Of a stretch of DNA of 64,000 nucleotides, positions 1 to 64,000 are shown piece after piece. The DNA comes from an uncultured virus (IMG/VR IMGVR_UViG_3300042878_002054) (lineage: Duplodnaviria > Heunggongvirae > Uroviricota > Caudoviricetes): IMG/VR virus record IMGVR_UViG_3300042878_002054. The stretch is one strand, 5' to 3'. The position numbers and the translations under genes were made by a program. How positions within the stretch are numbered: the first letter of the stretch is position 1; every line of letters starts with the position of its first letter. The notes below the pieces were generated by a model, which was given only the letters and a program-made list of their open reading frames with translations, ran no database searches and was not told the DNA's origin.

Positions 1-147
1 GATATCCATCCAAACCTCTGTCGATCTAACATTATGTGCACTTTTATAAAGCTCCGCACCAGGTATTTGGGCATCTTCTGAAAAGAACTTTCCAAGTGAG
101 TGGAAAAATCCGGCTTTTAATTGGCTATTTGAAATCTTATTAGGCAT
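1..147 (-). CDS. 5' end of a virion structural protein running off the window; paralogue of 484..4701
   Basis: Hand translation [49 protein letters not shown] matches the N-terminus of 484..4701 (AFFHWLGK...[15 protein letters not shown]); TTTAATATATA upstream. Confidence 0.85.
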   Translation of the reverse strand, partial: MPNKISNSQLKAGFFHSLGKFFSEDAQIPGAELYKSAHNVRSTEVWMDI

Positions 148-227
148 ATTATTAAAATTTTTATTTTAAATTAACTATGGTATATATTAAATTTTCAACT
201 CAGAAAATAAAGAATATTGTTATATGC

Positions 228-263
228 AAAAAAATAAGGCCATTTAAAATGGCCTTATTTTTT
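228..263. terminator. Intrinsic terminator (bidirectional form)
   Basis: AAAAAAATAAGGCCATTT-A-AAATGGCCTTATTTTTT inverted repeat with A/T tails. Confidence 0.8.
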
Positions 264-276
264 GATTTTAATTTTT

Positions 277-447
277 TTACTTCAATGAGTTGTTGAATAT
301 TGATCTAATACCATAGAACAAGCTTTCAAACTGTTCTTTTGTACAAGCAATATTGTGATAGGAATCTCCCATTTTAATAGAAAGAACATATATGTCTTTT
401 CCGGTATTGTTGTCTATGAATGTTTTAGTTAGTTTTACTTCTACCAT
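277..447 (-). CDS. 56-aa hypothetical protein (not in ORF track)
   Basis: MVEVKLTKTFIDNNTGKDIYVLSIKMGDSYHNIACTKEQFESLFYGIRSIFNNSLK*; AATATATA motif upstream and terminator downstream. Confidence 0.7.
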   Translation of the reverse strand: MVEVKLTKTFIDNNTGKDIYVLSIKMGDSYHNIACTKEQFESLFYGIRSIFNNSLK

Positions 448-483
448 TTTAAATATTATTATTTTTTATTATATATTATTTTT

Positions 484-3400
484 CTAAACCGGAAATGATA
501 GGTTTATATCAGTAATCCAAATTTGTTTACCTCTTGCAGTGTTTCTATATCCAACAAAAAGCCATACTTTTTTAGTGGCTATTGTAGATCCCCATTGTCC
601 AATCTGCCATCTTAACTGCTTAGTAGCATTTGTTCCGTTGAAGTTGTATGTAGGTTCGTCCATTCTAGCACCCCAAGTGTCAGCGTCTCCAGAAATATAA
701 GCAAACTTGTCTGGTTTTAGATTGTCACCAGTACTATCTAAACCTAATAGTACCACTAAATCTGGTGTTCCATTTAGAGTAAAACTTCCATCAGTGTTGT
801 AAGCTTTTTCCATATCAAGCTCTCTGAAGTTTGCATTAAATGTGAAGAGTGCGTTATTGAATGTTGTACCTGCAACAGAATCTTTTGAATATGATGTAAC
901 GTGCCATTTAAAATCTACAAATGAAGTTGTTGTATAGTCACCACCACCAGCACCAGAGTCTGTAGTACTCAATCCAAGAGCAGTATAGATATCAAAAGAC
1001 TTAGTTACTCCACTTAAACTAGAGTAGTCTACCGTGGCAGTTGTGTTAGCAACTGGAAAATATTCAGTAAAGTTTGTCTGAGGATAAATAACTCTTCCAA
1101 AGATGTACTGAAGCTCATCAGTTGCAGTATTCAATGATATTATGGAACTAAAAGTTGCTGTTCCTAGCTGAGTAGTAGAAGAAGGATGAACTCCTTTATT
1201 TGAAGCACTAGATAGACCAGAAAAAGAAAGTCTTTCACTCTCACTATCCAATGGATTACTGTTATAAGTTACTGGATCTGTTGTATCAGTATCAAAAAGC
1301 ATCTTTTTTACGGATGTTGTAAATGTTGCCGCTAATCCGAAATCGTATATGTTAGATTTTGCATAAGAAAAGTTATTTGTATTCAATGTGTTTACACCTG
1401 ATGCAAAATCAGGAATGTATTGACCAGCCACATTAACGGTGGCAGTTCTTGAGAAAGTAAGTCCTGATTTATTCCAGCTTGCAGTCCACCCTGTTATGAT
1501 AGTACCTACTGAAGTTTTTGTTCCATCGGCGTATCCTTCAAGAGTTCCTGAAATCGCCATATAATAAGCGTCTATATCGATTTGTTTAGTAACAGGAATT
1601 GTTGTATCATTTAGTAAATCTATTCCAGAAACGGTAAATCCAAATGTAGAGCCGGTATCATAATAAGCAACACCTGAATAATATACCAACGCCGAAGTTT
1701 TTTCATCAAATGTGACATTACCAATAGTAGAACTAGAATCTTGTGAATCCGAACCTAAATCTATATCATAGAAAACTGCTGCAGATGAATAAGAGTAGAT
1801 ACCTACAACTGTTGCTGCAACATTGTTGTAACCAGGTCCGACACCATTGTTATCATGTTCTATCTTCCAACTAAATCTTCCACCATAAGGGAATATAGTA
1901 GCAACATCTATAGTTCCAGATACTTTTGCTTTCCATCTATCATTATCTACTGCCCAATCAGTTATTGTAAGTGTCAATCCAGGAGTTGTACTTGTATAAG
2001 CAAAGTCTCCGTTTACTGGAGTTGCTGATATTGATCTCAACACCGTTGCACCGTCTCCAGCATAAAGTGTAAAGGTAATCGATGTAGTGTCACTTGATAA
2101 AGAGAAATAAGAAGAACCTGTTGTAAATGCAGTAAGTGTTGTATTATAAACTTTAACTGAACGTGTAGTTGATGCACTAAAATCTGTTCCTACGTTCCAA
2201 GTACCTATACTATATTCACCAGGTGTTGTTCCTGCTATTAGATTACTTGTAGGATTCATAACATATCTATTTGCATCTCCCGAACCAATAGAGGGTGCAA
2301 AAAAGTTTACATAGTTAGGTGCAGGTATCCAAACCATCACCGATCCAGCCTCTACTGGATTATCTTCTGTTACAAGAACACCAGTTGCAGTAGCACCACT
2401 TGTAGGATGAACAACTACCGTATTTCCTCTGAATATTATGTTGTTTATGTTTCCGAATGTAGCACCAGTTAGATAGTCTTCAACTGTAAGTGAGAATGTT
2501 GGTCCACCACCAGATCCACCAGTTTGGTCTACCCATTGTGTATTGTAGTCTGTTCCATCTATCTTAGACAAAACCTGACCTGATGTACCACCTGAAGGAA
2601 TTCCTATACCGCTTGTTCCTGATGTTCCATCAACACCACTAGTTCCAGATGTTCCATCGATTCCGGAAGTTCCTGATGTTCCATCGATTCCGGAAGTTCC
2701 TGATGTTCCATCGATTCCAGAAGTTCCTGATGTTCCATCAACTCCGGAAGTTCCTGATGTTCCATCAACTCCTGATGTTCCTGATGTTCCCGTAGTTCCA
2801 GATGTTCCCGTAGTCCCAGATGTTCCACTTGTTCCGTCAACTCCCGATGTTCCACTTGTTCCGTCAACTCCTGATGTTCCTGAAGAACCGTCACCACCAG
2901 ATGCACCATCTAAATTCACTACAAATGTAGTTCCGGTCATTGTTCCGGTTGTAGTGACTCCAACTATGGATATTTGTCCTGTTCCTGCATCGTATGATGA
3001 TACGGTTCCTTGTATAAAGTTGTTCGTGTCTTTTGATATTATTATCGATTGAGCGGGACTGTATGCATATTCGGTTCCTATTGTAAGGTTCAAAGGGTCT
3101 GTAGGTGTTATACTACCACTATAGTCATATCTGTATTTGTCTCCTGCATATCCAGAAGTTCCTGATGTTCCTGTTGTACCCGATGTTCCTGTTGTACCCG
3201 ATGTTCCTGATGTTCCTGATGTTCCTGATGTTCCATCGATTCCGGAAGTTCCTGATGTTCCGTCAACTCCAGAAGTTCCTGATGTTCCATCGATTCCGGA
3301 AGTTCCTGATGTTCCATCGATTCCAGAAGTTCCTGATGTTCCATCAACTCCGGAAGTTCCTGATGTTCCATCAACTCCTGATGTTCCTGATGTTCCATCG

Positions 3401-4701
3401 ATTCCAGAAGTTCCTGATGTTCCACTTGTTCCGTCAACTCCTGATGTTCCTGATGTTCCGTCAATTCCTGATGTTCCACTTGTTCCGTCAACTCCTGATG
3501 TTCCACTTGTTCCTGATGTTCCCGTAGTTCCTGATGTTCCGTCAACTCCTGATGTTCCACTTGTTCCGTCAACTCCTGATGTTCCACTTGTTCCTGAAGA
3601 ACCGTCTCCACCAGATGCACCATCTAAGTTTACAATCCATGTTGCAGAAGCGTTTGTAGGAGTTCCTACAACACCACTTGAAAGTGGGTGTAAAGTGTTT
3701 CCTTTTGTGGCACTCATAGTACCAGTTCCTATATTATAAGAAGTTACCGTTGCCTCTATATAGTTTAGACTATCGATTGCAAGTATTATAGATTGTCCTG
3801 GACTATATGCAAGTCCTGCTTCTATAGAAAGTGTCCATGAAGGTTGTGAAGAATCGATAGTAAGTGTGTTTATACTTCTGTATCTATCACTGACTCCAGA
3901 AGTACCCGATGTACCATCTGACCCAGTCGCACCGGTAGCACCAATAGACCCAGTCGCACCGGTAGCACCTTTTGTGAAGGTATCTAATGTTTGTCCTACA
4001 TATTGATATGCGATTGCTCTAAGACCACCATTTACACTCTTTATAAAGTTTATTGCGTCAGCTACTCCGATATTTCTAGCAGCCTCAAACGCCGCCTTAT
4101 CCATTGTATAACCGGAACCATTTCCTAAGTCAATAGGTGTTTTACCAACGTTGAATCTGAATATTCCAGAAAAAGTATCTATGTCATAATATGCATTGTC
4201 ATATGATACAGAATTGAATTTTCCTGCAGTAGTAGGTGCATATAATATAACAGCATATCCTGTAGAAGGTGCTCCTAATAAATCGGGAATATCTGATATA
4301 TTTATTATTGGTTTTACCCATTCATCTGAAGGAATAAACTCACCAAAAGCATTTCCTAAACTAGGTGTACCAGTGTCAAGAAACCAAGATTGGTATAAAG
4401 TATTATGAAGTGGATATAGATAACCAGGTTGTCCTACAAGGTCATTTCCTAATCCGTCATTACCGACAGAACTAACCGTTCCTACTTTTCTTATTATGTT
4501 TGGATATGCGTCAGAATATGCAGAAGCAGAAGCAAAAGTATAAGCAACAGGAACATCGTCCATCCAAACTTCATTGGATCTAACATTATGAGCACTTTTG
4601 TAGTTTTCACTACCTGCATAGTTTCCATCTTTTGTGTTTACCTTACCCAACCAGTGAAAAAAGGCACCTGTTAGCTTACTATCTGGATTTATTATTGGCA
4701 T
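484..4701 (-). CDS. Large virion structural/tail-associated protein with collagen-like G-T-S repeats
   Basis: 1405 aa, Gly/Ser/Thr-rich, two GTSG(V/I)D repeat blocks; C-terminal ~670 aa paralogous to 4749..7778. Confidence 0.7.
2600..2910 (-). repeat. Tandem 9-nt-unit repeat encoding (GTS/GVD/GID/GTT)n, block 2
   Basis: gttcctgat / gttccatc units. Confidence 0.9.
3150..3622 (-). repeat. Tandem 9-nt-unit repeat encoding (GTS/GVD/GID/GTT)n, block 1
   Basis: Same units as block 2; both blocks are preceded by [16 protein letters not shown]. Confidence 0.9.
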
Positions 4702-4748
4702 ATCTTAAATGTATATTTTTATCTATTATATATTAAATTTGAATCTTA

Positions 4749-7700
4749 TTAAACACCGGTAAACTGAATATCGCTTAAATAAAGTGCTTTTCCTCTTGTA
4801 GTACTTTTAAATCCTATGAAGAGCCAAAATTTAATACAAGGTGCAGAAACATAACCCATCGTAAAAGAAATGGTTGAGTTTCCACTAGAGCCAAAATAGT
4901 TTACAGAACCATTTGTTCTTCCACCATAGGTTCCTGTGTTTCCTGTCAAGAAAAGGTATTTATTTGGTGCTGAATTTGCACCAGATCCATCAAATCCTAT
5001 CATTATTATGGCATCTTCGTTTCCACTAACAGAAGAAACTCCTTTTTGACAATGAAAGTCTGCCTCAGTTATGTTAGATTCTATTACGAATTGACCCGCA
5101 GTAGAGGATTGCCCACTTGCTTTTTGATACTGTGTAACGTACCATCTATAATCAGTAGTTGTATATGGTGTAGTTGTTCCTGCGATGTTCAAAGCAACGG
5201 TTAACATATTAAAGGTATCTGTCGATCCGGCAAGAGCAGAATAGTTACAACTTGTTCCAAAGTTATAGTATGGCATATAAGTTGTGAAATTGTGTTGTGG
5301 ATATATTATTCTTCCAAAGATATACTGAAGTTCTGCAGTGTTTGGTGCAGCTCCTAATAGTATATTAGAATCAAATACACTAGTACCGGTGCCAGCTAAA
5401 ACACCAGAAAAAGAAAGTCTGTTATTTTCACTATCTATAGGGTTACTCACCGTAGTAGTTGCACCAGCAACATCGGTATCTATTAATGTCTTTTTAGCAG
5501 AGGATATAAGAGTAATATCAGGATTTCCGTAGTCAAAAAGTCTTACGGTAATGCTTGAATCCTTACTGGTATCCAAAGTGTTGGTTGTGTGTGGTGAAAA
5601 ACCAGGTATATAACCAACGGTAGCTATTCCAGGAAAGAGTGTGCTATTATCATTGTTCATAACAACATTTATCGCACCTGATCTTGAGAATGTCAATCCA
5701 CTTTTGTCCCAGTTTATTCCCCAACCAGTTATTGCAACACCAACACCGGATTTTGTTCCATCTGCATGTCCATTTAAGAAGTTTACTCCGGAATTAATCA
5801 TAGAAAGGTTGTTTGGAAAAAAGTCTATTTGTTTAGTAGTTGGAAATGTTAAATCATTCAAAAGGTCTATGTTTGATGCAGTCATTGCAAATGTAGAACC
5901 TGAGTTATAATAAGCAACTCCTGAAAACTTTTTAAGAACCGCAACCTTTTCATCAAAAGTAACAGATCCAACACTTGCACTTGTTGGTAAAGCATCACTA
6001 TCATAAAAGAAACTCATTGTGTCTTTTATGATAGTTCCATCCACACCATTATCATGTGTTATTCTACATTTGAATCTACCACCATTTGGAAATAGCGTAT
6101 TGCAATTTACCTTAGCAGTAAGACTGGCAACTTTGAATTTGTCTTGATCGTTTGAGAAAACACCTAATATAAGACTTACTCCAGTTAGAGAACTATCGTC
6201 TGTTGTATATGTTTGACCACATGTTGCAACATTTAATGTTTTTGTCATTGTTCTGATTGCAGTCGATTCATCTTCTTTAAAAACTTCAAACTTTATAGTA
6301 GTTACTTGTGAAGAACATGAAAATGCAGAAGAGCTAACAAATGGTGAAAACTCAAACGAAGTTAAGTTAGTAGTATTATTTTTAGTCTTTCTTGTAGTTC
6401 CTACTGATGTAGAGTTTGCCTGAAAGTCAGTTAACATACTCCAATCTCCTGTTCCAAAAGTACCAGGTGTACTAATAGATGAATAAGATTGAGTAGCTGG
6501 TAAAGAAACATATCTATCTGCACCAGTTGCATCTATGTTAGGATTGAAAAAAGAAACGTAGTTAGGAGCTGGAATCCAAACAACAACCTCTGGAGTCTGT
6601 CCCGTAACAGTAACCCCTGTTGCAGTAAGTCCAAGTGCATGGTTTACAACTACGGTGTTTCCTCTAAATATTATCTTGTTTATATCAGTGAACTCTTCTC
6701 CAGTCAAATAGTCTTGTATAGTTAATGAAAAGGTTCCACCTCCAACACCACCAGAAACGGTCGTAGATCCGTTACATGGACCACAATTACTAGGATCCAT
6801 ATATTCGTCATAGTCGACACCTGTTTGGAAAAGAACGTAGTCTAAATCCCAAGATGTTTTTGATGCACTTGCACCACCTATCATTCTAACGGTAAGTCCC
6901 TTTATGGTTTCTACTTTTGTTCCAAACTTGATTGTAGGAACGACAACATGTTGCCATTCATTGATTACATTTGGTTCAAGACCATATGCCATCAAATTGA
7001 TTGTGTTACCAGATGCAGTACCCACGTAGTTACTTGAAGTACCATATATTTGAACACTTAAAAATCTATTGTGATCCAATACACTATTGAACCTAACTCT
7101 CATAGAAAGAGATGCATAATCACTTCTTTTGATAGTACCCACAGATTTTGTAAAGTTAAGTCCTGTTCTATAGTCTGTGTTTGCTGCTATGCAGTATGTA
7201 GAAGTATATTGATTTGTAGTAGATTGAAAATTAACGTCCAGTGGATCTAAAGTTCCTGATATCTGGTATGCTGATGTGGCCCACTGACCATTGTTTTCAT
7301 ATACTTTTTCTAAAGTTCCTACCTTATCGACAGATTTCTTTATAAGAGCGTATTGGATAAGAACCTCATCTTCTGCTAATACCGGTTTTTTTGGAATCGG
7401 AGCAGGAGTTCCTTGTTTTATTTTTACAACACCATCTTCATTTATAACTATGGCATCTATTCTATCATAAGTTGGATGTGATACAGAAACAGCAACAGCT
7501 GGCATACTTGCAGTCTTGAAGATTATCTCATCTGCAAAAGTATATGCTAAGTTAGTAAGACTAAAAGTAAGTGAGATAGTTCCAACATTAGACCATTCGG
7601 CACCACCATAATAAAGCCTTTTTACTGGCTTAACCAAAGAGTTTACGTAGAATTTGTCTATTATGGAATATTTAGAATAGGTTCCAGTATAGTTGAAATT

Positions 7701-7778
7701 ATAGCCAATAGGCGAGCTAAACGGATATATTAAATACTCGCTTGTTATATTTGTGTAGCCATATCTTGATTCTTGCAT
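4749..7778 (-). CDS. Virion structural protein, paralogue of 484..4701, possible carbohydrate-binding module
   Basis: Shares [36 protein letters not shown] and LQYIFGR.IYPQ with 484..4701; N-terminal HPTYDRIDAIV..GTPAP.P motif seen in tail proteins. Confidence 0.65.
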   Translation of the reverse strand: MQESRYGYTNITSEYLIYPFSSPIGYNFNYTGTYSKYSIIDKFYVNSLVKPVKRLYYGGAEWSNVGTISLTFSLTNLAYTFADEIIFKTASMPAVAVSVSHPTYDRIDAIVINEDGVVKIKQGTPAPIPKKPVLAEDEVLIQYALIKKSVDKVGTLEKVYENNGQWATSAYQISGTLDPLDVNFQSTTNQYTSTYCIAANTDYRTGLNFTKSVGTIKRSDYASLSMRVRFNSVLDHNRFLSVQIYGTSSNYVGTASGNTINLMAYGLEPNVINEWQHVVVPTIKFGTKVETIKGLTVRMIGGASASKTSWDLDYVLFQTGVDYDEYMDPSNCGPCNGSTTVSGGVGGGTFSLTIQDYLTGEEFTDINKIIFRGNTVVVNHALGLTATGVTVTGQTPEVVVWIPAPNYVSFFNPNIDATGADRYVSLPATQSYSSISTPGTFGTGDWSMLTDFQANSTSVGTTRKTKNNTTNLTSFEFSPFVSSSAFSCSSQVTTIKFEVFKEDESTAIRTMTKTLNVATCGQTYTTDDSSLTGVSLILGVFSNDQDKFKVASLTAKVNCNTLFPNGGRFKCRITHDNGVDGTIIKDTMSFFYDSDALPTSASVGSVTFDEKVAVLKKFSGVAYYNSGSTFAMTASNIDLLNDLTFPTTKQIDFFPNNLSMINSGVNFLNGHADGTKSGVGVAITGWGINWDKSGLTFSRSGAINVVMNNDNSTLFPGIATVGYIPGFSPHTTNTLDTSKDSSITVRLFDYGNPDITLISSAKKTLIDTDVAGATTTVSNPIDSENNRLSFSGVLAGTGTSVFDSNILLGAAPNTAELQYIFGRIIYPQHNFTTYMPYYNFGTSCNYSALAGSTDTFNMLTVALNIAGTTTPYTTTDYRWYVTQYQKASGQSSTAGQFVIESNITEADFHCQKGVSSVSGNEDAIIMIGFDGSGANSAPNKYLFLTGNTGTYGGRTNGSVNYFGSSGNSTISFTMGYVSAPCIKFWLFIGFKSTTRGKALYLSDIQFTGV

Positions 7779-7795
7779 CTTTTCGTTTTAATTTT

Positions 7796-10198
7796 TTAGA
7801 AATCTCCTAAGTATAAATTTTGGTCGTATATAAATCCACTTGGTGTAAAGTGATCCTCTACGTTATCCGAGTTGTCTTTGTTTGATCTTGTATTGTGCAT
7901 TCCTACAGATACGGTTCCTGCACAATAAATAAAGTTTCCTGAAGTTCCTGCCATATATGCAGTCGAGTTGTATATACCAAATCGAGAACTTGTTGATGTC
8001 ATCAATATGGCTCCTGAATTTTCAAGTGAGTTGTATATTCTCGTATTATAGAGATACGTACTAGACATAGATCCCGCGTTTATGTGTATTGGATAGGTGT
8101 TGGTTCCAAGACCTTCTGTCTTTATAAGAGAATTATTTACTTTAAAGTTTGTGTTATTACTTTCGTTTATTATAGACTCTTTTTTACTTACTATATCTCC
8201 TGTAACAGAAACATTTGCAACTGCACTATCACCAAGATACAGACCAGGACATTCTCCTCCAGATATATTTCCAAATATACTTACGGTTCCTGCATTGATA
8301 TAAACTGCAGAGTTTATTCCACCACCATTAGCAGAAGAGCTTTCAAGTAAATCTGCATTTATTCTAACACTTGCACTTGCACTTCTAACCAATAAAGCAT
8401 GTTGAAGTTCAGATTGTGGACCACTTGTATTAAAATCTGAATTACATTCTATTAAAGAAGTATTTACTTCTAAAGTACCACTAAATCTATTGGTAACATT
8501 TATAGTATTATATGCAGATTTTATATTTTCACCAATTCTTATATTTACGTTTGAAGAAACATCGGCATCACCATTGATACTACCTATCAATATTGCAGTT
8601 GAAGAAGCCGCCTTACATGAGATATAGTCACCTTTCATGTTCACATTAGAAGTACCTAATGTATTAGTTATCTTTAAAGCAACACTTTGGTTCTCTATTC
8701 TAGAAAACTCAAAGTTTATATTAGAAGATTTAGTAACATCTAAAGGAATCAAGTTTTCATCTGTTCCAATAAATTTGGCATATCCAAATATCGAAGAGTT
8801 TACTGCACCTTTTATGTCTGTAAATCCATTTTGAGAAAAGATTACATCTGCTTCACAATAAAAATTTAAATGATTATATAGATATGCAGGTAGTGTATAT
8901 GATCCTTTTTTAAGATATACAAGTCCTGGATCTCCATCAGCGAAAATATATGATGTAGTAAGGCCATATATGGCCTTTTCTATTGATTGGAAAGGTTTAT
9001 CCACTCTATCAACTAAACCGGTAGTATCACTACCCTCTGATGGATCAACATACGCAGTTTTGTATGTCGTAAATACGTTTCCTAACTGAGAATCTACATA
9101 TTGTTTAGTAATCAAAGAGTTATTTACAAATGTAGTAGTATAGTCTGCAGAGTATTGAAGTCCTTTAAGATCACCAGTCGTTACTGTTCCAGAAGTTGCA
9201 CTTATAACAAGTGTAGAGTTATCTATTTCTATATAAGATTTGGCCTTTGTAGTACCATCCGTTGACATAAGTATTTTATTACTAGTTGATTCACTATCTA
9301 AAAATATAGTAGAATTACCATTTGTGGATCTAAGAGAAGTTCCTGTTCCTAAAACTATACTATAAGATCCAGAGTTGTTACCAACTTCTAATACTTCATT
9401 TAAAGGTGCTGTTGTTGCAGTAACATCTTCCCAAGTGATTGTTCCATCTCCTGCAGTTCTAAGATATTGATTAGTGGTTCCATCTACATTTGGAAGAGTA
9501 TATGCGTTGTTTATGTTTACATAGTTTCCTAAATAAACTGTGGAACTAATCGATGCGGTCAATCCACTACCACCTATAACTACAGAGTTTTTAACACCAC
9601 TATTAGTATAAGCTCCTTTAGAATTTATATGAAAATATACTTTATTTTCTAAAATATCACCATCATAAGAACTACCTATTTCCAAAGCATTAACTGAACT
9701 TATAGCAGCGTCTTTATCTCTGTGTATGATAGAAAATGTGTTTCTATTTTGAGTAAGTAAAACAGAATTTGTTGCAGATCCTACTTCTACAGAATATGTA
9801 CTTCCTGAAAGTTTGAAAGTGCCATAGTTTGATTGTGTAGAGTTAGAGATATCTATACCAGAATTAGATAAAGTAATCGATGATGTTCCTGTTGAAGATG
9901 AGGTTGATGAAATGAAAACAGAACCGTTATGATCCAATATTATTCTTCCGGTAGAATTCGAACTATAGATAGAAGTTGAAGTACCCATCATTATAGAGTA
10001 GATTCCGGAATCATTTCCAAGATTAAGAGTCTGTCTCAAAGTCTGTGACGAACTAGTAAACAAAGGAGTAACCACACCTGCAGAATCTTTTTGTTTTATA
10101 ACACCGTCTGTATCATATCCGATAGTATATCCATCCACGGAAGGTGTCGCAGCGGTCGTTACCATATTTATACGATTATTAAATATAACTTGAGCCAT
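7796..10198 (-). CDS. Putative tail fibre/spike with beta-helix-like C-terminus
   Basis: Duplicated L...L..GN.SG.YSI motif; YTLPNVDGTTNQYLRT.G.G..TW fibre motif; YVDP..G.D...PFQSI..AI beta-helix cap. Confidence 0.6.
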   Translation of the reverse strand: MAQVIFNNRINMVTTAATPSVDGYTIGYDTDGVIKQKDSAGVVTPLFTSSSQTLRQTLNLGNDSGIYSIMMGTSTSIYSSNSTGRIILDHNGSVFISSTSSSTGTSSITLSNSGIDISNSTQSNYGTFKLSGSTYSVEVGSATNSVLLTQNRNTFSIIHRDKDAAISSVNALEIGSSYDGDILENKVYFHINSKGAYTNSGVKNSVVIGGSGLTASISSTVYLGNYVNINNAYTLPNVDGTTNQYLRTAGDGTITWEDVTATTAPLNEVLEVGNNSGSYSIVLGTGTSLRSTNGNSTIFLDSESTSNKILMSTDGTTKAKSYIEIDNSTLVISATSGTVTTGDLKGLQYSADYTTTFVNNSLITKQYVDSQLGNVFTTYKTAYVDPSEGSDTTGLVDRVDKPFQSIEKAIYGLTTSYIFADGDPGLVYLKKGSYTLPAYLYNHLNFYCEADVIFSQNGFTDIKGAVNSSIFGYAKFIGTDENLIPLDVTKSSNINFEFSRIENQSVALKITNTLGTSNVNMKGDYISCKAASSTAILIGSINGDADVSSNVNIRIGENIKSAYNTINVTNRFSGTLEVNTSLIECNSDFNTSGPQSELQHALLVRSASASVRINADLLESSSANGGGINSAVYINAGTVSIFGNISGGECPGLYLGDSAVANVSVTGDIVSKKESIINESNNTNFKVNNSLIKTEGLGTNTYPIHINAGSMSSTYLYNTRIYNSLENSGAILMTSTSSRFGIYNSTAYMAGTSGNFIYCAGTVSVGMHNTRSNKDNSDNVEDHFTPSGFIYDQNLYLGDF

Positions 10199-10251
10199 TT
10201 AAAAATATTATTTTATATTCTATATATAAAATTTCAGATTCTTTTTATTAC

Positions 10252-10259
10252 TATCTTTG
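10252..10259 (+). promoter_or_regulatory. Bacteroidota-type -7 promoter element TAnnTTTG
   Basis: TATCTTTG 4 nt before the ATG at 10264. Confidence 0.6.
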
Positions 10260-10263
10260 TTAA

Positions 10264-10539
10264 ATGAAAGACTTCATAGATGAAGATAAGTATAAAGAGT
10301 ATTATGAGTTTATAGATTTCATAATGAATATGGCTATAAAATCACAGTACTACGAAATCGCGGCATGGATAAGAGGTGTTAAAAAAGAATTGGGATATTC
10401 TATAGTATTCGAAGAAGATTTAAGTATAGAAAGTTTTCTAAATTTAGTAAACCATAGAATGGAAATATTAGATGAAAAGGATCGAAATATCGTAACACCT
10501 CATTTAAGAGACTTAAAACTAAAAATGCTTAATATTTAG
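10264..10539 (+). CDS. Hypothetical protein with UVR-like YE.AA.IR motif and C-terminal RDLKL tag
   Basis: AIKSQYYEIAAWIR; ends LRDLKLKMLNI. Confidence 0.6.
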   Translation: MKDFIDEDKYKEYYEFIDFIMNMAIKSQYYEIAAWIRGVKKELGYSIVFEEDLSIESFLNLVNHRMEILDEKDRNIVTPHLRDLKLKMLNI

Positions 10540-10897
10540 GGATTGGCATATCACTTGTTATTTGTATCTTAAATCCATAACCACTATCTTCATCAGATCC
10601 ATATTTAGTTTCTGTATGATATCCATATCCACCATCAAACGAAATAGGTTTTGGACCATTCATTTGTTGCCTTCTTCTCATTTCCTCTTCTTTTCTCTTA
10701 GATTCTTCCTGTGCCAACATTTGTTCAAATGTTAATCCGTTATCTACATGAGTAGTAGGTTCTTGATGTGTAGAATATTGTGTATTTTGATATCCATACT
10801 TTCTCAAAAGCTGCTCTGCTTCCCAACTATCAATGTTAGGATTTTCGTTTGTCTCAACTTGTTGGCCTTGTATAAGCCTTACTTCTGGTCTTTGCAT
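10529..10897 (-). CDS. Hypothetical protein
   Basis: 122-aa ORF, closely coupled to 10900..11355. Confidence 0.7.
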   Translation of the reverse strand: MQRPEVRLIQGQQVETNENPNIDSWEAEQLLRKYGYQNTQYSTHQEPTTHVDNGLTFEQMLAQEESKRKEEEMRRRQQMNGPKPISFDGGYGYHTETKYGSDEDSGYGFKIQITSDMPIPKY

Positions 10898-10899
10898 GT

Positions 10900-11355
10900 T
10901 TAACTTATTGTTTTTATTAGGTTTATCCTATTCATGTCACTTTCTAATCTATATCCTTCTATAGGATTGTTTTTCAAATATCTAGTATAAAGTTTTGTTC
11001 TTTTTGTTATTACATATTTACCTTCTGTTTCCTTAGAGATTCCTTCAAATCTTAAAGTCTTTACCCAAGGTGTCGAATTCAAAAAAGAAGTAACAACATC
11101 ACCAAAAATAGTCTTTGTAACTCTAAATATGCTAGAATTAACAATCTTATCAACGCTCCAATCCAAAATATCCTCATCCCAAACAAAATAAGTAAGTTCG
11201 TAAGAACTACCTAAAATAGAGTTGTTAGGTCCTGTCGAATCGTTTTTGAATTGAACCAAATAATCATTTCCATCCATATCGGTGAATCCATATTTCACTA
11301 CAAACTTATCACAAGGTAACAAGCTTATTTCATATGATTCTATCATAACTATCAA
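10900..11355 (-). CDS. Hypothetical protein
   Basis: 151-aa ORF; TTTAATATATA upstream; start uncertain. Confidence 0.7.
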   Translation of the reverse strand: MIVMIESYEISLLPCDKFVVKYGFTDMDGNDYLVQFKNDSTGPNNSILGSSYELTYFVWDEDILDWSVDKIVNSSIFRVTKTIFGDVVTSFLNSTPWVKTLRFEGISKETEGKYVITKRTKLYTRYLKNNPIEGYRLESDMNRINLIKTIS

Positions 11356-11435
11356 TGTATTTATAATACATTATATATTAAAAATATAATATGATTATAA
11401 AGAAAATAGAAACATGATAAGAAGATATATAAACT

Positions 11436-12161
11436 ATGAAATATAATATAGTAGCATTAGACCCTTCTTTGATATCGACCGCTCTCGTAATAAGCTCTGG
11501 AGAAACATTTAAGATGTATAATTATTGTAGAGAAAGCTCTGCATTTGGTAAAACAGGAATAAAAAAATGGTTCAAATTAGCAGAACAATTCGTAACTTAC
11601 AAGTTTATAACGTATAGAGAATTTGTAGACTATTCAGAAGGAGAACTTACAAAGTTAAAAGACTATGATAAGATAACTGACGAAATCATATCAGATATAT
11701 TGTCAAATATCGATACATCAAAACCAACAAAGATTGGAATAGAAGGATATTCTTTTTCAAGTACTGCAGGTGATATAATCGATTTAGTTACATTTTCAAC
11801 TCTATTAAGAAAGAAACTATTTGATCAGATTTCGGAAGATATAACAGTTATGTCTCCGTCTACACTAAAATTAGAATCATGTAAACTGACTTATCCACCT
11901 ATTGTTACCGAAACAGGGAAAAAAGTGAAAAAAGTAAAGATTGAGTATAGAAATAATCTTGGATTATCAGGCGGAAAGTTCACCAAAACTGATATGTTTA
12001 TGGCAATAGTTGATAACAACGAAATGCAAGACTTTTGGACTAAACATTGTAAACTTGTAAAGTCTGATGTGTTAGGTGTTGCCACAATTCCAAAACCGTA
12101 TGAAGATGTAAATGACGCATTTTTGATATACAGCGTTCTTAAAAAAGAAAACCAGTCTTAA
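11436..12161 (+). CDS. RuvC-like (RNase H fold) Holliday junction resolvase
   Basis: IVALDPSLISTAL, IGIEGYSF, SPSTLK, EDVNDAF acidic catalytic pattern. Confidence 0.7.
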   Translation: MKYNIVALDPSLISTALVISSGETFKMYNYCRESSAFGKTGIKKWFKLAEQFVTYKFITYREFVDYSEGELTKLKDYDKITDEIISDILSNIDTSKPTKIGIEGYSFSSTAGDIIDLVTFSTLLRKKLFDQISEDITVMSPSTLKLESCKLTYPPIVTETGKKVKKVKIEYRNNLGLSGGKFTKTDMFMAIVDNNEMQDFWTKHCKLVKSDVLGVATIPKPYEDVNDAFLIYSVLKKENQS

Positions 12162-12177
12162 AAGACTGGTTTTTTTT
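12148..12177. terminator. Bidirectional terminator between convergent genes
   Basis: AAAACCAGTCTT-AA-AAGACTGGTTTT. Confidence 0.85.
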
Positions 12178-12178
12178 A

Positions 12179-14335
12179 TTATTTTAAATGCCATAACTTG
12201 TTTGGTGGAAGCTCGTCAAATTCGGTTTGTTCATATTTCTCAATTAGAGGCTTAAGATATTCTAAATATAGTTTTTTTCTATCTTCTATAGCTAGTTTTC
12301 TACTATGTCCTAACCAAGTGTATGCTGAAGCGAATCCCATTGTTCCTCCATTTTCAATAACATAATCAATAACTTCTGTTCTACCATATTCAATAGCCCA
12401 TTTTATAATCATATATCTACCTCTTTTATCAGTAAGACTTGCACCATAATCAAGTAGCATTTTAATACCATCTAAGTAGCACTCTCCAATATCTGAGGCA
12501 CTTACATAACTACCCTTACAAGATCTTCTTACAGGAAGTGAATCTTCAAAACTAGGATCTAATCCATTATCCAAACAGAATTTAACCGCATCTATATCAT
12601 GACAGATATTGTTGTATACCGTTGCAGTAAGTTCTGAATTATTTGCAACTAAAAGTTTAATCATTTCCAATGAAGTTGCATCGTTGATAACACCTTCTTT
12701 TGGTGGTTTTAGATTTGGTGAACCACCAAGAGATAATATCAATTTAGCTTTCTCTAAATCATTTTCCTGAACAGCATGTTGAAGAACTTTACAAGCTTCT
12801 CTATTGATATCGGCACCATCTACAGTAACATATTGCTTAATCTGTTCCATGGTTATTCCTTTTTTAACAATCTCAATATTTGCGGCTCTTGATTTTCTTC
12901 TTTTTTCAAGATCTTCAGAAGTAACTGGTCTTAAAAGAGCGAAAAGTGCACCGTATTTTGAAACCTCAGCATCTGTAGCACCAAGTTGTTTAGCCTTTTC
13001 TTTAGCATTACTTTCCACATCGTATTCTGTACCCCAATCCTTCAATATGTTTATCACGTTTCCTGCAACATTTCCATCTATCTTGTTGTGTGCTGCTCTA
13101 ATGTGATTTTGTCTATCATCTGGCTCGATTGTGATTCCTATAGTAAAAAGAGAGTTTGATTGTGCCAAGTTGAAGTTATAAACATAATATTGCATGTTTT
13201 CTTCTACCTGTCTACCCTGTCTGTCTTTGTTCACATAACCCTCCCATTGTGACAAAGAGTCTTTGATACAATGTGAAGTATGTGCATTAAGTATTCTATT
13301 TGCACCAAAAGACTTAACTGATATGATGAATATGCCGTTTTCGTTGAAAATCTCTTCTCCACCCATCGCACCAAATTTCATTGTACAATCTTGAAACTTT
13401 TGGTAGAAGCTGTTGAATCCATCATTGTCTGTTGCTTTTGCATATGCTAATGCCTTTTCAATCAAATCTCTAATATTTTTATATCTAGAAACAGGGCTTC
13501 TAAAAACTACCTGTCCTTTTGTTTTTGAACCTTCTCTATCATCCAATAACATTCTTCCCCAGAATCCTTTGTATAGTTCATCGTGTTTTGATTTATCACC
13601 ACCACCAAGAGCGTCGAATGCCATAGCTACTTCTAAAAATTGGTCTTTGATTATCTGTGGAGAATCCTTTAAGTCTCTTTTCAAATGTGGCGGAAGATCT
13701 GCCTCCATTTTCTTATAGTATCTTAGATTCTCAAGCCTGTTCAATCCATCAATCAAAAGCTCCATATTGTTAGGAACTTTCATGTTTATGTAGTTAGTAT
13801 CGAATGCCTTTTTGGTTATTTTACCATTTACTGATATATCAAGGTTTGACAATATATCTTTATTTAGTAATAAATTTGTGTATAAAGTTTTTAAATCCTG
13901 AAGATTAGCATTTTCATAATAGTAAAAATAAACAAAATTTCCCAACCAACCCATGTGGTCTCTATCTAATTGATATTCTTTTTCAATCGTATTACCATTT
14001 ACATCCTGAACAGGAATTTTGGTCTTAAGCTCTCTTACTTGTTTAAACTCGTTAGTAGATATGAGTTCTCTAAGCTGTTCTTCACTCACCGTGATTGTTC
14101 TCATAGTATCACCAAGCTCTTTTTTCTTCTCGGCGTCTAATTTTATAAAGTCTAAAGGAGTTACAGAACGTTTATTACCATTTGACATATCATATTTTGT
14201 CTCATCATCAATAAGGTTCAATTGATTTGCAGCAGTAGTAAGGATATATCTATCCTTCATGAGCTTTTTGGCTTTGTCTAGATTTTCGTTTATTGAAAAC
14301 TGATCTAAAAATTGGTTATATTTCTTAAATATCAT
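12179..14335 (-). CDS. Ankyrin-repeat-containing protein with N-terminal K.YNQF..E motif
   Basis: LQHAVQENDLEKAKLILSLGGSPN, IKMLLDYGA and IKWAIEYGRTEVIDYVIENG ankyrin-like repeats. Confidence 0.7.
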   Translation of the reverse strand: MIFKKYNQFLDQFSINENLDKAKKLMKDRYILTTAANQLNLIDDETKYDMSNGNKRSVTPLDFIKLDAEKKKELGDTMRTITVSEEQLRELISTNEFKQVRELKTKIPVQDVNGNTIEKEYQLDRDHMGWLGNFVYFYYYENANLQDLKTLYTNLLLNKDILSNLDISVNGKITKKAFDTNYINMKVPNNMELLIDGLNRLENLRYYKKMEADLPPHLKRDLKDSPQIIKDQFLEVAMAFDALGGGDKSKHDELYKGFWGRMLLDDREGSKTKGQVVFRSPVSRYKNIRDLIEKALAYAKATDNDGFNSFYQKFQDCTMKFGAMGGEEIFNENGIFIISVKSFGANRILNAHTSHCIKDSLSQWEGYVNKDRQGRQVEENMQYYVYNFNLAQSNSLFTIGITIEPDDRQNHIRAAHNKIDGNVAGNVINILKDWGTEYDVESNAKEKAKQLGATDAEVSKYGALFALLRPVTSEDLEKRRKSRAANIEIVKKGITMEQIKQYVTVDGADINREACKVLQHAVQENDLEKAKLILSLGGSPNLKPPKEGVINDATSLEMIKLLVANNSELTATVYNNICHDIDAVKFCLDNGLDPSFEDSLPVRRSCKGSYVSASDIGECYLDGIKMLLDYGASLTDKRGRYMIIKWAIEYGRTEVIDYVIENGGTMGFASAYTWLGHSRKLAIEDRKKLYLEYLKPLIEKYEQTEFDELPPNKLWHLK

Positions 14336-16044
14336 TTTCTTCTTGTTATTTTTGATTCATTTATTCTTTTTAACTCAGCAAGATATACTAAACCCTCTTT
14401 TAGATAGTTTGGAAGTTTTGCCAATCTTTCTACTTCTTTATAGTCTTCAGCATCTAATGCATCATCTATAAGTTCTTGTATCTCTCTTTTACTAAGGTCG
14501 CTTTCATCGTCTTCTTTAGCTGGTTTTTCCAAAGATTGTCTTACCAATCTATCGATATCAGATTGAGACTCTTCACCTTGTTCTGGATAATCTTCACCAT
14601 CACCTTGTGGTTCTGGTGCATTGTGTCCAAATCTTTGTTCCATTTCCCATTTGTTGAGTTCATCTCTATATTCGTCTTCTGCTCTAACTATATCAGCAAC
14701 TACTTTTTCAATCTCAGATTTTGCTTTAGATTGTGCAAATCTTTCTTGATTTATTACAAAAGATGTTTTACCTGCTTCAGTTTTACTATCAAATACAGAA
14801 AACAAACTTTTTGTTATTTCTAAAAACTCTTCATCAGTATATCTACCTCCTCTTCCTTTATCAACAGCAAGTTGTGCAAATACTCTAGCTCTCATTTGTG
14901 TATATTTACCAGCGTCTTTACAGGCATTGATAAAATCTCTAAACATATTTTGTGCAACTACACCATATTTAAAGTCTTGTGATTCATCTTTGAAAGAAGA
15001 AGTTGCTCTTTTAATCTCTTCGGCAATCTCATCATCTTTTTTGATAGCACTTGATTGAAGAAGTAAATAGATTCCTTTTATAGCTTCATGTAAAAGCATT
15101 GGAAAATCTATACCATAAGCTCTTATTACAATCTTATTGAAATCTGTATTTTCTGTTAAAAGGTGTATTTTGTTAAATTTACTTGTAGTGTTTTCCCAAG
15201 TCAAATCAACTGCACCAGCTAAACCACCAGGCATGTTTTTCATCATACTACCTTTTGCTTTATCGGTTACAGCCCAATCTAATTTGTGTGCTACTTCAGA
15301 TGTTTTTACCCAAACGTCTAAAAGTTCTCTGTGAGAGTCTCCTAAGATTTCTCTTAAACCACTTTCAACTACTTCTGAAAATTTGATGATGTCTTTAGTT
15401 GCTTTACCTTCACCTTGAGTAAGCATGTTAAGAATCTTTTTCTTATCGATTGCCATTGCAACATCTTTGTTAGTAAGCTCTTCTACTTCTTCAGGATTTT
15501 CTTCTTCTTGATCCTCATAATCTGTATCATCATCAAAAAAAGACATGAAGTCATCTTCTTCCTCTTCGTCTTCAGTTTCTTGTTGACCTTGTGGTTGACT
15601 TTGTGGTTGACTTTGTGGTACATCTGTTTCAGTTTCTTCTTCAGAATACTCTGGTCTTTCATCTGACTCTGCAGGAACGTTCAATAGGTTTGGAACTTCT
15701 CCTAATACCGATTGATTAGGTCTGATAAGTTTTATCAAAAGCTCAACTGGTTTTTCAGAAGCTTCAATAATATCACCATACTCATCCATTATAACTCTTT
15801 TAGCAAGTTGTTCTAATTTAGTGTATCTTTCTTCTATTTGGTCTGTATTTAAACCATTAGTAAGAAGTTGTGCGGATCTTCTCATCAAAGAACCTATGTC
15901 TCCTGCAACAGGAACATTTGTATTTGGTGTTACTCCAAGATTTTGCTTAGCTTGATCCTCAGCCTTTTTCATGAAATCGTCATCAATTCCCTTATTACCT
16001 TTAAGATCAACTTCTTCTTTTAAAAATTGTAAATAATTCTTCAT
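14332..16044 (-). CDS. Acidic hypothetical protein, probable internal virion protein
   Basis: Starts MKNYLQFLKEE; C-terminal IQELIDDALDAEDY (IDEAL/UVR-like helix). Confidence 0.7.
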   Translation of the reverse strand: MKNYLQFLKEEVDLKGNKGIDDDFMKKAEDQAKQNLGVTPNTNVPVAGDIGSLMRRSAQLLTNGLNTDQIEERYTKLEQLAKRVIMDEYGDIIEASEKPVELLIKLIRPNQSVLGEVPNLLNVPAESDERPEYSEEETETDVPQSQPQSQPQGQQETEDEEEEDDFMSFFDDDTDYEDQEEENPEEVEELTNKDVAMAIDKKKILNMLTQGEGKATKDIIKFSEVVESGLREILGDSHRELLDVWVKTSEVAHKLDWAVTDKAKGSMMKNMPGGLAGAVDLTWENTTSKFNKIHLLTENTDFNKIVIRAYGIDFPMLLHEAIKGIYLLLQSSAIKKDDEIAEEIKRATSSFKDESQDFKYGVVAQNMFRDFINACKDAGKYTQMRARVFAQLAVDKGRGGRYTDEEFLEITKSLFSVFDSKTEAGKTSFVINQERFAQSKAKSEIEKVVADIVRAEDEYRDELNKWEMEQRFGHNAPEPQGDGEDYPEQGEESQSDIDRLVRQSLEKPAKEDDESDLSKREIQELIDDALDAEDYKEVERLAKLPNYLKEGLVYLAELKRINESKITRRK

Positions 16045-16056
16045 ATATCGTTGTTT

Positions 16057-16263
16057 TTATTTAAAGTATGAATTGATTTCAGACTTTTCATCTTCTGACA
16101 ATCCGCTGTATATTTTGGAAAATCTTTCTACTACTTCTGATTCTGTGCTTTCTTCTCCTTTGTGACTAAGTGTCAAGTTATCTGATAGCAAAGTTTTCTT
16201 AGCAACTTCTGGTGCAACCATTGTAGTTTCAAAAAACTTGATGTATTTTTTAATATACTTCAT
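16057..16263 (-). CDS. Small hypothetical protein
   Basis: Starts MKYIKKYIKFFE; AATATAT motif upstream. Confidence 0.7.
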   Translation of the reverse strand: MKYIKKYIKFFETTMVAPEVAKKTLLSDNLTLSHKGEESTESEVVERFSKIYSGLSEDEKSEINSYFK

Positions 16264-16326
16264 ATCGTTATTTTTTTTTCTTACGATATATATTAAAATG
16301 ATAATCTCAAAAATAATATATAACGT

Positions 16327-17433
16327 ATGAAAATATACAATTTCAAAAATTTCATATTAGAGAGACTTGGAGTGGCTTTACCATCGATTGAGTATGCGGA
16401 TGCCATATACAAAAAGACTATAGAAGAGTTAAAATCATTTCTTACAGAACATTCGAGTTATAAAGAGTATTTGAATGATCCTAAGATTTCTACAGAAAAC
16501 TTGAAATCATCAATAGGAACCGAAGAAGAGTATAAAAAGTTTCCAGTAGTAGGAATCACATTAGACTTACATTTCAAAAAGATAGAAGATGATATATTTG
16601 AAGATGAGTTTAATTCAGGAAAGTCACATTCGGTTGGTGGAAGTGCTTATAGGTTTGGACATAAGAACTGGTCAGGATATTCAAAGAAAGTAAAGACCGA
16701 GATTAAAGACCTTCCATTTGGTATAAACCTGCTTATTGGAATCGAAGTTTACATACCTAAAAGCTATAAGATTGAACAAGACGAAAAACTTGAAGATACT
16801 CTTATGGAAACAATATATCACGAACTGAATCATCTATATGAGTATTATGGTAGACTTGTAAATCAAAAGGGACTACCTATATACAAAAGAAGTCCAAAGC
16901 TTGCTATAACTTATGCAGACGTAAATAGATGGAAGATACCAAATGATGTTTATTCTATATGGTCTAATGATTTAGTCTATAATTTCTATCTATCAGAGCC
17001 TTATGAGATAAACGCACAAGTTCAAGAAGCCGCTTATACCGTAATGAAACACGGATTCGAACGACTTTTCGAAACAGAGGCTTGGAAGAACGCAATTTTG
17101 ATGACAAGATTCAGCGCTGAAGATTTCATAGAAATGCTCGACTCTACAATCGACGAATATATTTCGACAAAAGGACCTGAAAGAACAGGGCTTTACTCAG
17201 GAGTATTGGCTCTTCCATTAAAAGAAAGGCTTAAAGAAATGTGGCTTAAAGAGTATCAAAAGCAATTCGAATATGAAAAGGAAGGACCAAGCATTGACTT
17301 TGAAAGACTAAAGAAAAATGATTGCAACTACTTCATAAAGTATATGGGTAAGAGAATAAACAAAGCTGGTACAAAACTAAAGACAAAGCTTGGGAAGCTT
17401 TACGATTTTGCAGAAAAGAAAAATAATATATAA
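16327..17433 (+). CDS. Putative zincin metalloprotease-domain protein
   Basis: TIYHELNHLYE (HExxH) plus downstream EPYEINAQVQE; starts MKIYNFKNFILE. Confidence 0.6.
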   Translation: MKIYNFKNFILERLGVALPSIEYADAIYKKTIEELKSFLTEHSSYKEYLNDPKISTENLKSSIGTEEEYKKFPVVGITLDLHFKKIEDDIFEDEFNSGKSHSVGGSAYRFGHKNWSGYSKKVKTEIKDLPFGINLLIGIEVYIPKSYKIEQDEKLEDTLMETIYHELNHLYEYYGRLVNQKGLPIYKRSPKLAITYADVNRWKIPNDVYSIWSNDLVYNFYLSEPYEINAQVQEAAYTVMKHGFERLFETEAWKNAILMTRFSAEDFIEMLDSTIDEYISTKGPERTGLYSGVLALPLKERLKEMWLKEYQKQFEYEKEGPSIDFERLKKNDCNYFIKYMGKRINKAGTKLKTKLGKLYDFAEKKNNI

Positions 17434-17454
17434 TAAAAACTAATCAAAAAACAG

Positions 17455-17997
17455 ATGAAGAAATTTTCAGACTTAAAAAAACCTAAAATAAGAAGAATAT
17501 TCGAGCAAGACGAAATGTCTGTAGCAAACCTACCACAAGCAGTAGGTGCACAAGTACAGGCTCAAGCTCAGGCAGAACAAGAAAGTGGTGTTGAAAGACC
17601 ACAAATATTAGGAGAAGGTTCACACCCAGGTAAATTTTTCTCTAAATTGTTTGAATCTAGAGAAATGGCACACATTTATCACTTACAAGTAAATGGTGAT
17701 ATGGGTTCACATGCAAAACATATTGCATTAGGTGAATACTACGATGGTGTTTTAAGTTTAATCGATGATGTGATTGAGACATATCAAGGTCAATATGGTA
17801 TTATCGAAGAGTATGATGTGATTGATACTAAAGATACTAAATCAAAAGATACTATTGAATATTTTAATGAGTTAGCAAGATTTGTCAAAGAAGAAAGAAA
17901 ATGTATCAATATAGAAGATACTCACCTACATAGTGTAATAGATGATATTGTTGTTCTGGTTTACAAAACTCTTTATAAGCTTAAATATACTAAATAA
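17455..17997 (+). CDS. Dps/ferritin-like four-helix protein of T4-like phages
   Basis: AHIYHLQV...HIALGEYYD...IDDVIETYQGQYG...KTLYKL. Confidence 0.7.
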   Translation: MKKFSDLKKPKIRRIFEQDEMSVANLPQAVGAQVQAQAQAEQESGVERPQILGEGSHPGKFFSKLFESREMAHIYHLQVNGDMGSHAKHIALGEYYDGVLSLIDDVIETYQGQYGIIEEYDVIDTKDTKSKDTIEYFNELARFVKEERKCINIEDTHLHSVIDDIVVLVYKTLYKLKYTK

Positions 17998-18012
17998 AAG
18001 TATTATTATATC

Positions 18013-18042
18013 AGAAAAGCCTACTCTTCAGTAGGCTTTTCT
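18013..18042. terminator. Bidirectional terminator
   Basis: AGAAAAGCCTACT-CTTC-AGTAGGCTTTTCT. Confidence 0.8.
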
Positions 18043-18254
18043 ATTTTGTATATCTTTTCTATTCTTGATTTTCTTCTCCAGTTCTTCATCCAGAAATCCA
18101 TATAGAATCCGTTGTTTACGGTTGTAGTTGAATATCTACTTTTAAGTGTCATTCTTGGTGAGAAATTGCTTTCTACTATTGCAGGTGTTGTACTTTGTAT
18201 TAGATAAGGAGCCCAGACTACTCCCGGACTATTTCCTTTCTTTCCTATCAGCAT
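18021..18254 (-). CDS. 77-aa protein resembling the C-terminal segment of a gp23-type major capsid protein, with C-terminal tag
   Basis: IGKKG..PGVVWAPY...NFSPRMTLKSRY resembles gp23 VGYKG..AGIYYAPY...NFQPVMGFKTRY; ends RKSRIEKIY. Confidence 0.65.
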   Translation of the reverse strand: MLIGKKGNSPGVVWAPYLIQSTTPAIVESNFSPRMTLKSRYSTTTVNNGFYMDFWMKNWRRKSRIEKIYKIEKPTEE

Positions 18255-18333
18255 TGAATATTCTTTCTATTTTTATTATTCTAAGTATATTTCTAAACTC
18301 AGAACCGAACTTCTTCTTTTTGAATTTTCCCAT
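18229..18333 (-). CDS. 34-aa tagged micro-protein (not in ORF track)
   Basis: MGKFKKKKFGSEFRNILRIIKIERIFNADRKERK*. Confidence 0.55.
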   Translation of the reverse strand: MGKFKKKKFGSEFRNILRIIKIERIFNADRKERK

Positions 18334-18472
18334 CAAATATCTTTCTTATCTTTTTGATTCTTTTCTGGGACCTAAACATTGTTCCGATATTGGGGTTGAA
18401 TTTCATATTTTCCCATTTATTACTGGAAGGGCCTCCCATTACGACTAGATTAGGATCTGGAGCACAAAACAT
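18299..18472 (-). CDS. 57-aa tagged micro-protein (not in ORF track)
   Basis: MFCAPDPNLVVMGGPSSNKWENMKFNPNIGTMFRSQKRIKKIRKIFDGKIQKEEVRF*. Confidence 0.6.
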   Translation of the reverse strand: MFCAPDPNLVVMGGPSSNKWENMKFNPNIGTMFRSQKRIKKIRKIFDGKIQKEEVRF

Positions 18473-18581
18473 TGTTTATCTTTTCTTTTCGTTTGTCTTT
18501 TCTCAACATCTTAGAAAATGCTCTAATTCCTTCAAGAATTGTTTTCTTCGTCGTTTCCGAGTGATTGTCCCAAATCGCCAT
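18450..18581 (-). CDS. 43-aa tagged micro-protein (not in ORF track)
   Basis: MAIWDNHSETTKKTILEGIRAFSKMLRKDKRKEKINNVLCSRS*. Confidence 0.6.
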   Translation of the reverse strand: MAIWDNHSETTKKTILEGIRAFSKMLRKDKRKEKINNVLCSRS

Positions 18582-18684
18582 ATATTCTTTCTATTTTTTC
18601 TTTTCTTAAAAGGTTTCGTATGGCTTTCCAATCTATTTCGAATATCGGACTTAGATAGTCACCATCATCATTAATCACTGCCAT
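18532..18684 (-). CDS. 50-aa tagged micro-protein (not in ORF track)
   Basis: MAVINDDGDYLSPIFEIDWKAIRNLLRKEKIERIYGDLGQSLGNDEENNS*; AAAC-N17-TATAA directly upstream. Confidence 0.65.
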   Translation of the reverse strand: MAVINDDGDYLSPIFEIDWKAIRNLLRKEKIERIYGDLGQSLGNDEENNS

Positions 18685-18689
18685 ACTTA

Positions 18690-18715
18690 TTATATCCGTA
18701 TAGTATTATTTGTTT
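18690..18715 (-). promoter_or_regulatory. Putative phage middle promoter AAAC-N17-TATAA
   Basis: The same motif precedes the helicase, DinG, polB and the ncRNA locus. Confidence 0.55.
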
Positions 18716-19026
18716 TCAGTATAAAGATATTTTCTACCATCGTCGTTGTAACTCTGAAGGTTTCCAATAACGGTGTCTGTTTTGTCTGTAGAGTTTTCTA
18801 AATCTTTCATTATAACCTGAAGGGCCGCGATTGAATCGTCTATTTGATCGTTTCCTTTGTCGGATTTGTTTTTATAGTTGTTTAACTCGCTAATCAAAGA
18901 ATCTATCATCTTTTTCTTATCATCTAAAGTAGATGTAAGTTCTTTCAAATCGACTAATATCTCATCAACTCTTTCTGTCGATACGTCAACTTGTTCACTT
19001 TCGTTAAATCTTTTGATTCTTTTCAT
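18706..19026 (-). CDS. Coiled-coil hypothetical protein
   Basis: Starts MKRIKRFNESE; heptad pattern. Confidence 0.75.
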   Translation of the reverse strand: MKRIKRFNESEQVDVSTERVDEILVDLKELTSTLDDKKKMIDSLISELNNYKNKSDKGNDQIDDSIAALQVIMKDLENSTDKTDTVIGNLQSYNDDGRKYLYTENK

Positions 19027-19042
19027 TTTTAAATATTAGATT

Positions 19043-19058
19043 TTAATATATATATTAA
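19043..19058. promoter_or_regulatory. Divergent late-promoter-like palindrome TTAATATATATATTAA
   Basis: Lies between the divergent genes starting at 19026(-) and 19060(+); contains AATATATA on both strands. Confidence 0.55.
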
Positions 19059-19059
19059 T

Positions 19060-19743
19060 ATGAAAAAGAGAAATAAACTAATTCTAGAATTCACAGAGTT
19101 TAATATGCAAAGGTTGAACCCAGATTCGGTACAAGCATCTATGCATGTTGATGATCCTTCTCTATCAACAAATGCATTTGATAAACACCAGGATGCGATA
19201 AGACAAGCAATGTCAAGAGTAAATGATATACTTTGGAATCTAACTGGTTCTAATGCATACAAAAATCTTAGAGGTAAGCTTGCATTAGAGAATCAAGACA
19301 TAAAGAGTATGAAAATACTCAGAATAACAAAGGTAAATGGTATAAACTACGATGTGTATGTAACATTTGTTATTGGAGACAACGAATATTGGGGAGTCAT
19401 AAATGGAATACTTACCTCAGATCCAGAACTTGAATCAGAAGTGTTTAAAGATTATGACCTATATCAAGCAAAAGAATGGATAATAAAAATAAAAGGTTTG
19501 GTCATAAAGACTATAAAAGCTTGGATGAAACCAGAACCAGGAAAATACAAATTGATAAATGATGAAGTAATCTGTTTCTCAATAGAAACAGGAAGACAGT
19601 TAGAAATGAAAAAAGGTATTGAAATAGAGGTTGTAAGAGCATATGATAATAGAATCGTAGTACGACACGAAAGTGAGACTTATAACTTAGTAGGAGACAA
19701 CTTTGTTTATTTCAACTGGTGGTTCGAAAATATAGATAAATAA
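19060..19743 (+). CDS. Hypothetical protein
   Basis: 227 aa; N-terminal KLILEFTEF motif. Confidence 0.75.
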   Translation: MKKRNKLILEFTEFNMQRLNPDSVQASMHVDDPSLSTNAFDKHQDAIRQAMSRVNDILWNLTGSNAYKNLRGKLALENQDIKSMKILRITKVNGINYDVYVTFVIGDNEYWGVINGILTSDPELESEVFKDYDLYQAKEWIIKIKGLVIKTIKAWMKPEPGKYKLINDEVICFSIETGRQLEMKKGIEIEVVRAYDNRIVVRHESETYNLVGDNFVYFNWWFENIDK

Positions 19744-19773
19744 AAAAACCCGTTCAAAAGAACGGGTTTTTTT
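19742..19773. terminator. Bidirectional terminator
   Basis: AAAAAAACCCGTTC-AAAA-GAACGGGTTTTTTT. Confidence 0.9.
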
Positions 19774-21764
19774 TATTTTGCTTCTAAGATTTCTATCTTT
19801 TTGTTTAGCTCTTGTATAGACTTTATTAAGACAGGTATTATTCCATTGTAGTCTAATGCCTTTATCTCTCTATCACCATCCATAGAAGTGTTTACAAGCT
19901 CTTTAAGAACTTCCTCAACTTCTTGTGCAATCAAACCTATAGAAGGTGTTGTAGAGTCACTATAAAGCCAAGTATGGGTAACAGGGTTAAGTCTCAATAC
20001 TTCATTAAGACCATATTCAAGTGGAATAATGTTTTCTTTTTGATTTCTATCAGAAAGTCTGTAGTAAGTTCCATCGGGCCAGATATAAGCTTTGGCGGCC
20101 TTTGTACCACCAATATCACTATAGAAGTGACAGATGGCATAACCACCAATCGTAGTAGGTCTATAGATCTCAAGGCTGTTTGTTCTTGTAGTTCCTTCTA
20201 TTCTAGTACTATCACCAAATATATAAGCTAGGTTAGAGACTTTAGGAAGTCTTATTTCTGTATCTGATATAGTAAGTACTTTTTTGTTATTGGCAACAAT
20301 TCCAATCTTTCCTATAGACTCTAAAAAGAATCCTGTATTTTTACCTTGTGCCTTATCACTATCAAAACATATAGATGGTGCGTTTTCACTACCTGATAAT
20401 ATTTGAAGTCCTCTATCGGTAAAGTAAGCAATAGTTTTAGAACCATTATCAAATCTTGCAGAAACCGTATTGGGCCCACCACCTGATCTAACAATCAAAC
20501 CATGTCCCATTGAAGGATTTGAGTTGTATATGTCACATCCGTAAGCACCATTTAGAAATGGAGATCCAGAACTTCCTGCAACACCACCAGTGAATGTGTT
20601 AACAACAGAACCAACGTTTGTCGCGATTATAGTACGACCATGTGTGTCCAAATTTATCATATGTCTTCTTCCATCAGTAGGTGCAGAAATATTAGCATCA
20701 AAATGTGCAGTTGTCTGAGGATATGTAACCGTGGCAGTACCTGCAAGATTTTCTATAATAAGATCTCTTAATGGACCACCATTAAATAAACCTGAAAATC
20801 CAATAGATCCACTCATTATAGAATCACCGTTTAGTCCATATAGTGCGGTGAATGGTCTTCCTCCACTATTAAGAACTTTCAATGTTGATTCGGTGTTAGA
20901 AGTAGACTTTATAAGTACTCCATTTTCTGTAAATCTCATCTTTTCTTTACCAGCTGCCGATATACCAAGCATATTCCATCCAGCTCTATAGATTCCTGTG
21001 CTATTATTAGTAGAAAATGCAACAGATGGATTTGCCTCACTTCCATTAGGAACTTGAAGCTGTGCACCCTCAGTCGTACCTACTCTTGGTATGAATTTAA
21101 AAGAATCTCCACCAGTTGTTTGATAGTATTTAGTTACACCACCAGTTGTTGAAACAAACGGTACATACAAAACATTTGTAGAATTTGAAAAAGTATCTGG
21201 TTGAGGTGCTGCAGAAGGAATTTGATTTGCAGGAATAGAACTTAGTGCCATCCACTCTGGAGTGGAAGTTCCTGATTTCAATATGTATATTTCGCCAGTA
21301 GTTGGACTATCTTTTGGAGATAGTTTACTTACTGCGATAGGACCAGTTATGTTCGATCCTAAAATGTTTGTAATATCTGTTCCTAATCCTCTAAAGCCGG
21401 TGGCTTGAACAATACCAGCAACTTTTAAAGCATGTAGTGTGTAGTTTCCGGTGGCGATATTTACATATTTCTCAGTAGGACCAACAGTAAACTGTGATAT
21501 TAAACTATTTGTTATTTGAGAAGTACTAGTATCAAAAGTAGGTATATAACCTGTTGTAGTTGTTCCTGTTATTGTAACCGTACTACTATTTTCACTTGTC
21601 CATATAGTACCATTCCAAACATATGGTTGGTTTGCCACTATATCATATACTCTAAGACCATTGTATTTATAAACAATGGCATTTCTAGAGGCAGTACCTG
21701 AAGTGACTAATCTATCATCTATTGGTTGTGCAGTATTTACTGTGAATCCATCTATTATTTGCAT
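19773..21764 (-). CDS. Tail fibre protein with C-terminal intramolecular chaperone (peptidase S74-like)
   Basis: LSDRNQKENI...LNPVTHTW...IGLIAQEVEEV...LDY..IIPVLIKSIQEL; GS..NPS/APS fibre motifs. Confidence 0.85.
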   Translation of the reverse strand: MQIIDGFTVNTAQPIDDRLVTSGTASRNAIVYKYNGLRVYDIVANQPYVWNGTIWTSENSSTVTITGTTTTGYIPTFDTSTSQITNSLISQFTVGPTEKYVNIATGNYTLHALKVAGIVQATGFRGLGTDITNILGSNITGPIAVSKLSPKDSPTTGEIYILKSGTSTPEWMALSSIPANQIPSAAPQPDTFSNSTNVLYVPFVSTTGGVTKYYQTTGGDSFKFIPRVGTTEGAQLQVPNGSEANPSVAFSTNNSTGIYRAGWNMLGISAAGKEKMRFTENGVLIKSTSNTESTLKVLNSGGRPFTALYGLNGDSIMSGSIGFSGLFNGGPLRDLIIENLAGTATVTYPQTTAHFDANISAPTDGRRHMINLDTHGRTIIATNVGSVVNTFTGGVAGSSGSPFLNGAYGCDIYNSNPSMGHGLIVRSGGGPNTVSARFDNGSKTIAYFTDRGLQILSGSENAPSICFDSDKAQGKNTGFFLESIGKIGIVANNKKVLTISDTEIRLPKVSNLAYIFGDSTRIEGTTRTNSLEIYRPTTIGGYAICHFYSDIGGTKAAKAYIWPDGTYYRLSDRNQKENIIPLEYGLNEVLRLNPVTHTWLYSDSTTPSIGLIAQEVEEVLKELVNTSMDGDREIKALDYNGIIPVLIKSIQELNKKIEILEAK

Positions 21765-21782
21765 ATACTATATATAATTTTT

Positions 21783-23345
21783 TTAATATTTAAAATCGAA
21801 GTTTTCTGATGGAGGTCCAATTTGTGAAACATTGCTCCATTTGTATATTCTATATTCTTTTGATGTCCATAGACCAGTTGGTGAAGATAGTATCTTAGTA
21901 GATGTAGAAAAGGTTGCAAAAATATTTATACCATCGTTATCAACTATAGATGATAGTAAACCATAGTCTGCATCATATGCAAAAAAGAAGTTTTCACCAC
22001 CAACTAAATCAAATGTTTTATCACCTTTTGGTTCCACAACTTTTGTCATAGATTGTAATGCAGCAACGGTAAGTGTATTTGATGATGTAAATCCATAGAA
22101 ATAAGGATATATTCCGGTAACCGTAGTACTAACACTACTATTAGAAGTACCATCGTTTACTTTTATAGTAAAGGTTGAAGATGTTGCAGTAATAGGACTT
22201 ATAACAACACCTCTTACAACACCACTTACCGTAGATTGTCCATTAGTGGTTATAGGTGGATAAGTACCGGGTATCATATTTGTAAACTTTGTAGGAAGTG
22301 TCGGATTAGTTCTTTTTGTTATTGAGTAGTCTAATCTTATGTCTGGATATGTTCCAACTTCAACATAACCTGTCGAATTATTTAGACTAAGTGTACAAGA
22401 AGGAGCTAAGTATGGATATACTATTTTTCTAAGAACGTCTGTCATAGACATACCATTAAAAGTTGATCCAAGCGTAATATCCCCTATCGTTGCTGGAATC
22501 GGACGACTATCTGTAAATTCCAAAGAATGTCCATTTAGGTTTACAGGAGTTCCATGAATGTTGATAAGACTTCCGGTTATACCTATAAAGTCTCTCGGAG
22601 GAAACTTTATCTTTTCCCAATTTAATAAATCACCTCTATCAATAAGAGCCATTCCGCTTAATGCGTTAGAAGATGATGCAATAGTAGGGAATACTACATT
22701 GTTGATAGATACTGTTCCGCCTATATTCACGTCATTACCAAAAAAATCGACTCCCTGTGATTGAAAGTATATGTTTCCACCATTATTGACAATATCAAAC
22801 GAAAGAGATTGTGAACCACCTATCAAAGAAACTACCTGAGATTGTAAATATGGTGCAGTATTAAATAGTGTAGGGTTTGTGCCGGCCAACAATACAACTC
22901 TTGTGCTTCTTTGATTTTCTATATCAGCTCTCGTATTATTAAAAAATAAATCAATATCATTAGATATCAAACTATCAGACATTATATCATGAGATTGTGC
23001 ATAAGAATAAGTTCCTGAATATGATCTTTTACCTATCAATATTTTGTTTACCTCTAAATCTCTATTTGGTTTTTGCAAAAGATCATCTGCAAGTCCAGAA
23101 TCTATACCTATATACTCTGTAGTAGATCCTGATGCATATGTTGGTTTGAATACGGTAGTGTCCCAAACAGATATTATCATATCTCTTAAATATCTAGGTA
23201 GAATATAATATTCTTCATTATCCTTTAGATTTTCCAAAACTGTGTTGTTGGTAAATTCAAAAGATGTACTATTTGTAGTACCTATTATAAGTGTACTACT
23301 TGTAGCATGCCAAGGAAGTCCGTCATATTTGTCGTATATCGCCAT
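21783..23345 (-). CDS. Virion structural protein, paralogue of 23355..25130
   Basis: Shares EYIGIDSG, KI..GKRS, LNGHSLEF and VLRK..YPY.AP with the neighbouring gene. Confidence 0.65.
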   Translation of the reverse strand: MAIYDKYDGLPWHATSSTLIIGTTNSTSFEFTNNTVLENLKDNEEYYILPRYLRDMIISVWDTTVFKPTYASGSTTEYIGIDSGLADDLLQKPNRDLEVNKILIGKRSYSGTYSYAQSHDIMSDSLISNDIDLFFNNTRADIENQRSTRVVLLAGTNPTLFNTAPYLQSQVVSLIGGSQSLSFDIVNNGGNIYFQSQGVDFFGNDVNIGGTVSINNVVFPTIASSSNALSGMALIDRGDLLNWEKIKFPPRDFIGITGSLINIHGTPVNLNGHSLEFTDSRPIPATIGDITLGSTFNGMSMTDVLRKIVYPYLAPSCTLSLNNSTGYVEVGTYPDIRLDYSITKRTNPTLPTKFTNMIPGTYPPITTNGQSTVSGVVRGVVISPITATSSTFTIKVNDGTSNSSVSTTVTGIYPYFYGFTSSNTLTVAALQSMTKVVEPKGDKTFDLVGGENFFFAYDADYGLLSSIVDNDGINIFATFSTSTKILSSPTGLWTSKEYRIYKWSNVSQIGPPSENFDFKY

Positions 23346-23354
23346 TTTTTCTTA

Positions 23355-25130
23355 TTAAATTAGTGGTCCCATAAGGCCCTTATTTCCATTTAAAGCAATC
23401 ACCGGCCAATTAAAAGTACTTGAAGTTCCAAAAGTCAATTCAAAGAATCCAGTAGCGGGATAGCTACACGGAAATTTGGATACCCAAAGAACATGATCAG
23501 TCCATCCAGATTGTGAATTCATATCAAATGATGCCGGGTAAAAAGCAGACGCGGTCGGATTTCCTTTCTGATAAAGAACAAATCCATTAGGATCTTTGAT
23601 TGTCAAAAGGCTGGATTCATTTAAAACGTCACCGATTCCGTTTGCACGTGGATAAGAAAAGTATATTCTACCAGTTCCAGAAACACTAAGCTGAAGAGAT
23701 GAATTTATACCAGGATATGGCTTTATAAGCTTAGTCAACTTAGTATTCTGTAGAGTAGTCAATTTCGTTTTGAATGTATTTAATACATTAGTAGTGGTAG
23801 GATTTAAAGAAACTACAGATGAAGTTCCACTAAAACCATAGAATATAGGTCTGATAAATCTTATTTCAGCAGTCGTACTATAACTCCATCCAGAATTATA
23901 AGAACTTGATAAAGGATATCCAGGTACGGTTGTTCCAGGAACATTTGAATAAGCCATAGTGTATTTGTGGAAACCACCTGATGATGGTCCGGTTATAGTG
24001 AAAGGTATATCGGCAGAGAATGTCTTTCCAGGATCTCCAGAAAAAGAAAGTCCGCTATATGATGTTCCTGCAGTAATACCGATAGCTGCAATAGTGTTAA
24101 CTTGATTGAGTATATAATAGTTACTGACGTATTCATCTACAGTCCTTGGATATATTGTTAGTAGATAAGATAATTTGGCGGTTATTGTAGTTCCTGCCTC
24201 GGCGTATGTAGATCCGGTAATGTTATCTGTCAGACTAAGTGATAATGTTGGTGCAACATAAGGATAAAGAACTTTTCTAAGAACTTCTGAAATAGGCCAA
24301 TTTTGTTGTGTTGCAGTTATTGCACTATAATATGAATTAGAAGAGAATGAAAATCCTGCAGGAACACCACCTACCGTATTAGGAACTATAGAATTTTCCA
24401 CAAACTCCAGAGAATGACCATTTAATTTTACCGGAGATCCGTATATATTCGTAGGAACACCGGCAGCACCGACATTTGTCTCATCAAACGATATAGGACC
24501 CCATTTCAAATATCCATTTGGGTAAGATCCAGAGTATTTAAGTATAATATCGGTTGGTAGCTTTGCTGCAGTTTCTGCAACGGTAGGAAATAGTATTCCG
24601 TTTATGGCAACGCGACCGGTAGAACTATATATGCTTATTGGACCATTACTCAACGAAGGATTTCTAAATTCAAAATGATTGACGTTGTTGACTATTTTAG
24701 ATTCTATATAAGGAGCTGTTTGGTATAACGTAGAATTTGTTCCTGCTAATATGGCAACTTTGGTAGAACTTTGTGTTAAATAACTATCAGGTTTTGTATT
24801 GTATATGTAAATATCTGCTCTATTATTAGATAATAAAGTATCTGTCATTATATCAAGATTTGCAAAACTTCTCTTACCTAAGAATATCTTTTGCTTTATG
24901 TCTCGGTCCGCAGGATTTCCAGAATCGATTCCAATGTATTCTGTACCAGATAAATTCTTTGTCTGTTTAAATGGTGAATTTGCCCATGTAGACAAAAAAG
25001 CGTCTCTGATGTCTTTTGGAGATATCAGCTTATGTGTATTATCAGGAATATCTTTTAAAACAGATATAATATCAGTTTTTCTATAAGCCTCAAGCTGAGT
25101 TCCAACATTTATACTATACGTTGCCGGCAT
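23355..25130 (-). CDS. Virion structural protein
   Basis: Ser/Thr-rich; paralogous to 21783..23345; TTTAATATATA upstream. Confidence 0.65.
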   Translation of the reverse strand: MPATYSINVGTQLEAYRKTDIISVLKDIPDNTHKLISPKDIRDAFLSTWANSPFKQTKNLSGTEYIGIDSGNPADRDIKQKIFLGKRSFANLDIMTDTLLSNNRADIYIYNTKPDSYLTQSSTKVAILAGTNSTLYQTAPYIESKIVNNVNHFEFRNPSLSNGPISIYSSTGRVAINGILFPTVAETAAKLPTDIILKYSGSYPNGYLKWGPISFDETNVGAAGVPTNIYGSPVKLNGHSLEFVENSIVPNTVGGVPAGFSFSSNSYYSAITATQQNWPISEVLRKVLYPYVAPTLSLSLTDNITGSTYAEAGTTITAKLSYLLTIYPRTVDEYVSNYYILNQVNTIAAIGITAGTSYSGLSFSGDPGKTFSADIPFTITGPSSGGFHKYTMAYSNVPGTTVPGYPLSSSYNSGWSYSTTAEIRFIRPIFYGFSGTSSVVSLNPTTTNVLNTFKTKLTTLQNTKLTKLIKPYPGINSSLQLSVSGTGRIYFSYPRANGIGDVLNESSLLTIKDPNGFVLYQKGNPTASAFYPASFDMNSQSGWTDHVLWVSKFPCSYPATGFFELTFGTSSTFNWPVIALNGNKGLMGPLI

Positions 25131-25164
25131 TAGATTAAATATTTTTCTTTATATATTAAAAAGC

Positions 25165-25192
25165 AAAAGCCTGATAGTTTTATCAGGCTTTT
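25165..25192. terminator. Intrinsic terminator
   Basis: AAAAGCCTGATA-GTTT-TATCAGGCTTTT. Confidence 0.85.
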
Positions 25193-25275
25193 AATTTAAA
25201 AATATTACTTATCTTTCGCTTTCTTTTAATATGTGTGGCATTAAAAATAAAGTGTGTGTAGTGTGGTAGTGGCAT
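25183..25275 (-). CDS. 30-aa tagged micro-protein (not in ORF track)
   Basis: MPLPHYTHFIFNATHIKRKRKISNIFKLKA*; TAATG coupling to the upstream gene; RKRKISNIF tag. Confidence 0.55.
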   Translation of the reverse strand: MPLPHYTHFIFNATHIKRKRKISNIFKLKA

Positions 25276-25676
25276 TAGTCAAAAAGAAACTCTAGCTTTA
25301 TAAGGTCTTTAACCTTTGCAGTCTGAAGATTCAACTCTTCAAATTTTATCTTTTCATATGGAATCTCATTTTCTATATCTAATAGTGTTTCCATTTCCTT
25401 AGAAAATGCAGTCGAATCTGATATGTTTACAGCACCTTCGATTATATTTCCAGCTTCATCTTTTGCGTCAGTTGGATTTCCAGCCTCGTCTTTTGCGGTC
25501 CATTTGTCGAGAATTCTTTTTTCCATTTTGATTTTGTCATCTAATATAGAAGAAAGTTCTTTTATTATTCTCATAAGCCTAAAGGCAGATTGTGCATTGA
25601 TGTCCAAATCAATCAACATATTTAATGCTGTGATTGTATCGTCGTTTAATTGAGAGTTTTTTACTTTAATAGACAT
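25275..25676 (-). CDS. Hypothetical phage protein
   Basis: 133-aa ORF with typical composition. Confidence 0.75.
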   Translation of the reverse strand: MSIKVKNSQLNDDTITALNMLIDLDINAQSAFRLMRIIKELSSILDDKIKMEKRILDKWTAKDEAGNPTDAKDEAGNIIEGAVNISDSTAFSKEMETLLDIENEIPYEKIKFEELNLQTAKVKDLIKLEFLFD

Positions 25677-25702
25677 ATTTTTGTTTTTATTTTTATCTTT
25701 GT

Positions 25703-26431
25703 TTATATATTATCCAATTCTTGTTTTGTTGATAGTCCATCTATTCTTTTTTTCAGTATCTCAAAATAGTTTTCGTCTCTTTCTATAAGAATGTATTTTC
25801 TATCATTCAGAATACAAGCATGTCCTGTAGTTCCAGTTCCTGCAAAAGTATCAAGTACCGTATCACCAGGTTTAGAATGTTTAAGTAGAAGCTCTGATAT
25901 CAACCCTAATGGTTTTTGTGTTGGATGGTCTAATCTTTCCTTTCCATGACATAAAGGATATCTATATACCCCGTTGTCGTAAACAGAGTTGAAAGTTGGT
26001 TTTTTTCCTTTTGTAAAAGTAAAGAAATACTCAATCGCGTTAGACAAATAGTTTATCTTCGAATTTATAGGAACTGGATTCGTTTTTTGCCATTGTCCTA
26101 TCCTTGGTTGCTTGAACTTGTATTTTTCTGCAATCTCCTTTATCATTGTGGATTTCCAGATATCAAAGAAAAATATTAGAGTACCACCATCTCTAAGAAC
26201 TCGATGATATTCTTTTAGAAGAAGATCCCAATCGATTTCGTCTTTGTCCCATTCACCAAAGTCTATAGAAACTTTTCCATATTTTGTTATCATATCTGAG
26301 TTCGCATCGTCTGAATATCTTGTAAAACCTGACTTTTTCGATATTAGGTAGGGTGGATCAACTAATATCAAATCAACCGATCCGTTTGGTATTTCCTTTA
26401 GGTAGTTGAAGCAGTCATCGTTTATAGTCAT
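25703..26431 (-). CDS. N4/N6 DNA methyltransferase (beta class)
   Basis: DLILVDPPY, HPTQKP, VLDTFAGTGTT. Confidence 0.92.
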   Translation of the reverse strand: MTINDDCFNYLKEIPNGSVDLILVDPPYLISKKSGFTRYSDDANSDMITKYGKVSIDFGEWDKDEIDWDLLLKEYHRVLRDGGTLIFFFDIWKSTMIKEIAEKYKFKQPRIGQWQKTNPVPINSKINYLSNAIEYFFTFTKGKKPTFNSVYDNGVYRYPLCHGKERLDHPTQKPLGLISELLLKHSKPGDTVLDTFAGTGTTGHACILNDRKYILIERDENYFEILKKRIDGLSTKQELDNI

Positions 26432-26493
26432 AAACTATATATTCACCGAACATGTGCGCCTAAAAATAATATATAAAAAAAATAGAATTTAAT

Positions 26494-27267
26494 ATGATAC
26501 TAATAGATTTTATAAAGAGGTTCTTCACCAAGAAGAAGACAATAGATATTAAAAACCTTCCTTCACAAGGATTGTTTTACAAAGATAATTTTAAGATAAC
26601 TATTAAGAAAGTTGATAAGAAAGAAGTATTAGAATATGAAACCGGGTATGACAGAGAAGATCTTAGTATAGTTTTAGGAAAGTTGAAGAGAATCGTAGAA
26701 AACAACATAGTTTTAACAGAAGGATACTCATTCAACCATATAAAGAGTATAGACGTAATATTCATATTCCTGGAGATAGTAAGACTTACCAAAAACAAGC
26801 CAGTACAATTGGAATACTTCAATGATGAAATTGGGTTGATAGACAAAGTAGACTTTGATGAAAAAACATTCAACTATTGCTATCTTGATGAAGAAATAAT
26901 GAAGGATTGGAATTCCGAAGACAGATGTTTTGACATAAACGGATACAAGTTTACACTACCATCGATAGGTATAGAAAATTCTTTAACTAGTTTTCTTATA
27001 GACAAATCATATGAAGAAGACTCAAGTCAATACAACGACTATAGCTATAACTTTACTTACTTTTTAGGAGATAAAGAATTTGTCACCTTCGACGAAATAG
27101 AAAATCTTATACAAATATTCAACTTCGATATGGATGAAGAAGAAGTCGATAAGACAGATAGTGTGGTAAAGATGTTTATTCCTCTTCAAAAGTATTCTCT
27201 AAAGAGAAACAACAAGATAATAGAAATGAGTTCGAAGATAAACCTTCAAGAGATCTGGAAACTATAG
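26494..27267 (+). CDS. Possible T4-like baseplate hub assembly protein
   Basis: LPSQGLFY N-terminal motif; D..FIFL.I.; late motif upstream. Confidence 0.45.
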   Translation: MILIDFIKRFFTKKKTIDIKNLPSQGLFYKDNFKITIKKVDKKEVLEYETGYDREDLSIVLGKLKRIVENNIVLTEGYSFNHIKSIDVIFIFLEIVRLTKNKPVQLEYFNDEIGLIDKVDFDEKTFNYCYLDEEIMKDWNSEDRCFDINGYKFTLPSIGIENSLTSFLIDKSYEEDSSQYNDYSYNFTYFLGDKEFVTFDEIENLIQIFNFDMDEEEVDKTDSVVKMFIPLQKYSLKRNNKIIEMSSKINLQEIWKL

Positions 27268-27912
27268 TCCAAATCTAGTTTTTAGAGCGTTGTAGTTCTG
27301 TAATATCTCGTCAGCAGAAAGGTTTCTGTTGTATATCTGAACATTGGATATTTTTCCGTTAAAATATGAACCGACTACATTGGAAGGATAGACTCCTATA
27401 ACAACATTACCCGAATTGGTAAAAGAAATAGTTGAAGATATCGGAGATCCACCATTGAGGTATATAGTTAGTGTAGTTCCACTCCAAACAAAAGAAGCAA
27501 AGTTCCAAGATGTAGATCCATTTAACAATATTCCGCTAGAGTAAGTCGTTCCGTTGTATACACCCAACATGGTATTTGCACCCGAACCACCTATATATAG
27601 CCATGTGTTCGTACCAATACCCACCAATCCCTTGTTCGCCACTGCTGCATCCTGTTTGAACCAAACATTCACAGTTCCCGAACTACCAATTGGTATATTA
27701 CCACAGGTGACATTACTAGTAGATCCGTTAAAAACCATACTTCCACTATCTACAGAGTTGTATGTTACGCTGTTCAGTGTAGAATTATACTCGCTCTTAC
27801 TTATATCAGTCCATATGATAGAGGAACCAGTATAACTTTTAGGATTGCCAGCATCCAAATATAGTATTAGACTTCTATCATTTATGATTCTCGGCGAATA
27901 GTGAAATGCCAT
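27262..27912 (-). CDS. LamG/concanavalin-A-like jelly-roll virion protein
   Basis: LILYLDAGN..SY, FNGKISNVQIYNRNLS.DEI.QNYNA.K.RFGL. Confidence 0.85.
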   Translation of the reverse strand: MAFHYSPRIINDRSLILYLDAGNPKSYTGSSIIWTDISKSEYNSTLNSVTYNSVDSGSMVFNGSTSNVTCGNIPIGSSGTVNVWFKQDAAVANKGLVGIGTNTWLYIGGSGANTMLGVYNGTTYSSGILLNGSTSWNFASFVWSGTTLTIYLNGGSPISSTISFTNSGNVVIGVYPSNVVGSYFNGKISNVQIYNRNLSADEILQNYNALKTRFGL

Positions 27913-27940
27913 AGTTTAAAATTTTACTTTCTCTATATAT

Positions 27941-27974
27941 AAAAAAAACCCACTCGATTTGAGTAGGTTTTTTT
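27941..27974. terminator. Terminator downstream of the Ro60 gene
   Basis: AAAAAAACCCACTC-GATTT-GAGTAGGTTTTTT. Confidence 0.75.
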
Positions 27975-27976
27975 AT

Positions 27977-29431
27977 TTAGCTAAGTTGAATAGCTTTAAT
28001 CTCATTGAAGAGAGCCTTTTTGTCAATCTCCATCAACTTCATGATGTCGAATACTTTGTCAGAGAATCCTGCCAATGCGAAGACATTTTGTTCTGGGAAC
28101 TGAAGTGTTCCAAGACCAGCCAAGTCCCAAGAGTAAACAAATGGGTTAGCATCGAATTTCTTCTTGTAAGAAGCGAACTCATATGCTGGAGTGGTATAAC
28201 CCATCCATCCTTGCATGTCTGAAAGGATAATCACTCTGTCATACTTCTTGTTGGCTTTGTTGAAGATTGCCTTGAAGTTAGTACCACCACCAGAGTATCT
28301 GAAAGATCCTCTTATTGTCATTACAGAATCCAATGGATTGTAAGACTTATACTGAGCATCGTTTGAGAATGTCATAACGTCGCAGTTGTTGACTTTCGCC
28401 AAAATAGCTCCAAACAAACTCGCGATTTCAGATGGTTTACCAGACATAGATCCAGAAACGTCCATAACAACAAGCGTCTCACCATCAAACTTAGGAACGT
28501 TCACCAAAGAAACTTCAAGTGCTTGGTTGATAGCAACCAAAACGTCTCTCACCGCTTTGTCAGAACCTAGCTTAGAGATTTCCTCATAAGCCGTAGCGAA
28601 TCTGAAAGGAAGTACACGACTTCTTTTGATTAAGTTTTCATCAACTAACAACTCACAAGCAGCGGTTACTGCATCTGGTGCTTGAGTGATGATGTTTCTC
28701 AAGTTTCTCAAAAGAGCAAAGTATCCAATTCTTCTTGTAGAGATTAACTCTCCCCAAGCATCAGACTTCAACTTAGATAAGTCTTCTTCATTCTCAGCAG
28801 TTTGACCCGCCGCAGAAAGTTTTGCTTCCCAAGTGTCAGTGTTTTTCAACTTATCGTTGATTAACAAGTTAAGTGCCTCACGGTTTCTATCTGTTGGGAT
28901 AGGGTGTACGATGTTCACGACATCAACAAGTTTAACTTCTTTGTTTTCACCTTTATACTTAGCCAATTGGTATCCATCAAACTTATCAAACGCAGTAGCA
29001 AAACCTTTCTTCAAAGCGTTAGGAAACTTTGGTTTAGACTTATCAGTCTTATTGGCTAAGTAATAAGATAAGATTTCAGTCATGTCGTCTGGACGAACAA
29101 CTACTTTATCATAAAAGTTCTTACCCCAATCAAAACCTGTAAGTTGAGACGTAAGTTCACCTGCCAATCCGTGAGTGATTGATCTCATACCAAACTTATC
29201 TCTAGCATAGATTGCAGCTTTAGCCACAAACTCTTTATCTTTAATCTTTTCAGACAAAGCTTTAAGATCCTTTAAAGTAGTTGAACCACTTTTATAGAAT
29301 TGGTCGTTTACAAACGAAGTCAATAACATTGATACCAATGCTAGTTCATTAGATTGTGCATATGCTTGACCACCTGCCAAGTTTTCTGTTAAAGTCTTAG
29401 ACTTTGTTACGGTTGTGTTGAATTTACTCAT
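27977..29431 (-). CDS. rsr: Ro60/Rsr RNA-binding protein (TROVE + vWA domains)
   Basis: N.AGG.AY, DQFY, ARDKFGMRS, FDGYQLAKY, TWE..LS, ALLRNLRNI, LPFRF, vWA MIDAS DVSGSM, GGTNF, IILSDMQ. Confidence 0.93.
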   Translation of the reverse strand: MSKFNTTVTKSKTLTENLAGGQAYAQSNELALVSMLLTSFVNDQFYKSGSTTLKDLKALSEKIKDKEFVAKAAIYARDKFGMRSITHGLAGELTSQLTGFDWGKNFYDKVVVRPDDMTEILSYYLANKTDKSKPKFPNALKKGFATAFDKFDGYQLAKYKGENKEVKLVDVVNIVHPIPTDRNREALNLLINDKLKNTDTWEAKLSAAGQTAENEEDLSKLKSDAWGELISTRRIGYFALLRNLRNIITQAPDAVTAACELLVDENLIKRSRVLPFRFATAYEEISKLGSDKAVRDVLVAINQALEVSLVNVPKFDGETLVVMDVSGSMSGKPSEIASLFGAILAKVNNCDVMTFSNDAQYKSYNPLDSVMTIRGSFRYSGGGTNFKAIFNKANKKYDRVIILSDMQGWMGYTTPAYEFASYKKKFDANPFVYSWDLAGLGTLQFPEQNVFALAGFSDKVFDIMKLMEIDKKALFNEIKAIQLS

Positions 29432-29454
29432 AATATATAAAATTTTTTTAAGTT

Positions 29455-29495
29455 CAAAAAAAAACCAGAATAGTACATTTCTGTAGTATTCTGGT
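29455..29495 (-). terminator. Intrinsic terminator between the ncRNAs and the Ro60 gene
   Basis: Minus strand ACCAGAATACTACA-GAAA-TGTACTATTCTGGT followed by a T-run. Confidence 0.85.
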
Positions 29496-29506
29496 CATTA
29501 GTAGTT

Positions 29507-29795
29507 TAGCAAACAAGAAAGGTTAGCCTAAGGCGTTACAGAGAATTCTCCCGAAACTCTGCCTGTGGTTAACGTGTCCATCCCACGAGTTTTTTTATTT
29601 AAAGGAAGTAAACTTTTTCCTTGACGCCGCCTCTTAAAAAGAGGACTTCAGTAGTCAACTGGACTTTTTCACTTTAATCAAGAATGTCTCTTTCGAGCTT
29701 CGTTTCTTGATTCAGTAGCTTCGCTGTCGCTAGGCACTTTCGATCGTAGTTATAATTTAGTTTCGAAGTAACTTAAACTATTGCTATGTTTGCTA
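29507..29795 (-). ncRNA. Putative ~289-nt structured Y-RNA-like ncRNA
   Basis: The ends pair (TAGCAAACA/TGTTTGCTA, then TAGTTTAAG/CTTAGGCTA); internal hairpins AATCAAGAA/TTCTTGATT, CTC-GAAA-GAG, CCTCTT/AAGAGG, AAGGAA/TTCCTT, CAGAG/CTCTG; no ORF; adjacent to Ro60. Confidence 0.7.
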
Positions 29796-29804
29796 TAATA
29801 AAAT

Positions 29805-29876
29805 GACCGAGAAAAGCGATAAAGAGTGTTTTTTTAGAATCCAATTTCGAAGTAACTCTTTTGTCTTGCTACGGTT
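29805..29876 (-). ncRNA. Putative ~72-nt Y-RNA-like stem-loop ncRNA
   Basis: ACCG/CGGT and AAAGAG/CTCTTT stems; shares TAGCAA, AGTTACTTCGAAA and 3' TTTCT with the longer RNA. Confidence 0.65.
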
Positions 29877-29968
29877 AAATATTGTTTATGTTTTATTAAG
29901 TTTTTTTAAAAAGTTTTGATTTAGTTAAAAATATTTCTTTGCTTGATTTTGTCTTACACAGATATATT

Positions 29969-29994
29969 TTATATTTCAATCTACCAAAAAGTTT
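29969..29994 (-). promoter_or_regulatory. Putative middle promoter AAAC-N17-TATAA for the ncRNA/Ro60 locus
   Basis: Exact motif with 17-nt spacing. Confidence 0.5.
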
Positions 29995-30082
29995 TAAAGT
30001 TTTTTATTTTGTTTAGTATATATCGACCTCTAAAATTTCGTTTTTTTCTAAAGTGGATTTTTTATAGTCGATTATTCTTCTA

Positions 30083-30090
30083 CAAAGATA
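30083..30090 (-). promoter_or_regulatory. Bacteroidota-type TAnnTTTG element upstream of the ncRNA/Ro60 locus
   Basis: TATCTTTG on the minus strand. Confidence 0.5.
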
Positions 30091-30109
30091 AGAATAAAAT
30101 TCAAATACA

Positions 30110-30141
30110 AAAAAATAGTGAGAAAAAATCTCACTATTTTT
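30110..30141. terminator. Terminator after nrdA
   Basis: AAAAATAGTGAGA-AAAAA-TCTCACTATTTTT. Confidence 0.8.
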
Positions 30142-30145
30142 ATTT

Positions 30146-32698
30146 TTAAGCTCCACACGCCAAACAATCATCTGGATTGTCAAGTGAACAACTGATTTCT
30201 GCCATTTGTTCTTCAACAGTTTTCTTAGACTCTTCTTGAACCGTAAACTTAACAGCATCGTTTGCAGATTTGTTTCTTAAATAGTAGATCCCAGTTTTCA
30301 AACTATATCTCTTATCTCTATAACATCTTGCCTCACCTTCTGAATCATAAATGATTTGTATATTATCACCTTGTGGTATGATAATCTCACCATTTTCATT
30401 TTTCATAAAGTTTCTTCTTCCCCAACCATAAAAATGCATAGCAGTTAACTTAGCAAAGTTTGGAGAATCCATAAAGATGTTCATTGATTGTGTTTGGTCG
30501 ATGAAAGCACCTCTTTCAGCCGCCATATCAATAACGTCTTTTTGTTTAATCTCATAAACAGTTTTGAATATTTCTTTCAAGTTCGTGGGAACCTCAGGAA
30601 CATTCTGAACAGAACCGTTTTCAGTAATGATTTTCTTTCTTAATGCCTCATTCCACAATCCAAGTTTAACAAGTTCTTTCACTAAGTATTTGTTTACCAT
30701 AATGAAAGTTCCAGAAAGAACACTTCTTGTGTACATATTTGATGTCTGTGCCTCACAAGATGCTTCGTTTCCTAAGATAGATGCAGTTGATGCAGTTGGC
30801 ATGATACAAGTCGTTAGAGAGTTTCTAACACCGTGTTTCTTAACTTCTTCTCTAAGTTTTTCCCAATCCCATCTTTTACTAGGTTTAGCACCCCATAAGT
30901 CAAACTGAAATTCTCCTTTAGAGATTGGAGATCCTTCGTAAGTAGCATAAGTACCTTGTTCTTTAGCTAAGTCACAAGAAGCTTTGATAGAAGCGTAATA
31001 GATAGTTTCAAAAATCTCTTTGTTGATTTGTTTAGCTTCTTCTGATTCATAAGGAAGTCCCATCATAAAGTAAACATCTGCCAATCCTTGAACACCTAAA
31101 CCAACTGGACGATGACATAAGTTTGAAAACTTAGCACCTCTTGAAGGATAGTAGTTCACATCAATAACGTTGTTTAAGTTTACGATAGCATCGTAAGCAA
31201 CTTCATACAATTTGTTGTAGTTGTATGTTTTGTTCTTATTGACAAACTTAGGAAGAGCAACAGATGCTAAATTACATACAGCTGTTTCGTTTATAGACTC
31301 TTCACCATAGAAATCTCCTAATCCTAATTTCTCTAACAATTCTTTGTTATTCAAAATATCCTTTTGAGTCTTAGTAGCTCCAGTTGCCTCAACAATTTCT
31401 GCACAAAGGTTTGAGGATCTGATGATTCCAATATTTGATTGGTTAGATTTCATATTGATAGAATCTTTGTAAAGTAAATAAGGAGTTCCTGTTTCGATTT
31501 GAGATTCTAAAATTTTGTTCCAAACATCTCTAGCCTTAACAACCTTTTTGTATTTACCTTCTGCTTCATACTTAGTATAAAGTGCTCTAAACTCTTCACC
31601 GTAAGTCTCATTAAGACCAGCACATTCGTGAGGACACATCAAAGCCCAATCTTCATCAAGTTCGATTCTTTCCATGAAAAGGTCGTTCATCCACATTGCC
31701 AAGAATAAATCTCTAGCTCTAATCTCATCCTTACCTTGGTTCTTTCTCAAATCCAAGAAGTCCATGATATCACCGTGCCACGGTTCCATATAGATTGCAA
31801 TAGATCCTTTTCTTTTTCCACCACCTTGGTCCACCGCTCTTGCAGTTTCGTTGAAGATTTTCAAAAAAGGAACGATACCATTTGAAGTTCCGTTTGTACC
31901 TGCAATGTAAGTTCCTTTAGATCTTACTTTGTTAAAAGAAATACCGATACCACCTGCATTTTTAGAAATCAAAGCCGCTTCTTTTAAAGTATCAAAGATA
32001 CCTTCGATAGAATCCGACTCAGTATCTAAAAGGAAACAAGAAGACAATTGAGGTCTTGGAGTTCCAGAGTTGAACAACGTTGGAGTTGCGTGAGTGTAAT
32101 ACCCTTCTGATAGTTCGTTATACGTTTTGAATGCTCTTTCTAGGTTCTCTCCCCAGATTTGAAGTGCAGTTCTCATATACATATACTGAGGTCTTTCAGC
32201 AACTCTACCATCAATCTTCAAAAGATAAGATTTCTCTAATGTTTTGAATCCAAAATAGTCAAAGTTGTGATCTCTAGAGTGAACAATCGCAGAATCAATT
32301 TCGTCTGCGTGTGCTTTTACTAAAGCGTTGAATTTTTCAGAGACGATTGGAGAGTGTAGTCCAGTCTTAGGGTCAACGTATTTGTATAAATCTTCTACAG
32401 TCTCAGAGAAACTTTTCTTAGTTTCTTTGTGTAAAGATGTAATCGCCAATCTCGCGGCTAGTATCGAATAATCAGGATGCTTTGTTGCAAGAGACGCTGC
32501 GGTCTCCATCGAAAGCTGGTCAAGAATAGAAGTCTTAACATCGGGAGTGATTCCTTCGATTACCTTTTGGGCAATCTCGAAAGGCACGATCCATTTCTGG
32601 TCTAGCCCGTAAGTTTGCTGAGTTATACGATCCACGATCTTATCAAACTTCACTGGCTCCTTCTTGCCATTTCTTTTTGTTACTTTTATCATGCTCAT
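30146..32698 (-). CDS. nrdA: Ribonucleoside-diphosphate reductase alpha subunit (class Ia) with ATP cone
   Basis: VTKRNG ATP cone, ATPTLFNSG, QLSSCFL, SNLCAEI, VCNLAS, MPTAST, KTGIYYLR, C-terminal CLACGA. Confidence 0.97.
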   Translation of the reverse strand: MSMIKVTKRNGKKEPVKFDKIVDRITQQTYGLDQKWIVPFEIAQKVIEGITPDVKTSILDQLSMETAASLATKHPDYSILAARLAITSLHKETKKSFSETVEDLYKYVDPKTGLHSPIVSEKFNALVKAHADEIDSAIVHSRDHNFDYFGFKTLEKSYLLKIDGRVAERPQYMYMRTALQIWGENLERAFKTYNELSEGYYTHATPTLFNSGTPRPQLSSCFLLDTESDSIEGIFDTLKEAALISKNAGGIGISFNKVRSKGTYIAGTNGTSNGIVPFLKIFNETARAVDQGGGKRKGSIAIYMEPWHGDIMDFLDLRKNQGKDEIRARDLFLAMWMNDLFMERIELDEDWALMCPHECAGLNETYGEEFRALYTKYEAEGKYKKVVKARDVWNKILESQIETGTPYLLYKDSINMKSNQSNIGIIRSSNLCAEIVEATGATKTQKDILNNKELLEKLGLGDFYGEESINETAVCNLASVALPKFVNKNKTYNYNKLYEVAYDAIVNLNNVIDVNYYPSRGAKFSNLCHRPVGLGVQGLADVYFMMGLPYESEEAKQINKEIFETIYYASIKASCDLAKEQGTYATYEGSPISKGEFQFDLWGAKPSKRWDWEKLREEVKKHGVRNSLTTCIMPTASTASILGNEASCEAQTSNMYTRSVLSGTFIMVNKYLVKELVKLGLWNEALRKKIITENGSVQNVPEVPTNLKEIFKTVYEIKQKDVIDMAAERGAFIDQTQSMNIFMDSPNFAKLTAMHFYGWGRRNFMKNENGEIIIPQGDNIQIIYDSEGEARCYRDKRYSLKTGIYYLRNKSANDAVKFTVQEESKKTVEEQMAEISCSLDNPDDCLACGA

Positions 32699-32793
32699 TT
32701 TTTATTTTTGTTTTTTATATATTGATTAAAAATTTGATTTAAAATTTCAAATGCTCGAAAAAAAAAGATTTTTTATAGTCGTAAAAATTACTT

Positions 32794-33753
32794 TTATAAA
32801 AAGTCAATATTGTTAAGTTTATTTAAATTGTTTTTAAATTTGTTGTTATTTAGAATTTTTGTTATGATACTCAAATGAACTTCATAAATATTTTCATACG
32901 AATCTACGTTGAAAGTAGAGTTAGGATAGTCTGTTTCCATTACCACTCCTGTTATAATCATAGGTTCACCGAACTCGTCTTCCCATTCAAATTCTATTTC
33001 TGTACCTTCATAGATGTTTCTATTCTGAACTTCTTTAGAGTTAGAAGTTTTTCCAATATGTTCCTGCAACTCATTTATTATTTGGTTTCTCCATTTGTTG
33101 TCAAGTAGTTTGAACATGTTGAAAAGATTGTCTGAAAAATATACCGCAAGCTCGTTAAAAAGTTCTATGTTTGTAAAACTTTCACTATCTAAATGTTTCT
33201 TTAGAAGATTGAAATACTCATTAAAGTCTACTCTTGATGGTTTTCTTCTGTTGTTTAAAAAGTTAAGACTGGTGTTCTCACTCAATACTAAATAAACTTT
33301 TTCTTTCACAAGCTTTGTTCTAACATAAGCTTCGTTGTCAATAGATTCAAAGTAGTAGTTTGAAGATTTATCAACTTCAATAGACTCTTTGTGGTAAAGT
33401 GCGAATCCATCCATGTCATCTTCATCCAAAGGATCTTCTTTCTTACCTTTAAAGATAGAGTCGTATTTAAGTGAGTGTTTTCCTTCAAGCTTGTGTTTAG
33501 AAAGAACTATATCGTTCTCTGAGTCTTCGTCTTTCTTTTCTTCTTCTTTATCTAAAAGTTCTAAATCGTCTTCGTCTATCTCAATCAGTATGTCAATGTC
33601 TACGTCATCGTCGTCATCAAGACTTACTCCTGATTTTTCGTCATCCGAATCGTCATCTGTGTCGTCTTCATCTGATTGGTCTTCGACTATTTCGTTTAGG
33701 TTGTCGTCCATTTCGTCTTCGAAGTCGTCTTCGTCTCTGGTTTTCTTGGCCAT
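32794..33753 (-). CDS. Hypothetical protein with highly acidic N-terminus
   Basis: 319 aa; first ~80 aa are D/E-rich. Confidence 0.8.
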   Translation of the reverse strand: MAKKTRDEDDFEDEMDDNLNEIVEDQSDEDDTDDDSDDEKSGVSLDDDDDVDIDILIEIDEDDLELLDKEEEKKDEDSENDIVLSKHKLEGKHSLKYDSIFKGKKEDPLDEDDMDGFALYHKESIEVDKSSNYYFESIDNEAYVRTKLVKEKVYLVLSENTSLNFLNNRRKPSRVDFNEYFNLLKKHLDSESFTNIELFNELAVYFSDNLFNMFKLLDNKWRNQIINELQEHIGKTSNSKEVQNRNIYEGTEIEFEWEDEFGEPMIITGVVMETDYPNSTFNVDSYENIYEVHLSIITKILNNNKFKNNLNKLNNIDFL

Positions 33754-33796
33754 AAAATATAATGTTTTTTTTTATATAAACTAATAATAGCTTTGT

Positions 33797-35128
33797 TTAT
33801 TGATCAATGAATTGATCGTTCTCTAATGTCAAAAAGGTAGGGTTAAGATTAAGCTTTATCTGTGATTTGGAAAAATCTCCATCACGTTGCTTTAGAAGTT
33901 TAAACCTAAACATATTTTGTCTTTTCATTTCTTCTGTTCTTATTATGGCAAAGAAAGTATCTGCAGTCTCTGCAATTGCCTTTGATTCTGGAACCGATTC
34001 TAATGTTATGTCTGATGCATTCCAAGCATCTTTAGCAACCTGTACTCCTGTGATTACAGGACATTTGTATTTTGCACCAACTGCTCTTAAACCCTCTGCA
34101 AGATTTTTACCTTTTGTATAAAGGTTGTCTGCCATCGCTCCTTTTACAGTTGCAACCAAAGTAATATAGTCGACTATTATCATGTCGATTTTTATATCCT
34201 TCTTTTCTTTTAACTTCTGAATGTAGTTGTCAAAATCCTGAACGGTGGCAGTTCCTGCTGCCCAGAATTTTGTGATAATCTTACCAACTTTTTTCTCAAA
34301 TAAATCGTTTCCTCCAACCGTCTTAGATAGGTTGGCAATCTTCTTCTTAATCATTTCGGTGTCTTTAGAGAGAGTATCATAGTCATTGATAGGGATATGA
34401 AGTCTCATCGCACCAAGTCTCTTCATAACCTTTCTTTCACTCATCTCGAGTGTTATATAAAGAACGTTATGACCCATGTTGGCAGACTGAACAGCAAAGT
34501 TTTGCATCCATAATGACTTACCACCATTTGTTTGAGCCATGATTACATTTAGTGTAGAGATATCCCAACCACCACCAAGCATATGGTCAATAGTTTCATA
34601 TCCACACTTTACTTTAAATCTCGAAGAGTCTTGTACGTGATGTTCTGCGTCATCAAAGTCGGATCCCATGTCATCGTCTTGTATGAAGTTGGTTGAAGAC
34701 ATTTCTTCTACGATTCCTCTTATTCGATTGGCGGCTTCAACTGCTTTACCAAAGTCTGAAATAGAATCTAAGTTTCTTGTTTCATCAATGATGTCTACGG
34801 TTCCTGTCTTTAAACGATTTGCCAATACCCAACCATTGAAGTTTGGTTCGATGAAGTTCTTTTCATCATACTCTTTCAAGTCTACTTGAAGTATTGATTT
34901 TAATATCTCTTTGGTGATAAGTGCTTCTTTGTCCTCGATGTTGACCATGTCAAGTATCTGTCTCGGAGTAGGTACTTTTGCGTCTCCTTTGAGCATATAC
35001 TCTCTTATCACGCCATAGACGAACTGTATTTCAGAGTTTCTGAAAAAATAGGACTTTACAATATCGAAATACTTCTTGTTGTTCAGTATGTAATTGAAAT
35101 AAACTTTCTCTAGTTGAGGCGTTGTCAT
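33797..35128 (-). CDS. Replicative DnaB-like helicase (T4 gp41 type)
   Basis: MAQTNGGKS Walker A, VLYITLEMSE, IIVDYI, ES.AIAETAD, LKQR. Confidence 0.92.
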   Translation of the reverse strand: MTTPQLEKVYFNYILNNKKYFDIVKSYFFRNSEIQFVYGVIREYMLKGDAKVPTPRQILDMVNIEDKEALITKEILKSILQVDLKEYDEKNFIEPNFNGWVLANRLKTGTVDIIDETRNLDSISDFGKAVEAANRIRGIVEEMSSTNFIQDDDMGSDFDDAEHHVQDSSRFKVKCGYETIDHMLGGGWDISTLNVIMAQTNGGKSLWMQNFAVQSANMGHNVLYITLEMSERKVMKRLGAMRLHIPINDYDTLSKDTEMIKKKIANLSKTVGGNDLFEKKVGKIITKFWAAGTATVQDFDNYIQKLKEKKDIKIDMIIVDYITLVATVKGAMADNLYTKGKNLAEGLRAVGAKYKCPVITGVQVAKDAWNASDITLESVPESKAIAETADTFFAIIRTEEMKRQNMFRFKLLKQRDGDFSKSQIKLNLNPTFLTLENDQFIDQ

Positions 35129-35156
35129 TTTGTGGATTTAATTATTTTAACATGTA

Positions 35157-35182
35157 TTATATCAAACTATAGTGGTTAGTTT
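35157..35182 (-). promoter_or_regulatory. Putative middle promoter AAAC-N17-TATAA
   Basis: Upstream of the helicase gene. Confidence 0.55.
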
Positions 35183-35204
35183 AAATTAAATCCGCATGAA
35201 AGAA

Positions 35205-36116
35205 TCAAGGCTCTTCCTTTATAAGAGGTGGTTGTGCCTCAGAATCAAAGTCTTTGTAGTTAGCGATTTTTTGTATTATAGGCGTTTCAATCTCATCCAT
35301 TATCTCTTGTTCGTCTTCTGTGTCACCAAATCTTGAAATAAGCTTTGCTATTCCATGCTTAGCAACAACTACACCAATACCACCGGCAAATGCCAATAGG
35401 TTCTCTGGAAGAATCTGAGCAGTTTTGAAAAGGTCAGGAAAGTTGTTTATCGCGTTGTCTAAAACATTCATAACAGGAATAAGCATTGCAGTATAAGCAA
35501 GCATATCGATAAGACCACCCGCGGCTTGATTAAAGCCAGTCTTTACAGAGTCCCATGTCATCTTTACTTTAGATCTAAGCCCTGTAAGAGTATTTTTAAG
35601 TTCACCTTTGAATATTTTTTTCCAAAATGATTCGTGGAATGACTTTATTATAGAAACTACTTTTTTTAAGATAGGAGATTGACCAGTAGAGGAGTTTGGA
35701 GAAACCGTTTGATTAAGTTCTTGAAGAACTTTAACATTTATATCATCAACAACCAAGTCTCTTTCAACATCTGCCTCACTTTTTTTGTCTTTTTTCTTAC
35801 CATCTCCGATTATTATTATAGATATGGCGGCTAAAGTAAGAAGAACAACACTTCTTCTAGATATCTCAAATCCCTCAAGTCTCATTATACTTTCGACTAT
35901 AGGATAAAAACCACCAATACCAAATCCAAATGTAGGAATAAGTCTAGAGTTTAGTCCTAAATCGTCTTTTATTTTTCTAAACTCGTTTTTATACTCTTCT
36001 ATTTTTGCGTTCGCATTTGAGTCTCTTCCTTCAGATACTGTTAATAGTGAATCTACCACGAAATTAGTCATAAGTTCGTTAGAGAAATATTGATTGAATC
36101 TTTTAATCGTTGCCAT
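35205..36116 (-). CDS. Hypothetical protein with hydrophobic segments and N-terminal IKRFNQY..NE motif
   Basis: VVLLTLAAISIIII, LLAFAGGIGVVVA. Confidence 0.7.
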   Translation of the reverse strand: MATIKRFNQYFSNELMTNFVVDSLLTVSEGRDSNANAKIEEYKNEFRKIKDDLGLNSRLIPTFGFGIGGFYPIVESIMRLEGFEISRRSVVLLTLAAISIIIIGDGKKKDKKSEADVERDLVVDDINVKVLQELNQTVSPNSSTGQSPILKKVVSIIKSFHESFWKKIFKGELKNTLTGLRSKVKMTWDSVKTGFNQAAGGLIDMLAYTAMLIPVMNVLDNAINNFPDLFKTAQILPENLLAFAGGIGVVVAKHGIAKLISRFGDTEDEQEIMDEIETPIIQKIANYKDFDSEAQPPLIKEEP

Positions 36117-36128
36117 ATATTCTATATA

Positions 36129-37412
36129 TTATTTTCCTGGATTGAAATTTTCATTAGAAGCCCAGTCTCCATTATTATAGATTGCCTCTGGTCTCCAGAT
36201 CCATTGTCCTTCTTTCTCGGAATAGACACAATGTTTTTGAAAATACCATTTTCCATCAATCTCTACGAAACTTACTCTTTTCCCGTATTGAGGTATTCCT
36301 GTCTCAACAAATTCACTTTCCAACCAGCTTTCAAAAGAATAGCTTTCAAAACCGGAGCCACCATCATATTTAAGATGAACTGCATCTGACTTCCAGATAT
36401 ATCCATTTTGATATTCAGAAAATACATAGTCAGAGATATCTTCAATCTCTTCACCATATATATCCACCAAAGAGTTGAATTCTTCATATTCGCCATCGGT
36501 ATCCTGAAGTTTGTAGTATCTACCATCTGGTTCGTAGTTCATTACCCATTCGTCTTGTGCATAGCAGAAAGTATCCATATAAGGAAATCCATCGCCTCTA
36601 TATGTGAATACATTAGGAACTTTTATTTTTGTTTCAATCCTTTCTTCTTTATCACCTAATATGAATGTACTTTGAGTCTTTTTGTAATAAACATTATTTT
36701 CTTTTGCCCAGTTTAAAAACTTTTGATAGTCCTTACTGAAGTTATAGTAAACTCTATCCATTATTCTTCTTCCTTTATAATCTGTCCAAACTAATGCTCT
36801 TCCTTTTATAGTAGGACCATAAGACCTATCTTCATCTAAAAGAACTAAAACTTCACATTCTTCTATAGCGGAATAGAAAAGAACATATTCACTATCATTC
36901 ATACATGAGTTGTCTAAATGAGATCCACTACAATCTTCATAGTTTTCCGAGCTATATGCATCCATTATGTCTTGTCCTTTCCAAAGCTCGAATGTTGAGA
37001 TATCTTTCAGTGCTCTCCATTTATCAACAAACTCACCATATTCTGGATCGGTAAAAGTATCCAATAAAAGTGATTTAGTAAACTTACCAATCTTTAATTC
37101 GACGTGACGAGCATCTTCTTTACTAAGCCATGTTATTCTTATGAACCTATTTAGATAACCAGGTGGCATAGCCGTTTTCGATTTTAGGAAGTCAAATACT
37201 TTATCTACTTCAATAAATGTGATTGTATTGTCTTTTTCTCCTAAATCAATATATGTAAACTCTTGCTCAGTCATCTCAAGATCAAGAAGTGCTTCTGCGA
37301 CTTTACCACCAATCTTGTTGAGTTTGCTTTTCATTTCAGCCGAATATCTCATCTGACCCTTCAATTCAGATCTTTCTTCAAGAATAAAGTCAAAATAGTT
37401 TAATAATCTCAT
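36129..37412 (-). CDS. Hypothetical phage protein
   Basis: Starts MRLLNYFDFILEE; motif-like SCMN, GRALVW, MDRVY, FPYMDTF. Confidence 0.75.
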   Translation of the reverse strand: MRLLNYFDFILEERSELKGQMRYSAEMKSKLNKIGGKVAEALLDLEMTEQEFTYIDLGEKDNTITFIEVDKVFDFLKSKTAMPPGYLNRFIRITWLSKEDARHVELKIGKFTKSLLLDTFTDPEYGEFVDKWRALKDISTFELWKGQDIMDAYSSENYEDCSGSHLDNSCMNDSEYVLFYSAIEECEVLVLLDEDRSYGPTIKGRALVWTDYKGRRIMDRVYYNFSKDYQKFLNWAKENNVYYKKTQSTFILGDKEERIETKIKVPNVFTYRGDGFPYMDTFCYAQDEWVMNYEPDGRYYKLQDTDGEYEEFNSLVDIYGEEIEDISDYVFSEYQNGYIWKSDAVHLKYDGGSGFESYSFESWLESEFVETGIPQYGKRVSFVEIDGKWYFQKHCVYSEKEGQWIWRPEAIYNNGDWASNENFNPGK

Positions 37413-37486
37413 ATTCTATATATAAAAAGTAAAAAAACGATTTTTTATTTTAATATATATCATTATAAAACTAATTGACTAAAACT

Positions 37487-38080
37487 ATGAAACATTTAAA
37501 AAAGTTTGAAAACTTCGAATTGAACAGATTTGGAGCAGAAGAAGAAAAAGACGCTTTCGCACCAAAATATGGTCAGGAAGATGAAGAAGACTTTGAAGTA
37601 TTCCATTCTGAAGAAGGGGAAGAAGACGAAGAAGATACTTACGGTGAAGAAGAAGAATACTTCGACGAAGATGGTGAAGAATGTGATGATTGTGAAGACG
37701 GAGACGAAGAAGTTAAAGACTGGAACGATGCACAAACTTTAGAAAGAGTTAAATCTTTTGGATCTTTCGTAAACGAAGAGAAAAAATTCTCTGCAGCACA
37801 ACTTGCAGCACAAAAGAAATTCAAAGAACGTCTTAAAGGTAAAAAGTCTGATGATAAAGAAGACGATAAAAAAGATGACAAAAAAGCACCTGCTAAAAAA
37901 GGAGCTAAACCTGATTTCTTAGATTTAGACAAAGATGGTGACAAAAAAGAGCCAATGAAAAAAGCTGCTAAAGACGCCAAAGATAAAAAAGACGATAAAG
38001 AAGAAACTGGTAAAAAAGACGCACCTATCAAAAAAGTACCTTTGAAAGGAAGAATCGCAAAAACACAAAGTAAAAAATAA
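37487..38080 (+). CDS. Acidic/basic low-complexity protein, probable internal head protein
   Basis: ATG at 37487 gives MKHLKKFENFE; KPDFLDLDKDGDKKEPMKKA EF-hand-like motif. Confidence 0.75.
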   Translation: MKHLKKFENFELNRFGAEEEKDAFAPKYGQEDEEDFEVFHSEEGEEDEEDTYGEEEEYFDEDGEECDDCEDGDEEVKDWNDAQTLERVKSFGSFVNEEKKFSAAQLAAQKKFKERLKGKKSDDKEDDKKDDKKAPAKKGAKPDFLDLDKDGDKKEPMKKAAKDAKDKKDDKEETGKKDAPIKKVPLKGRIAKTQSKK

Positions 38081-38108
38081 TTAGAGTATCATCGAATTAT
38101 ATATAAAC

Positions 38109-38137
38109 AAAAAACCACTCATTGAGTGGTTTTTTTT
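38109..38137. terminator. Bidirectional terminator
   Basis: AAAAAACCACTC-ATT-GAGTGGTTTTTT. Confidence 0.9.
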
Positions 38138-39803
38138 ATGCTTCTATTTTTATGTTTATTCGTTTGATTGCTTCTTGTATCCAATCTGGTAAATAATGAG
38201 AGCTATGTTTGATTACATCTCCAAAACCACCATCAATAATAATAGTATCGGCATAATCTGTGTTAGATCTTACAGAACGACCAGTCATCTGAACAATTCC
38301 ACATACGGTCTTCCAGGAATACCATTCCGGATTGTTGCTTTGTCTCATTTTGTTCTTTTGTGAACCTAAACTTGGATAAGGTATTTTTGCGATTATCTGA
38401 AATCTTGCTCGGTCATTATCAAAACTGACTCCTGTTCCCATTGAAGGTGAAACTATAACTGTCGGTTCTTCACTTTCAAAGTGTAGTTTCAACATCTCGT
38501 CTTTGTTAGACGAGTCGTGAAATATCAATCGATTGTCTTTAATAGACTTTTGAATCCAGTTGGAAAGTTCGAACGAATTGGTATGTATGATACCCTTCTT
38601 ATTCTTGTATTTATCAAGTAGTTTCTGTATATAAGGAATATATCTTTGAAATGTTTCTTCTTTACTCTTATAAGACATCTTACCTAATGGCATGTAATAG
38701 ATTGGTCTATTATTGACAGGGAAAGGAGATCCTATAGAATAGTAAGCTGCTTTTGATGAGTCTACCCCATTTAAAGTACAGAAAAGATTTTTATCTAAAA
38801 TAGTTCCTGACATAAGGAATACCATATCATAGTGACTGAAAACATACTTATCTAAGTAGTCAAACGCCCAGATTGGTTCAAGTGACAATTCTTTTTGTCT
38901 AAGTTTTTCGTTGTAGTTACTTTCTAATACCCAGTTGTCTGGATTCTCTTTATATTCTTTCAAAAATACTTCTATCTTAAGCTGATATTGCTTTAAGTCA
39001 GAAACAAGATTCATAAGTTTTACATCTCCGTTCTTTACGTTCAAAACTTTCGAAATCTTCAAATCTCTTTTGTCTTCCTTCGCGTTTCTTTGTACGGTAC
39101 CCATTCCTTTCTCCATCTGCTCACAAGTCTCTAATATCTCACCATTTAGGTATCTAAGAAACTCTACGTAACCCGGTATACCGGAAACGGCCTTAAGCTT
39201 TTTGATGATTTCGTATTCGTTGGCAAATTTGAACTTCTTAACAATAGTTTCAGTTATCTTTATAGAAACGAAATCAGACATAACGTCGTCAAACTCATGT
39301 GATTCATCTACGATAAGAACTCGAGCGTCTCTTGATTCCATAAGCTTCTGGTTATAGATTGCGTATAGTATGTATAAATAGAAGTTTGTTAGAGAAACAC
39401 CACCACTAATATATGACTCTCTGGCATTGGCATAAGGACAACTTTCACAACTGGTTTTATTCAAACGATTGAACTCACCACCAGATGCACAAGAACAAGC
39501 ATATTGTTCACACTCATAGTTTTCTTTTCCTTTTAGGTCACATATAGAGTCGTATGTTCCAGAGTACTGATCTTGTAGAATCTTACTATTGGTTATCACA
39601 TCGACTCTTGCAAACTTACTAACATTGGTTTTGTACCAATCAGAAATCATCATCGCTAAATGAGATTTTCCCACACCGACTGGCAGGTTGAGCAAGAAAA
39701 ACTTGTTCATTTTATTCTTTTGATATTCAGAGTTTATAAATTCTAAAGCCTCTCTCTGTTCTTTTCTCGGCTTGAATTTAGCCACATCTTTTTTTAACGA
39801 CAT
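38136..39803 (-). CDS. DinG/Rad3-family SF2 helicase
   Basis: PRKEQ Q-motif, LPVGVGKS, KGKENYEC with Cys cluster, VDESH, MSGT, KIPYPSL, QMTGRSVRS..D. Confidence 0.9.
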   Translation of the reverse strand: MSLKKDVAKFKPRKEQREALEFINSEYQKNKMNKFFLLNLPVGVGKSHLAMMISDWYKTNVSKFARVDVITNSKILQDQYSGTYDSICDLKGKENYECEQYACSCASGGEFNRLNKTSCESCPYANARESYISGGVSLTNFYLYILYAIYNQKLMESRDARVLIVDESHEFDDVMSDFVSIKITETIVKKFKFANEYEIIKKLKAVSGIPGYVEFLRYLNGEILETCEQMEKGMGTVQRNAKEDKRDLKISKVLNVKNGDVKLMNLVSDLKQYQLKIEVFLKEYKENPDNWVLESNYNEKLRQKELSLEPIWAFDYLDKYVFSHYDMVFLMSGTILDKNLFCTLNGVDSSKAAYYSIGSPFPVNNRPIYYMPLGKMSYKSKEETFQRYIPYIQKLLDKYKNKKGIIHTNSFELSNWIQKSIKDNRLIFHDSSNKDEMLKLHFESEEPTVIVSPSMGTGVSFDNDRARFQIIAKIPYPSLGSQKNKMRQSNNPEWYSWKTVCGIVQMTGRSVRSNTDYADTIIIDGGFGDVIKHSSHYLPDWIQEAIKRINIKIEA

Positions 39804-39827
39804 ATAATATGAAAGTTTTTGTAAAAT

Positions 39828-39853
39828 TTATATCAAATAATCAGAAATAGTTT
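39828..39853 (-). promoter_or_regulatory. Putative middle promoter AAAC-N17-TATAA
   Basis: Upstream of the DinG-like helicase. Confidence 0.55.
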
Positions 39854-39924
39854 AAAATAGTTTAAAAAGTGGGGTTTTTTATGTTTTTTCCTTAATATAT
39901 AAAGAAAAATAACTGCCGGACCCA

Positions 39925-40110
39925 ATGCACATCCTCGACTACGACGAATTCAACATCTACACGACGCCAACCGACGTCGAAAACTACATCGAAAGCCTAA
40001 TAAACGAAGGAATCGAAATTAAAGAAGAAATATATAGTAAATGTTTAAGCTACTTTGGAATAGACTTTAAACACATTATAGACGATATATTTTTTTATGA
40101 CGAGGATTAA
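39925..40110 (+). CDS. Small hypothetical protein
   Basis: 61 aa; TTAATATATA upstream. Confidence 0.65.
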   Translation: MHILDYDEFNIYTTPTDVENYIESLINEGIEIKEEIYSKCLSYFGIDFKHIIDDIFFYDED

Positions 40111-40768
40111 AAAATTTGAAAGTTTTTCTAACGAAGACACTCTTTACGTGTTTGACTATGACGATACTTTAGTGGTGACACCAGACTTTGAGGAGCTGGC
40201 TATAGACTTTTTGAAAGAAAACGTGACGATTGAATCGTTACTCAACATGTCTATAAAAACAATAGGAATATCTCTATCAGATTTAAAATGGCAGGATGGT
40301 AGAATATACGTCGAGGACCCAAATGCCAAAATATCGGTACAGAATAATGACAAAAACTGGGTAAGAAAAGGTGCTAGAGTTTATCTTCTTCAACCAGACG
40401 AATTTGGTTTAAGTGACATGTCTCTTCCTACAATGACTACAGATCTAAAATCATTCTACAACTCTGTACAAAACAAATGTATAGTAACCGCGAGGCCGAT
40501 TCAAATGAGAGAAAAGGTTGAAAGGTCACTTGGAGAACTTGGATTAAACTATCCAAAATACGGAGTTCATATGTATCCTCACTTAAATCATTATAGAGCA
40601 GGTACTTGGAAAGGAAATAAGATAGTCGAGCTTATCGAAAAGACAGGATTCAAAAAGGTTGTTTTCTACGACGACAATCAAAAATACATAAAAGCGGCAA
40701 GTAAAGTGGTAAAAGAAGTTTTACCAGACTTTGACTATACCGCAATAAAGTATCAAAACAAAGCTTAA
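40097..40768 (+). CDS. HAD-superfamily phosphatase (resembles RNA-repair HADs)
   Basis: YVFDYDDTLV motif I, IVTAR motif II, K, FYDD motif IV; starts MTRIKKFESFSNE. Confidence 0.8.
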   Translation: MTRIKKFESFSNEDTLYVFDYDDTLVVTPDFEELAIDFLKENVTIESLLNMSIKTIGISLSDLKWQDGRIYVEDPNAKISVQNNDKNWVRKGARVYLLQPDEFGLSDMSLPTMTTDLKSFYNSVQNKCIVTARPIQMREKVERSLGELGLNYPKYGVHMYPHLNHYRAGTWKGNKIVELIEKTGFKKVVFYDDNQKYIKAASKVVKEVLPDFDYTAIKYQNKA

Positions 40769-41385
40769 GGTCTGAATCCTGCAGCTAAAGCTTCTTCCAT
40801 ATGTTTTTCACAGAATGGTAGATTTCCCTTTTCATCGAAATATCCATTCATAATACATTTATATTCATCGCAGTGATCCATACCGAAAGAATGTGAAAGC
40901 TCATGTATCGCAATCATTTCGATGTAAGATTTTTCTAAAAATGATGGTGAATCAATAGGATGTGGTATATAGATACTATTACCATAACAAAGACCTGTTT
41001 TAATATTTCCATTTGTACTTATTTTAGAATTTGTGACATAAATAGTTATTGACTCACTTTCATCATATACGAATGATCTTGTCAGTCCAAATTCATTTTG
41101 GAGAAGATCACAATCTTTATTATCATCGTTTTGATAAGATGTAGTTATAGGAGATTCGATTTTACATATGACACCATATTTATTTTCGATGATAGTCTTT
41201 ACAATATTCAAATCTTCTTTATTGAAATTGTCCAATCCTCTTATATAGACTTTTACATCAGAATTATCGGATACGATTTCATTATTTTCATTGTTTTCAA
41301 CATTTTCTTTAGAAGGTAAAGAATCATCAAAAAATAGTATGTAAGATGAGAATATTACGGCAAGAAGTACTAGTATGTTTTTCAT
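40765..41385 (-). CDS. Membrane-anchored archaemetzincin-like Zn metallopeptidase
   Basis: HELSHSFGMDHC...CIM...FCEKH; N-terminal hydrophobic anchor; TATATTTG at 41404..41411 supports the start at 41385. Confidence 0.8.
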   Translation of the reverse strand: MKNILVLLAVIFSSYILFFDDSLPSKENVENNENNEIVSDNSDVKVYIRGLDNFNKEDLNIVKTIIENKYGVICKIESPITTSYQNDDNKDCDLLQNEFGLTRSFVYDESESITIYVTNSKISTNGNIKTGLCYGNSIYIPHPIDSPSFLEKSYIEMIAIHELSHSFGMDHCDEYKCIMNGYFDEKGNLPFCEKHMEEALAAGFRP

Positions 41386-41414
41386 AGAGCTTTTTTGTTT
41401 ACACAAATATAAAC

Positions 41415-41446
41415 AAAAAAAAGCTTCTATTTAAAATAGAAGCTTT
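41415..41446. terminator. Intrinsic terminator
   Basis: AAAGCTTCTATTT-A-AAATAGAAGCTTT. Confidence 0.75.
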
Positions 41447-41478
41447 ATATTTTTAATTAAATTTTATTTTCCAAGTAT

Positions 41479-41524
41479 TCCATAGAAACCAAGATTCCTT
41501 CACCATATGGTTTATTTACTTTAC
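41479..41524. repeat. Dispersed 46-nt repeat, copy of 48575..48620
   Basis: 43/46 identical by manual alignment. Confidence 0.85.
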
Positions 41525-42202
41525 ACCAGGTGGCGGTACTATAAATGGAGTGGGTGCATCAGGAATCCAAACTTTTGTTCCAGGTGCAAAATCCAATAAG
41601 TCACCAGCGGTTTTACCAGTTCCTGACATACTTCCTTGAAATATTTCACCTAGTGTATCACCATATTCATGAGGATTTGAATATAGATTATTAAAAACAT
41701 TTATGGCCTCGTCGCGGGCTGCACCCGAAACTCCTCTTGTCATAAAATCTAATCCTTTATGAAAGTCGCCATTAGCACCTGGCCAATTTTTAATAGCTTC
41801 TATAACGTCTTCTGGAGGAGAATCTGGTGTAAGATGAGATCCTGTTTTGTCGTTAAGAATGTATGTGTAACCGGTTCCTCCATCTTCCCAATGACCATCT
41901 GGTCCTGGTTTTGGTGGCGGATCAACATGATTAGCTTTGTATATCATTCCGGCACCAGCCAATACTAAGGCTAATCCCAATCCAAACTGAGAGTTTTTCT
42001 CTTTGATGATTATACTTCTCAAATATTTTGCAGCCTCCGTTGGATCTTTACGATACAAATCAAGCAGTCGGTTTTGCTGTTCAATAGACAGCTTTTGTAT
42101 TTCGTCCCCAGCAGATTGCCCAGTAACGATTCTTCTCATTTTAGAACCAGTCGAAGCTAGTCCTTCATTAGCGAAGTTTTTGAAATTTTCTATTCTACTC
42201 AT
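41516..42202 (-). CDS. Hypothetical protein with one TM helix and N-terminal IENFKNFANE motif
   Basis: FGLGLALVLAGAGMIY. Confidence 0.75.
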   Translation of the reverse strand: MSRIENFKNFANEGLASTGSKMRRIVTGQSAGDEIQKLSIEQQNRLLDLYRKDPTEAAKYLRSIIIKEKNSQFGLGLALVLAGAGMIYKANHVDPPPKPGPDGHWEDGGTGYTYILNDKTGSHLTPDSPPEDVIEAIKNWPGANGDFHKGLDFMTRGVSGAARDEAINVFNNLYSNPHEYGDTLGEIFQGSMSGTGKTAGDLLDFAPGTKVWIPDAPTPFIVPPPGVK

Positions 42203-42211
42203 ATCTTTGGT

Positions 42212-43948
42212 TTATTTGTTATTATATTTTTCAAAAGAAGAAATATATCTTAAGCTTTCTTTATAGCTTTTCTCTTTTAATGGTGTAAGTCTAGATTTAA
42301 GAATTGGTTGGAAGTTAGTTGAAGTTGTGTATTCACCGTTTTTATCTTGATAAATAACGTCAACATATTCGTCTTTCAGTTCTTCTCTTTTTTTGTCATC
42401 ACCTGTAAGCCATTTTTTGTCTTTTCCAGATAAAGTATCATGTGTTAAAGAAACTACCTTAACTACTCTTTCTTTTCCTTCTCTGTTTTTATAGATGTAT
42501 TCTTGACCAACTTGTAAATCTGCATTTAAAGGTGTAAGTTTTGATATAAGAATCGGAACAAAGTTAGTTGTAGTTGTGTATTCACCGTCTTTATCTTGAT
42601 AGATAACGTCTACATATCCGTCTTTAAGTTTTTCTCTACTTTGGTCATCACCTGTAAGCCATTTTTTATCTTTTCCAGATAGAACATCGTTAGTCAATGA
42701 AACTACCTTAACTATTTTTTGACCTTTTTTACTAGTATAGATATACTCTTGACCAACTCTCAACTCAGATTTAGAAACTCTCATACTAGAGTTACTATAA
42801 CTCGTCGAGCTTGTGTTGTTCACGTTTGTGTTGTTCACATTCGTGTTGTTCACGTTTGTGTTGTTCGCACTTGTGTTGTTCACGTTTGTGTTGTTCACAT
42901 TCGTGTTGTTCACGTTTGTATTGCTTAAACTTGTGTTGTTCGTGTTGCTAGTGTTACTAATACTTGTATTTGCGATACTTGTATTTGTTATAGTAGTATT
43001 GTTGATATAGTAATAGTTAATATTTTGTACAAAAATGTTAGGAACATTAACAACTGCACAGTTACCACCAAACGCGATATGAAGATATGCCAAACAATCA
43101 TCTACGGTAGGATAAGGTTTACAAACCCAGATTGCTAATATAATCAACCCAGCCATCAACAACATACCACCAATAGCAGCCATTGCTATAGGACTCATTC
43201 CTAATGTTAATGCACCTAAACTAAGACCAGCAAATTTTAATATACCCATGATTATAAGACCATAAGTACCCTTTTTCATAATCTGAGAAACAACACCATT
43301 GAATCTAGCGTTTTTGACACCCAAAGCATGTGCTATTTTTTCAAACATTCCATAATACTTAACTTCATCATCACCAATAGAGTGTGCATCAGATTCGTTT
43401 ATTTTTATTTTTTCTCCTGCTTGTGCAAGCTGTTCAGGAGTAACTCCTTCTTTTTCCCAACCTACCAAATCTTTTCCTTTTTGACATAAAGTAGACCAGA
43501 TATTTCCAAATTTTGGCTTGTTGTTTTCATCCACCATATCGTTTCCAACGATGAACTCTTTAAGTGATCCAAGTGCTTCTTTGATTTTGTTCCACATTGC
43601 AGAACCAATCGATTTGATTTTCTCCCAAATACCACTAATCAGTTTTGATAAAGAAAAGTTTTTAAAGAAGTCTACAATCTTACCGAAAAAGGCAGCTATT
43701 GCATCTTTAACCGTATTAAAAACTTTTTTAGTTCCGTCCCATACTTGTCCAGCAACCTTTTTAGTTCCTGCCCATAAATCACTAGCCCAATTTTCGTTCA
43801 TGAAATAATCTAGAAATTCTTCATTTACTAAATCCTCTAAAGGAGTGATGATATCGTCTGCTGTAATATTCTGCTCTCTAAAAAAGTCGCATTCCTGAAG
43901 TCTGGATTCGTACATTTTTGTGTAATTTGAAAAATTATTAACTCTCAT
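42212..43948 (-). CDS. Membrane-segment protein with Asn-rich repeat and duplicated ~80-aa C-terminal domain
   Basis: Likely start MRVNNFSNY; hydrophobic hairpin; (NNTNV)n; two copies of VGQEYIY...KVVSLT.D.LSGKDKKWLTGDD...YVDVIYQDK.GEYTT. Confidence 0.75.
   Translation of the reverse strand: MRVNNFSNYTKMYESRLQECDFFREQNITADDIITPLEDLVNEEFLDYFMNENWASDLWAGTKKVAGQVWDGTKKVFNTVKDAIAAFFGKIVDFFKNFSLSKLISGIWEKIKSIGSAMWNKIKEALGSLKEFIVGNDMVDENNKPKFGNIWSTLCQKGKDLVGWEKEGVTPEQLAQAGEKIKINESDAHSIGDDEVKYYGMFEKIAHALGVKNARFNGVVSQIMKKGTYGLIIMGILKFAGLSLGALTLGMSPIAMAAIGGMLLMAGLIILAIWVCKPYPTVDDCLAYLHIAFGGNCAVVNVPNIFVQNINYYYINNTTITNTSIANTSISNTSNTNNTSLSNTNVNNTNVNNTNVNNTSANNTNVNNTNVNNTNVNNTSSTSYSNSSMRVSKSELRVGQEYIYTSKKGQKIVKVVSLTNDVLSGKDKKWLTGDDQSREKLKDGYVDVIYQDKDGEYTTTTNFVPILISKLTPLNADLQVGQEYIYKNREGKERVVKVVSLTHDTLSGKDKKWLTGDDKKREELKDEYVDVIYQDKNGEYTTSTNFQPILKSRLTPLKEKSYKESLRYISSFEKYNNK
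42811..42945 (-). repeat. 15-nt tandem repeat encoding NNTNV
   Basis: tt(t/c)gtgttgttcac units. Confidence 0.9.
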
Positions 43949-44014
43949 ACATGTTTTTTTATTTTTATAATACATTATATATTAAAATAAAAAACGCATT
44001 TTTTGAGTTTTAAC

Positions 44015-44042
44015 AAAAAAAGACACCATATGGTGTCTTTTT
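44015..44042. terminator. Terminator after the polB N-terminal half
   Basis: AAAAAGACACCA-TA-TGGTGTCTTTTT. Confidence 0.85.
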
Positions 44043-44044
44043 CT

Positions 44045-45571
44045 CTAAAGTTCTGCTTCAAGCTTCTCAATCTGGTTTTGTATGTCCTTATATTCTTCTT
44101 TTTTGTCCATCATCACCTTCTTGGCTTTCTTTCTATCTGCGTAGACATCTTCAAGCATTCTCAGTGTTGGAGAAAGTCTTTTTTCGAATACTGCACCATT
44201 CACACATAAAACATGTTTATCCAAATCGATTGGCCTACCATTATCACATTGTGATTTGTTGTTTGGATTCTGTATTCCAATGAAGTTTTCCGGTGCAATA
44301 AAGAATTGTCTTTGTGTTGTAGGATAAAGTGAGGCAAAATCGTATGTCACGCACCATCTGTTCATTCCAACTACAGGGTCTTTTACCCATCCACCAGCAA
44401 TAGTAGACTCAGCATCACCTCTATCTTCTTTAAAGAGTACGATGTTGTCTTGCTCTCTGAATCGATTTCTTAAAACTCCTTCTGTAATAGCCAAAGATCC
44501 TAAGGCGTTGTTCATCTGTGAAACTACGTCGACAATTCTAATCCTTGCTAACGATGAAATCGCATAAATGATTGATATGTAGTTTCTTGCATCGTGAATC
44601 TTTTGAACCAAAACACTATCGACCGCGTTATAATACATAAAAGTCTCAAAGTCATCTTCATAAAGCTTTTGTAAAGAACCATTGTACTTAATCTTATCAA
44701 CTCCAACTAACTTACTAGAAACAAAGTCTAAAGATGATGACTCTTTTACTTTAATAGAAGTATCACAGATTTCATACAGCTGCATGTAGTCAAAAATCAT
44801 CCTATGTGCAGGAACTTCATATTCTGTACCCCACATCTTATTGATTTTCTTTACAGGTGAAGATTCTGCAGGGTTTATCTTGTACTCTTTACCATTCATC
44901 CATTTAGAAAGCTTTCTAGATCTGTTCACTAAGAACAACCAGTCATATTGTAAGAAGTTCCATCCTGTAAGAACAGGCATCTTTGGAACCATTTTGTGAA
45001 AGAAAGCATAAAGCATATCAAATTCGTCTTCATATTTGACATATTTGAATTTATACTCTGTACCAAACTTCTCAAAATATTTGTTGGTGTTATTCAAAAT
45101 TCTTTCCTGCATATCATCAGGCATGTCTTTCAGACCAAGAAGTATAATCTTATCATCATAAACGATAGAGATAGAAAGAACTTGTGTTGAAGCACCTTCT
45201 TTTGTTACGTTTCCTTCTAAATCTTTGATATCGGCAGCTTCAGGGAATCCGTCTACAATCTCGGTCTCGATATCTATAAAGTATATCTTAGGAAGGTTAT
45301 ATTCGAATAGTTCTTCTTTTTCTGATTCTGGTAAAGCATCCATAAACTCATAGATTGCATATCTGTCTGGATGACTTACCTCAACGTGCTTAACACACTT
45401 TCCGTCCCAAGACTTAAATGTTGGATGTCTTTGAGGGTCGTCGTCTTCACAGGAAACGTACTTCATTGGGTTATCCCAGTCGTAGTATTTTAGTTTGATA
45501 TCACCGGTCTTGTCGACGTAGCTACATACTAGCTTTTTGGTGTGACTTAAAAATTGAGTTTCAATTAACAT
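44045..45571 (-). CDS. Family B DNA polymerase, N-terminal subunit (3'-5' exonuclease + motif A); split gp43-like
   Basis: FIDIET ExoI, TGWNFLQYD ExoII, YNAVD ExoIII, GGWVKDP, YDFASLYP; ends after DRKKAK without KxxxNSxYG or YGDTDS. Confidence 0.88.
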   Translation of the reverse strand: MLIETQFLSHTKKLVCSYVDKTGDIKLKYYDWDNPMKYVSCEDDDPQRHPTFKSWDGKCVKHVEVSHPDRYAIYEFMDALPESEKEELFEYNLPKIYFIDIETEIVDGFPEAADIKDLEGNVTKEGASTQVLSISIVYDDKIILLGLKDMPDDMQERILNNTNKYFEKFGTEYKFKYVKYEDEFDMLYAFFHKMVPKMPVLTGWNFLQYDWLFLVNRSRKLSKWMNGKEYKINPAESSPVKKINKMWGTEYEVPAHRMIFDYMQLYEICDTSIKVKESSSLDFVSSKLVGVDKIKYNGSLQKLYEDDFETFMYYNAVDSVLVQKIHDARNYISIIYAISSLARIRIVDVVSQMNNALGSLAITEGVLRNRFREQDNIVLFKEDRGDAESTIAGGWVKDPVVGMNRWCVTYDFASLYPTTQRQFFIAPENFIGIQNPNNKSQCDNGRPIDLDKHVLCVNGAVFEKRLSPTLRMLEDVYADRKKAKKVMMDKKEEYKDIQNQIEKLEAEL

Positions 45572-45593
45572 ATTTTCTTTTCTATTGTTTAGG

Positions 45594-45620
45594 TTATAGT
45601 CATGATATTCAACATGGTTT
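45594..45620 (-). promoter_or_regulatory. Putative middle promoter AAAC-N18-TATAA
   Basis: Upstream of polB. Confidence 0.5.
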
Positions 45621-45631
45621 AGTATAAAAAC

Positions 45632-45655
45632 AAAAAAGTCCGCTTAATAGCGGAC
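45632..45655 (-). terminator. Intrinsic terminator
   Basis: GTCCGCT-TAAT-AGCGGAC with a T-tail on the minus strand. Confidence 0.75.
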
Positions 45656-45678
45656 CTCTCTACAAAAAATGACAGGAT

Positions 45679-46188
45679 TTAAAAATCACAATCAAACCAT
45701 TCTACCAAAACGCCATTTCTGTCGTTTGTAAAAATAAGTTCATCTCTTCTCATGACATTATATTCATAATGATGTCCTAATTTGAAGAGTGTTCTAATGA
45801 ACGGAATATCTTCTCTTTCGTTTATTTCTTTTTCATCAACCATAAGACAAAGAATCTTTTTATTATCTTCCGCATTATAGCTGGTAAGTTCATCGTCATG
45901 ATCCTTCTCTAATCCATCCTTAGCATAAGTTATGAACTGAGTTTTCAATTCTTCACCTGAAGGAAGATATTTGATAGTGATATAATCACCTATCTCAATA
46001 TTTGGATTTTCTTCTTTCATATAAACTCTTGTCCAGAAATAAACTTTTTCTGGAGTTATTTCTACCTCTGGATCTTGTGATACATCATCTGACAATTCAG
46101 TAGTATCTAAATCTTTAAGTTGTTCCTGAACAAACTCATATAGTGTTTGAGGTCCATCTGCGTTTAAGACAAATTCTTTTTCTGGCAT
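45679..46188 (-). CDS. Hypothetical protein
   Basis: 169-aa acidic ORF. Confidence 0.75.
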   Translation of the reverse strand: MPEKEFVLNADGPQTLYEFVQEQLKDLDTTELSDDVSQDPEVEITPEKVYFWTRVYMKEENPNIEIGDYITIKYLPSGEELKTQFITYAKDGLEKDHDDELTSYNAEDNKKILCLMVDEKEINEREDIPFIRTLFKLGHHYEYNVMRRDELIFTNDRNGVLVEWFDCDF

Positions 46189-46204
46189 GTTTTTTTTATT
46201 ATTT

Positions 46205-47047
46205 TTAAATAGCGATTTCTAGTTTTGACGAAAGTTTTTGTATTCCTTCAATCCCAGATATTTTAAAATCGTCTATGGTTATAGAGTAAAAGTCACGATT
46301 TGTTGTTATGATTAATAACTCTATAGAAGGATTTACATCAGTAAGGTTAGTTCTACCCAATATTTCTGGTATTGAGTCTACGTGTCTATCATAAACGTGT
46401 AGGTTTTGAACTAAATGACAGAACTTACCTACTTTATATCCTACGTGATGTGCAACCATCATTTGAAGTGCAACATACTGAATCTTATTGATATAACCTG
46501 CCATTAGATAGTCATTAGAACGCTGATCTAAAGTCATATCTAAATAGTATTCACCTTCTATTTTTCTTACAGACCAAGTAGTCTTGTATGCACAAGGAAA
46601 CAATCCTTCAGTTTCTTCTAAATCAGTATATTGGTACATATCGATGATGTGTCTTCTAGAAAATGGATCGTTCTTCAATCCGTTCAAAAGCTTGTTCATC
46701 AAATCATATCTTTTTACTGTAGCACCATATCTTTGACCGATTGTGTCATCACCTACATTCCATTCATCCCACCAGTTGATTCCCATCTCTCTAGCTTCAA
46801 CCAAAGAGTTAGATTGTTTTTGATAGATCCAAAGAATCTCTCTGATTCCTGTTTTGATTGCGGTGTTTCTCAAAGTAGTGATTGGAAACTCACCTTTTGA
46901 AATATCATATTCTTCGAATACTCCTGTTATAAACTTTGAGTTTGCCGGAGTTCCGTCAGCCCATTTTGGACGAGGATTTTCATCCCAAGATCCTTCTTTT
47001 AAAATCTTTCTTAGGTTTTGGATATAGTACCAGTCTGCTTTTATCAT
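46205..47047 (-). CDS. thyA: Thymidylate synthase
   Basis: FPITTLR, EILWI, WWDEW, IGQRYG, SRRHI, LFPCAY, QRSND, NLHVYDRH. Confidence 0.95.
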   Translation of the reverse strand: MIKADWYYIQNLRKILKEGSWDENPRPKWADGTPANSKFITGVFEEYDISKGEFPITTLRNTAIKTGIREILWIYQKQSNSLVEAREMGINWWDEWNVGDDTIGQRYGATVKRYDLMNKLLNGLKNDPFSRRHIIDMYQYTDLEETEGLFPCAYKTTWSVRKIEGEYYLDMTLDQRSNDYLMAGYINKIQYVALQMMVAHHVGYKVGKFCHLVQNLHVYDRHVDSIPEILGRTNLTDVNPSIELLIITTNRDFYSITIDDFKISGIEGIQKLSSKLEIAI

Positions 47048-47601
47048 TCTAATAGTGTTTTTATTTTTTCATCTCTTATGAAAGCTTTGATGAAGTCGTT
47101 TGCGATTACATCGTTTATTATAGCATAAGAACGTCCTTTGTTATATTTAGTTTGAAGAAAATAGTTTTTTGAATCGGTGATTTCCTCAGAAAAATTAAAT
47201 AAAGGAATAGAGGAACTATCACTACATGTAGCTATCTTTCTTACCGGAATCTTATCTAAAAAGTTGATATATTTCTTAGTTGTGGTGTCGTTATTTGGAA
47301 ATAGATAATCATATAGATAATCAATATCGTCTATGAATATAAAGTCTATTCCATCTTTTAAAGAAATCTCTTCTATTACTTTGAGTGTATTTATATTGTT
47401 TTCGTCGTCAGAGGATAAAAATCGACATAACTCGTATCTTTGATTAAGAAAGTGTGTTTTCTCTTCAAATTCGTTTGTAGCTGCCAAAAATATTATTTTC
47501 ATGTTTAGTTGAGACTTCATATCATAAGCAAGTGCATGCAACGCAGAGCTTTTCCACGTAGCATTACTACCTACTATTATATTGAAGTTATTTTCAAACA
47601 T
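47044..47601 (-). CDS. Degenerate RecA/DnaB-like P-loop fold protein with C-terminal tag
   Basis: IIVGSNATWKSS (altered Walker A), IDFIFIDDIDYL (Walker B-like); ends IRDEKIKTLLE. Confidence 0.55.
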   Translation of the reverse strand: MFENNFNIIVGSNATWKSSALHALAYDMKSQLNMKIIFLAATNEFEEKTHFLNQRYELCRFLSSDDENNINTLKVIEEISLKDGIDFIFIDDIDYLYDYLFPNNDTTTKKYINFLDKIPVRKIATCSDSSSIPLFNFSEEITDSKNYFLQTKYNKGRSYAIINDVIANDFIKAFIRDEKIKTLLE

Positions 47602-48389
47602 TATTTATAAGGACAATTTTGTTTCCATTTAGGGTTATACCAAAAAGTTCTTCCGGTGTTGTCTCTACATGATAAGCCTTTCTGATAGAATACCCATTTG
47701 AGGAACTCTTCATAGTCTGTATCGAACGGATTCTTCCAATCTTGTAGCTGACCACCATTGAGTTGGTAAGCTTTCATCGGAATATCTCTACACATGTCAA
47801 GTATCTCTGGATTTCTTTTTATGACTAAGCGAGCTTCCTCAAAAGGATCAACATCAAGATAGTAAAGAATCGTCGATCTCAAATAGTTTCCAATCCCGTT
47901 AAAGTACTTCTGTTCTAAAAGAGCTTCACAGATTGGTTTACTGAAAGGCTTCAGATGAAGATTGTCTACGACGTTGGTTTTAAAGGTTTCAAACTCTTTA
48001 GTTGGGTCCGGACCTCTTTTTGTAGCAAATCCACCTACTTTGTATTTTGGTCCCATATAGAGGCCGTAAAGAAGTAAAGACCAGCCATCGGTTGTATCCA
48101 TTCGCATTCTGACAAACTTTCTATCAGTCCAATCTTTGGTGGGTATCCAGAGCCAGTTCCCTGACATTCCCATAAAGACGGATATCTTAAAAGATGCAAC
48201 ATCATGATATACTTTTAATACTAATTCTTTACCATTAGATTCAGATTCAAGACGGAAATCTCCATCTGCAAGTGTAAATTCCGAAGGAATATTGCCTTTC
48301 GCTACATCGTATATCTTGTTGAATTTCTTTTCTTTGGCATTGACGTTTATATAGTCAGCCATTATTTTTAATTCTGCTAATTCAGGCAT
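47601..48389 (-). CDS. Fpg/Nei-family DNA glycosylase (NEIL1-like)
   Basis: MPELAE, GKEL, MGMSG, LLEQKYFNGIGNYLR (H2TH), DNTGRTFWY. Confidence 0.9.
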   Translation of the reverse strand: MPELAELKIMADYINVNAKEKKFNKIYDVAKGNIPSEFTLADGDFRLESESNGKELVLKVYHDVASFKISVFMGMSGNWLWIPTKDWTDRKFVRMRMDTTDGWSLLLYGLYMGPKYKVGGFATKRGPDPTKEFETFKTNVVDNLHLKPFSKPICEALLEQKYFNGIGNYLRSTILYYLDVDPFEEARLVIKRNPEILDMCRDIPMKAYQLNGGQLQDWKNPFDTDYEEFLKWVFYQKGLSCRDNTGRTFWYNPKWKQNCPYK

Positions 48390-48636
48390 CTAATATGTCG
48401 TTTATTTTTTCGTTTCTTATCAAGTCTTGGTTTAGCTCAATGAGTTCTCTTAGTGATATTTCTCTAGTTACCCATCTACCATGACCAGCATCACTTGTAC
48501 CGGGATTCTCTGTTCCAAACCAAACAACACATTTTGTTCGTTCGTATGTAATATATAGCCCATTGAATTCAGTCTCCATAGAAACCAATATTCCTTCACC
48601 ATATGGTGTGTTTACTTTACTATGTATTCTTAACAT
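48382..48636 (-). CDS. Small SH3-like hypothetical protein with C-terminal tag
   Basis: KVNTPYGEGILV; ends IRNEKINDILDA. Confidence 0.7.
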   Translation of the reverse strand: MLRIHSKVNTPYGEGILVSMETEFNGLYITYERTKCVVWFGTENPGTSDAGHGRWVTREISLRELIELNQDLIRNEKINDILDA

Positions 48637-49022
48637 CAGTTACAATTCTTTTTTACCCACTTTACTAATATATCTCCGTGACAAGACTTTCCACCTCCAC
48701 CTTCATTTTTACACCAGCAACCAAGTACTTTATCTTTCAGTTCGTAAAGAGAGCTCATAAGTTCTTCATTTGAAAGAAGATACTCTTCATAAGCAGCAAC
48801 AATATCTTTTCTTGGAGTTCCTGGTGGAAAACTATTTCTGAGTTCTTTTGGATAAGCCCACTTATTGTACTTACCACCCTGCATTCGTCCAATATAAATA
48901 TCGAATGGCTCCTTTTTAAAGTGAACCACTCGAACCTTATGATCATATTTCTTTTCTGGCTTTTTGAAACTGTCAAAAAAATCATCCATGTCTTTCCTTT
49001 CTAATATCCTGTAATACCTCAA
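48636..49022 (-). CDS. DUF4326-like protein
   Basis: DIYIGR, KWAYP, LKDKVLGCWC, CHGDIL. Confidence 0.85.
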   Translation of the reverse strand: MRYYRILERKDMDDFFDSFKKPEKKYDHKVRVVHFKKEPFDIYIGRMQGGKYNKWAYPKELRNSFPPGTPRKDIVAAYEEYLLSNEELMSSLYELKDKVLGCWCKNEGGGGKSCHGDILVKWVKKNCN

Positions 49023-49332
49023 TACTAAGATCTAACTCTGGTAGATTCTCGTCTATTAGCTTGATGGCTTCCTTTCTTCCCTTTAGAAACCAATAAAGAA
49101 AGTGCAGTACGGTAAACATAGAAACCGTCATTATGTTTAATTTGAAAAAACCTAAGTATATGAATACTGAAGGTATCGCAAGAAATGGAATAAAGGACAC
49201 AATCCAAAAGAACGTCTCACTGAACAACTTTCTAAGAACCTTACAGAACCAAATATACCTATCTAATTTTCTTTTAGAATAGTACCTGGTCACAATCAGT
49301 TCGTCGTTTTTTACTTCTTGATAAGTTTTCAT
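48982..49332 (-). CDS. Small membrane protein
   Basis: Two hydrophobic segments. Confidence 0.7.
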   Translation of the reverse strand: MKTYQEVKNDELIVTRYYSKRKLDRYIWFCKVLRKLFSETFFWIVSFIPFLAIPSVFIYLGFFKLNIMTVSMFTVLHFLYWFLKGRKEAIKLIDENLPELDLSIEVLQDIRKERHG

Positions 49333-49337
49333 TATAT

Positions 49338-49868
49338 TTATTTTATTGGTAAATACATTCCTAATTTCTCACAGCTCTTTACAACCCATTCATTATGTTC
49401 TATAAAAGTCGGATTTACCAAACCAATAGTCATGTGAAGACTGTGAAATGGTGTTCCTAAACCCATAGCAGTTCGTATATTCATAATATCGTCAGAATAT
49501 ACTTTTATGTGCCACCACATCTTATCACCTTTAGTATTACACCTGATAAGAGTTGGATCGTATGTGATTTCCACTTCTTTTCCGTGGAACATATCTTTAG
49601 CTTGTAAATAGATTTCATCATCTACAATATCGTTTATTGCAGTGACGTGAGTTCCACGAACAGGATCGTTAAGTCTTCCTCTCCATTCAAACACGTTTGT
49701 GTCTGGAATACGAAGACCAAATCTTTGTTCTAATAACCATTTGTAGTATTTACAGGTATCGTCTTCATAGAAACGAACCATTGCGACTCTTTTCCAAGTC
49801 GATTGTTGTGCATGTTTTTTAGACACGTCAACAGGATCAAATTCTAATATACCTTTTACTTTAAACAT
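49338..49868 (-). CDS. Putative 2H phosphoesterase
   Basis: Two HxT motifs, GTHVTAI and SLHMTIG; TATATTTG at 49873..49880. Confidence 0.65.
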   Translation of the reverse strand: MFKVKGILEFDPVDVSKKHAQQSTWKRVAMVRFYEDDTCKYYKWLLEQRFGLRIPDTNVFEWRGRLNDPVRGTHVTAINDIVDDEIYLQAKDMFHGKEVEITYDPTLIRCNTKGDKMWWHIKVYSDDIMNIRTAMGLGTPFHSLHMTIGLVNPTFIEHNEWVVKSCEKLGMYLPIK

Positions 49869-49887
49869 ACTACAAATATAGCAATTT

Positions 49888-50370
49888 TTATTCTTTTATA
49901 TATGTTATTTTGGATTTATAACAAAAAATACTCCAATATATTATATTTAATATTGGTGTCAAAAACCAGAATACTTTTATATCAAAAACAAATCTAGTAA
50001 TAAACTCAATAGCTATGCTCGTCAATATAGCGATTAGAAAGTACCAAACTAATCTATCAGATTTCTTTGAAAAAAGATACTTTTTAAATTTGTTTATTCG
50101 AGTAGCATCAGGAAATCCTGATTTTACAAACTGATCCAAACTTTCTTCTCTTTTACAAGCAACACAAAGTTTAAAATCTTCTTTTTGTAACATAGCAGCA
50201 AAGTCTGTGTAATCTAAATCATCGTGATTAACATCGGTAGAACAGCTATAACACTTCTCGCCTCTTCTTACTTCGAATGTTATTGACTTGTACTTTTTGA
50301 TTCGCCTGGTTGAATATATGAATCCAAAAATCAATGCGAAAAATTGAAGAAAAGTTAAAAAAGCTACCAT
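49888..50370 (-). CDS. Membrane protein with CxxC...CxxC zinc ribbon
   Basis: Three hydrophobic segments; CYSC and CVAC. Confidence 0.7.
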   Translation of the reverse strand: MVAFLTFLQFFALIFGFIYSTRRIKKYKSITFEVRRGEKCYSCSTDVNHDDLDYTDFAAMLQKEDFKLCVACKREESLDQFVKSGFPDATRINKFKKYLFSKKSDRLVWYFLIAILTSIAIEFITRFVFDIKVFWFLTPILNIIYWSIFCYKSKITYIKE

Positions 50371-50816
50371 TATCCTAAAATTGAAGTTAAAAATATATCT
50401 CTTTTTTCTGCCTTAGAAAGAGTTTTGAAACATTCCGGTCCTATTCCAGTTTCAATAGAAGAAGGAACGGTAAGTGGTCTATTACATTTACCACATTTAC
50501 CTTCATGCCATATTTCGATACACTCTGGTAAAGATTCTTTTTTGAGTTTATTAAGAACATAAGAGAAAACCTTCTCAGATTGAGCACCTGTGAAGTTGGA
50601 TTTTTTACCATGTTTGTAGATTCCGTTAGAAACTGTTCCTAAGTAGGAATACTGCTCGGGACCAGTTAAAACACTAACAAAGAAAAGATTACTATCTTTT
50701 GCTTTTTTAACTCGATAAGTGAATCTGTTTTCAGTTTCACTATTCAAAAAAGTAAATGTTGAGTTACCTGCGAAGATAAACTTTAACGCGTCGGAGTTAT
50801 TTAGTCTTTTGCTCAT
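50370..50816 (-). CDS. DUF6011-like zinc-binding phage protein with tag-like C-terminus
   Basis: CGKCNRPLTVPSSIETGIGPEC; ends KRDIFLTSILG; TATATTTG at 50832..50839. Confidence 0.75.
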   Translation of the reverse strand: MSKRLNNSDALKFIFAGNSTFTFLNSETENRFTYRVKKAKDSNLFFVSVLTGPEQYSYLGTVSNGIYKHGKKSNFTGAQSEKVFSYVLNKLKKESLPECIEIWHEGKCGKCNRPLTVPSSIETGIGPECFKTLSKAEKRDIFLTSILG

Positions 50817-50876
50817 ATATCAATGTTTCTACAAATATAAGGATTTTTTTCAATACTATAAAATAATATATAACAA

Positions 50877-51503
50877 ATGAAGCATTTGAAGAAATTTGAA
50901 AATTTTGATAAGGTAGCATTCCACGGATTCTTGATGACTCCACAGAAAATGAGACTTCCATCTTGTGAAATAGAATGGAAAGATTCTTCTCAGGACACAG
51001 GATGTCCAAAGTTTTCTGATGGTATGAATATAACCGACGAAGATGAAGAAAAGGCAATATCTTATCTTGATGAAGAAGATATTGGTGAGATAGTAGGATA
51101 TTCAAGAGGTGGTGCCATATTGATGCAAGCCATATATAAAGGAGCAAAAACTCCAAAGTCTGTTTGTATGGTGGCTTCTGCTTGGAAAAGACAATGGGCG
51201 ACAGTTCCTTTGATAGGAGACGAGTTGGAAGGAATAGATGGATTTGTTCTACACGGAGGAAAAGACGATAAAGTTCCCTTAAAGCATTCTGTTATATTGG
51301 CATTGAGTAGTGATCTTCCTTTGTATGTGTTTCCTGAGTGTGATCACGTAAACATATTAAAACATACCGAAGATGAAACCAAAGGAATATTGGTAGATTA
51401 TAAAAAAATGGCAGAACTATTGTATATACTTCCAGATTGGGGAACAGGTGTTGGTAGTAAAAAAGAAATAGAACTACAATACTCTATTTCAAAAAAATTA
51501 TAA
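50877..51503 (+). CDS. Alpha/beta hydrolase
   Basis: AFHG, GYSRGG nucleophile elbow, LHGGKDDKVP, DH; starts MKHLKKFENF. Confidence 0.85.
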   Translation: MKHLKKFENFDKVAFHGFLMTPQKMRLPSCEIEWKDSSQDTGCPKFSDGMNITDEDEEKAISYLDEEDIGEIVGYSRGGAILMQAIYKGAKTPKSVCMVASAWKRQWATVPLIGDELEGIDGFVLHGGKDDKVPLKHSVILALSSDLPLYVFPECDHVNILKHTEDETKGILVDYKKMAELLYILPDWGTGVGSKKEIELQYSISKKL

Positions 51504-51507
51504 TGAT

Positions 51508-52122
51508 ATGAGGCTTATATTAGAATTTCAAGAGTTTATTGATAGAGAGTCTAAAACTAGAACAAGAGGACTCGGTGAACAAGAGTTTTTAGAAGTTTTC
51601 AGAGAGAACTGTAAAAACTTCTCGTTTGATAACGACATGCTTTGGAGAAACTCAAACAACTTTGGAGACTTTGGTTTGTTCTTCGAAGAAGCTAGAAGAG
51701 GAACAATCGGAACATACAACTATAAAGACTTTTTTGATGATAGAAAAGACTATACCGTTCCAAGATATAAAAGTCTTATTGGTTCTACTACAAAAGAAGG
51801 TGCTGAAGCATTTGCATCAGATACTAATACTTATATCGTTATACCATTTGATGGTGCGAATATAGTATTCAGTTGTACTCCTGATTTGGCACTATTAGCA
51901 AAGACAAAACAGGAATTTTCAGATTCACTTTTCTTACTTAAACAATATGATACAGGATTCAAATCACCAGTTTCTGAGCTTTTTGAAATAATGTCTCATA
52001 CTACAATATCATCATATAGAGATATGTTTGTTAAGAGGAATTTAGGATTCGAATATTTCACAAATGCCAACTGTTTAATGATTAAAGAAGATAAGATAGG
52101 ATGGTTAAAAAATAATATATAA
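51508..52122 (+). CDS. Hypothetical protein
   Basis: Starts MRLILEFQEF. Confidence 0.75.
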   Translation: MRLILEFQEFIDRESKTRTRGLGEQEFLEVFRENCKNFSFDNDMLWRNSNNFGDFGLFFEEARRGTIGTYNYKDFFDDRKDYTVPRYKSLIGSTTKEGAEAFASDTNTYIVIPFDGANIVFSCTPDLALLAKTKQEFSDSLFLLKQYDTGFKSPVSELFEIMSHTTISSYRDMFVKRNLGFEYFTNANCLMIKEDKIGWLKNNI

Positions 52123-52137
52123 AAAAAAGTAAATAAT

Positions 52138-52629
52138 ATGAAGTATATTAAAAATTTCAGACTTTTCGAAAACGAAGAGACATCGTGGAAAAAATTCTAC
52201 GACGATGAAGAAGATGTTTTTTTAGTGAATGAAGAAACAACTCCTGATGAATTGGAAAACGTGTTAGAGAGTTATGTTGATGGATTACATGACTATGGAT
52301 CTGGAGATTCACTTGTAAGAAAGTGTTGTGATATATTGAGAGATAGTATTCTTTTTATACGTAACGAAGAAGAAGTGTTAGGTGATACCGGAAAAGAAGA
52401 GGATTATGCTGATAAGATGTATGATGAATTGGAAAGAAGGTTCACTGATGATTATTCAACTAAACGTAACGAATATGGTGAAGGTACGACCTCTGGTGTA
52501 TTGAAACTAGATGGTAGACCTGTATTTGAGTATGAGTCACACGACGATGGTTACGGTTTCGGTGGTAGTCTTAGCAACATTGACCATATATTGGAAGTTA
52601 TGCTTGATTTATTACAAAGAGAATTATAA
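52138..52629 (+). CDS. Acidic hypothetical protein
   Basis: Starts MKYIKNFRLFE; AATATATA upstream. Confidence 0.75.
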   Translation: MKYIKNFRLFENEETSWKKFYDDEEDVFLVNEETTPDELENVLESYVDGLHDYGSGDSLVRKCCDILRDSILFIRNEEEVLGDTGKEEDYADKMYDELERRFTDDYSTKRNEYGEGTTSGVLKLDGRPVFEYESHDDGYGFGGSLSNIDHILEVMLDLLQREL

Positions 52630-52654
52630 CATATAAAAAAAAATAAAAAGAGTT

Positions 52655-52846
52655 ATGGAAAACAAAGACTTAAAAATGATTAAAAATGAGGCTCTTCCTA
52701 AAGACGAAGCACTTTTACTTAGAGAAAAGTTCATCAGTGAATATTCTAAGAAAAAAGGATGGGATCCAAAAGAATTGAGCACTAACCAAATGTTAGAAAT
52801 CGTTTCTCAGAGAGAGTACAAAACTCCAGGTATTATACTTGGATAA
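52655..52846 (+). CDS. Small hypothetical protein
   Basis: 63 aa, followed by a terminator. Confidence 0.7.
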   Translation: MENKDLKMIKNEALPKDEALLLREKFISEYSKKKGWDPKELSTNQMLEIVSQREYKTPGIILG

Positions 52847-52873
52847 AAAAAAAGAGGCTTAAAGCCTCTTTTT
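52845..52873. terminator. Bidirectional terminator
   Basis: AAAAAGAGGCTT-A-AAGCCTCTTTTT. Confidence 0.85.
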
Positions 52874-52878
52874 TGTTT

Positions 52879-54012
52879 TTATAATACATTCATAAATGTT
52901 TTTTTCTTACCAGGAAGAACTTCAGATATTTTGTTTTTTGGAATAGCTTTCAACTCTTCAATCATTTCCATCAAATCTGTTCTGTTTCCAACAAACTCAA
53001 GTTTACCTGATTTTGCTTCAAAATATAGGCTGTGTCCATTCCACACGATACTTTGTACATCATAGTATTCTACTTGAGTACCTAACCATTTGTAGATTTC
53101 AGCCTTTTCTTCATCAATACGAGAAGTTGCAATATAAACTCTTTTAGTCTTACCATCCAAAAGAACGTGTGTATAGTTTTCTTCTTGCCACTCTGGGTTT
53201 TCTTGATAGTTCCCATAGTTGTACTTACTCATAGATTCGTATCCATATCCACTATAATAGTGATCATAATCGTCTTCTTCTAAAACATCTCTTTTTACAG
53301 GAAGAGTTTCCCAATCTACTTTAACAACCGTATTACACAATCTTCGTAAGAACTCGATATCTTGACTTTCTTTTCCAGTGTGTTCGTTTTGGTATCCTAC
53401 AGATATGTTAGTACACTCTGGAACTAACTTTACAAACTTTGCAGAGTCAGTTAAGATACCAGTGTCGTCTAACACCATCTTCATTTTGTTTCCTGTCGCA
53501 TTCATTCTGTTTCCTAACTCTTGTGCAAACTCGTCAGAGCAACATCTTCCAAACATTTGGTATGTGATAATAGAGTCTGTTCCTCGTCTGTCGAAAGAAA
53601 CCACTTTTTTGATGTATTTAGAAAATTCTGTTTTTGTCCAAGTGTCTGCAAGTTTTCTAGATCCGATACAACCAACTTCTTCACCAATGAAAAAGTAGTA
53701 AAGTCCTGGAACTTGCTTTTGTATCATATAAAGTATAACAGTCATACCAGCTTTATCGTCTGCTCCTAAGATAGACTTTCCATCAGTACGAATGATGTTT
53801 CCATCAAAGACGTGTTTTACTTTAGTTTGTGTTTTGTCCGCGGTGTCTAAGTGACAAGTAAACATCGTGGAAGGAGTTTCACCTATTTGAATGTAGTAGT
53901 TTCCTAAGCCATCTTCTTGATATCCTTCTGGAAGTTGGTGCAACAATTGATGCTCTTTTCCGTGTGGATATGTAAACTTTGTAAGTGCTAGGAATTTTTT
54001 AGTTATTCTCAT
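52879..54012 (-). CDS. M20/M28-family metallopeptidase
   Basis: CHLDT, LGADDKAG, GEEVG, FDRRG, TDS, GYQNEHT; TATCTTTG at 54050..54057. Confidence 0.88.
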   Translation of the reverse strand: MRITKKFLALTKFTYPHGKEHQLLHQLPEGYQEDGLGNYYIQIGETPSTMFTCHLDTADKTQTKVKHVFDGNIIRTDGKSILGADDKAGMTVILYMIQKQVPGLYYFFIGEEVGCIGSRKLADTWTKTEFSKYIKKVVSFDRRGTDSIITYQMFGRCCSDEFAQELGNRMNATGNKMKMVLDDTGILTDSAKFVKLVPECTNISVGYQNEHTGKESQDIEFLRRLCNTVVKVDWETLPVKRDVLEEDDYDHYYSGYGYESMSKYNYGNYQENPEWQEENYTHVLLDGKTKRVYIATSRIDEEKAEIYKWLGTQVEYYDVQSIVWNGHSLYFEAKSGKLEFVGNRTDLMEMIEELKAIPKNKISEVLPGKKKTFMNVL

Positions 54013-54092
54013 TTCGAATAATATTAAGTTATTATAAACTATTATGGTACAAAGATAAGGAACTTTTTCTTATTTAGAAAAGTTTTAAACAA

Positions 54093-54650
54093 TTATTTGT
54101 TGAAAATATCGTCGATTTTTTTATCACGGATATATCCAGTCTTTAAAGAATCAAGTGTTGCTGTCCAACCATCAATTTTATTTGTTAGCCAAATTTCTGA
54201 TCTAGTGGCCATATAGCCAGAAATACTATTAGGTGCCGAATCTTTGTATTCTGACTTTACATGAAAGTCTGCAACATCTTCAGAGTCTTTATAGATGTAT
54301 TCTTTTGCTACTATTATATAGTCTATACCTAACTCGTCGATTAGTTCTTTGTATTTAGGTATAAGACCCCGACTAAGAGTCCAAAAGTCAAATATCATTA
54401 GATTAACTCTGAATCTATTTGCGGGATCTTCAATCTTAGATTTAAAATCTTCAAAGTCATTAAAAGTTATCTGTGGTGATATGTAATAAATAAGATTTGT
54501 GATGTTTTTTCCTGAAGAAGTTGGTTTTGGTGATGTGAACAATATAGGATTTCTACCATCTAATTCCAAAAATTTAACAATAGAACTTACTGCACTTGAA
54601 ACACATGCTATGTCTCCAGTAAAATAATTACAACGCTTTAGCTCTATCAT
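54093..54650 (-). CDS. Hypothetical protein (possibly degenerate P-loop fold) with C-terminal tag
   Basis: NLMIFDF Walker-B-like strand; ends IRDKKIDDIFNK. Confidence 0.65.
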   Translation of the reverse strand: MIELKRCNYFTGDIACVSSAVSSIVKFLELDGRNPILFTSPKPTSSGKNITNLIYYISPQITFNDFEDFKSKIEDPANRFRVNLMIFDFWTLSRGLIPKYKELIDELGIDYIIVAKEYIYKDSEDVADFHVKSEYKDSAPNSISGYMATRSEIWLTNKIDGWTATLDSLKTGYIRDKKIDDIFNK

Positions 54651-55026
54651 TTATGTTCTTTTTTCTTACGTTCACCATATATTTAAACTTGTTCAGAAAT
54701 CTTCTTCCAATCAACATTGGATATTTCATTTTTTTCCTATTAGTTAAGGATATATGAACCTTATAACTTTTTTCACCTAAAACCATCTTTGATATTATAG
54801 AAAATCTTTTTTGTTTCTTACCAAAAGAGTTACGCACCACTATGGTTTTGTACTTATCATACACATATTCCTTTTCGTCTATTATAAAGAAAAGTTTGTC
54901 ATCTTTTATGAAAATCTCATCTACATGAAGAGCGTTTCCATAGGCACCTGTGTCTATTTTCGCGTCTGTTGTTTCTATTCCAAGCTCAGGAAAAGAAACT
55001 TTTTCTGTTCTTCCCACATATTTCAT
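54628..55026 (-). CDS. Retropepsin-like aspartic protease (RimK-associated family)
   Basis: VGRTE, AKIDTGA, VRNSFG, R..MKYPMLIGRRFL; TATCTTTG at 55051..55058. Confidence 0.85.
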   Translation of the reverse strand: MKYVGRTEKVSFPELGIETTDAKIDTGAYGNALHVDEIFIKDDKLFFIIDEKEYVYDKYKTIVVRNSFGKKQKRFSIISKMVLGEKSYKVHISLTNRKKMKYPMLIGRRFLNKFKYMVNVRKKNINDRAKAL

Positions 55027-55095
55027 AAATATTATATCTAATAATATAAACAAAGATACGATTATTTCATAAAAATAATAAAAAAATCATATAAT

Positions 55096-55857
55096 ATGGG
55101 ATTCAATTATAATTTCACCTATATAATCAGTTATAGACATAGTGTAGAAAGACTGAATAATCTAAAAAGAACATTGGAGTGGATAAACGCTTTTTCCGGT
55201 GCAGAGATTATTATAGTAGAACAGGACAAGCATTCAAAGCTTAAAGACATCAAATTACCATGTAGACATATTTTTATAAAATCAAACATGCCTTTCAACA
55301 AGTCTTGGGGATTCAATGTAGGATTAAAATATGCGAATTCAAACGTAATAGTATTTGGTGATTCTGATTTGATAATGGACCCACAAGAGTTTATCAAATC
55401 TGTAAAGATGTTAGACCAATACGAGATGGTCAATCCTTATAACTCTGTTATTGACCTAACTCCACAAGAATCTGGTGCCGGTTTTGAACAGATAATGCAA
55501 ATCAACAGAGCAGGTAGAGGAGAAACTGATATTCAGAAAGTTCCTTTATGTGGTGGAATCTGTATCTTTAGAAGAGAAGCTATACATAAGATTGGTGGAT
55601 GGCACGAGGACTTTATCGGTTGGGGCGGAGAAGATGATTTTCAGTCAGTTAAGGTAAAAGCATTCTTAAACTGGTATGAAAATAAAGCAAAATGTTTCCA
55701 TATCTATCACGATAGATCTGCACCAGATATGAAATGGTATCAAAGAAATCTTCAACTTCTTCAAAAACTTAGTCCAATGAATAAAGAAGAGTTGCAAAAA
55801 GTGATAAACAACGTCACTCCAAAATCAGGTTTGAAATACAAATATGACAACTTTTAA
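55096..55857 (+). CDS. Glycosyltransferase (GT2/GT7 galactosyltransferase-like)
   Basis: IIVEQ, FNKSWGFNVG, DSD, GGWHEDFIGWGGEDDF, HIYH. Confidence 0.88.
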   Translation: MGFNYNFTYIISYRHSVERLNNLKRTLEWINAFSGAEIIIVEQDKHSKLKDIKLPCRHIFIKSNMPFNKSWGFNVGLKYANSNVIVFGDSDLIMDPQEFIKSVKMLDQYEMVNPYNSVIDLTPQESGAGFEQIMQINRAGRGETDIQKVPLCGGICIFRREAIHKIGGWHEDFIGWGGEDDFQSVKVKAFLNWYENKAKCFHIYHDRSAPDMKWYQRNLQLLQKLSPMNKEELQKVINNVTPKSGLKYKYDNF

Positions 55858-56578
55858 TGATAAACTAAAATCAATCTGTAACTACTCTGAAGAAAATAAG
55901 AGTATAGGTCCAACTGCCCAATTGATGTATATGGATATGATAGTAGAAGACGACGAGACTAGAAGAGAGGTAAAGAGAAAGAAAAGAAATCTTACAATAG
56001 ACACCGTTTTAGATGAGGTAGACGAAAACGGAGACTACACATCTGAGACAATATCTTCAGAAGAAGGATCTATTGCGACAATATCTCCAAAGATCATGAC
56101 TCTAAATACTCAATCAAATCCTTTTGTAGATGATGAGAGTTTATACAATAATGTAATCACATTTTTAGAAAGTAACACAAAACAAAAACACCATTATCCA
56201 ATAAGTCTTGATTATGTGGCGATGAACGACCCACATAGTACATTAGAGGAAAACAACGCAATAAACTTCAGAAGGATTATAACAAAGATTGCACACGCAT
56301 CCAACTTTATCGCAGCAGAAGGAAGAATGGGTCCAGGAACCGCAGTGATTGTCGGTAGAAATAACTGGCATTGGTTCGATAGTCAATCAGATTTTATGCT
56401 TGGAACTATTTCTATTATATTAGATGAAAACATTAGTCCAAATAAGATTATAGTCGCTCGTGGTGGTAGAATGGATCAGAGTGGTATTATATGTGTAAAA
56501 AGTATACCAGATAATACTTATTGTCTAAAAGAAACTCCACATTGGGAAAAACAATATGTATGGTTTACTGTAAAATAA
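55844..56578 (+). CDS. Protein resembling a truncated gp23-type major capsid protein with an internal tag
   Basis: IGPTAQLMYMD; KRNLTIDTVL; FRRIITKIAHASNFIAAEGRMGPGTAVIVGRN; IILDE....KIIVARGG...SGII. Confidence 0.55.
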   Translation: MTTFNDKLKSICNYSEENKSIGPTAQLMYMDMIVEDDETRREVKRKKRNLTIDTVLDEVDENGDYTSETISSEEGSIATISPKIMTLNTQSNPFVDDESLYNNVITFLESNTKQKHHYPISLDYVAMNDPHSTLEENNAINFRRIITKIAHASNFIAAEGRMGPGTAVIVGRNNWHWFDSQSDFMLGTISIILDENISPNKIIVARGGRMDQSGIICVKSIPDNTYCLKETPHWEKQYVWFTVK

Positions 56579-56579
56579 G

Positions 56580-56604
56580 AAAAGCACTCATTTGAGTGCT
56601 TTTT
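56580..56604. terminator. Bidirectional terminator
   Basis: AAAAGCACTCA-TT-TGAGTGCTTTT. Confidence 0.85.
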
Positions 56605-57160
56605 ATGTATATTGAAGTTTTTTTGCTGGTATTCTTACCTTATCATATTTAGTAAGTAACTTATAAAGTTTTTCCCATTCTTCTTTAGGATTTCTAACGA
56701 TTCTTTCATACCATTTATTGTTGTTCTGATACTCTACAACCATTCCTATTTTAAGATCCTCTTGAGATTTTGGTTTCCAATATCTAGTCTTTTCTACAAA
56801 AGAAAATGATATTCCACTATGTATGTATGATTTGTTTGATTCGTTAGTATTGTACATTACTATCTCTAATGGTTCTTCTGAACCGTTAAAGAAAACTCTT
56901 TTGGCTTCTGACTCACCTAAATATTTTATGATTGCGTTTTTTTCGTTGAAATGTCCTAAAAGAAAAAGAACATCGTTTCTAAGTTCATCGTTGTCTGTTC
57001 TACCAAATGCCATTATTGAATCTTCGAACATACCTTCAAAATATCCTTTTATTGGAAGTATTTGATAGTTCTTTGCATACAATACTGATGTAATCTGATC
57101 CAGATTTTCAGAAGAAGAAATAAGCATGTATGAAGTGTTTGGTTGTTCTAATCCTAGCAT
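56603..57160 (-). CDS. Hypothetical protein
   Basis: 185-aa ORF. Confidence 0.75.
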   Translation of the reverse strand: MLGLEQPNTSYMLISSSENLDQITSVLYAKNYQILPIKGYFEGMFEDSIMAFGRTDNDELRNDVLFLLGHFNEKNAIIKYLGESEAKRVFFNGSEEPLEIVMYNTNESNKSYIHSGISFSFVEKTRYWKPKSQEDLKIGMVVEYQNNNKWYERIVRNPKEEWEKLYKLLTKYDKVRIPAKKLQYT

Positions 57161-57205
57161 AGTTTATATATAAATATTTCCTTCTGGTATATCTTATATA
57201 TTATT

Positions 57206-58477
57206 TTAAAAAAGGTGAAATTCCTCATAAAGCTTTGTTTTGAATATGGCTTCGACCTCATCTCTTTTATTTCTTGGTATTATTATACTATCGTGAACAG
57301 TAACTATTTTTATTTCTGGAAAAGAATTTTTAACTTCTCGTATTATTTTATTGAAGATTAAATTAGACTCTGCTTTTTGTAGTTCATATGCCAAAACTTT
57401 ATAGTCTCCTTTTTCCTTTTTGTATAGTTTTATGAAATTGTGTATAGTTGGAAATAGTTCTCTGAACACTTTGTCTGCTTTGCTATTGTGAACGTTTCTT
57501 CCAAATAAGACTTTGTACGTCATTTCTTTGACCATAGGACGATCATTTGTCTTCATATGATTCATTACGTGTTGGTAGTAGTTTCCGTTTACCGTAAGGT
57601 CTCTAAATAGCTCAAACTCCTCGGTGTTTACCCATTTAGAGTTACTATCTGCTATTATCTTAGTAAGGAACAAAGGTTGACTATTCTTTATGTCAATCTC
57701 ATGTGTTTCCTCACCATCCAATAAAAGACAGTTCTTTCTAATGAAAGATTTTAATATAGTGAAGTTTGTGTGCATTCTTCCGTAACTATCAAAATGATAG
57801 AATATATGTTTGTCGTTCACACATTCAACAGAGTATCTGTTTCTGTTATATATGTCAGTGTCGTTGTGTTGAAGATTATCTAAATAGAATATGGCTCTAT
57901 CAAACTCTATCTTTGTATAGAATAGGTCGTCTACAAGCATCGCTTTTATATCTGCGTCTATTAATCCATTTTTTATTCCATCTTCTTCTACTTGTGATAC
58001 CTTGTTTTTGTACTTCTTCAAAAGAGTCGTGTCTTTGTTGACGTATCTCTTTATTTTTCCTTTAAGTATGTGTTCTGATATCTTATAGACTTTGGCGTTT
58101 CTACCTGCTCTATAGTTTGCGACCATAGATATGGTCTTCGTTTCTATTAGATAGTCCATATAGTAGTTGTATAGGTGTCCGTACTTCTCTTTGAGAATGG
58201 TGGACATGAGATGAAATCTGTTGTCTTTTTTGAAATAGTATTTCAGTATTAAGTTGTGGACTATATCTAAAGCATATGAAGACTTTAGTTTTTGACCTTT
58301 ATATTCGAAGTTTTTGTTTTTTGAAAATTCCTCCATCGATTCTGGTAAAAACTGAAGACTGTGTTTTTTGTCTTCTAGTTTCTTTCTGATATTGGAATAG
58401 CCACTGATTTTGAATAATGGTACGATTGAATTTTCACTCATACATTTTATATCCACTAGTTCAGGATATGTTTTCAT
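57206..58477 (-). CDS. Compact PolA/T7-RNAP-like palm-domain protein with putative N-terminal winged helix
   Basis: YGRMHT, EIDIKNSQP, R..VK...YKVLFG, FPTI, LQKAES, VTVHDSII. Confidence 0.55.
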   Translation of the reverse strand: MKTYPELVDIKCMSENSIVPLFKISGYSNIRKKLEDKKHSLQFLPESMEEFSKNKNFEYKGQKLKSSYALDIVHNLILKYYFKKDNRFHLMSTILKEKYGHLYNYYMDYLIETKTISMVANYRAGRNAKVYKISEHILKGKIKRYVNKDTTLLKKYKNKVSQVEEDGIKNGLIDADIKAMLVDDLFYTKIEFDRAIFYLDNLQHNDTDIYNRNRYSVECVNDKHIFYHFDSYGRMHTNFTILKSFIRKNCLLLDGEETHEIDIKNSQPLFLTKIIADSNSKWVNTEEFELFRDLTVNGNYYQHVMNHMKTNDRPMVKEMTYKVLFGRNVHNSKADKVFRELFPTIHNFIKLYKKEKGDYKVLAYELQKAESNLIFNKIIREVKNSFPEIKIVTVHDSIIIPRNKRDEVEAIFKTKLYEEFHLF

Positions 58478-58689
58478 GATTCGTAAATTTTGCGAACCTT
58501 TGATCTTCTACCTGAAGTTCTGTTAATATCCTTCCATTCTTTCATAAGAGTTGCCTCTATTTCAGAGACATGGTCCATACCATACATACTCTGTAAATCA
58601 GTCGCTAGCTCGCGGGTCCATTGAGCACGCAAAGGTCTTGTCTCTGTTTTTACTTCAACAGAGGTCATCTTTAAATCTATAGATTTCAT
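58474..58689 (-). CDS. 71-aa protein resembling the central helix segment of a gp23-type major capsid protein, with C-terminal tag
   Basis: TRPLRAQWTRELATDLQSMYGMD..SEI...L..E...INR resembles gp23 SRQLKAAYSIELAQDLRAVHGMDADAEL..IL..EI..EINR; ends RRSKVRKIYES. Confidence 0.75.
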   Translation of the reverse strand: MKSIDLKMTSVEVKTETRPLRAQWTRELATDLQSMYGMDHVSEIEATLMKEWKDINRTSGRRSKVRKIYES

Positions 58690-60059
58690 TATTTGATTGG
58701 AGCTTTAGGTTCTTCTTCTACTACTTGTTCTTCAGGAATCGCAGGTCCTTTACCACCTTTACCTTTTTTCTTTTTGTCTGTCGCAGCACCTTTTGTGAAC
58801 TCATCATATACGTCAGGATAAACTTCACCTTCCGCATCAGTATCGTATTGAATATCGAAGAAATCACCAAAGTCTAATAAACCAGACCTCGTAAGTTCAA
58901 GTTCATGAATCTTATTTAGATAGTTATCAATGTGTTTACTGATATCATCTATGAAAAGATTTAAAAGTTTTACGGTATTTTCTGTAAAAACTCCGATTGG
59001 TTTTTTTCTTTTTTTGTTAAAAGAACCTAATATCACTTTGAATATGTACTCAAGTTTTGGACTTTCGTTTATGTATTCTTTTGTAAGTTTATTTTCAATC
59101 AATTCTGTGTTTATCTTAAACTTGTCTTTATCAAAAAATTCAGGAACTATAAACTCAAAATCTAATAAGTCTTGTTTTAGTTCTCCAATATAGAAGTTAA
59201 AAAGTTTACACATCAAATAGATATAGATGTCATCTTTTTTCTCTCCTTTCATTTTTATATCCTTTAAGTCTATCGATTGACAGAAATTCAAAAAGTTCAC
59301 TAATATCAAAGTGTATATTTCAACAAAGTCGGTGCTATTTGAATCACTTACTCTTGTGTAGAGAGGGTTTAAAAGTTCAAAAGAAACATCTTTTATTTTT
59401 GATCGAATTATTAACTTTTCAATGTTTGATTGGAATTCGTCTTCCATTAAGAAAGAGTTTTCTGATGCAGGATTAAGTATTTTGTAAAAGAAGAAAGCAA
59501 AGTTTTTTTCTCCAAAAACATATTCTAAATCTTCTTCACTTGTATTTAAGAAGTATTTAATGGCTTCTATCATTCTTTCTGATAAAACACCTTGAAACAT
59601 TATAGGAAGCATATCTACATCAAACAATCTAGCATATTCGTCTATCTCATCTATGATAAAATCATACTTTCCACTTTTATAGATTGCACTTAAAACAAGT
59701 TTGTTCTTAGGCATTCTTTCATATTCAATGTTTGCTGGTTGGTTGTCCGGAAAGTATTCAAAACAAAACCACCATTTTTTGTTCAAAAGAGATTTTACTC
59801 TTATATCTAAAGAGTTAAGATAATCTATTGCAGGATTGTAATAATTCTGCATTGCCAAATCGACAAGATTTATTTCTTGATTGCTTATAGACTTTGGTTT
59901 GATAGAAAAGTCTTTTCCATTCCAGTTTGCCCAGATTTTTGATCCTTGAACGTCTTCGAATACAACTATTTCGTTTGCGAAAATTTCGTCTAACAAAGTT
60001 TGACTTTCGGTTTCGTTAAGATTTATCAGTTTTCCCATATTTTTGTTATAGTCTTCCAT
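58689..60059 (-). CDS. Hypothetical protein with possible degenerate RNA-ligase (nucleotidyltransferase) fold
   Basis: VFEDVQGSKI resembles EKxDG without the Lys; FCFEYF; IEKLII; likely start at 60059 or 60038. Confidence 0.55.
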   Translation of the reverse strand: MEDYNKNMGKLINLNETESQTLLDEIFANEIVVFEDVQGSKIWANWNGKDFSIKPKSISNQEINLVDLAMQNYYNPAIDYLNSLDIRVKSLLNKKWWFCFEYFPDNQPANIEYERMPKNKLVLSAIYKSGKYDFIIDEIDEYARLFDVDMLPIMFQGVLSERMIEAIKYFLNTSEEDLEYVFGEKNFAFFFYKILNPASENSFLMEDEFQSNIEKLIIRSKIKDVSFELLNPLYTRVSDSNSTDFVEIYTLILVNFLNFCQSIDLKDIKMKGEKKDDIYIYLMCKLFNFYIGELKQDLLDFEFIVPEFFDKDKFKINTELIENKLTKEYINESPKLEYIFKVILGSFNKKRKKPIGVFTENTVKLLNLFIDDISKHIDNYLNKIHELELTRSGLLDFGDFFDIQYDTDAEGEVYPDVYDEFTKGAATDKKKKGKGGKGPAIPEEQVVEEEPKAPIK

Positions 60060-60116
60060 TTGATTTTTGTTTTTTATCAATAGGTTATATATATAAAATT
60101 GATATGGTGCTTTTTT

Positions 60117-60143
60117 AAACAAACATGTCGGGTACATATATAA
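60117..60143 (+). promoter_or_regulatory. Putative middle promoter AAAC-N18-TATAA
   Basis: Upstream of the glycosylation operon. Confidence 0.45.
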
Positions 60144-60149
60144 TGTCAT

Positions 60150-61088
60150 ATGAAGAAACTGCTATTTATTGTGCCTCATCTTTCCACAGGAGGAATGCCA
60201 CAATTCGTTTTAAAACAGATAGAGATTCTAAAAGAGGAATACGACATATCTCTTGTAGAATGGGAAAATATAACAGGTGGAGTATATGTCGTTCAAAGAA
60301 ATGCAGTAGAAAGTATTCTTGGTTCTAAGTTTTATAGTCTTAGTTTAAATAAAACAGAACTTCTGAGTATTTTGTCTGATGTCGAACCAGATATAGTTCA
60401 TTTTCATGAAATACCAGAAACGTTTGTCAATGTTGGAATACTAAACAACATCTATTCTGCAGATAGAGACTATCATATAGTAGTGACGACACATTCGTCA
60501 ACCACTAATCCATCTACTATAAAATATACTGCAGATAGATATGTTCTTGTTTCTGAATGGAGTAAAGATGTCTTTGATAAATTCTTCAAAGGTGAGATTG
60601 AGTGTGAGGTCTGGGAGTATCCTATTGAGAAATATGAATATGACAAAGATTCTGCAAAAGAAGAGCTAGGTTGGAACAAAGACTACAAACATATTTTGAA
60701 TGTTGGTTTATTTACAAGAGGTAAAAATCAAGGTGAGCTTTTTGAACTAGCAAAAGAATTCGAAAATGAAAAGGTTATGTTTCATTTCGTAGGAAATCAA
60801 GCAGTAAACTTCAAAGACTATTGGGGTCCTATTATGGAATCAATACCTAAAAATTGTATTGTTCATGGAGAACGAAACGACGTAGATAAGTTCTACAAAG
60901 CCGCAGACCTTTTTTACTTTACTTCCAACTTTGAATTAAGTCCTTTGGCAGTGAAAGAGGCTTTGAGTTATAACTTACCTACATTCATAAAAAAGTTACA
61001 CACATACAAAAACATGTATGATGAGAAAGTAACCTATATAGTAGGTGACAAATCTGAAAATAAAAAGAATATATTAAGATATGTATAA
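60150..61088 (+). CDS. GT4-family glycosyltransferase
   Basis: PHLSTGGMP, VG.F..GKNQ, AADLFYFTS.FELSPLAVKEALSY. Confidence 0.88.
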   Translation: MKKLLFIVPHLSTGGMPQFVLKQIEILKEEYDISLVEWENITGGVYVVQRNAVESILGSKFYSLSLNKTELLSILSDVEPDIVHFHEIPETFVNVGILNNIYSADRDYHIVVTTHSSTTNPSTIKYTADRYVLVSEWSKDVFDKFFKGEIECEVWEYPIEKYEYDKDSAKEELGWNKDYKHILNVGLFTRGKNQGELFELAKEFENEKVMFHFVGNQAVNFKDYWGPIMESIPKNCIVHGERNDVDKFYKAADLFYFTSNFELSPLAVKEALSYNLPTFIKKLHTYKNMYDEKVTYIVGDKSENKKNILRYV

Positions 61089-63102
61089 AGCATTGAAAAA
61101 AAATCCTAATCCAATAAAGGATGTAAATCCTATAAAATTTATATGCAACTACAACGAAGGTGCTTATTTAGAAGTTCAGTCGGAACTTGAAAGAAAATTC
61201 AAAGTTGAATTTACCAACTCAAAAGGTCAGATTGAATACTCTACTGAGATTGGATCAAATATGTGGTGTAGAACCAGTAAAAAATATGTAGAAGAATACA
61301 CATGTACCGTAAAGGACGAATCGGGTAAAATAGTCTTTGTTGAAAAGTACAATCCTACAGGCAAAAGAGTTTATATAACACTCGAATCAAAATCACTTGG
61401 TGATACTATGGCTTGGTTTCCTTATATTGACGAATTTAGAAAAAAGTGGAAATGTACTGTAGTTTGTTCAACATTCCACAACAATCTTTTTATAGACCAA
61501 TATCCTGATCTTGAGTTTGTATCACCAGGAACAAACGTGCCTGAAATATATGCAACCTATAGAATAGGTTTATTCTTTATGAATGAAAAAATTGATTATA
61601 GTAAGCATAGAAAAAATCCTACAAAGATTTCATTGTTAGAAATGGCTACAGATATACTTGGATTGGAATACTCTGAGATTAGACCAATATTGAGACCATC
61701 ACGAGTAGAAAAGAAAAAGAAAAGAGTTGGTATCGGAATGCATTCGACTGCACAGACGAAGTATTGGAACAACCCAACAGGATGGCAAGAGTTAACAGAC
61801 TTTTTGTTACTACAGGGTTATGAAGTAGTTATGATGTCTAAAGAGGCAGATGGTTATATGGGTAACTTTTATCCAAAAGGAGTTATTAAACTTCCAGAAA
61901 ACTCATTTGATGATTTGATTGATAATCTTTACTCTTGTGAGTTCTTTATTGGAATAAGTAGTGGACTTAGTTGGCTTGCTTGGGCGGTGAATATACCGGT
62001 AGTACTTATATCTGGATTTACAGGAGAGTATATGGAACCCACAGACAATGTAATAAGAATAATAGAAAAAAGTGTTTGTAACGATTGTTGGGCTAGACAT
62101 AAATTTGATCCAGGAGATTGGAACTGGTGTCCTGACCACAAAGGAACTCCAAGACAATTCGAATGTAGCAAATCGATAACACCGGAGATGGTCATCGAAT
62201 CTATGATATCAAACGGACTTTTAGGCGGAGAAAAGATTGTAAAGGACACTATAAAGTCTATCATATTCTATTCCGACGCAAACTACGAGTATCAAGCCAA
62301 ATCATTGGTGGAATCGATATTGATGAACACGGAAGAAGACATTAAAATGTTTTATTACACTATAGGATTTGAGTCTTCTATAGAACATGAAAGACTTACT
62401 AAAATCGAGATACCTATCGATGCGAGCAAGCCTACGGGATATAGAACTTTTGAGTTTTACAAACCAAACATTATATTAGAGCATTTGGATAGATTTGGTG
62501 GAAAAGCACTTTTCTTAGATACTGATATCATAGTAGGTAGAAGATTTGATATTAATTACTTTGAGAATAAAAACGATTATCCGTTATTGGCAAATGGTAA
62601 CTGGTCTTATCCTTATGCGTTTGAAGGAACACAAAGATATGACGAGGGTGCTTTGATGAAGTATTTTGGAGTATCTGAAAGATCAATGGAATATGTTTAT
62701 TCCAACATAATAAGCTTTTCTGAAAGATGTAGAGACTTTATAATGGAGTGGAAATCTATATGTGATAATCAGTATCTTCTTTCAAAGAGAAAAGTATTTT
62801 TCCCGTTTCCTGATGAGACTGCCATAAATGTAGTTCTTTGGAAAAGAAACGCGACAAAAAACCTTGGAAGAGTATATCTAAATACTTTAGAGTTTGAACC
62901 TTTTGAATATGTTGAGAAAAACGACGATATAAAAGGAGATCCTAAAATAAACAACGGAATAATGGGAAGTGATCTTTTAAGATGTGACAACTCATCTAAA
63001 ATAATGTTATATCATGGAATAAAAGATAAAGATGTTCTTGATAAAGTTGTTGAGTATATGAAAGTCAAAAATGAAAAAGTTAAATCTTTACAAACATTAT
63101 AA
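61081..63102 (+). CDS. Aah/TibC-like (autotransporter) O-heptosyltransferase fused to a GT-A-type domain
   Basis: SKSLGDTMAWFPY, STAQTKYWNNPTGW, FFIGISSGLSWLAWA, LISGF, CNDCW, WCPDH, FECSKSIT; C-terminal YKP and LFLDTD. Confidence 0.88.
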   Translation: MYKALKKNPNPIKDVNPIKFICNYNEGAYLEVQSELERKFKVEFTNSKGQIEYSTEIGSNMWCRTSKKYVEEYTCTVKDESGKIVFVEKYNPTGKRVYITLESKSLGDTMAWFPYIDEFRKKWKCTVVCSTFHNNLFIDQYPDLEFVSPGTNVPEIYATYRIGLFFMNEKIDYSKHRKNPTKISLLEMATDILGLEYSEIRPILRPSRVEKKKKRVGIGMHSTAQTKYWNNPTGWQELTDFLLLQGYEVVMMSKEADGYMGNFYPKGVIKLPENSFDDLIDNLYSCEFFIGISSGLSWLAWAVNIPVVLISGFTGEYMEPTDNVIRIIEKSVCNDCWARHKFDPGDWNWCPDHKGTPRQFECSKSITPEMVIESMISNGLLGGEKIVKDTIKSIIFYSDANYEYQAKSLVESILMNTEEDIKMFYYTIGFESSIEHERLTKIEIPIDASKPTGYRTFEFYKPNIILEHLDRFGGKALFLDTDIIVGRRFDINYFENKNDYPLLANGNWSYPYAFEGTQRYDEGALMKYFGVSERSMEYVYSNIISFSERCRDFIMEWKSICDNQYLLSKRKVFFPFPDETAINVVLWKRNATKNLGRVYLNTLEFEPFEYVEKNDDIKGDPKINNGIMGSDLLRCDNSSKIMLYHGIKDKDVLDKVVEYMKVKNEKVKSLQTL

Positions 63103-63115
63103 AAACAATAAAAGT

Positions 63116-63496
63116 ATGATTTTAGTAGAAGTAAGTATAGGTGAGATATTGGACAAACTGACAATATTGAGTATTAAAAAGAATCGTATTTCAGATCCTG
63201 AAAAACTTGTTCACATAGGGAAAGAGTATGATATATTAGAAGAGAAATCAAAACATTATCTTGATTCTAAAGAAGTGAAAGATTTGTTTGACGAACTCAT
63301 TGATGTAAATTTGAAGCTTTGGATAATCGAAGACGATTTGAGAGATTTAGAGTCACAGAAAAGATTCGATGATGAGTTTGTACAAAAGGCCAGGCTGGTA
63401 TACATGACCAACGACCTTAGATTTAAGTTAAAGAACCAAATAAACCAAATAACAAACTCTGGAGTTCAAGAACAAAAAGGATATAAGGTGTATTAA
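63116..63496 (+). CDS. DUF6165-like protein
   Basis: VEVSIGEILDKLTILSIK, N.KLWIIEDDLR, ARLVY.TND.R..LK..IN, EQKGY. Confidence 0.85.
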   Translation: MILVEVSIGEILDKLTILSIKKNRISDPEKLVHIGKEYDILEEKSKHYLDSKEVKDLFDELIDVNLKLWIIEDDLRDLESQKRFDDEFVQKARLVYMTNDLRFKLKNQINQITNSGVQEQKGYKVY

Positions 63497-64000
63497 ATGA
63501 AAAAGTTGATAATAATAGACACATATCCAAAAGCAGAGGAACATATAGATTGTCTAAACGAATGTGTAGATAGATTGTCAGGTAAGGGATATGACCTTAT
63601 GATAGTATCACACTATCCTGTTCCATTGGATATTCAAGAAAAGGTGGATTATTATATTTATGACAAAGAAAATATTTTAATGCCATACAATCTAACGCCA
63701 TATAGTTGGATGTCTAATGAATCATTTTACCTACAAGTAAATGCACAAGGACATGGTATTACTATATGTAAGAATATGTATAATGGTATATCAACTGCAA
63801 AGTCTTTAGGATACGATTTCTTCTTTTTTATGGAAGCAGACAATCTTCTTCATGAGGAAGATGTCATATTATTAGATAATCTTCAGTCCAAAATGAAAGA
63901 AGAAGATAAAAAAATGATATTCTTTAAAAGTAAAGAGGTTACTTATAACTTTTATGAGACATTGATATTTGGAGGATCACCAGAGTATTTTATGAATAGT
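63497..64000 (+). CDS. Partial CDS, likely a glycosylation-cluster protein; runs off the window
   Basis: MKKLIIIDTYP...IVSHYPVP..IQEKVDYYIYDKEN...FFMEAD; open to the window end. Confidence 0.75.
   Translation, partial: MKKLIIIDTYPKAEEHIDCLNECVDRLSGKGYDLMIVSHYPVPLDIQEKVDYYIYDKENILMPYNLTPYSWMSNESFYLQVNAQGHGITICKNMYNGISTAKSLGYDFFFFMEADNLLHEEDVILLDNLQSKMKEEDKKMIFFKSKEVTYNFYETLIFGGSPEYFMNS

Follow-up and report, generated by a model that had tools for sequence, protein, structure and literature searches.

A short C-terminal tag common to many small, mutually unrelated proteins of an uncultured giant Bacteroidota phage and its relatives

About one gene in six in a 64,000-nucleotide stretch of DNA from an uncultured giant Bacteroidota phage (IMG/VR record IMGVR_UViG_3300042878_002054; the whole stretch is referred to here as the window) encodes a small protein that is unrelated to the other members of the set and has in common with them a ten-residue C-terminal tag, a predicted helix. 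Established features of the tag are its C-terminal position, its portability, its maintenance by selection as a peptide and its occurrence across a clade of huge Bacteroidota phages; a literature search returned no description of it. A shared C-terminal motif had been noticed in an earlier sequence-only reading of the window, and this observation is confirmed: all 14 motif copies were recovered at their coordinates, those named there with translations as written. The strict pattern [RK][KRDNES].[KR][IV]..[ILV][FLY] matched 12 times in the six frames of the window, and 10 of these matches lay no more than 15 residues before a stop, eight in ORFs counted as genes and the other two in frames that run from stop to stop over 17 and 23 codons. 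Among the 71 ORFs, strict matches within 20 residues of the end numbered 8, the expectation from 500 shuffles being 0.078 and the highest shuffled count 2; internal matches numbered 2, against 0.61. Judged by eye, the tag closes 12 of the 71 ORFs, and three of these copies depart from the strict pattern at one position.

The main relative used for comparison (LR745206.1; 634,780 bp, 943 ORFs) carried the strict pattern at the C termini of 50 ORFs, against 0.9 expected from 200 shuffles (maximum, 4), and internally 13 times against 7.0 expected; with a loose pattern, C-terminal matches numbered 88 against 3.1 and internal matches 26 against 22.8. In a second relative, LR756502.1, a stop lay within 8 codons for 12 of 15 matches to the pattern at the DNA level, compared with 0 for a reversed control pattern, so that the genome-wide C-terminal enrichment proposed as a check in the earlier reading is present in both relatives. 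Across IMG/VR, 53 of 78 valid matches had a stop within 8 codons. Bearers are mostly small, the tag being present in 38 of 195 ORFs of 60 to 100 aa versus 2 of 213 ORFs of at least 250 aa.

The earlier reading had also claimed that selection acts on the peptide, citing two copies with different codons (AAG GTT CGC AAA ATT versus AAA ATA GAA AGA ATA, a contrast quoted correctly), and the claim is borne out. Arg is encoded in the tags by AGA (35), AGG (6), CGT (6), CGA (1), and CGC (1) and Leu by TTA (25), CTT (6), TTG (4), and CTA (2); both codon families are present for each residue, and usage is near that of the genome. For 17 distinct orthologues of one family, pS and pN were 0.80 and 0.17 in the tag and 0.63 and 0.35 in the body (pN/pS, 0.22 versus 0.56), and a DNA matrix of the motif gave 0 antisense and 2 out-of-frame matches among 69, which is not the behavior of a frame-independent DNA or RNA element, the second outcome that the earlier reading had named as refuting its view. 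The mixed codon families, the low pN/pS of the tag and the near-absence of off-frame matches together argue for selection on the peptide, and a helix kept at the protein level in this way resembles an address label.

These data also bear on the idea that the motif is a by-product or an agent of gene packing, with an A-rich region that serves the next gene for translation start or coupling being read, by chance, as R-K-x-K-I. The idea draws on an array of five overlapping minus-strand mini-ORFs (18021 to 18684; the 18 kb array of the earlier reading), each containing the motif and each successive ATG lying directly after it in the +1 frame; on the same layout in LR745206.1; and on tails after the tag that overlap the next gene by at least 5 nt in 14 of 49 tagged genes versus 86 of 892 untagged genes of that relative (p 2.7e-4). 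Against it, Arg and Leu are each drawn from both codon families, the tag combines saturated synonymous sites with little replacement change, and the DNA matrix is nearly silent off frame. In addition, the next gene is on the opposite strand for 10 of 49 tagged genes, no start lies within 15 nt for 21 of 49, a hairpin follows 18021-18254, a convergent gene follows 10264-10539, and one internal copy of the tag is conserved. Gene packing as the sole cause is thus largely refuted by codon families, pN/pS, the DNA matrix and next-gene layout, and we give the idea very little credence. The overlap excess, which had been missed previously, suggests that C-terminal placement may partly serve gene packing.

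Within the array, ORF 1 (18532..18684, 50 aa) carries RKEKIERIY at 18580-18606, the Y codon of which is overlapped in the +1 frame by the ATG of ORF 2 (18450..18581, 43 aa; RKEKINNVL at 18465-18491). A 44-aa look-alike of ORF 2 (IMG/VR locus L135) starts MSIWENQS and carries RKNKIKRLY, and a homologue of ORF 3 (18299..18472, 57 aa; (R)IKKIRKIF at 18335-18358) in the relative starts MFVAPDPN and carries RKEKIEKIF. ORF 4 (18229..18333, 34 aa; RIIKIERIF at 18256-18282), for which no homologue was found, is the weakest member. ORF 5 (18021..18254, 77 aa; RKSRIEKIY at 18048-18074) joins the tag to a C-terminal excerpt of a capsid protein, matching residues 492-539 of the relative's capsid protein by BLASTP (E 2e-11) and Pfam Gp23 at 22.1 bits, under the cut-off; a terminator-like hairpin (18013-18042) follows. 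The array site varies among relatives, a tagged mini-ORF being present at 9 of 24 loci.

The tag reads h-R-[D/K]-x-K-I-x-x-I-[L/F] and is followed by 0 to 7 free residues, which are polar and variable. It occurs in an acid flavor, h-R-D-x-K-I-x-x-I-L, and a second flavor found on tiny genes, R-K-x-K-I-x-x-I-F; the flavor positions are correlated (Fisher p 5e-6), which may point to two readers or two use classes. This division had escaped the earlier reading. The tag is predicted to form an amphipathic helix of two to three turns, with h0, K4, I8, R1, I5, L9, and D2 on a conserved face and positions 3, 6, and 7 free to vary on the opposite face, and the possession of one conserved and one free face fits docking to a single conserved surface. 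It is strongly conserved across payload families that are 43-97% identical, and no conserved protease-type site was seen upstream of it. AF2 models of the 54093..54650 and 48382..48636 products place the helix, at low confidence, as a protruding element. Such predicted exposure, together with the R/K and D of the acid flavor on the conserved face, which could be self-complementary, might instead suit a common oligomerization helix through which the tags bind each other in putative mixed assemblies lacking a separate reader; we consider this improbable, given the short length of a helix of about ten residues for forming a stable bundle, the lack of self-complementarity in the basic flavor and the absence of an obvious purpose in mixing 50-90 proteins indiscriminately.

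Outside the array, two bearers contain capsid sequence. The minus-strand ORF 58474..58689 encodes a 71-aa mini-protein excerpted from a gp23-type capsid strand and spine helix (Pfam Gp23 E 1.3e-9, 38.4 bits, profile 132-187), with the tag RRSKVRKIY (58483-58509) and the tail ES; its orthologue in the relative retains the tag as RKESINKIF. The 244-aa mosaic at 55844..56578 (plus strand) has capsid-like segments at aa 20-38 and 143-218 and an internal tag, RNLTIDTVL (55985-56011), retained in the orthologue as RQNAINSIL; BLASTP aligns it with residues 412-508 of the relative's capsid protein (E 3e-9), the N-terminal piece reaching E 0.25. At 54093..54650 (minus strand), a 185-aa payload ends in YIRDKKIDDIF (tag, 54102-54128) and the tail NK. 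Among its 63 homologues, R175 is present in 63, D176 in 61, K178 in 61, and I179 in 60; the AF2 model (pLDDT 86.9) places the tag at the distal end of helix 166-183, with pLDDT declining there to 70 and then to 61, and the predicted fold matches KaiC/RadA/RecA (E about 2e-4). The other 185-aa protein (47044..47601, minus strand), with a P-loop-like N terminus and the ending FIRDEKIKTLL (tag, 47050-47076) plus E, aligns with it at the tag only (BLASTP E 0.41).

A small beta protein of 84 aa (48382..48636, minus strand) ends in IRNEKINDIL (tag, 48391-48417) and the tail DA, and the tag, or a K-L-x-E-[IL]-G-[IL] variant of it, is retained in 39 homologues; AF2 predicts a body (residues 2-61) with no fold match in the PDB, a helix (62-68), a coil and a separate tag helix (75-81; pLDDT 65, then 54). 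Also on the minus strand, the 148-aa DUF6011 zinc-ribbon protein at 50370..50816 (Pfam PF19474, E 1.6e-12) ends in a looser RDIFLTSIL (50376-50402) plus G, its orthologue ending in KRDSFLKSILG, and the 30-aa micro-ORF at 25183..25275 carries RKRKISNIF (25198-25224) and the tail KLKA, its 35-aa syntenic counterpart in the relative starting MPLP and carrying RKDKIKNIF, then KSDK. The 91-aa protein at 10264..10539 (plus strand), the last gene before a convergent gene, ends in a loose RDLKLKML (10507-10530) plus NI and has no orthologue in LR745206.1 and no Pfam family. In the 160-aa membrane-like protein at 49888..50370 (minus strand), the internal REESLDQFV (50125-50151) is only a loose match and a doubtful copy, and we have not counted it as a tag; RDEKINLV occupies the corresponding position in the orthologue.

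Only one pair of related bodies (E<1e-3) was found among 89 loosely tagged proteins, in agreement with the earlier picture of a tag that is portable, mostly C-terminal and attached to unrelated payloads, and some tagged bodies correspond to pieces of capsid, scaffold or polymerase proteins. The earlier interpretation is thus partly supported, with a putative common partner and an adaptor or targeted-degradation role as its hypothetical part. The accompanying description of payloads as broken modules fared unevenly: the capsid fragments and the zinc ribbon stand, a degenerate P-loop is upheld by predicted fold at 54093-54650 and has a weak, sub-threshold AAA_15 match at 47044-47601 (E 0.012), and the UVR-like helix lacks Pfam support.

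We think it probable that the tag docks its many small accessory bearers, as a portable address, to some shared reader. As 50-90 different proteins carry it, the reader would need a high capacity, and we tentatively favor the assembling prohead core, through a gp21-type protease fused to scaffold, or else the inner capsid wall, so that tagged proteins might be taken into the head and delivered along with the DNA. The small size of the bearers, the variable array site and the construction of bearers from capsid and scaffold pieces favor head loading, as do the T4-type portal, capsid and protease-scaffold genes of LR745206.1 (gp20, gp21, and gp23 homologues); in these phages the scaffold part of the gp21-type protease fusion contains 12 repeats of 14 residues. 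These head genes, like the Clp genes discussed below, are known from the relative rather than from the window's own genome, which counts against the reading. According to two papers (PMC3012670; PMC5694885), the diverse, defense-countering internal proteins of T-even phages (IPI-III, Alt) are fast changing and have in common only a capsid-targeting sequence (CTS) of about 10-20 residues, which loads them into the scaffolding core and can be moved to foreign proteins, and the tag would be similar as the sole feature shared by diverse small accessory proteins of a phage with a T4-type head. The CTS is N-terminal, removed by the prohead protease and confined to a handful of bearers, whereas the present tag is C-terminal with no evident cleavage site and has tens of bearers per genome and two flavors. 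Both the position of the tag with no conserved protease-type site and the two flavors, with possibly two readers, count against head loading, as does the excess of next-gene overlaps described above. So do bearers that lie amid replication and nucleotide genes and have no evident role in the head: the RecA-like protein (54093-54650), the DUF6011 protein and a polymerase motif-A excerpt in the relative.

Several portable C-terminal peptides, such as ssrA, the MuA C-end and the SspB XB peptide, are well known either to dock on AAA+ unfoldases or to be fed to them, and the tag is likewise short, portable and C-terminal. The chief alternative to head loading is that it is a handle for the phage's own ClpC-ClpP, which would serve timed destruction of the bearers or dock them as adaptors or baits through which the payload's partner would be unfolded and degraded. 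LR745206.1 encodes ClpP (Pfam E 6.6e-54), DnaK, DnaJ, GrpE, and an unfoldase of ClpC type (701 aa, two AAA modules), the middle piece of which we take to be UVR-type and the VGF loop presumably of the kind that docks on ClpP. However, this ClpC lacks the N-domain, which is the usual docking site, having about 40 disordered residues before D1 and no Clp_N match at E 1e-7, and the tag is a predicted helix with invariant R, D/K, and K followed by polar, variable residues, unlike known C-terminal degrons; we therefore regard a ClpC handle as rather doubtful.

The conserved face, portability and conservation across payloads require a conserved reader but name none, and there is a modest chance that it is another hub: the host or phage RNA polymerase, the ribosome, a phage ankyrin-repeat or vWA protein, or two hubs for the two flavors. 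Rare interaction modules are encoded in the window, namely, ankyrin repeats (12179-14335) and a Ro60-type TROVE plus vWA protein (27977-29431), but a shared window is no evidence, and nothing is specific to any candidate. A tail for binding the sliding clamp, of PIP-box or T4 gp45-binding type, would match the tag in its extreme C-terminal position, in the shortness of its free end and in i, i+3, i+6, i+7 spacing, D2-I5-I8-L9 equaling that of the PIP consensus Q-x-x-h-x-x-a-a, as in the T4/RB69 polymerase tail; the C-half of the relative's PolB ends RRLSVVMDIFGGFK, with the skeleton R-x3-h-x2-I-F in common with the tag. Yet the tag has neither Q nor an aromatic pair, the near-invariant D2 and K4 are missing from that polymerase tail, a search of LR745206.1 with three Pfam clamp models found nothing, there is no reason for capsid and scaffold excerpts to encounter a clamp, and 50-90 competitors for one pocket are implausible, all of which makes a clamp tail most unlikely.

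Encapsulins, which are compartments of cells and take few types of cargo, have cargo-loading peptides: short C-terminal sequences on unrelated cargo proteins, recognized by the HK97-fold shell at its inner face. The tag resembles these peptides in being short, C-terminal and carried by unrelated proteins; it differs as a predicted charged amphipathic helix, where the encapsulin peptides are Gly/Ser/Leu-rich and extended.

The tag, a C-terminal motif of about 10 residues shared by otherwise unrelated small proteins, is present in the window at every position that the sequence-only reading had assigned to it, and the codon differences quoted there between copies are correct. With a strict pattern, [RK][KRDNES].[KR][IV]..[ILV][FLY], the six frames of the window yielded 12 matches, 10 of which have a stop no more than 15 codons away (8 in real ORFs and one each in a 17-codon and a 23-codon frame); the remaining 2 are internal. 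The 71 window ORFs contain 8 C-terminal strict matches, compared with a mean of 0.078 in residue shuffles (500 shuffles; maximum, 2), and 2 internal matches, compared with 0.61. Five tagged mini-ORFs, of 50, 43, 57, 34, and 77 codons, form an overlapping array at 18021-18684 on the minus strand, with one motif in each and with every following ATG placed directly after the motif in the +1 frame. A DNA repeat or tandem duplication was rejected as the cause, since the repeats at 17900-19100 are just 12 to 41 nt long, with identities of 66 to 100%. Two mini-ORFs of the related genome LR745206.1 are homologous to the array and share its tag and its overlapping layout, and the site is variable: at least one tagged mini-ORF was present in 9 of 24 related IMG/VR loci, with differing bodies. 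A 61-aa ORF at 39925-40110 (plus strand) ends KHIIDDIFFYDED, its tail overlapping the start of the next gene, and may carry a degenerate tag not listed by the earlier reading. An internal RDLKISKVL at 39042-39068 (minus strand), within the helicase at 38136-39803, also fits the tag pattern; because a long ORF of LR756502.1 has RDLKISKIL at a similar depth, this copy probably belongs to the helicase fold rather than being a tag.

The window is AT rich and densely coding (GC, 0.30 to 0.43 in 2-kb steps) and contains phage genes for tail-fibre-like proteins, ribonucleotide reductase, a DnaB-type helicase, a split family-B polymerase, and thymidylate synthase; Rfam and tRNA scans across it gave no match. 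Its closest records, LR745206.1 (634,780 bp) and LR756502.1 (642,428 bp), are both unannotated. A 7.9-kb window query was 36% covered by LR745206.1 at 68% identity, and 42 of the 71 window ORFs had a BLASTP match in that genome. Complete huge-phage genomes of 634, 636, 642, and 735 kb are assigned in PMC7162821 to a "Mahaphage" clade with predicted replication in Bacteroidetes.

Analysis of the whole of LR745206.1 (943 ORFs of at least 40 codons, called by a simple greedy rule) revealed 50 ORFs with the strict pattern within 20 residues of the C-terminal end, where shuffling predicts 0.9 (maximum of 4 in 200 shuffles), and 13 internal occurrences, where it predicts 7.0. A looser pattern gave 88 versus 3.1 at the C-terminal end and 26 versus 22.8 inside; the pattern fell in the first 29 residues of only 2 of the 943 ORFs, and its reversal gave 6 C-terminal and 5 internal matches. 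A degenerate DNA pattern for one flavour of the tag, that with an acidic residue or Asn at position 2, matched LR756502.1 15 times, with a stop within 8 codons after 12 of the matches, and the same pattern read backwards matched 0 times. A narrower DNA pattern hit 90 stretches of IMG/VR, from which 80 loci with 81 matches were examined; three had a stop inside the match, and of the 78 that were left, 53 were followed by a stop within 8 codons, 8 within 9 to 25 codons, and 1 further away, while 16 had no stop in the 150-nt flank, 11 of these being copies of three proteins. The enrichment at C termini that the earlier reading had proposed to seek genome-wide is therefore present in the LR745206.1, LR756502.1, and IMG/VR counts. 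A separate search added four tagged micro-ORFs of 15 to 39 codons.

Position counts give the consensus h(-1) R1 [D/K]2 x3 K4 I5 x6 x7 I8 [L/F]9, often followed by D or N and then by 0 to 7 residues before the stop. Plotted as a helical wheel, the conserved residues fall between 0 and 200 degrees, and positions 3, 6, and 7, which are free to vary, fall between 240 and 340 degrees. Two flavours can be distinguished, in which positions 2 and 9 are correlated (Fisher P = 5e-6): acid tags, with D, E, or N at position 2, have L at position 9 in 35 cases and F or Y in 3, with I at position 8 in 30 of 38, whereas basic tags, with K or R at position 2, have F or Y at position 9 in 9 cases and L in 2. 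The median length of the bearers is 105 residues for the acid flavour and 52 for the basic flavour. In the window, the proteins at 47044, 48382, and 54093, and more loosely those at 10264 and 50370, end in acid tags; those at 58474 and 25183 and the array ORFs end in basic tags. AlphaFold2 models built with family alignments predict the tag of the 185-aa RecA/KaiC-like protein at 54093-54650 (minus strand) to be the far end of a C-terminal helix (residues 166 to 183), along which pLDDT is 89, then 70, then 61, and that of the 84-aa protein at 48382-48636 (minus strand) to be a separate short helix (residues 75 to 81) that follows a coil (pLDDT 65, then 54). The tag is among the best-kept parts of both families, with R175 in 63 of 63 members of the 54093 family, D176 and K178 in 61 each, and I179 in 60, and orthologue pairs of the window and LR745206.1 retain it while their bodies are 32 to 68% identical. 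The 84-aa payload had no fold match in the PDB. The tag resembles the stretch that closes the capsid spine helix (ISKQIVAKIFEMG in LR745206.1) by eye only, and a derivation from it was dropped.

Selection acts on the peptide, as codon families, pN/pS, and a matrix scan all indicate. Among the 50 LR745206.1 tags, the codons for Arg are AGA (35), AGG (6), CGT (6), CGA (1), and CGC (1), and those for Leu at position 9 are TTA (25), CTT (6), TTG (4), and CTA (2), a usage near that of the genome as a whole. Among 27 coding sequences (17 distinct) of the 54093-54650 family from the window, LR745206.1, and IMG/VR, the 11 tag codons have a pS of 0.80 and a pN of 0.17 (ratio, 0.22), compared with 0.63 and 0.35 (ratio, 0.56) for the remainder of the gene. 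When a 27-nt weight matrix built from the DNA of the tags was scanned over both strands of LR745206.1, 55 of 69 matches were in frame and C-terminal, 7 were in frame and internal, 5 lay outside called ORFs, 2 were in another frame, and none were antisense. The three lines of evidence together rule out a DNA or RNA element conserved independently of reading frame, the outcome that the sequence-only reading had said would overturn its proposal. An excess of overlap with the following gene is real in LR745206.1, where the start of the next gene overlaps the tail behind the tag in 14 of 49 tagged genes compared with 86 of 892 untagged genes (P = 2.7e-4); this overlap may help to account for a helix being tolerated just before the stop, but it cannot account for the conservation of the tag, and pure coupling was rejected as its sole cause.

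The bodies to which the tag is attached are unrelated: among 89 loosely tagged proteins a single pair matched at an E value of <1e-3, and two 185-residue window proteins were rejected as paralogues because only the tag aligns. Carriage depends on size, the loose tag in LR745206.1 closing 38 of 195 ORFs of 60 to 100 residues, 31 of 231 of 100 to 150 residues, 9 of 243 of 150 to 250 residues, and 2 of 213 longer ORFs (<150 versus >150 residues; Fisher P = 1.5e-13); 19 of the first 101 genes of this genome are tagged. Body charge did not differ between tagged and untagged small proteins (P = 0.10). A subset of the bearers are cut-outs of larger phage proteins. In the window, 58474-58689 contains a gp23-type strand and spine helix (Pfam E value, 1.3e-9), 18021-18254 corresponds to residues 492 to 539 of the LR745206.1 capsid protein (E value, 2e-11), and 55844-56578 matches capsid residues 412 to 508 after an internal tag (E value, 3e-9); among the bearers in LR745206.1 there are also capsid pieces, runs of three to four 14-residue repeats from the scaffold, and a copy of polymerase motif A. 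The earlier description of the payloads as broken modules holds for the capsid fragments, with their gp23-type matches, but not for the UVR-like helix in 10264-10539, which was rejected: it had no Pfam match, and the ClpC middle piece was matched only by relaxed BLAST (E value, 0.11), a match lost with default BLAST statistics. For the RecA-like payload, a profile search of 1.84 billion representatives found no tagless or differently tagged relatives, which would have been a sign of tag swapping, so this family is silent on the portability of the tag; 65 of 76 new full-length matches fit the loose pattern, and the other 11 end in look-alikes. The gene for this payload belongs to a three-gene block at 52879-55026 (minus strand), between a RimB-like PF05618 protease and an M28 peptidase, and the gene order is kept in LR745206.1 (226012-228071), which has a second M28-like gene after the capsid gene.

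We tentatively suggest that the tag may load its bearers into the prohead after the manner of the T4 CTS, which is its closest working analogue. As described in PMC3012670 and PMC5694885, the T-even CTS of 10 to 20 residues is the sole conserved part of diverse internal proteins that counter host defences, and it loads these proteins, and foreign proteins too, into the scaffolding core. Tag and CTS are alike in being short peptides common to otherwise unrelated small proteins and in the company of T4-type prohead genes for portal, protease/scaffold core, and gp23-type shell, as seen in LR745206.1 (Portal_T4 E value, 2.7e-57; Gp23 E value, 1.8e-26), where a 707-residue protein joins a gp21-type protease to a scaffold in which YSEYLAENLDKNIx is repeated twelve times; one homologue of this fusion carries PF03420. 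They differ in that the CTS is N-terminal and removed, whereas the tag is found no more than 20 residues from the C-terminal end. The T4 prohead protease recognizes the site L/I-x-E. Position counts over the 10 residues before the tag revealed no conserved site, although the protease specificity of this clade may differ from that of T4. Encapsulin cargo-loading peptides, with their Gly/Ser/Leu-type consensus, are likewise short C-terminal peptides on diverse cargo, but the tag consensus, h-R-D/K-x-K-I-x-x-I-L/F, is not of that type.

With a lower probability, the tag would serve as a degron or docking handle for the phage's own ClpC-ClpP, in line with the protease reading of the sequence-only note; LR745206.1 encodes ClpP and a ClpC-type unfoldase (75119-75856 and 423224-425329), together with DnaK, DnaJ, and GrpE. 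The cognate unfoldase and peptidase expected of an AAA+ degron or adaptor docking peptide are present in that genome, but the unfoldase has no docking domain: no Clp_N or zinc-binding Pfam domain was detected at an E value of 1e-7, and D1 begins about 45 residues from the N-terminal end, the UVR-type middle piece and the VGF loop being kept and the N-domain absent. The protease-repeat scaffold and the pair of ClpP and N-domain-less ClpC are concrete candidate readers, or binding partners, of the tag. LR745206.1 also encodes EF-G, many aminoacyl-tRNA synthetases, PrkA/DUF444/SpoVR, Sir2, and an M16 peptidase.

A PIP box or T4-type clamp-binding tail would fit the C-terminal position, the match of D2, I5, I8, and L9 to polar-x-x-h-x-x-a-a, and the tails of 0 to 7 residues; this reading was set aside as improbable, as three Pfam clamp models recognized no clamp in LR745206.1 and the polymerase tail lacks D2 and K4. 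The tag has neither Gln at position 1 nor an aromatic pair, position 9 being L in 35 of 38 acid-type tags; the C-terminal half of the LR745206.1 PolB ends RRLSVVMDIFGGFK; and PF02916, PF09116, and PF02768 gave no match in that genome, although divergent clamps can escape these models. The family-B polymerase is split, with the exonuclease part and motif A in a 508-aa protein at window 44045-45571 (minus strand) and the C-terminal half at 130568-131992 of LR745206.1, about 100 kb away in that genome. A 319-aa protein at window 32794-33753 (minus strand), with a very acidic N-terminal half and 80% identity over 239 residues to its LR745206.1 orthologue, ends NKLNNIDFL, similar to the tails through which T4 late-transcription proteins bind the clamp.

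More speculatively, and with a low probability in our own estimation, the tag could be the common handle of a genome-wide phage "bait-and-handle" kit for targeted degradation or sequestration. Dozens of small proteins, some cut from the best-conserved parts of the phage's own capsid, scaffold, and polymerase, would act as baits that bind host immune sensors or the assembly parts of rival phages, and the helix would pass bait and catch to one machine, either the phage's ClpC-ClpP, which would destroy them, or the prohead, which would remove or deliver them, the two flavours of tag representing two routes. A full-text literature search found no published description of a shared C-terminal tag or of tagged capsid, scaffold, or polymerase cut-outs in huge phages. 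Short peptides that act as portable addresses are both uncommon and useful, and the T4 CTS and encapsulin loading peptides have been turned into tools for packing foreign proteins. Here, a 10-residue helix marks the products of 5 to 10% of genes in the largest known phages and up to 19% of their proteins of 60 to 100 residues, so that much of the "dark" small-protein content of huge phages falls into one functional class. Were the prohead the reader, tens of small proteins would be injected as an arsenal; were it the phage ClpC-ClpP, these phages would run their own programme of protein turnover or target destruction.

Two further window proteins have orthologues in LR745206.1. That at 27977-29431 (minus strand) combines a Ro60-type TROVE with a vWA domain, has 78% identity to the LR745206.1 protein, and adjoins a gap of about 700 nt without a long ORF (29432-30145); Rfam at the gathering threshold and ARAGORN gave no match in the window, a result compatible with either the presence or the absence of a Y-RNA-like partner. 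The other, a 718-aa protein at 12179-14335 (minus strand), has C-terminal ankyrin repeats, a module rare in phages, recognized here from sub-threshold Pfam matches, and is 39% identical to its orthologue.

Follow-up and report, generated by a model that had tools for sequence, protein, structure and literature searches.

A chain of five very short, overlapping reading frames, each ending in the same motif, poses two questions in a huge-phage genome: whether such frames are genes at all and, if they are, what the shared ending does. The chain lies on the minus strand of the window studied here, a stretch of 64,000 nucleotides from a huge phage of lake water whose relatives include LR745206 and LR756502. 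The initial annotation read it as a cassette-like series of peptides, each combining a variable payload with a constant tag, and we follow that reading through related genomes, profile comparisons and substitution patterns.

Layout and conservation of the array

The ORF listing agrees with the initial annotation on five overlapping minus-strand ORFs of 50, 43, 57, 34 and 77 aa, and R-x-x-K-I-x-x-I-[FYL] is read as claimed near the C-terminus of all five. ORF1 (18532..18684, 50 aa) carries the tag RKEKIERIY at 18580-18606, and its acidic tail overlaps the start of ORF2 (18450..18581, 43 aa), whose tag RKEKINNVL at 18465-18491 holds in its DNA the ATG of ORF3 (18299..18472, 57 aa; tag RIKKIRKIF at 18335-18361). 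ORF4 (18229..18333; tag RIIKIERIF at 18256-18282) reaches 34 aa when read from its ATG (18333) and 35 aa if started at a TTG (18229-18336). The last, ORF5 (18021..18254, 77 aa; tag RKSRIEKIY at 18048-18074), consists of capsid-like residues 2-51, then the tag, then an 8-aa tail encoded by the stem of a terminator. By coordinates, each ORF stands in the +1 frame relative to the preceding one at all four junctions, and at all four, as first described, the next ATG falls within the motif DNA or one to two codons past it.

The array ends, as had been proposed, at a terminator: a 13-pair palindromic hairpin (18013..18042) lies between ORF5 and the convergent DUF5856 gene, overlaps the last ORF5 codons and is likely a bidirectional terminator. 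A candidate promoter of the array's own had also been named, but a scan for sigma-70-type sites found three in the region against 5.3 expected and none upstream of ORF1, and the array probably lacks one. Because ORF1 begins only 21 nt downstream of a conserved, coiled-coil-like 106-aa gene on the same strand (18706..19026, minus), co-transcription with this gene is more likely, and it is probably the first gene of the transcription unit. Tail-fibre genes adjoin the array. RNA-library contigs of two runs (X21, X22) span 17878-18584 colinearly and without joints; they do not prove transcription, since such libraries can contain DNA, and the lack of cover over the array in RNA runs X23 and X24 carries no weight for or against it. 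Neither the ORF-free gap next to the TROVE gene nor the window as a whole yielded anything above chance when scanned against Rfam and for tRNAs.

Relatives of the locus were sought with the 106-aa gene as synteny anchor, and 19 related metagenome loci were found via ORF5. Twelve of the 19 keep the five ORFs, the +1 progression, the ATGs and the tags, so the layout of variable payload and constant tag recurs as the initial annotation had it, with the tag the best-conserved part of each peptide. Across these 12 loci ORF5 identity ranges from 63 to 100%, the ATG start is conserved at every junction, and all length differences are in frame, with no frame-breaking indel. In the window together with nine of the 12, payloads have a pN/pS of 0.30 and tags one of 0.26; the payload values per ORF run from 0.16 to 0.39 in these close relatives (ORF1 0.31, ORF2 0.33, ORF4 0.16), and the ORF3 tag is free of non-synonymous change across 10 close sequences. 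Values of about 0.3 together with in-frame indels therefore indicate translated genes and not a decaying pseudogene, for which pN/pS near 1 and frame-breaking indels would be expected. Assembly error is ruled out by the recurrence of an identical locus across many independent runs, with at least 20 runs of DNA containing it almost letter for letter. On this comparative evidence the five micro-ORFs are real, conserved, translated genes, and ORFs of 34-57 aa, which lie under the usual gene-calling cut-offs, can thus be conserved and under purifying selection.

The individual ORFs also recur more widely. Homologues of ORF1 form nine clusters of 42-53 aa, all nine tagged, and homologues of ORF5 are tagged in 69 of 69 clusters; ORF2 orthologues occur in six IMG/VR loci, ORF3 orthologues in loci L001, L018, L026, L028 and L032, and ORF4 is conserved in close relatives. 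Scanning IMG/VR with ORF5 alone returned one locus, and with a 7-row alignment two. The N-parts had been called unrelated, which stands in that they have no detectable mutual similarity and fails in that the ORF5 payload is capsid-derived.

Different subsets of the cassettes are kept by different relatives. In two pairs of loci (L021/L025 and L024/L020) exactly one payload-plus-tag unit is missing and the deletion breakpoints lie inside tags, in keeping with the earlier suggestion that tags provide homology for cassette gain or loss; by eye, the hybrid ORFs of L137 and L140 look like further cases of loss. The comparison supports the view that the repeated tag DNA acts as short homology for the loss or gain of whole payload-plus-tag cassettes, and the locus is a concrete case of cassette turnover via a repeated coding motif.

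A C-terminal motif of the phage clade

The initial annotation required the tag to exceed what composition alone would give, and it does. In the six frames of the window a loose form of the motif has 16 matches, 10 of them near a stop (at most 12 codons from it, with at least 15 open codons upstream) against 0-3 in ten mononucleotide shuffles, while the reversed motif has five matches, one near a stop. In the complete relative LR745206 the motif ends 48 of 990 ORFs, about 5% and far above shuffled and reversed controls. A strict form has 16 matches there, 13 near a stop (0-2 matches in 10 shuffles, none near a stop), and near-stop matches number 64 for the forward motif and 14 for the reversed one. 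In LR745206, whose gene calls come from a crude greedy ATG-ORF procedure, 892 genes contain 53 motif matches, and 39 of these lie among the final 21 residues, where 9.6% of the residues of the whole set are found. Pfam recognizes almost no family among the 47 tagged LR745206 proteins scanned. Enrichment, unrelated payloads and amino-acid conservation, the marks of a proteome-wide C-terminal short linear motif, are all found, and the tag is not special to the array but is shared genome-wide, as a C-terminal motif, across this phage clade.

Elsewhere in the window, on the minus strand throughout, the tag ends a 71-aa gene (58474..58689; RRSKVRKIY) made of a strand and spine-helix fragment of gp23, and a 30-aa micro-ORF (25183..25275; RKRKISNIF plus four residues) that has a 35-aa counterpart at syntenic distance in LR745206. 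Three proteins of no known family are also tagged: one of 185 aa with a D-rich variant (54093..54650; RDKKIDDIF plus two residues), whose LR745206 orthologue is also tagged, one of 84 aa (48382..48636; RNEKINDIL plus two residues) and a second of 185 aa (47044..47601; RDEKIKTLL plus one residue). The window's three D-variant genes lie in a nucleotide-metabolism and replication cluster. The variant RKxKIxKIF is found on micro-proteins, several of which are head-gene fragments, and RDxKIDxIL on small proteins of 67-246 aa without known family.

AlphaFold2 models ORF5 as one hairpin and a helix (mean pLDDT 62), the helix spanning residues 50-68 at a pLDDT of about 70, and the 71-aa protein with a helix at residues 40-70 (pLDDT 87-96). 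On these models the tag is predicted to be a basic amphipathic alpha-helix with the core R-K-x-K-I-x-K-I-[FY]. A clamp-binding role was considered and rejected, the window's split family-B polymerase not ending in the tag. Two types of tag peptide can be told apart, the RKSRIEKIYKIEK-type and the RDKKIDDIL-type. The abstracts found on megaphage capsid-gene fragments and on jumbo-phage capsid targeting contain no description of such a tag.

The tag might instead be mainly a nucleotide signal, an A-rich initiation or coupling region such as non-Shine-Dalgarno hosts would use, with the peptide motif a by-product of stop/start geometry. The position of the next ATG at the four junctions fits this, and in LR745206 overlap with the next start is commoner than in the background, being seen in 23 of the 38 cases where a tagged gene has a neighbour on its own strand, compared with 40% of all such pairs. 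At tag position 8 of the LR745206 tags, Ile is encoded by ATA in 26 of 29 cases as against 53% genome-wide. In close relatives pS is 0.26 in tags and 0.44 in payloads, and the overlap tails past the tags, which are shared with the next ORF, hardly change at synonymous sites (pS 0.06). Given low tag pS and near-frozen tails, some nucleotide-level constraint is therefore present near the next start, and the data are compatible with the earlier suggestion that tag DNA doubles as an initiation region for the ORF that follows.

As the main explanation of the motif, however, such a signal is rather unlikely. ORF5 is tagged although no same-strand gene follows it, and the same is true of 10 of the 48 tagged LR745206 ORFs; 15 of the 38 that do have a same-strand neighbour are separated from it by gaps of 1-165 nt. 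ORF1 is not preceded by tag DNA, no start codon follows the internal tag of ORF5-like proteins, and a general initiation signal sits poorly with a motif found on so small a share of genes. In distant relatives tag pS is at or above payload pS while tag pN/pS is lowest. A count of pN/pS on tag codons, akin to the dN/dS proposed with the initial annotation, gives 0.22-0.32 for tags and 0.52-0.78 for payloads in these relatives: in 10 distant ORF5-like genes it is 0.24 in the tag (pS 0.34) and 0.52 elsewhere (pS 0.36), and in the ORF2 and ORF3 families 0.32 and 0.22 in the tag and 0.56 and 0.78 in the payload, with tag pS not reduced. Synonymous tag codons vary (AGA/AGG/CGT; ATA/ATT/ATC), and codon use in 39 LR745206 tags matches genome usage. 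Constraint acts on the peptide because tag synonymous sites vary freely in distant relatives, and substitution patterns thereby show the helix to be selected as peptide, not as DNA.

Capsid-derived payloads

The payload of ORF5 has a recognizable source. It matches Pfam Gp23 (PF07068) at E=1.2e-4 (22.1 bits, below the cut-off of 24.4) and the phrog_138 major head protein at E=0.0037; intact capsid proteins from relatives retrieve it in tblastn at E 7e-7 and 2e-7, and hhalign aligns it with the capsid at 98% probability (E=1.5e-13). These profile and homology matches identify residues 2-51 as a piece from the C-terminal part of a gp23-type major capsid protein, and not as a complete HK97-fold polypeptide of about 450-600 aa. 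The 71-aa protein, about 40 kb from the array, is a second such piece, from the spine helix: it matches Pfam Gp23 above the cut-off (E=1.3e-9, 38.4 bits) and phrog_138 at E=3.3e-9, aligns with T4 gp23 residues 258-304 (PDB), and is one of a widespread family whose members have about 60-70 aa (49 library matches). Both align with defined segments of the Gp23 family, ORF5 covering positions 304-368 and the 71-aa protein 132-187 of the 376 in PF07068, but with only 50-60 residues such fragments are unable to make up an HK97 fold by themselves. Intact capsid genes lie elsewhere in the genomes of relatives, and LR745206 has many capsid-like pieces that jointly tile the capsid protein plus an intact capsid frame of 567 codons. 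Among tagged LR745206 payloads there are matches to the capsid protein (E=2e-37), to the protease-scaffold protein (E=8e-5) and, weakly, one to family-B polymerase (E=0.007). Pieces of capsid genes can thus be reused as small proteins.

For ORF1-ORF4, alignment with the capsid by hhalign gave no significant match (E=0.31, 0.48, 0.08 and 0.14 respectively). The N-terminus of ORF3, its first 10 or so residues, may weakly be traced to the capsid strand just before the ORF5 region, and no source gene is detectable for the payloads of ORF1, ORF2 and ORF4. The tag itself resembles the native terminus of the capsid's spine helix (hhalign E=0.32) and could possibly be a copy of it; in L026 the native spine-helix end is followed by a separate tag. 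The tag is also mobile, as ORF5-like orthologues have exactly one each, internal or near the C-terminus, and where it is internal the capsid HMM matches both of its flanks.

Payloads drawn from the capsid, the protease-scaffold and perhaps the polymerase could suggest a decoy or dominant-negative role for the tagged hallmark-gene fragments, directed at host sensors of such proteins or at rival phages, the tag being a common effector or anchor. The affinities of the 71-aa piece would suit such a role, as it is closer to cyanophage gp23 than to its own clade: tblastn with it finds cyanophage gp23 genes at E=3e-4 and none in LR745206 or LR756502 at E<=1e-3, and among intact capsid queries cyanophage g23 matches the 71-aa ORF at E=6e-6 whereas the three clade capsid proteins give no match at E<5. 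Yet most tagged proteins are not recognizable fragments, the case is purely circumstantial, and the window offers no defence or anti-defence setting; we regard decoys as very unlikely.

No more probable is a frameshift-broken second capsid copy, or a single gene read through programmed +1 frameshifting or RNA splicing. The capsid origin of ORF5, the +1 shift at every junction and the LR745206 pieces that tile the capsid beside an intact frame all invite this reading. A colinear arrangement of the array with one protein is nevertheless unsupported because of the E values of ORF1-ORF4; colinearity of ORF1-5 with the last 200 capsid residues was accordingly rejected, profile tests backing ORF5 only and ORF3 weakly (E=0.08). 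Purifying selection on all five payloads, the indel pattern of the 12 loci, conserved junction ATGs and the differing cassette subsets of relatives speak against a broken gene, and repeat runs, joint-free RNA-library contigs and 12-locus conservation led us to reject programmed frameshifting, splicing and sequencing error.

A proposed role and its known parallels

We consider it about an even chance that the locus is a translated micro-gene array in which each product carries a clade-wide C-terminal docking or targeting helix, with the prohead as the preferred partner. The array would probably be co-transcribed with the upstream 106-aa gene and end at the bidirectional hairpin, and starts placed inside or just after a tag could couple translation of each ORF to the one before. 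The helix would then direct small proteins, unrelated apart from it, to a single shared partner, which by analogy with T4 capsid-targeting propeptides may be the assembling prohead (its scaffold core or the inner capsid surface), and the ORF5 payload would be an exapted C-terminal piece of a gp23-type capsid protein. Hints of a link to the head are the capsid and protease-scaffold matches of tagged LR745206 payloads, the place of the array beside tail-fibre genes, the LR756501 module described below and the motif-like SDESKINDLF that follows the protease domain in three of three clade genomes and in neither of two outgroup proteases. Counting against the link, this native protease-scaffold motif ranks only 202nd of 187,307 positions under the tag scoring matrix, and the replication-type cluster of D-variant genes is an unexpected place for head-internal proteins.

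Encapsulin cargo peptides and the C-termini of P22 and herpesvirus scaffolds are C-terminal helices that dock cargo inside an HK97-fold shell. The likeness of the present tag to these would be one of type, a C-terminal amphipathic helix, and not of sequence, and it differs in occurring also on genes of a replication-type cluster. In T4, propeptides are described as directing proteins into the prohead core (PMC10052503). Like the T4 capsid-targeting and giant-phage head propeptides, the tag is a short peptide common to otherwise unrelated phage proteins, but the known ones are N-terminal and cut off by the prohead protease, whereas the present tag is C-terminal or internal. The tags have neither the N-terminal position nor the protease site directly after it that mark T4-type propeptides, and in this clade they are not followed by a conserved acidic motif for cleavage, only LR756501 showing a module of that kind.

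Tandem precursor-peptide arrays such as those of the prochlorosins have variable and constant parts, and silent-cassette loci recombine via conserved flanks. The array shares with them tandem variable and constant parts and cassette turnover via the repeated constant part, and differs in that its constant part is C-terminal and neither modification machinery nor an expression locus receiving the cassettes accompanies it. That the micro-proteins are precursors of a ribosomally made, post-translationally modified product, the well-conserved tag being a C-terminal follower for a modifying enzyme or protease, is highly improbable despite this prochlorosin-like build, as Pfam detects neither a modifying enzyme nor a transporter nor a dedicated peptidase among the neighbours scanned (16327-17433, the DUF5856 gene, the 106-aa gene and a 227-aa gene, the next genes being tail-fibre-like), proteins as long as 246 aa bear the same ending across the genome, and fragments of structural genes are among the payloads.

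A docking or targeting helix of this kind would matter beyond the array. Most huge-phage genes are without known function, and a label on dozens of them would group a large share into one functional class; the tag peptide is moreover an experimental handle for finding the common partner and, if the label directs packaging, could be used for loading cargo into large capsids.

A broader reading, possible but on the doubtful side, is that lineage-specific "address labels" on 5-10% of the proteome send proteins to a single place, for which the inside of the giant prohead is the most plausible candidate. The labels would be RKxKIxKIF and RDxKIDxIL in the present clade and a helix followed by DPYGEE-x-W in LR756501, and the array would be a cassette store, prone to recombination, that recycles scraps of head genes, and of other sequences too, into small labelled internal peptides. 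In LR756501 (735 kb) the matching fragments end in the helix plus DPYGEE-x-W, a module present there in 109 copies, often after N-terminal leaders, and its G-E-E resembles the A-x-E site described for the giant-phage prohead protease (PMC10052503).

Layout and conservation of the array

The five overlapping micro-ORFs of the minus strand, ORF1 (18532-18684, 50 aa), ORF2 (18450-18581, 43 aa), ORF3 (18299-18472, 57 aa), ORF4 (18229-18336, 35 aa with a TTG start, 34 aa with the ATG start at 18333) and ORF5 (18021-18254, 77 aa), are each, by their coordinates, in the +1 frame relative to the preceding ORF. All five carry the tag R-x-x-K-I-x-x-I-[FYL] 4-15 residues ahead of the stop, behind a differing N-terminal payload, and the following ATG lies within the motif DNA or 1-2 codons past it; the ORF listing and the sequence thus bear out the overlapping, commonly tagged layout described in the initial annotation. 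The terminator proposed for the end of the array corresponds to a palindromic hairpin of 13 pairs (18013-18042) that overlaps the last ORF5 codons, between ORF5 and the convergent DUF5856 gene. The promoter proposed for the array was not recovered, a sigma-70-type scan giving no match ahead of ORF1. Only 21 nt separate ORF1 from a 106-aa gene on the same strand (18706-19026, minus), which makes a shared transcript probable. In two RNA libraries, contigs span 17878-18584 in colinear order and show no joints, which disfavours splicing of the array and is no proof of transcription.

The region shares ~70% nucleotide identity with LR745206 and LR756502, uncultured huge phages of 635 kb and 642 kb. 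Near word-for-word copies of the locus in at least 20 lake-water DNA runs exclude assembly error as the source of the frame changes, and under the standard code the long ORFs of the window stay open. Scanning metagenome contigs with ORF5 gave 19 loci. In 12 of them the five-ORF set is complete, its frame progression, ATG starts and tags are those of the window, ORF5 identity is 63-100% and payload length differences are in frame, so the reading frames are kept in these relatives. The others comprise one cut by the contig end, one with a different upstream gene that retains only the end of ORF3 with ORF4 and ORF5, one divergent version with six ORFs, two hybrid, shortened arrays and two of a distant type with two ORFs. 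Across the window and nine of the 12 complete loci, payload pN/pS is 0.30 (0.16-0.39 across the ORFs) and tag pN/pS 0.26, with no non-synonymous change in the tags of ORF3 and ORF5; the tails, overlapping the terminator or a following ORF, are near-frozen (pS, the synonymous variation, 0.06). The tag is present in 69/69 clusters of ORF5 homologues (51-80 aa) and 9/9 of ORF1 homologues, in keeping with the variable payload and constant tag first proposed. The array is a conserved set of micro-genes under selection, each with the constant helix at its C-terminal end.

The neighbours of the array are tail-fibre-like genes and the DUF5856/Dps-like gene, with replication and nucleotide-metabolism genes farther off. 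The DUF5856/Dps-like protein (17455-17997, plus) has a tag-like KKPKIRRIF at residues 8-16, N-terminal, and possibly unconnected with the C-terminal tag; its orthologues have a comparable K/R-rich stretch ending in INEA.

Distribution of the tag in the window and in related huge phages

In six frames of the window the loose motif has 16 matches, 10 of them no more than 12 codons from a stop and preceded by 15 or more open codons, against 0-3 such cases in ten mononucleotide shuffles; the reversed motif has 5 matches, 1 near a stop. The motif therefore exceeds chance. Beyond the array it occurs on ORFs of 30 aa (25183-25275) and 71 aa (58474-58689, minus), and three proteins of 84-185 aa terminate in a D-rich variant of it (47044-47601, 48382-48636 and 54093-54650).

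LR745206 was analysed whole, with crude gene calls (892 with a 60-aa minimum; 990 ORFs with a 30-aa minimum). The strict motif has 16 matches there, 13 near a stop, while ten shuffles gave 0-2 and none near a stop. The last 21 residues of the 892 gene calls (9.6% of residues) hold 39 of 53 motif matches, and 48 of the 990 ORFs have the motif at the end. The variant RKxKIxKI[FY] is found on micro-ORFs of 35-87 aa and RDxKI[DNK]xIL on proteins of 67-246 aa. The tag helix of the array thus belongs to a clade-wide peptide label. Literature searches gave no published description of such a tag or array, and the initial annotation likewise named none.

A second small array in LR745206 (about 308.0-308.6 kb, plus) has three tagged micro-ORFs, the third with a Walker-A-like stretch resembling, by eye, the start of a large terminase; the genome has its intact terminase gene at 178.5 kb.

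Capsid-derived payloads

ORF5 represents part of a major capsid protein of the gp23 type. It matches positions 304-368 of 376 of Pfam Gp23 (E=1.2e-4, slightly below the curated cut-off) and the major head protein phrog_138 (E=0.0037), tblastn finds it with the intact LR745206 and LR756502 capsid proteins (E=7e-7 and 2e-7, ~40% identity), and profile-profile comparison to capsid gives a probability of 98% (E=1.5e-13). The 71-aa ORF, 40 kb off the array, consists of a capsid strand and spine helix with the tag at its end (Pfam Gp23 E=1.3e-9, aligned to T4 gp23 residues 258-304). Because relatives keep intact capsid genes elsewhere, both are additional partial capsid copies. The by-eye idea that ORF1-4 continue the same capsid protein is unsupported in profile tests: the ORF3 family reaches E=0.08, to the strand immediately preceding the ORF5 region, and ORF1, ORF2 and ORF4 E=0.14-0.48. 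A source gene for the ORF1-4 payloads was sought in LR745206 and the window, and none was found.

Pfam names three of 47 tagged LR745206 proteins, all Gp23 fragments. Besides capsid pieces, the RKxKIxKI[FY] payloads include pieces of the scaffold repeats (E=2e-37) and of the protease-domain end (E=8e-5) of the protease-scaffold protein, and weakly a family-B polymerase piece (E=0.007). Among 49 library matches to the 71-aa family, 22 have the motif by regular expression, 13 more have one-off variants (by eye) and 14 are without it, three of these being long proteins.

The 71-aa fragment sits, with overlapping stops and starts, between proteins of 486 and 423 aa (58689-60149 and 57206-58477, minus) that have no family match, an order kept in two IMG/VR contigs (L015, L016). 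A 244-aa protein (55844-56578, plus) resembles huge-phage capsid positions 412-516 in its C-terminal half, has no tag, and is another capsid-derived gene (tblastn E=5e-8; HMM E about 1e-5). LR745206 has at least seven capsid-derived pieces alongside its intact capsid gene.

Selection on the tag, cassette turnover and possible destination

The tag behaves chiefly as a peptide. In ten distant ORF5-like genes its pN/pS is 0.24 (pS 0.34) against 0.52 (pS 0.36) for the remainder, and in the ORF2 and ORF3 families 0.32 and 0.22 against 0.56 and 0.78, with tag pS not reduced. The codons of 39 LR745206 tags follow genome usage, except that ATA is favoured at the second Ile. ORF5 has a tag despite the lack of a downstream gene, and ORF1 is not preceded by tag DNA. 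AlphaFold2 places the tag of ORF5 in a helix (residues 50-68, pLDDT about 70) and predicts a helix over residues 40-70 of the 71-aa protein (pLDDT 87-96). Against a pure peptide reading, tag pS in close relatives is lower than payload pS (0.26 versus 0.44), and tagged LR745206 genes overlap the next start in 23/38 cases versus 40% on average, so the tag region may have a secondary role in initiating the next ORF.

Cassette turnover runs via the tag repeats. In L021/L025 and L024/L020, pairs of related loci, one complete payload-plus-tag unit is absent and the hybrid tag places both breakpoints in tags, as expected from the proposal that tag DNA supplies homology for shuffling; L137 and L140 resemble further losses by eye. 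Tag DNAs in the window have up to 17 identical bases in common. The syntenic site in 19 IMG/VR loci has 0-3 tagged ORFs, at times with inserted genes between them. Each of the orthologous ORF5-like proteins has a single tag, near the C-terminus or inside the capsid-derived part, where capsid HMM matches flank it on both sides.

As a short helix conserved at the protein level on the ends of unrelated small proteins, the tag looks like a docking or targeting motif. Head assembly is hinted at as the destination: several payloads originate from head genes, the array neighbourhood is late and structural, and a motif-like SDESKINDLF directly follows the protease domain of the protease-scaffold protein in 3/3 clade genomes and 0/2 outgroups, although under the tag matrix it ranks only 202nd of 187,307 positions. 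The window's three D-variant genes speak against this, as they lie among replication and nucleotide-metabolism genes.

A further hint of head assembly comes from the 735-kb relative LR756501, whose counterparts of the capsid fragments have a comparable helix and then DPYGEE-x-W at their ends. DPYGEE occurs there 109 times (43 forward, 66 reverse; for example L004:2695-3240 and the loci L092-L121) with freely varied synonymous codons, mostly followed by x-W, and is absent from LR745206 and LR756502. Among 27 distinct frames read, it stands 4 residues from the stop in six, and in nine or more it comes, by eye, after a short basic leader at the N-terminus. This pattern suggests a lineage-specific motif for module boundaries, processing or targeting. 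PMC10052503 describes cleavage after A-x-E by the prohead protease of giant phage SPN3US, a site that the G-E-E of DPYGEE resembles, and propeptides that direct T4 proteins to the prohead core. DPYGEE is also repeated within longer LR756501 proteins, and a LAGLIDADG-type homing-endonuclease-like ORF (by eye; L004:1543-2343) precedes the tagged capsid fragments by ~350 nt.

A tRNA scan of the whole window found none. A TROVE/Ro60-like protein with a vWA domain (27977-29431, minus) adjoins a 714-nt gap (29432-30145) without any ORF of at least 50 aa, in which Rfam gave nothing above chance. The family-B DNA polymerase ORF (44045-45571, minus; 508 aa) covers the exonuclease domain plus the initial third of the polymerase domain, and is followed after 69 nt by a 587-aa ORF with no Pfam match (42212-43975, minus), over which the polymerase may be split. 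In LR745206 the later polymerase motifs lie in an open frame of 476 codons, apart from the N-terminal polymerase part.

Follow-up and report, generated by a model that had tools for sequence, protein, structure and literature searches.

A conserved mini-gene of a huge phage that probably joins a fragment of the major capsid protein to a basic C-terminal helix

On the minus strand of the window, by which we mean the whole stretch of 64,000 nucleotides analyzed here (uncultured Caudoviricetes virus, IMG/VR record IMGVR_UViG_3300042878_002054), lies an array of five overlapping mini-genes, hereafter designated A to E, the last of which resembles the gp23-type major capsid protein, abbreviated as MCP. 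The term tag is used for a C-terminal amphipathic helix motif of the form h-R-x-x-K-I/L-x-x-I/L-L/F, and payload for the part of each protein that stands before it. The array and its surroundings comprise the following features:

18706-19026: 106-aa coiled-coil-like gene, upstream of mini-gene A
18532..18684, minus strand: mini-gene A, 50 aa, with tag, first of the array (dN/dS 0.19)
18450..18581, minus strand: mini-gene B, 43 aa, with a weaker, tag-like tail (dN/dS 0.26)
18299..18472, minus strand: mini-gene C, 57 aa, with tag (dN/dS 0.21)
18229..18336, minus strand: mini-gene D, 34-35 aa, with tag (dN/dS 0.11)
18021..18254, minus strand: ORF E, 77-aa mini-gene with an ATG start, made of an MCP C-terminal fragment and the tag helix
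18114..18254, minus strand: payload of ORF E, aa 1-47 (hhalign, PDB alignment, dN/dS 0.23)
18024..18083, minus strand: tag region of ORF E, aa 58-77, a nearly invariant basic tail (alignment, dN/dS 0.06, AlphaFold2 helix at aa 48-72)
18013..18042, no strand: 13-bp perfect hairpin with a terminator-like score on the plus strand

The window has a G+C content of about 33% and carries genes for tail fibres, ribonucleotide reductase, a DnaB-type helicase, DNA polymerase and thymidylate synthase. Out of 50,697 phage records, just two are related to it at the DNA level, LR745206.1 (635 kb) and LR756502.1 (642 kb), and genomes of 634-735 kb form the Mahaphage clade with predicted Bacteroidetes hosts, as stated in an excerpt of the published description (PMC7162821). 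Twenty lake-water DNA runs each contain at least 97% of the words sampled from the region, and the source is a huge, Mahaphage-type phage of lake water. The neighbours of the ORF E locus are a DUF5856/Dps-like gene, the coiled-coil-like gene and a tail-fibre gene, with no head genes among them, while the hairpin spans the final codons and stop of ORF E and sits between two convergent genes. An Rfam scan of positions 17000-20000 returned only sub-threshold terminator-like matches, none reaching the gathering score, and no endonuclease family was matched among the locus ORFs (16327-21764); a scar of an intron or homing endonuclease at the locus was rejected on these two results. The promoter scan found 12 sites against 13.1 in shuffled sequences, that is, no excess.

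A preliminary description of this DNA had taken 18021-18254 for a capsid-protein fragment and proposed a profile search against Gp23. This search did find MCP similarity: ORF E matches PF07068 (Gp23) with an E value of 1.2e-4 and 22.1 bits, under the curated gathering cut-off of 24.4 bits, its residues 2-63 covering profile positions 304-368 of 376. Gp23 is the sole Pfam family obtained for ORF E at E<=10, and a precomputed PF07068 match is carried by many of its 69 relatives. The identification as a capsid-protein fragment is further supported by phrog_138 'major head protein' (E 0.0037), by tblastn matches to 123 phage records, many at annotated MCP genes, and by a hidden Markov model built from 42 huge-phage MCPs, which among 1204 six-frame ORFs of the window gave only three matches at E<=1: ORF E (4.1e-9), an ORF at 55844-56578 (3e-9) and another at 58.5 kb (0.68). 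Alignment of the ORF E family with the huge-phage MCPs by hhalign gave a probability of 97% and an E value of 4.6e-11, placing residues 1-47 on MCP 492-540 of 560 (numbering of the LR745206.1 MCP). Searches of the ESM Atlas produced chance-level matches only, and among viral contigs there was neither an exact 44-mer match nor a relative by profile search.

The four matches of a PDB profile search with ORF E are all T4 gp23 chains, individually weak (E 0.63-0.73), and fall on about residues 444-479 of 521, the same gp23 stretch that the preliminary description had quoted. In an excerpt of the structural literature, gp23 residues 486-502 are given as the A-P linker (PMC9546572), and by that account the stretch copied by ORF E immediately precedes it. 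The position of the payload is thus consistent with the earlier assignment to the P-domain, the placement coming from alignment rather than from structure-based mapping of the domains. ORF E has no complete HK97 fold: it is 77 aa long, corresponds to Gp23 profile positions 304-368 of 376 only, and shows no folded domain in AlphaFold2. Because the model has a mean pLDDT of 55 and a helix at aa 48-72 as its sole secondary structure, the payload probably needs a partner. Compared with T4 gp23 and gp24 (PF07068; PDB 5vf3, 6uzc, 8gmo, 8t9r), the payload has its homologue in the C-terminal strand segment of gp23, and like gp24 it is an old MCP paralogue retained in the same genome. Unlike gp23, it is reduced to about 47 residues out of some 520-560 and lacks an HK97 fold of its own, and it is set apart from MCPs in general by the added C-terminal helix, which they lack.

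A word-indexed search with ORF E retrieved 69 protein clusters of 51-80 aa and 55-94% identity; in an alignment of 33 of these there is more variation in the payload than in the tail, which hardly varies. A HMMER search of 1.84 billion representatives with the ORF E profile returned 118 clusters at E<=1e-3, namely 100 of at most 150 aa and 18 longer ones, the latter mostly MCPs matched at their C-terminus. By regular expression, the loose form of the tag (defined below) lies within 15 aa of the end in 59 of the 100 small clusters and inside the payload in 10; three contain DPYGEE and 30 are without tag, about seven of these 30 looking by eye like true MCP ends. With 100 small clusters at 50% identity, these micro-proteins form a large and conserved class that is undescribed. 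Neither capsid-fragment mini-genes nor such tags turned up in our literature searches, the string DPYGEE occurring in unrelated papers only. Standard annotation misses such micro-proteins or mislabels them as capsid genes.

The dN/dS of ORF E is 0.23 in the payload and 0.06 in the tag, and an ORF E counterpart, about 40% identical, is located at the equivalent position of the huge phage LR745206.1, whose genome is complete. Pooled values for A to E range from 0.11 to 0.26 in the annotated frames (0.06 for the E tag) versus 1.06-3.15 in the other two frames. We consider it very probable that ORF E is a genuine selected gene combining an MCP C-terminal strand segment with a basic helix, the last of five mini-genes. 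The same values bear on the idea that such fragments are functionless, dead remnants of an MCP gene that was duplicated or shuffled by endonucleases. This would fit the scattering of fragments of one gene across the genome and the presence, near the counterpart in LR756501.1, of an ORF resembling a LAGLIDADG endonuclease by eye; however, the selection tests contradict it (dN/dS 0.23 versus more than 1 in other frames), the small clusters number 100 at 50% identity, the ORF remains intact between the same neighbours at 40% identity, and the window locus has neither endonuclease nor intron, so that we give this explanation almost no credence.

The mini-genes follow each other from A to E along the minus strand, every ORF lying in the +1 frame with respect to its predecessor and the ATG of each next mini-gene being placed right after the tag of the preceding one; the final 26 nt of D overlap the start of E. 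A scan of metagenomes yielded 18 loci, of which two (L061 and L062) have a bacterial-looking, unrelated context and were set aside as chance matches. All five ORFs with identical +1 stagger and ATG positions are found in 12 of the 18; the array of L047 is cut at the contig end, and L050, L052 and L060 present other combinations of ORFs, E being broken in L060. LR745206.1 has counterparts of C and E only, located between the same coiled-coil-like and DUF5856 genes, with the C counterpart immediately preceding that of E. In a codon-position test comprising the window and 10 metagenome loci, third positions are the most variable in every non-overlapping part of A to E, whereas in the A/B and C/D overlaps the coding pattern belongs to the downstream frame from its ATG on, which implies that the functional end of the upstream proteins is the tag itself. 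The micro-ORF array noted earlier around ORF E thus consists of five overlapping mini-genes, all under purifying selection.

Alternatively, the regular stagger could mean that ribosomes translate a single gene by a programmed +1 shift, or a hop, at each of its four junctions, with the basic tag providing a nascent-peptide signal. T4 gene 60 is expressed by translational bypass with a nascent-peptide signal, and mobile endonucleases can split genes; the array resembles both situations in its run of frame breaks with a basic peptide before each, every ORF being exactly +1 relative to its predecessor and the same basic peptide preceding each junction. It differs from them by its conserved starts, frame-specific selection and variable sets of ORFs, which indicate separate genes: the four downstream ATGs are kept in all full-array loci, the coding signature switches at the downstream ATG in the A/B and C/D overlaps, the stop of ORF A shifts among loci (49-54 aa), and LR745206.1 holds two ORFs only while L050, L052 and L060 have other combinations. 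Moreover, the tag occurs on about 60 unrelated ORFs and on E, which has nothing downstream. Contigs from RNA libraries, which extend over portions of the array, run uninterrupted through each of the four junctions, though they may stem from DNA carry-over and are no proof of transcription. A single frameshifted gene is, in consequence, exceedingly unlikely. We also considered the payloads of A to E as the colinear C-terminal half of an MCP cut by tag insertions, and dropped this possibility since hhalign of the tagless payloads A to D against the MCP was insignificant (P 0.3-0.6), the best spots being scattered at 279-286, 361-372, 488-499 and 540-547.

To follow the tag beyond the array, a strict regular expression was derived from the tags of the window, together with the looser form R-x-x-K/R-I/L-x-x-I/L-F/L/I/Y. 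In LR745206.1 the strict expression has nine matches, eight of them at the C-terminal end of ORFs of at most 90 aa; 10 simulated genomes have 0.7 matches on average and never more than 2. The looser one gives 66 matches, 60 of which lie within 8 aa of the ORF end versus 8.3 expected; the tagged ORFs, 36-738 aa long and including an MCP-like ORF of 243 aa, correspond to roughly 6-10% of the likely genes and are scattered genome-wide without clustering with the MCP gene. In the window, four of the five matches to the looser form are C-terminal, namely that of ORF E and those of three ORFs that belong to no Pfam or PHROG family and whose tails read I-R-D/N-x-K-I-x-x-L/I-L/F:

47044..47601, minus strand: 185-aa ORFan with the general tag form at its end
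48382..48636, minus strand: 84-aa ORFan with the general tag form at its end
54093..54650, minus strand: 185-aa ORFan with the general tag form at its end

The domain scan covered 39 tagged proteins, comprising 36 of the 60 from LR745206.1 (at least 90 aa, within one locus) and three from the window; none had a Pfam match above cut-off, and only one of the 36 from LR745206.1 matched a PHROG, a family of unknown function. The observation that ORF E is fused to a tag, and that the same kind of tail ends a fragment at 58.5 kb, is borne out. However, the tag extends more widely than was seen then and is not special to capsid payloads, because some 60 ORFs of every size end in it in LR745206.1.

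The conserved positions of the tag are spaced helically (1, 4, 5, 8, 9), and its conserved residues are encoded by mixed synonymous codons in genome-like proportions (CGN beside AGR, CTN beside TTR). The constraint therefore bears on the peptide, and the tag is a peptide signal rather than a nucleotide signal. The tag cores of E (18024-18083) and C (18335-18376), compared in 11 loci, are nearly invariant at synonymous sites too, a conservation that goes beyond peptide selection alone, and so an additional constraint at the RNA or DNA level, or gene conversion, is possible. If the tag were the by-product of a nucleotide signal, such as the translation start or promoter of the next gene within the 3' end of the upstream gene, the silent-site conservation of the C and E cores would be expected, as would the frequent location of the next ATG within or right after the tag, ATGA-type overlap being the commonest spacing. 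Yet the reading frame of the motif and its distance from the stop never vary, the helical pattern and the mixed synonymous codons recur at its conserved positions, and no gene lies downstream of the tag of ORF E. In addition, the 735-kb phage LR756501.1 has a different peptide at the same position. Altogether these properties render the by-product explanation very unlikely.

In LR756501.1 the tag motif has a single match, which is not C-terminal. This genome contains instead 109 motifs of the DPYGEE type (DPYGEE-x-W), 41 of them no more than 8 aa away from an ORF end and 21 in the first 40 aa, and both its ORF E counterpart and the preceding ORF end in such a motif. Derivation of the tag from an MCP helix was also tried and rejected: the tags point weakly to MCP 327-345 with insignificant E values of 0.2-0.5, and the five tags are not independent.

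Two further pieces derived from MCP are present in the window:

58474..58689, minus strand: second tagged MCP fragment, 71 aa (Gp23 E 1.3e-9, profile positions 132-187)
55844..56578, plus strand: 244-aa protein, third MCP-derived piece (MCP model E 3e-9)

The 58.5-kb fragment is a spine-helix piece with a tag-like tail, the counterpart of which in LR745206.1 has the same neighbours and is tagged too. As had been described, it represents a different part of the MCP from the 18-kb fragment (Gp23 profile 132-187 versus 304-368). In 55844-56578 the MCP-like part is formed by the C-terminal ~110 residues (about 56270-56497), equivalent to MCP 412-508 in the A-domain region; no tag was found on this protein, and its counterpart with the same neighbours lies at 225174-224362 of LR745206.1. 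The latter genome encodes one full MCP and ORFs copying MCP 8-119, 32-102, 343-534, 180-219 and 339-370, so that the N-terminal region is also copied. In LR756501.1 an ORF of 181 aa has a sub-threshold match to prohead protease (S77, E 1.1e-5) and a DPYGEE-type tail.

All three pieces of the window (18 kb, 58.5 kb and 55844-56578) have counterparts in LR745206.1 surrounded by the same neighbouring genes, their own identity being 32-45%, whereas the 120 MCPs listed against that of LR745206.1 share 74-99% identity with it; between ORF E and the MCP segment the identity is about 40%. A tree of the 44 shared columns (80 rows), which is poorly resolved, separates 41 of the 52 small proteins, on one side, from all 23 full-length MCPs; the remaining 11 small proteins fall with the MCPs and, judged by eye, comprise seven true MCP gene ends and four tagged proteins. 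We take the MCP fragments to be old, diverged paralogues and not recent copies of the resident gene, because of these shared neighbourhoods, of the identities of 32-45% against 74-99% for MCPs, and of the separate side of the tree. The pattern had previously been interpreted as repeated, independent capture of capsid segments. This is not supported, as the fragments are old, have kept their neighbourhoods and group apart from true MCPs; tree and identities speak rather for one or a few old origins.

What might a tagged MCP fragment do? The tag may serve as a shared docking or address handle, and its most likely target would be the assembling head, either the scaffold or the inner MCP surface. 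The payload could then act by mimicry, joining or competing for the sheet contacts made by the same MCP strands, which would make the ORF E protein a small regulator of head assembly or an accessory to it. To this explanation as a whole, in which the selected gene, the handle and the mimicry of head assembly are taken jointly, we assign a probability of roughly 0.4. The link to the head is hinted at by the tagged head-protein pieces (the spine-helix piece at 58.5 kb and the 243-aa MCP-like ORF of LR745206.1), the S77-like ORF, the copies of the MCP N-terminus and an N-terminal leader described below. Against it stand the non-head neighbours of the locus, the dispersion of the tagged ORFs, the absence of any Pfam or PHROG tie to the virion, the lack of significant MCP likeness in payloads A to D and the silent-site conservation in the tag cores of C and E.

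Two known systems offer parallels. Internal proteins of T4 carry N-terminal capsid-targeting sequences, which resemble the tag as a short terminal peptide common to unrelated small proteins in phages with T4-type head genes; the tag, however, is C-terminal rather than N-terminal, and with about 60 carriers per genome it is far more frequent than in T4. Cargo proteins of encapsulins carry C-terminal cargo-loading peptides that dock inside an HK97-fold shell. The tag, likewise, is short and conserved and stands at the very C-terminus of proteins that are otherwise unrelated (60 of 66 in LR745206.1), while differing in motif sequence and in belonging to a phage capsid, not a nanocompartment, with docking to the shell being putative in our case.

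The leader M-K-x-I/L/Y-K-x-F is present on 91 of 1048 ORFs of LR745206.1, compared with 0.56% of internal Met positions, and on eight of the 90 ORFs of the window with at least 60 aa, including 16057-16263, 16327-17433, 17455-17997 and 18706-19026. We take this leader to resemble the T4 capsid-targeting sequence. ORF E is without it and begins directly with the MCP-like segment, and only one of the 60 tagged ORFs of LR745206.1 combines leader and C-terminal tag.

Two other roles can be envisaged for the tagged mimics. They might absorb or blind host defences that sense the MCP, the tag delivering them to a common place or partner. The payload does copy a highly conserved MCP segment, its disorder in isolation is expected of a peptide acting when bound, and the tagged proteins are lineage-specific ORFans, typical of conflict genes; nevertheless, neither a defence sensor nor a target is known to us in these hosts, a faithful copy should set off a sensor just as readily as block it, and the identity between the payload and the resident MCP type is no more than about 40%. 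Such an immune decoy seems unlikely. The mimics could also be dominant-negative poisons directed against the capsids of related rival phages (superinfection exclusion), or could time the assembly of the phage itself by slowing it. One mimic might affect many rivals, given MCPs of the clade that are 74-99% identical to that of LR745206.1, and the fragments cover strands and helices of the HK97 core, but the phage's own MCP would suffer too, and we regard this role as distinctly improbable.

Returning to the handle on the assembling head, its broadest version would be a proteome-wide address system, in which a lineage-specific terminal helix marks dozens of mini-proteins for a single destination, the cargo including mimics of individual structural elements of head proteins (MCP hairpin, spine helix, A-domain, N-arm, prohead protease) that either steer the assembly or size of large capsids or are injected against capsid-sensing immunity. 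We put this forward tentatively, as possible though doubtful. Should the tag prove to be an address label, it would represent a sorting signal of a new kind, carried by 6-10% of genes in the largest phages known, and a first handle on dozens of current ORFans. Capsid mimics made of a single strand or helix would, if true, constitute a new viral way to regulate or protect capsid assembly, and the short tag is a candidate tool for loading cargo into phage heads.

A few side observations were made in the course of the analysis. Within positions 2001-4000 of the window the G+C content rises up to 0.43; the region lies in a tail-fibre gene of 1405 aa (484-4701, minus strand) and has collagen-like tail-fibre PHROG matches. 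The tagged MCP-fragment ORFs of LR756501.1 (L002, 1543-2343 and 2695-3240) are in one frame with TAA between them, two genes downstream of the ORF resembling by eye a LAGLIDADG homing endonuclease. Finally, the MCP of Prevotella phage Lak-C1 (L003, 1366-3201) appears under translation table 11 as two ORFs of 427 and 163 aa with a gap, a split that presumably fits the known stop-codon recoding of Lak phages.

Follow-up and report, generated by a model that had tools for sequence, protein, structure and literature searches.

A miniature gp23-type HK97-fold protein encoded beside a glycosyltransferase gene in huge phages

INTRODUCTION

Proteins with the HK97 fold are known as the bricks of shells, namely capsids and encapsulins, and as the near-full-size vertex paralogue of phage T4. 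The latter, gp24, almost equals gp23 in size, retains the insertion domain and is encoded by a gene that adjoins gene 23. In T4-type shells the N-terminal arm, the insertion domain and the tip of the P-domain form contacts between capsomers, and gp24 keeps them. Some host defences, namely CapRel and Lit/Gol, are triggered by capsid proteins.

According to Andreas & Giessen 2021 (PMC8346489), Family 4 or A-domain encapsulins (DUF1884, PF08967) are truncated HK97 proteins of about 100 aa, reduced to the A-domain and known from hyperthermophilic archaea and a few Bacteroidetes. Such proteins are encoded downstream of enzymes, often by overlapping genes, and have been proposed to be structural partners of those enzymes; a complex with GAPDH is described for one of them (PMC8346489).

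The window analysed here, a stretch of 64,000 nucleotides from an uncultured virus (IMG/VR record IMGVR_UViG_3300042878_002054), comes from a huge freshwater phage. An earlier note, made from the letters of the window, had pointed to three capsid-derived genes in it. The longest of these, here called mini, is the main subject of this analysis. Among the papers listed by searches of the literature, none described the family to which it belongs.

THE MINI GENE AND ITS PREDICTED FOLD

The ORF list of the window includes a 244-aa ORF with an ATG start at 55844-56578 on the + strand. Its translation contains the motifs where the earlier note had placed them, namely IGPTAQLMYMD (residues 21-31), KRNLTIDTVL (47-56), FRRIITKIAHASNFIAAEGRMGPGTAVIVGRN (142-173) and IILDE, KIIVARGG and SGII (191-216). 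The gene and the parts recognised in its product are as follows.

55844..56578, + strand: mini, gene for a miniature gp23-type HK97-fold protein (from the ORF, its homologues, predicted fold, MCP homology and dN/dS)
55880..55948, + strand: mini residues 13-35, two N-terminal strands (E-loop outgoing strand/P-domain), with IGPTAQLMYMD within (predicted secondary structure)
55952..56008, + strand: mini residues 37-55, conserved basic amphipathic helix, at the site of the ~185-aa insertion domain of the MCP (pLDDT 80-85; position in hhalign)
56015..56077, + strand: mini residues 58-78, acidic loop predicted with low confidence (pLDDT 54-71)
56078..56176, + strand: mini residues 79-111, return strand (TISPKI, resembling VIGPKISSK of the MCP) and shortened spine helix (97-111) (colinear hhalign; secondary structure)
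56258..56503, + strand: mini residues 139-220, A-domain core with significant homology to MCP residues 422-524 (hhalign; BLASTP)
56486..56572, + strand: mini residues 215-243, shortened C-terminal hairpin and last strand (18-residue gap relative to the MCP hairpin; conservation)

AlphaFold2 predicts a complete, compact HK97 fold for mini alone (pLDDT 91.3, pTM 0.83), and the model contains an A-domain, a P-domain with its spine helix and an E-loop in the canonical order. The best 50 of 48,161 solved chains compared with this model were all HK97-fold capsid proteins or encapsulins, led by gp23 and gp24 of T4 (Z 12.5-16.4, with about 200 of the 244 residues aligned). The earlier note had named a fold unrelated to the A-domain as the outcome that would refute its assignment; the fold predicted is the HK97 fold. 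A Foldseek search of the PDB gave 76 matches at E<=1e-3, and those listed (about 40) were HK97-fold phage capsids throughout. 2PK8, an A-domain encapsulin structure, was not among the best 50 matches of the fold searches, which excludes nothing. Mini is a stand-alone, miniaturised gp23-type HK97 protein that keeps the A-domain together with a shortened E-loop and P-domain.

Sequence searches in general collections returned little. Mini had no significant match in Pfam, PHROGs or NCBIfam and no usable match in the ESM Atlas, and a sequence-profile search of the PDB gave only tropomyosin-type noise (E>=0.25).

RELATIONSHIP TO THE MAJOR CAPSID PROTEIN

The gp23-type MCPs of this lineage are 553-608 aa long (about 570 aa), compared with 244 aa for mini. 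BLASTP matched mini to the 574-aa MCP of a related contig (E 3e-10, 34 % identity over 97 residues), and hhalign of 24 mini relatives against 25 MCPs gave a probability of 98.5 % (E 2.1e-15, 40 % identity over 83 columns). The description of mini as capsid-derived is borne out by these matches and by the predicted fold. Deeper alignments gave a single colinear hhalign alignment of 223 columns, and the mini-family profile matched 67 MCP-sized ORFs (6e-14 to 3e-9). The likeness of IGPTAQLMYMD to the MCP stretch SPGPKIDLLYID is weaker (BLASTP E 0.11, in a match to MCP residues 113-140); the alignment of the N-terminal strands of mini with the N-terminal stretch of the MCP was also recovered as the third alternative hhalign alignment, and the structural match agrees with this weak resemblance. 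Pfam Gp23 (PF07068, cut-off 24.4 bits) did not match mini of the window at E<=0.1, and the orthologue in LR756502 scored 17 bits (E 7.5e-4), under that cut-off.

Mini lacks the N-terminal ~100 residues of the MCP, the colinear alignment beginning past MCP residue ~100, and the ~185-aa insertion of the MCP is replaced by 45 aa that form the helix and the loop. About 25 residues of the spine helix (about half) and an 18-residue segment of the C-terminal hairpin are also gone. The best-conserved segment shared by the two proteins is one helix-loop-strand of the A-domain, with little likeness elsewhere. Gene conversion between mini and the MCP gene was considered and rejected, as 49-50 of 108 nt are identical and, of 14-15 shared residues, only 4-5 are encoded by identical codons. 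On these sequence comparisons and the predicted fold, mini is almost certainly a paralogue of the ~570-aa MCP of its own phage, old and under selection.

This pattern of retention could also be that of a mimic of the MCP acting outside the shell, either as a decoy for host sensors of the capsid protein or as a regulator or chaperone that binds the MCP, with the small genes described below as further mimics. The 40 % identity lies in the A-domain stretch, the parts that mini has lost are those thought to form capsomer contacts, and two more conserved genes encoding pieces of the capsid protein exist. In the regulator or chaperone variant, the MCP would be bound via the retained face of the A-domain and the lattice would not be propagated. 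However, the shared motif may simply serve the fold, nothing recognisable as a defence or anti-defence gene turned up near mini with Pfam, PHROGs or NCBIfam, and such a role would leave the overlap with a glycosyltransferase gene and the fusion to a sugar isomerase (see below) unexplained. We regard it as unlikely. The decoy role suggested by the earlier note is possible but unlikely. The gene context favours glycan enzymes instead.

A CONSERVED FAMILY AND ITS DISTRIBUTION

A search of 1.84 billion representatives at E<=1e-3 recovered a mini family of 364 clusters (50 % identity), and every one of the best 150 clusters was 60-290 aa long. Homologues of ~245 aa accounted for 109 of 485 candidates. 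In an alignment of 94 sequences, with identity down to 21 %, a single residue never varies and eight reach a conservation of at least 90 %; W240 and F241 are each at least 90 % conserved. Values of dN/dS were 0.17-0.49 for mini and 0.13-0.31 for the neighbouring gene u185. Judged from these sequences, the family is under purifying selection and well conserved. That mini is a decaying, functionless remnant of a duplicated capsid gene, as its length relative to the MCP and the other capsid pieces in the window might suggest, is contradicted by the number of clusters of similar length, the dN/dS values, the invariant residue and conserved synteny, and its probability is negligible.

Mini occurs in addition to a full-length MCP in Mahaphage-type genomes of 436-642 kb, comprising near-complete records (436-508 kb) and two curated genomes (635 and 642 kb). 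The two genes are 12-157 kb apart and mini lies outside the head genes. A search with the family alignment for longer proteins containing mini found two MCPs only. Scanning for loci used a narrower family alignment, as the diverse alignment was too variable. Among phage records, tblastn with mini found two uncultured huge phages only, and megablast with positions 50000-64000 of the window gave zero matches.

Mini might instead be a vertex or minor lattice protein of a very large capsid, like T4 gp24 at the eleven pentameric vertices. T4 gp24 (PDB 1YUE) is likewise a second HK97-fold MCP paralogue in one genome and stands beside gp23 at the top of the structural matches (Z 12.5-12.8, 199-213 residues), and the BFVD matches of mini include a Vibrio phage nt-1 protein of 297 aa named 'head vertex protein'. 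In G006, G007, G009, LR745206 and LR756502, mini was the only other complete HK97-fold relative found besides the MCP. The codons of mini differ from those of the MCP in the stretch compared, which would fit a low-copy protein. However, a gp24-type protein should be present wherever the MCP is and be encoded with the head genes, and mini is neither. It lacks the N-terminal arm, insertion domain and P-domain tip, overlaps a glycosyltransferase gene away from the MCP and head genes, and has one relative fused to a metabolic enzyme. Mini was not found in LR756504 (636 kb), where the MCP stands alone, in the cultured relatives PTm1, pT24, MA9V-1 and MaF61, or in Lak-B5. It is also missing from the close relative G008 (249 kb, estimated 90 % complete), which keeps the surrounding block, a 571-aa MCP, the glycosyltransferase (66 % identity) and a gene like the 71-aa gene described below; an unrelated 200-aa ORF occupies the position of mini. 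A role at the vertices or at other special positions of the lattice is rather unlikely.

THE TWO SMALL CAPSID-PIECE GENES

The other two capsid-derived genes of the window each correspond to a piece of the MCP.

58474..58689, - strand: 71-aa gene, E-loop return strand and spine helix of the MCP (Pfam Gp23 E 1.3e-9, positions 132-187)
18021..18254, - strand: 77-aa gene, C-terminal hairpin piece of the MCP ('APY..SRY' segment; 42-46 % identity to MCP C-termini)

The 71-aa gene was found in 8 of 10 related loci and has dN/dS of 0.18-0.65. The 77-aa gene lies in a separate conserved block, and its relatives in three other records are 86-99 aa long. The earlier note had described the three genes as largely complementary and possibly a fragmented capsid paralogue. 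The first part holds in so far as the spine-helix and hairpin portions missing from mini are present in the 71-aa and 77-aa genes; mini nevertheless has overlapping elements of its own. The second is at odds with the prediction of a whole HK97 core for mini alone, and with the E-loop return strand and short spine helix that mini itself encodes, both overlapping the content of the 71-aa gene. In the model, mini folds as a whole without the 71-aa product, and it is not a fragment in need of the other two genes.

Assembly of the 244-aa, 71-aa and 77-aa products into one HK97 subunit in trans would account for the match between the two deletions in mini and the content of the small genes, and for the position of the 71-aa gene 2.6-3.2 kb from mini in those 8 of 10 loci. 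We consider it very improbable, as mini folds confidently alone, the missing parts would attach end-on with little interface, the 71-aa-like gene occurs without mini in G008, and the 77-aa gene is 37 kb away. The three genes could also form one capsid-mimic system, in which mini would mimic the capsomer face and the small genes, with a common basic tail, single elements of the MCP. Expressed apart from the MCP, they would titrate host capsid sensors or steer assembly of the giant capsid, with the linked glycan enzymes acting on the same complexes. This combined scheme is distinctly improbable.

THE CONSERVED HELIX AND THE ACIDIC LOOP

The stretch around KRNLTIDTVL had been read as an internal tag. 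It belongs to a real and strongly conserved helix (R48 in 94 of 94 sequences, I52 in 80, K44 in 76 and D53 in 68), while it resembles the basic tails of the small fragments only loosely. In the loop that follows (residues 59-78), D/E make up 27.6 % of positions across the alignment compared with 12.3 % elsewhere, and S/T are not enriched. As S/T enrichment is absent, the loop does not look like a mucin-type acceptor and this candidate was rejected. A prohead-protease L-x-E site following the helix was also rejected; the leucine (L56) occurs in 69 of 94 sequences, the glutamate (E58) in no more than 47, and the site is not robust.

GENOMIC CONTEXT

The gene directly upstream of mini encodes a glycosyltransferase.

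55096..55857, + strand: GT2-family glycosyltransferase (Pfam Glyco_transf_7C 5.5e-9 and Glycos_transf_2 3e-8; PHROG galactosyl transferase 4e-16)

In the window, the end of the GT2 gene overlaps the start of mini by 14 nt. Ten distinct loci with GT2 and mini were compared (the window, L001-L005, L007, L009, L010 and L103); the overlap is 14-20 nt in 8 of them, and the genes abut in one and are 947 nt apart in the other. Genes for GT1, GT9 and DUF6165 lie 3.6-7 kb downstream of mini. The neighbours u185, u423 and u486 had no family and no solved relative was found for them, and Rfam gave no match in the window.

Other relatives of mini are also found near sugar genes. LR756500 encodes a 408-aa protein in which a mini-like domain (E 1.7e-15) is joined to a KdsD-like SIS sugar-isomerase domain (PF01380, 1e-16), located within a KdsA/KdsB/Capsule_synth/GT1/GT2 (Kdo) cluster. 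A GT1 gene comes directly after a 275-aa relative in L104, and a 209-aa relative lies two genes from an epimerase of the GDP-mannose-dehydratase type. However, no recognisable sugar gene was nearby in 4 of 8 distinct family contexts (L011, L101, L114 and L116), and a search with the HK97-like part of the SIS fusion found itself only, making the fusion a singleton.

Contigs from RNA libraries covered parts of mini in two runs (X23 and X24) and GT2 in three runs; these contigs are from related strains and are neither proof of transcription nor a measure of levels. A late promoter with the consensus TATAAATA was rejected, as it occurs 9 times compared with 9.5 expected and no expression timing can be deduced from this count.

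A POSSIBLE PARTNER OF GLYCAN ENZYMES

We tentatively prefer the explanation that mini is a putative capsid-derived scaffold or adaptor of phage glycan-building enzymes, and rate it at somewhat less than an even chance. Mini would no longer be a general shell brick. It would be produced with the upstream GT2 from one message, probably with coupled translation, and would bind GT2 or its product pathway via the conserved helix or a face of the A-domain. A further possibility is that it attaches the glycan machinery to MCP capsomers, because it keeps the most conserved A-domain segment of the MCP. The conserved overlap with GT2, the SIS fusion, the GT1 and epimerase neighbours and the distance from the MCP gene speak for this explanation, and the half of the eight contexts without a sugar gene and the singleton status of the fusion against it. 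In addition, we note that the acidic loop, poor in S/T, does not resemble a mucin-type acceptor, that the loci linking mini to GT2 are syntenic orthologues and amount to a single evolutionary observation, that glycosyltransferases are common in huge phages, so that some adjacency to mini is expected by chance, and that G008 keeps GT2 without mini, so GT2 is able to do without it.

COMPARISON WITH KNOWN SYSTEMS

Mini shares the HK97 fold and the order of its elements with T4 gp23 and the Mahaphage- and Lak-type MCPs (PF07068), and has significant A-domain homology to the MCP of its lineage. T4 gp23 is its top structural match (Z 15.7-16.4, 205-207 residues, 13-15 % identity). It differs from gp23-type MCPs in being shorter, in lacking the N-terminal ~100 residues and the insertion domain, and in its location away from the head genes. 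Relative to T4 gp24, the differences are its distance from the MCP gene, its absence from the close relative G008 and its ties to sugar enzymes. Classical encapsulins, represented by Myxococcus EncA (Z 12.3-12.5, 182-185 residues), are likewise compact HK97 proteins of similar length without a long N-terminal arm; however, mini has no match to PF04454, and no cargo protein bearing a targeting peptide was recognised.

The arrangement of mini and GT2 resembles, by analogy, the operons of an enzyme and a truncated HK97 protein of Family 4 encapsulins. As in that family (PMC8346489), an enzyme gene lies directly upstream, GT2 overlapping or abutting mini in 9 of 10 loci. However, Family 4 encapsulins are not derived from gp23 by sequence, whereas mini is phage-encoded and has parts of the E-loop and P-domain. 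At 244 aa, mini also falls outside the size and domain limits of Family 4, and Pfam gave no PF08967 match.

IMPLICATIONS

The half-size gp23 derivatives described here form a large family that lacks annotation and is maintained by selection in the largest known phages, outside the head module and in association with sugar enzymes. As mini is unmatched by Pfam, PHROGs and NCBIfam, a model of this family would annotate several hundred clusters. If mini were a vertex protein, it would show how far a penton subunit can shrink; if it were a mimic, it would represent a new principle of counter-defence or assembly control. If it is a scaffold or docking adaptor, viruses would have independently evolved a counterpart of the A-domain encapsulins, which are themselves poorly understood, and mini would provide a handle on the glycosylation of virions or host surfaces by huge phages.

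The mini gene and its family

The window (~33 % G+C) looks like a section of a very large tailed-phage genome. Its genes cover nucleotide and replication functions (ribonucleotide reductase, thymidylate synthase, a DnaB-type helicase and a family-B polymerase piece), as well as collagen-like and S74-chaperone tail fibres, a TROVE protein and several glycosyltransferases. The 508-aa polymerase piece (44045-45571, minus strand) comprises the exonuclease domain and the start of the polymerase domain, which suggests a split polymerase gene. The TROVE/Ro60-like protein (27977-29431, minus strand) has a vWA domain, and its gene is followed by ~700 nt without a long ORF (29432-30145), in which no Y-RNA or other Rfam family was found with Rfam.

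The 244-aa ORF described in the earlier note was confirmed at 55844..56578 (plus strand, ATG start), and the motifs claimed for it were located at residues 21-31, 47-56, 142-173 and 191-216. The product, here called mini, gave only sub-threshold noise against Pfam and no match in PHROGs or NCBIfam, and a profile of its relatives found no solved protein by sequence.

The mini gene is real and conserved. Of 485 candidates from a word-indexed search, 109 were homologues at E≤1e-3, nearly all of 224-251 aa. When 1.84 billion representatives were searched exhaustively with a profile, 364 clusters reached E≤1e-3, of which 134 reached ≤1e-10 and 61 reached ≤1e-30; the best 150 of the 364 are all 60-290 aa. 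In a 94-sequence alignment, with identity down to 21 %, Arg48 is invariant and eight further positions (I156, R161, G163, K201, I203, G214, W240 and F241) are at least 90 % conserved. The gene is under selection, with pairwise dN/dS of 0.17-0.49, comparable to that of the neighbouring gene u185 (0.13-0.31). The mini-bearing stretch is present in many lake-water metagenomes, and no earlier description of a mini-like family was among the papers listed by literature searches.

Predicted structure

AlphaFold2 modelled mini with pLDDT 78.9 and pTM 0.72 from 24 sequences, and with pLDDT 91.3 and pTM 0.83 from 94 sequences, the five models all scoring 88-91.

Elements of the predicted mini fold, in order (residue numbers)
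1, short helix
2, strands 13-17 and 24-35
3, helix 37-55 (pLDDT 80-85)
4, low-confidence loop, about 58-78
5, strand 79-90
6, helix 97-111
7, long helix 134-160
8, sheet, then C-terminal strands

Foldseek against the PDB returned 76 matches at E≤1e-3, with T4 gp23 first (E 2.8e-6), and each of the matches listed was a phage HK97-fold capsid; the top BFVD matches were T4-like capsid proteins. VIA-align gave Z scores of 16.4 and 15.7 against T4 gp23 (205-207 residues aligned), 12.6-12.8 against gp24, 12.3-12.5 against the EncA encapsulin and about 11.7 against HK97 gp5. In a Foldseek-independent search of 48,161 representative chains, gp23 and gp24 were at the top (Z 12.5; 198 and 201 residues aligned) and the top 50 were HK97-fold capsid or encapsulin proteins only. 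Structure prediction of mini alone thus gave an HK97 fold, not the unrelated fold named earlier as refuting a capsid origin, and from the model and these matches we conclude that mini is predicted to be a complete, compact HK97 core on its own. It would thus be more than a fragment of the A-domain, and the suggestion that mini is a fragment needing the other two capsid-derived genes was not borne out.

Descent from the major capsid protein

Of 322 candidate stretches that the mini alignment picked up in IMG/VR, 293 were confirmed; the best 80 of these, representing 79 loci, were retained. The window and these loci contain 5,234 ORFs, of which the mini profile matched 80, 13 short (193-263 aa, the window's included) and 67 long (457-608 aa). 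In the records tested, the long ORFs show the Pfam Gp23 signature; they are the major capsid proteins (MCPs) of mini's lineage.

That mini is capsid-derived, as originally claimed, was upheld by BLASTP against one lineage MCP (E 3e-10) and by hhalign of 24 mini relatives against 25 MCPs (probability 98.5 %, E 2.1e-15), which paired mini 139-220 with MCP 422-524 (83 columns, 40 % identical). A permissive setting and the 94-sequence alignment gave a single colinear alignment of 223 columns, in which the TISPKI strand of mini is aligned to VIGPKISSK of the MCP. Here, nothing before about MCP residue 100 has a counterpart in mini (as also in BLASTP), an MCP insertion of ~185 residues is absent, ~25 residues are missing from the latter half of the spine helix, and the C-terminal hairpin is 18 residues shorter. 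Mini has lost the N-terminal arm, the insertion domain and the P-domain tip, and has gained a conserved basic helix and an acidic loop at the E-loop tip. The A-domain is the best-conserved part retained.

Within one genome, the motif shared by the mini and MCP genes is identical at 49-50 of 108 nt, and 4-5 of the 14-15 identical residues use the same codon. The likeness is therefore maintained at the protein level, and recent gene conversion is ruled out.

Distribution among large phages

The MCPs nearest to those found beside the mini family (35-75 % identity) come from six records of uncultured phages, 462-735 kb in size, two of which share the same length and match. These sizes agree with those of the Mahaphage genomes of Al-Shayeb et al., for which Bacteroidetes are given as the predicted hosts (PMC7162821), and we infer that the records are these genomes. 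More distant MCPs are those of Lak phages and of Tenacibaculum, Chryseobacterium and Flavobacterium phages.

Large phage records with mini or a relative
G006 (476 kb), G007 (436 kb) and G009 (508 kb), full-length mini and full MCP
LR745206 (635 kb) and LR756502 (642 kb), full-length mini and full MCP
LR756501, 479-aa mini relative
LR756500, mini relatives of 408 and 209 aa

Searches of LR756504 and G008 for mini found the MCP only, and searches of four cultured relatives and Lak-B5 found their own MCP only, or nothing. The 479-aa protein of LR756501 (locus L101, 6253-7692, minus strand) is a larger MCP paralogue, its C-terminal half giving weak matches to both Pfam Gp23 and the mini profile. 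PhoU/PHO4 phosphate genes adjoin its gene.

Gene neighbourhood

Mini lies in a conserved block, which was compared in ten related loci (L006 and L008 were omitted as duplicates of L005 and L007).

52879-55053, minus strand, M28 peptidase, ATP-grasp-like and PF05618 'Zn protease' genes
55096..55857, plus strand, glycosyltransferase gene GT2
55844..56578, plus strand, mini
then u185, u423, the 71-aa Gp23 fragment and u486, minus strand
then GT1 and GT9, plus strand

The first three genes form a conserved trio divergent from GT2 and mini; RimK-type ligases are the usual companions of PF05618. GT2, u423, the 71-aa fragment and u486 are each kept in 8/10 related loci and u185 in 9/10, and LR745206 has the entire block. 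Where GT2 and mini are both present (ten loci), the GT2 stop and mini start overlap by 14-20 nt in eight, abut in one and are 947 nt apart in one.

Mini relatives gave three additional, independent links to sugar genes. The 408-aa protein of LR756500 (L100, 5897-7123, minus strand) has a mini-like domain at residues 10-205 (E 1.7e-15) fused to an SIS sugar-isomerase domain (E 1e-16), in a same-strand cluster with CMP-Kdo-synthetase-type, Kdo-8-P-synthase-type, Capsule_synth, GT1, GT2 and pyruvyl-, sulfo- and methyltransferase genes; this fusion is unique, with no other found in a database of 5.8 billion proteins. A GT1 gene follows a 275-aa mini relative in L104, with a GT2 gene close by, and an epimerase/dehydratase lies two genes from the 209-aa relative. 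No sugar genes were seen in four other mini-family contexts. G008, a close relative, retains GT2 (66 % identity), u185, u423, a 62-aa fragment-like ORF and u486, and GT2 without mini speaks against an obligatory partnership. The mini slot there (L119, 1608-2210, plus strand) holds an unrelated 200-aa ORF that starts on the GT2 stop and has a weak PRMT5 methyltransferase match (E 0.05) and, by eye, a GxGxG-type stretch, VFDCGIGLG.

The conventional alternative, a gp24-like vertex protein, is weakened by the location of the gene, the SIS fusion, the absence of mini from G008 and LR756504, and the missing contact elements, and we consider it rather unlikely.

Other capsid-derived pieces

58474-58689, minus strand, 71-aa gene, Pfam Gp23 positions 132-187 (E 1.3e-9)
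18021-18684, minus strand, five successive overlapping small ORFs of 50, 43, 57, 35 and 77 aa

The 71-aa product corresponds to the MCP E-loop return strand and whole spine helix and has a basic tail at its end. Its gene overlaps its neighbours at both start and stop and is under purifying selection (dN/dS 0.18-0.65). A split capsid gene, with mini and the small products forming one subunit, is very improbable because mini is predicted to fold alone and overlaps the 71-aa product.

Inspection by eye places the 50-, 57- and 77-aa ORFs one after another along the C-terminal part of the MCP (residues ~478-566); of these matches, that of the 77-aa ORF alone was scored. The tails of the five ORFs are basic and K/R-rich, ending ...KI[YF] in four and ...KINNV in the 43-aa ORF, and the next ATG comes directly after each tail in a different frame. 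Similar arrays are found in G001, G006 and G007 (L091, L093 and L094), where the tail is sometimes internal to a protein. Window ORFs contain 9 instances of the pattern [RK][IV]x[KRN][IV][YF], compared with 0.8 in shuffled sequence (maximum 3); two sites are at the N-terminus of a DUF5856 protein (17455-17997, plus strand) and the end of a 30-aa ORF (25183-25275, minus strand). The end of the MCP spine helix resembles this pattern, which could act as a peptide handle or could simply result from A-rich initiation regions. The internal 'tag' noted in mini is a helix with the consensus K..NR.L.ID..L, only loosely like these tails.

L011 (7167-9323, plus strand) illustrates one way for gene pieces to arise next to mobile endonucleases: after its thymidylate synthase gene come a NUMOD3 (homing-endonuclease-type) ORF and an 82-aa duplicate of the C-terminus of the synthase.

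Mimicry of the MCP, as a decoy or assembly regulator, matches the deletion pattern of mini and the existence of further capsid-piece genes. It finds no support in gene context, and appears improbable.

Possible role of mini

The closest functional analogy is with Family 4 encapsulins, in whose operons an enzyme is paired with a truncated HK97 protein; the role of these encapsulins is itself still speculative (PMC8346489). For mini, a role in the glycan module is the reading that we tentatively favour, while giving it somewhat less than an even chance. In T4 and HK97 shells, the parts deleted from mini are those that tie capsomers together. Their loss, the retention of the A-domain and a gene placed with enzymes and not with head genes point to this reading, in which mini, itself capsid-derived, would serve the glycan module as a structural partner, and might be able to dock on MCP capsomers.
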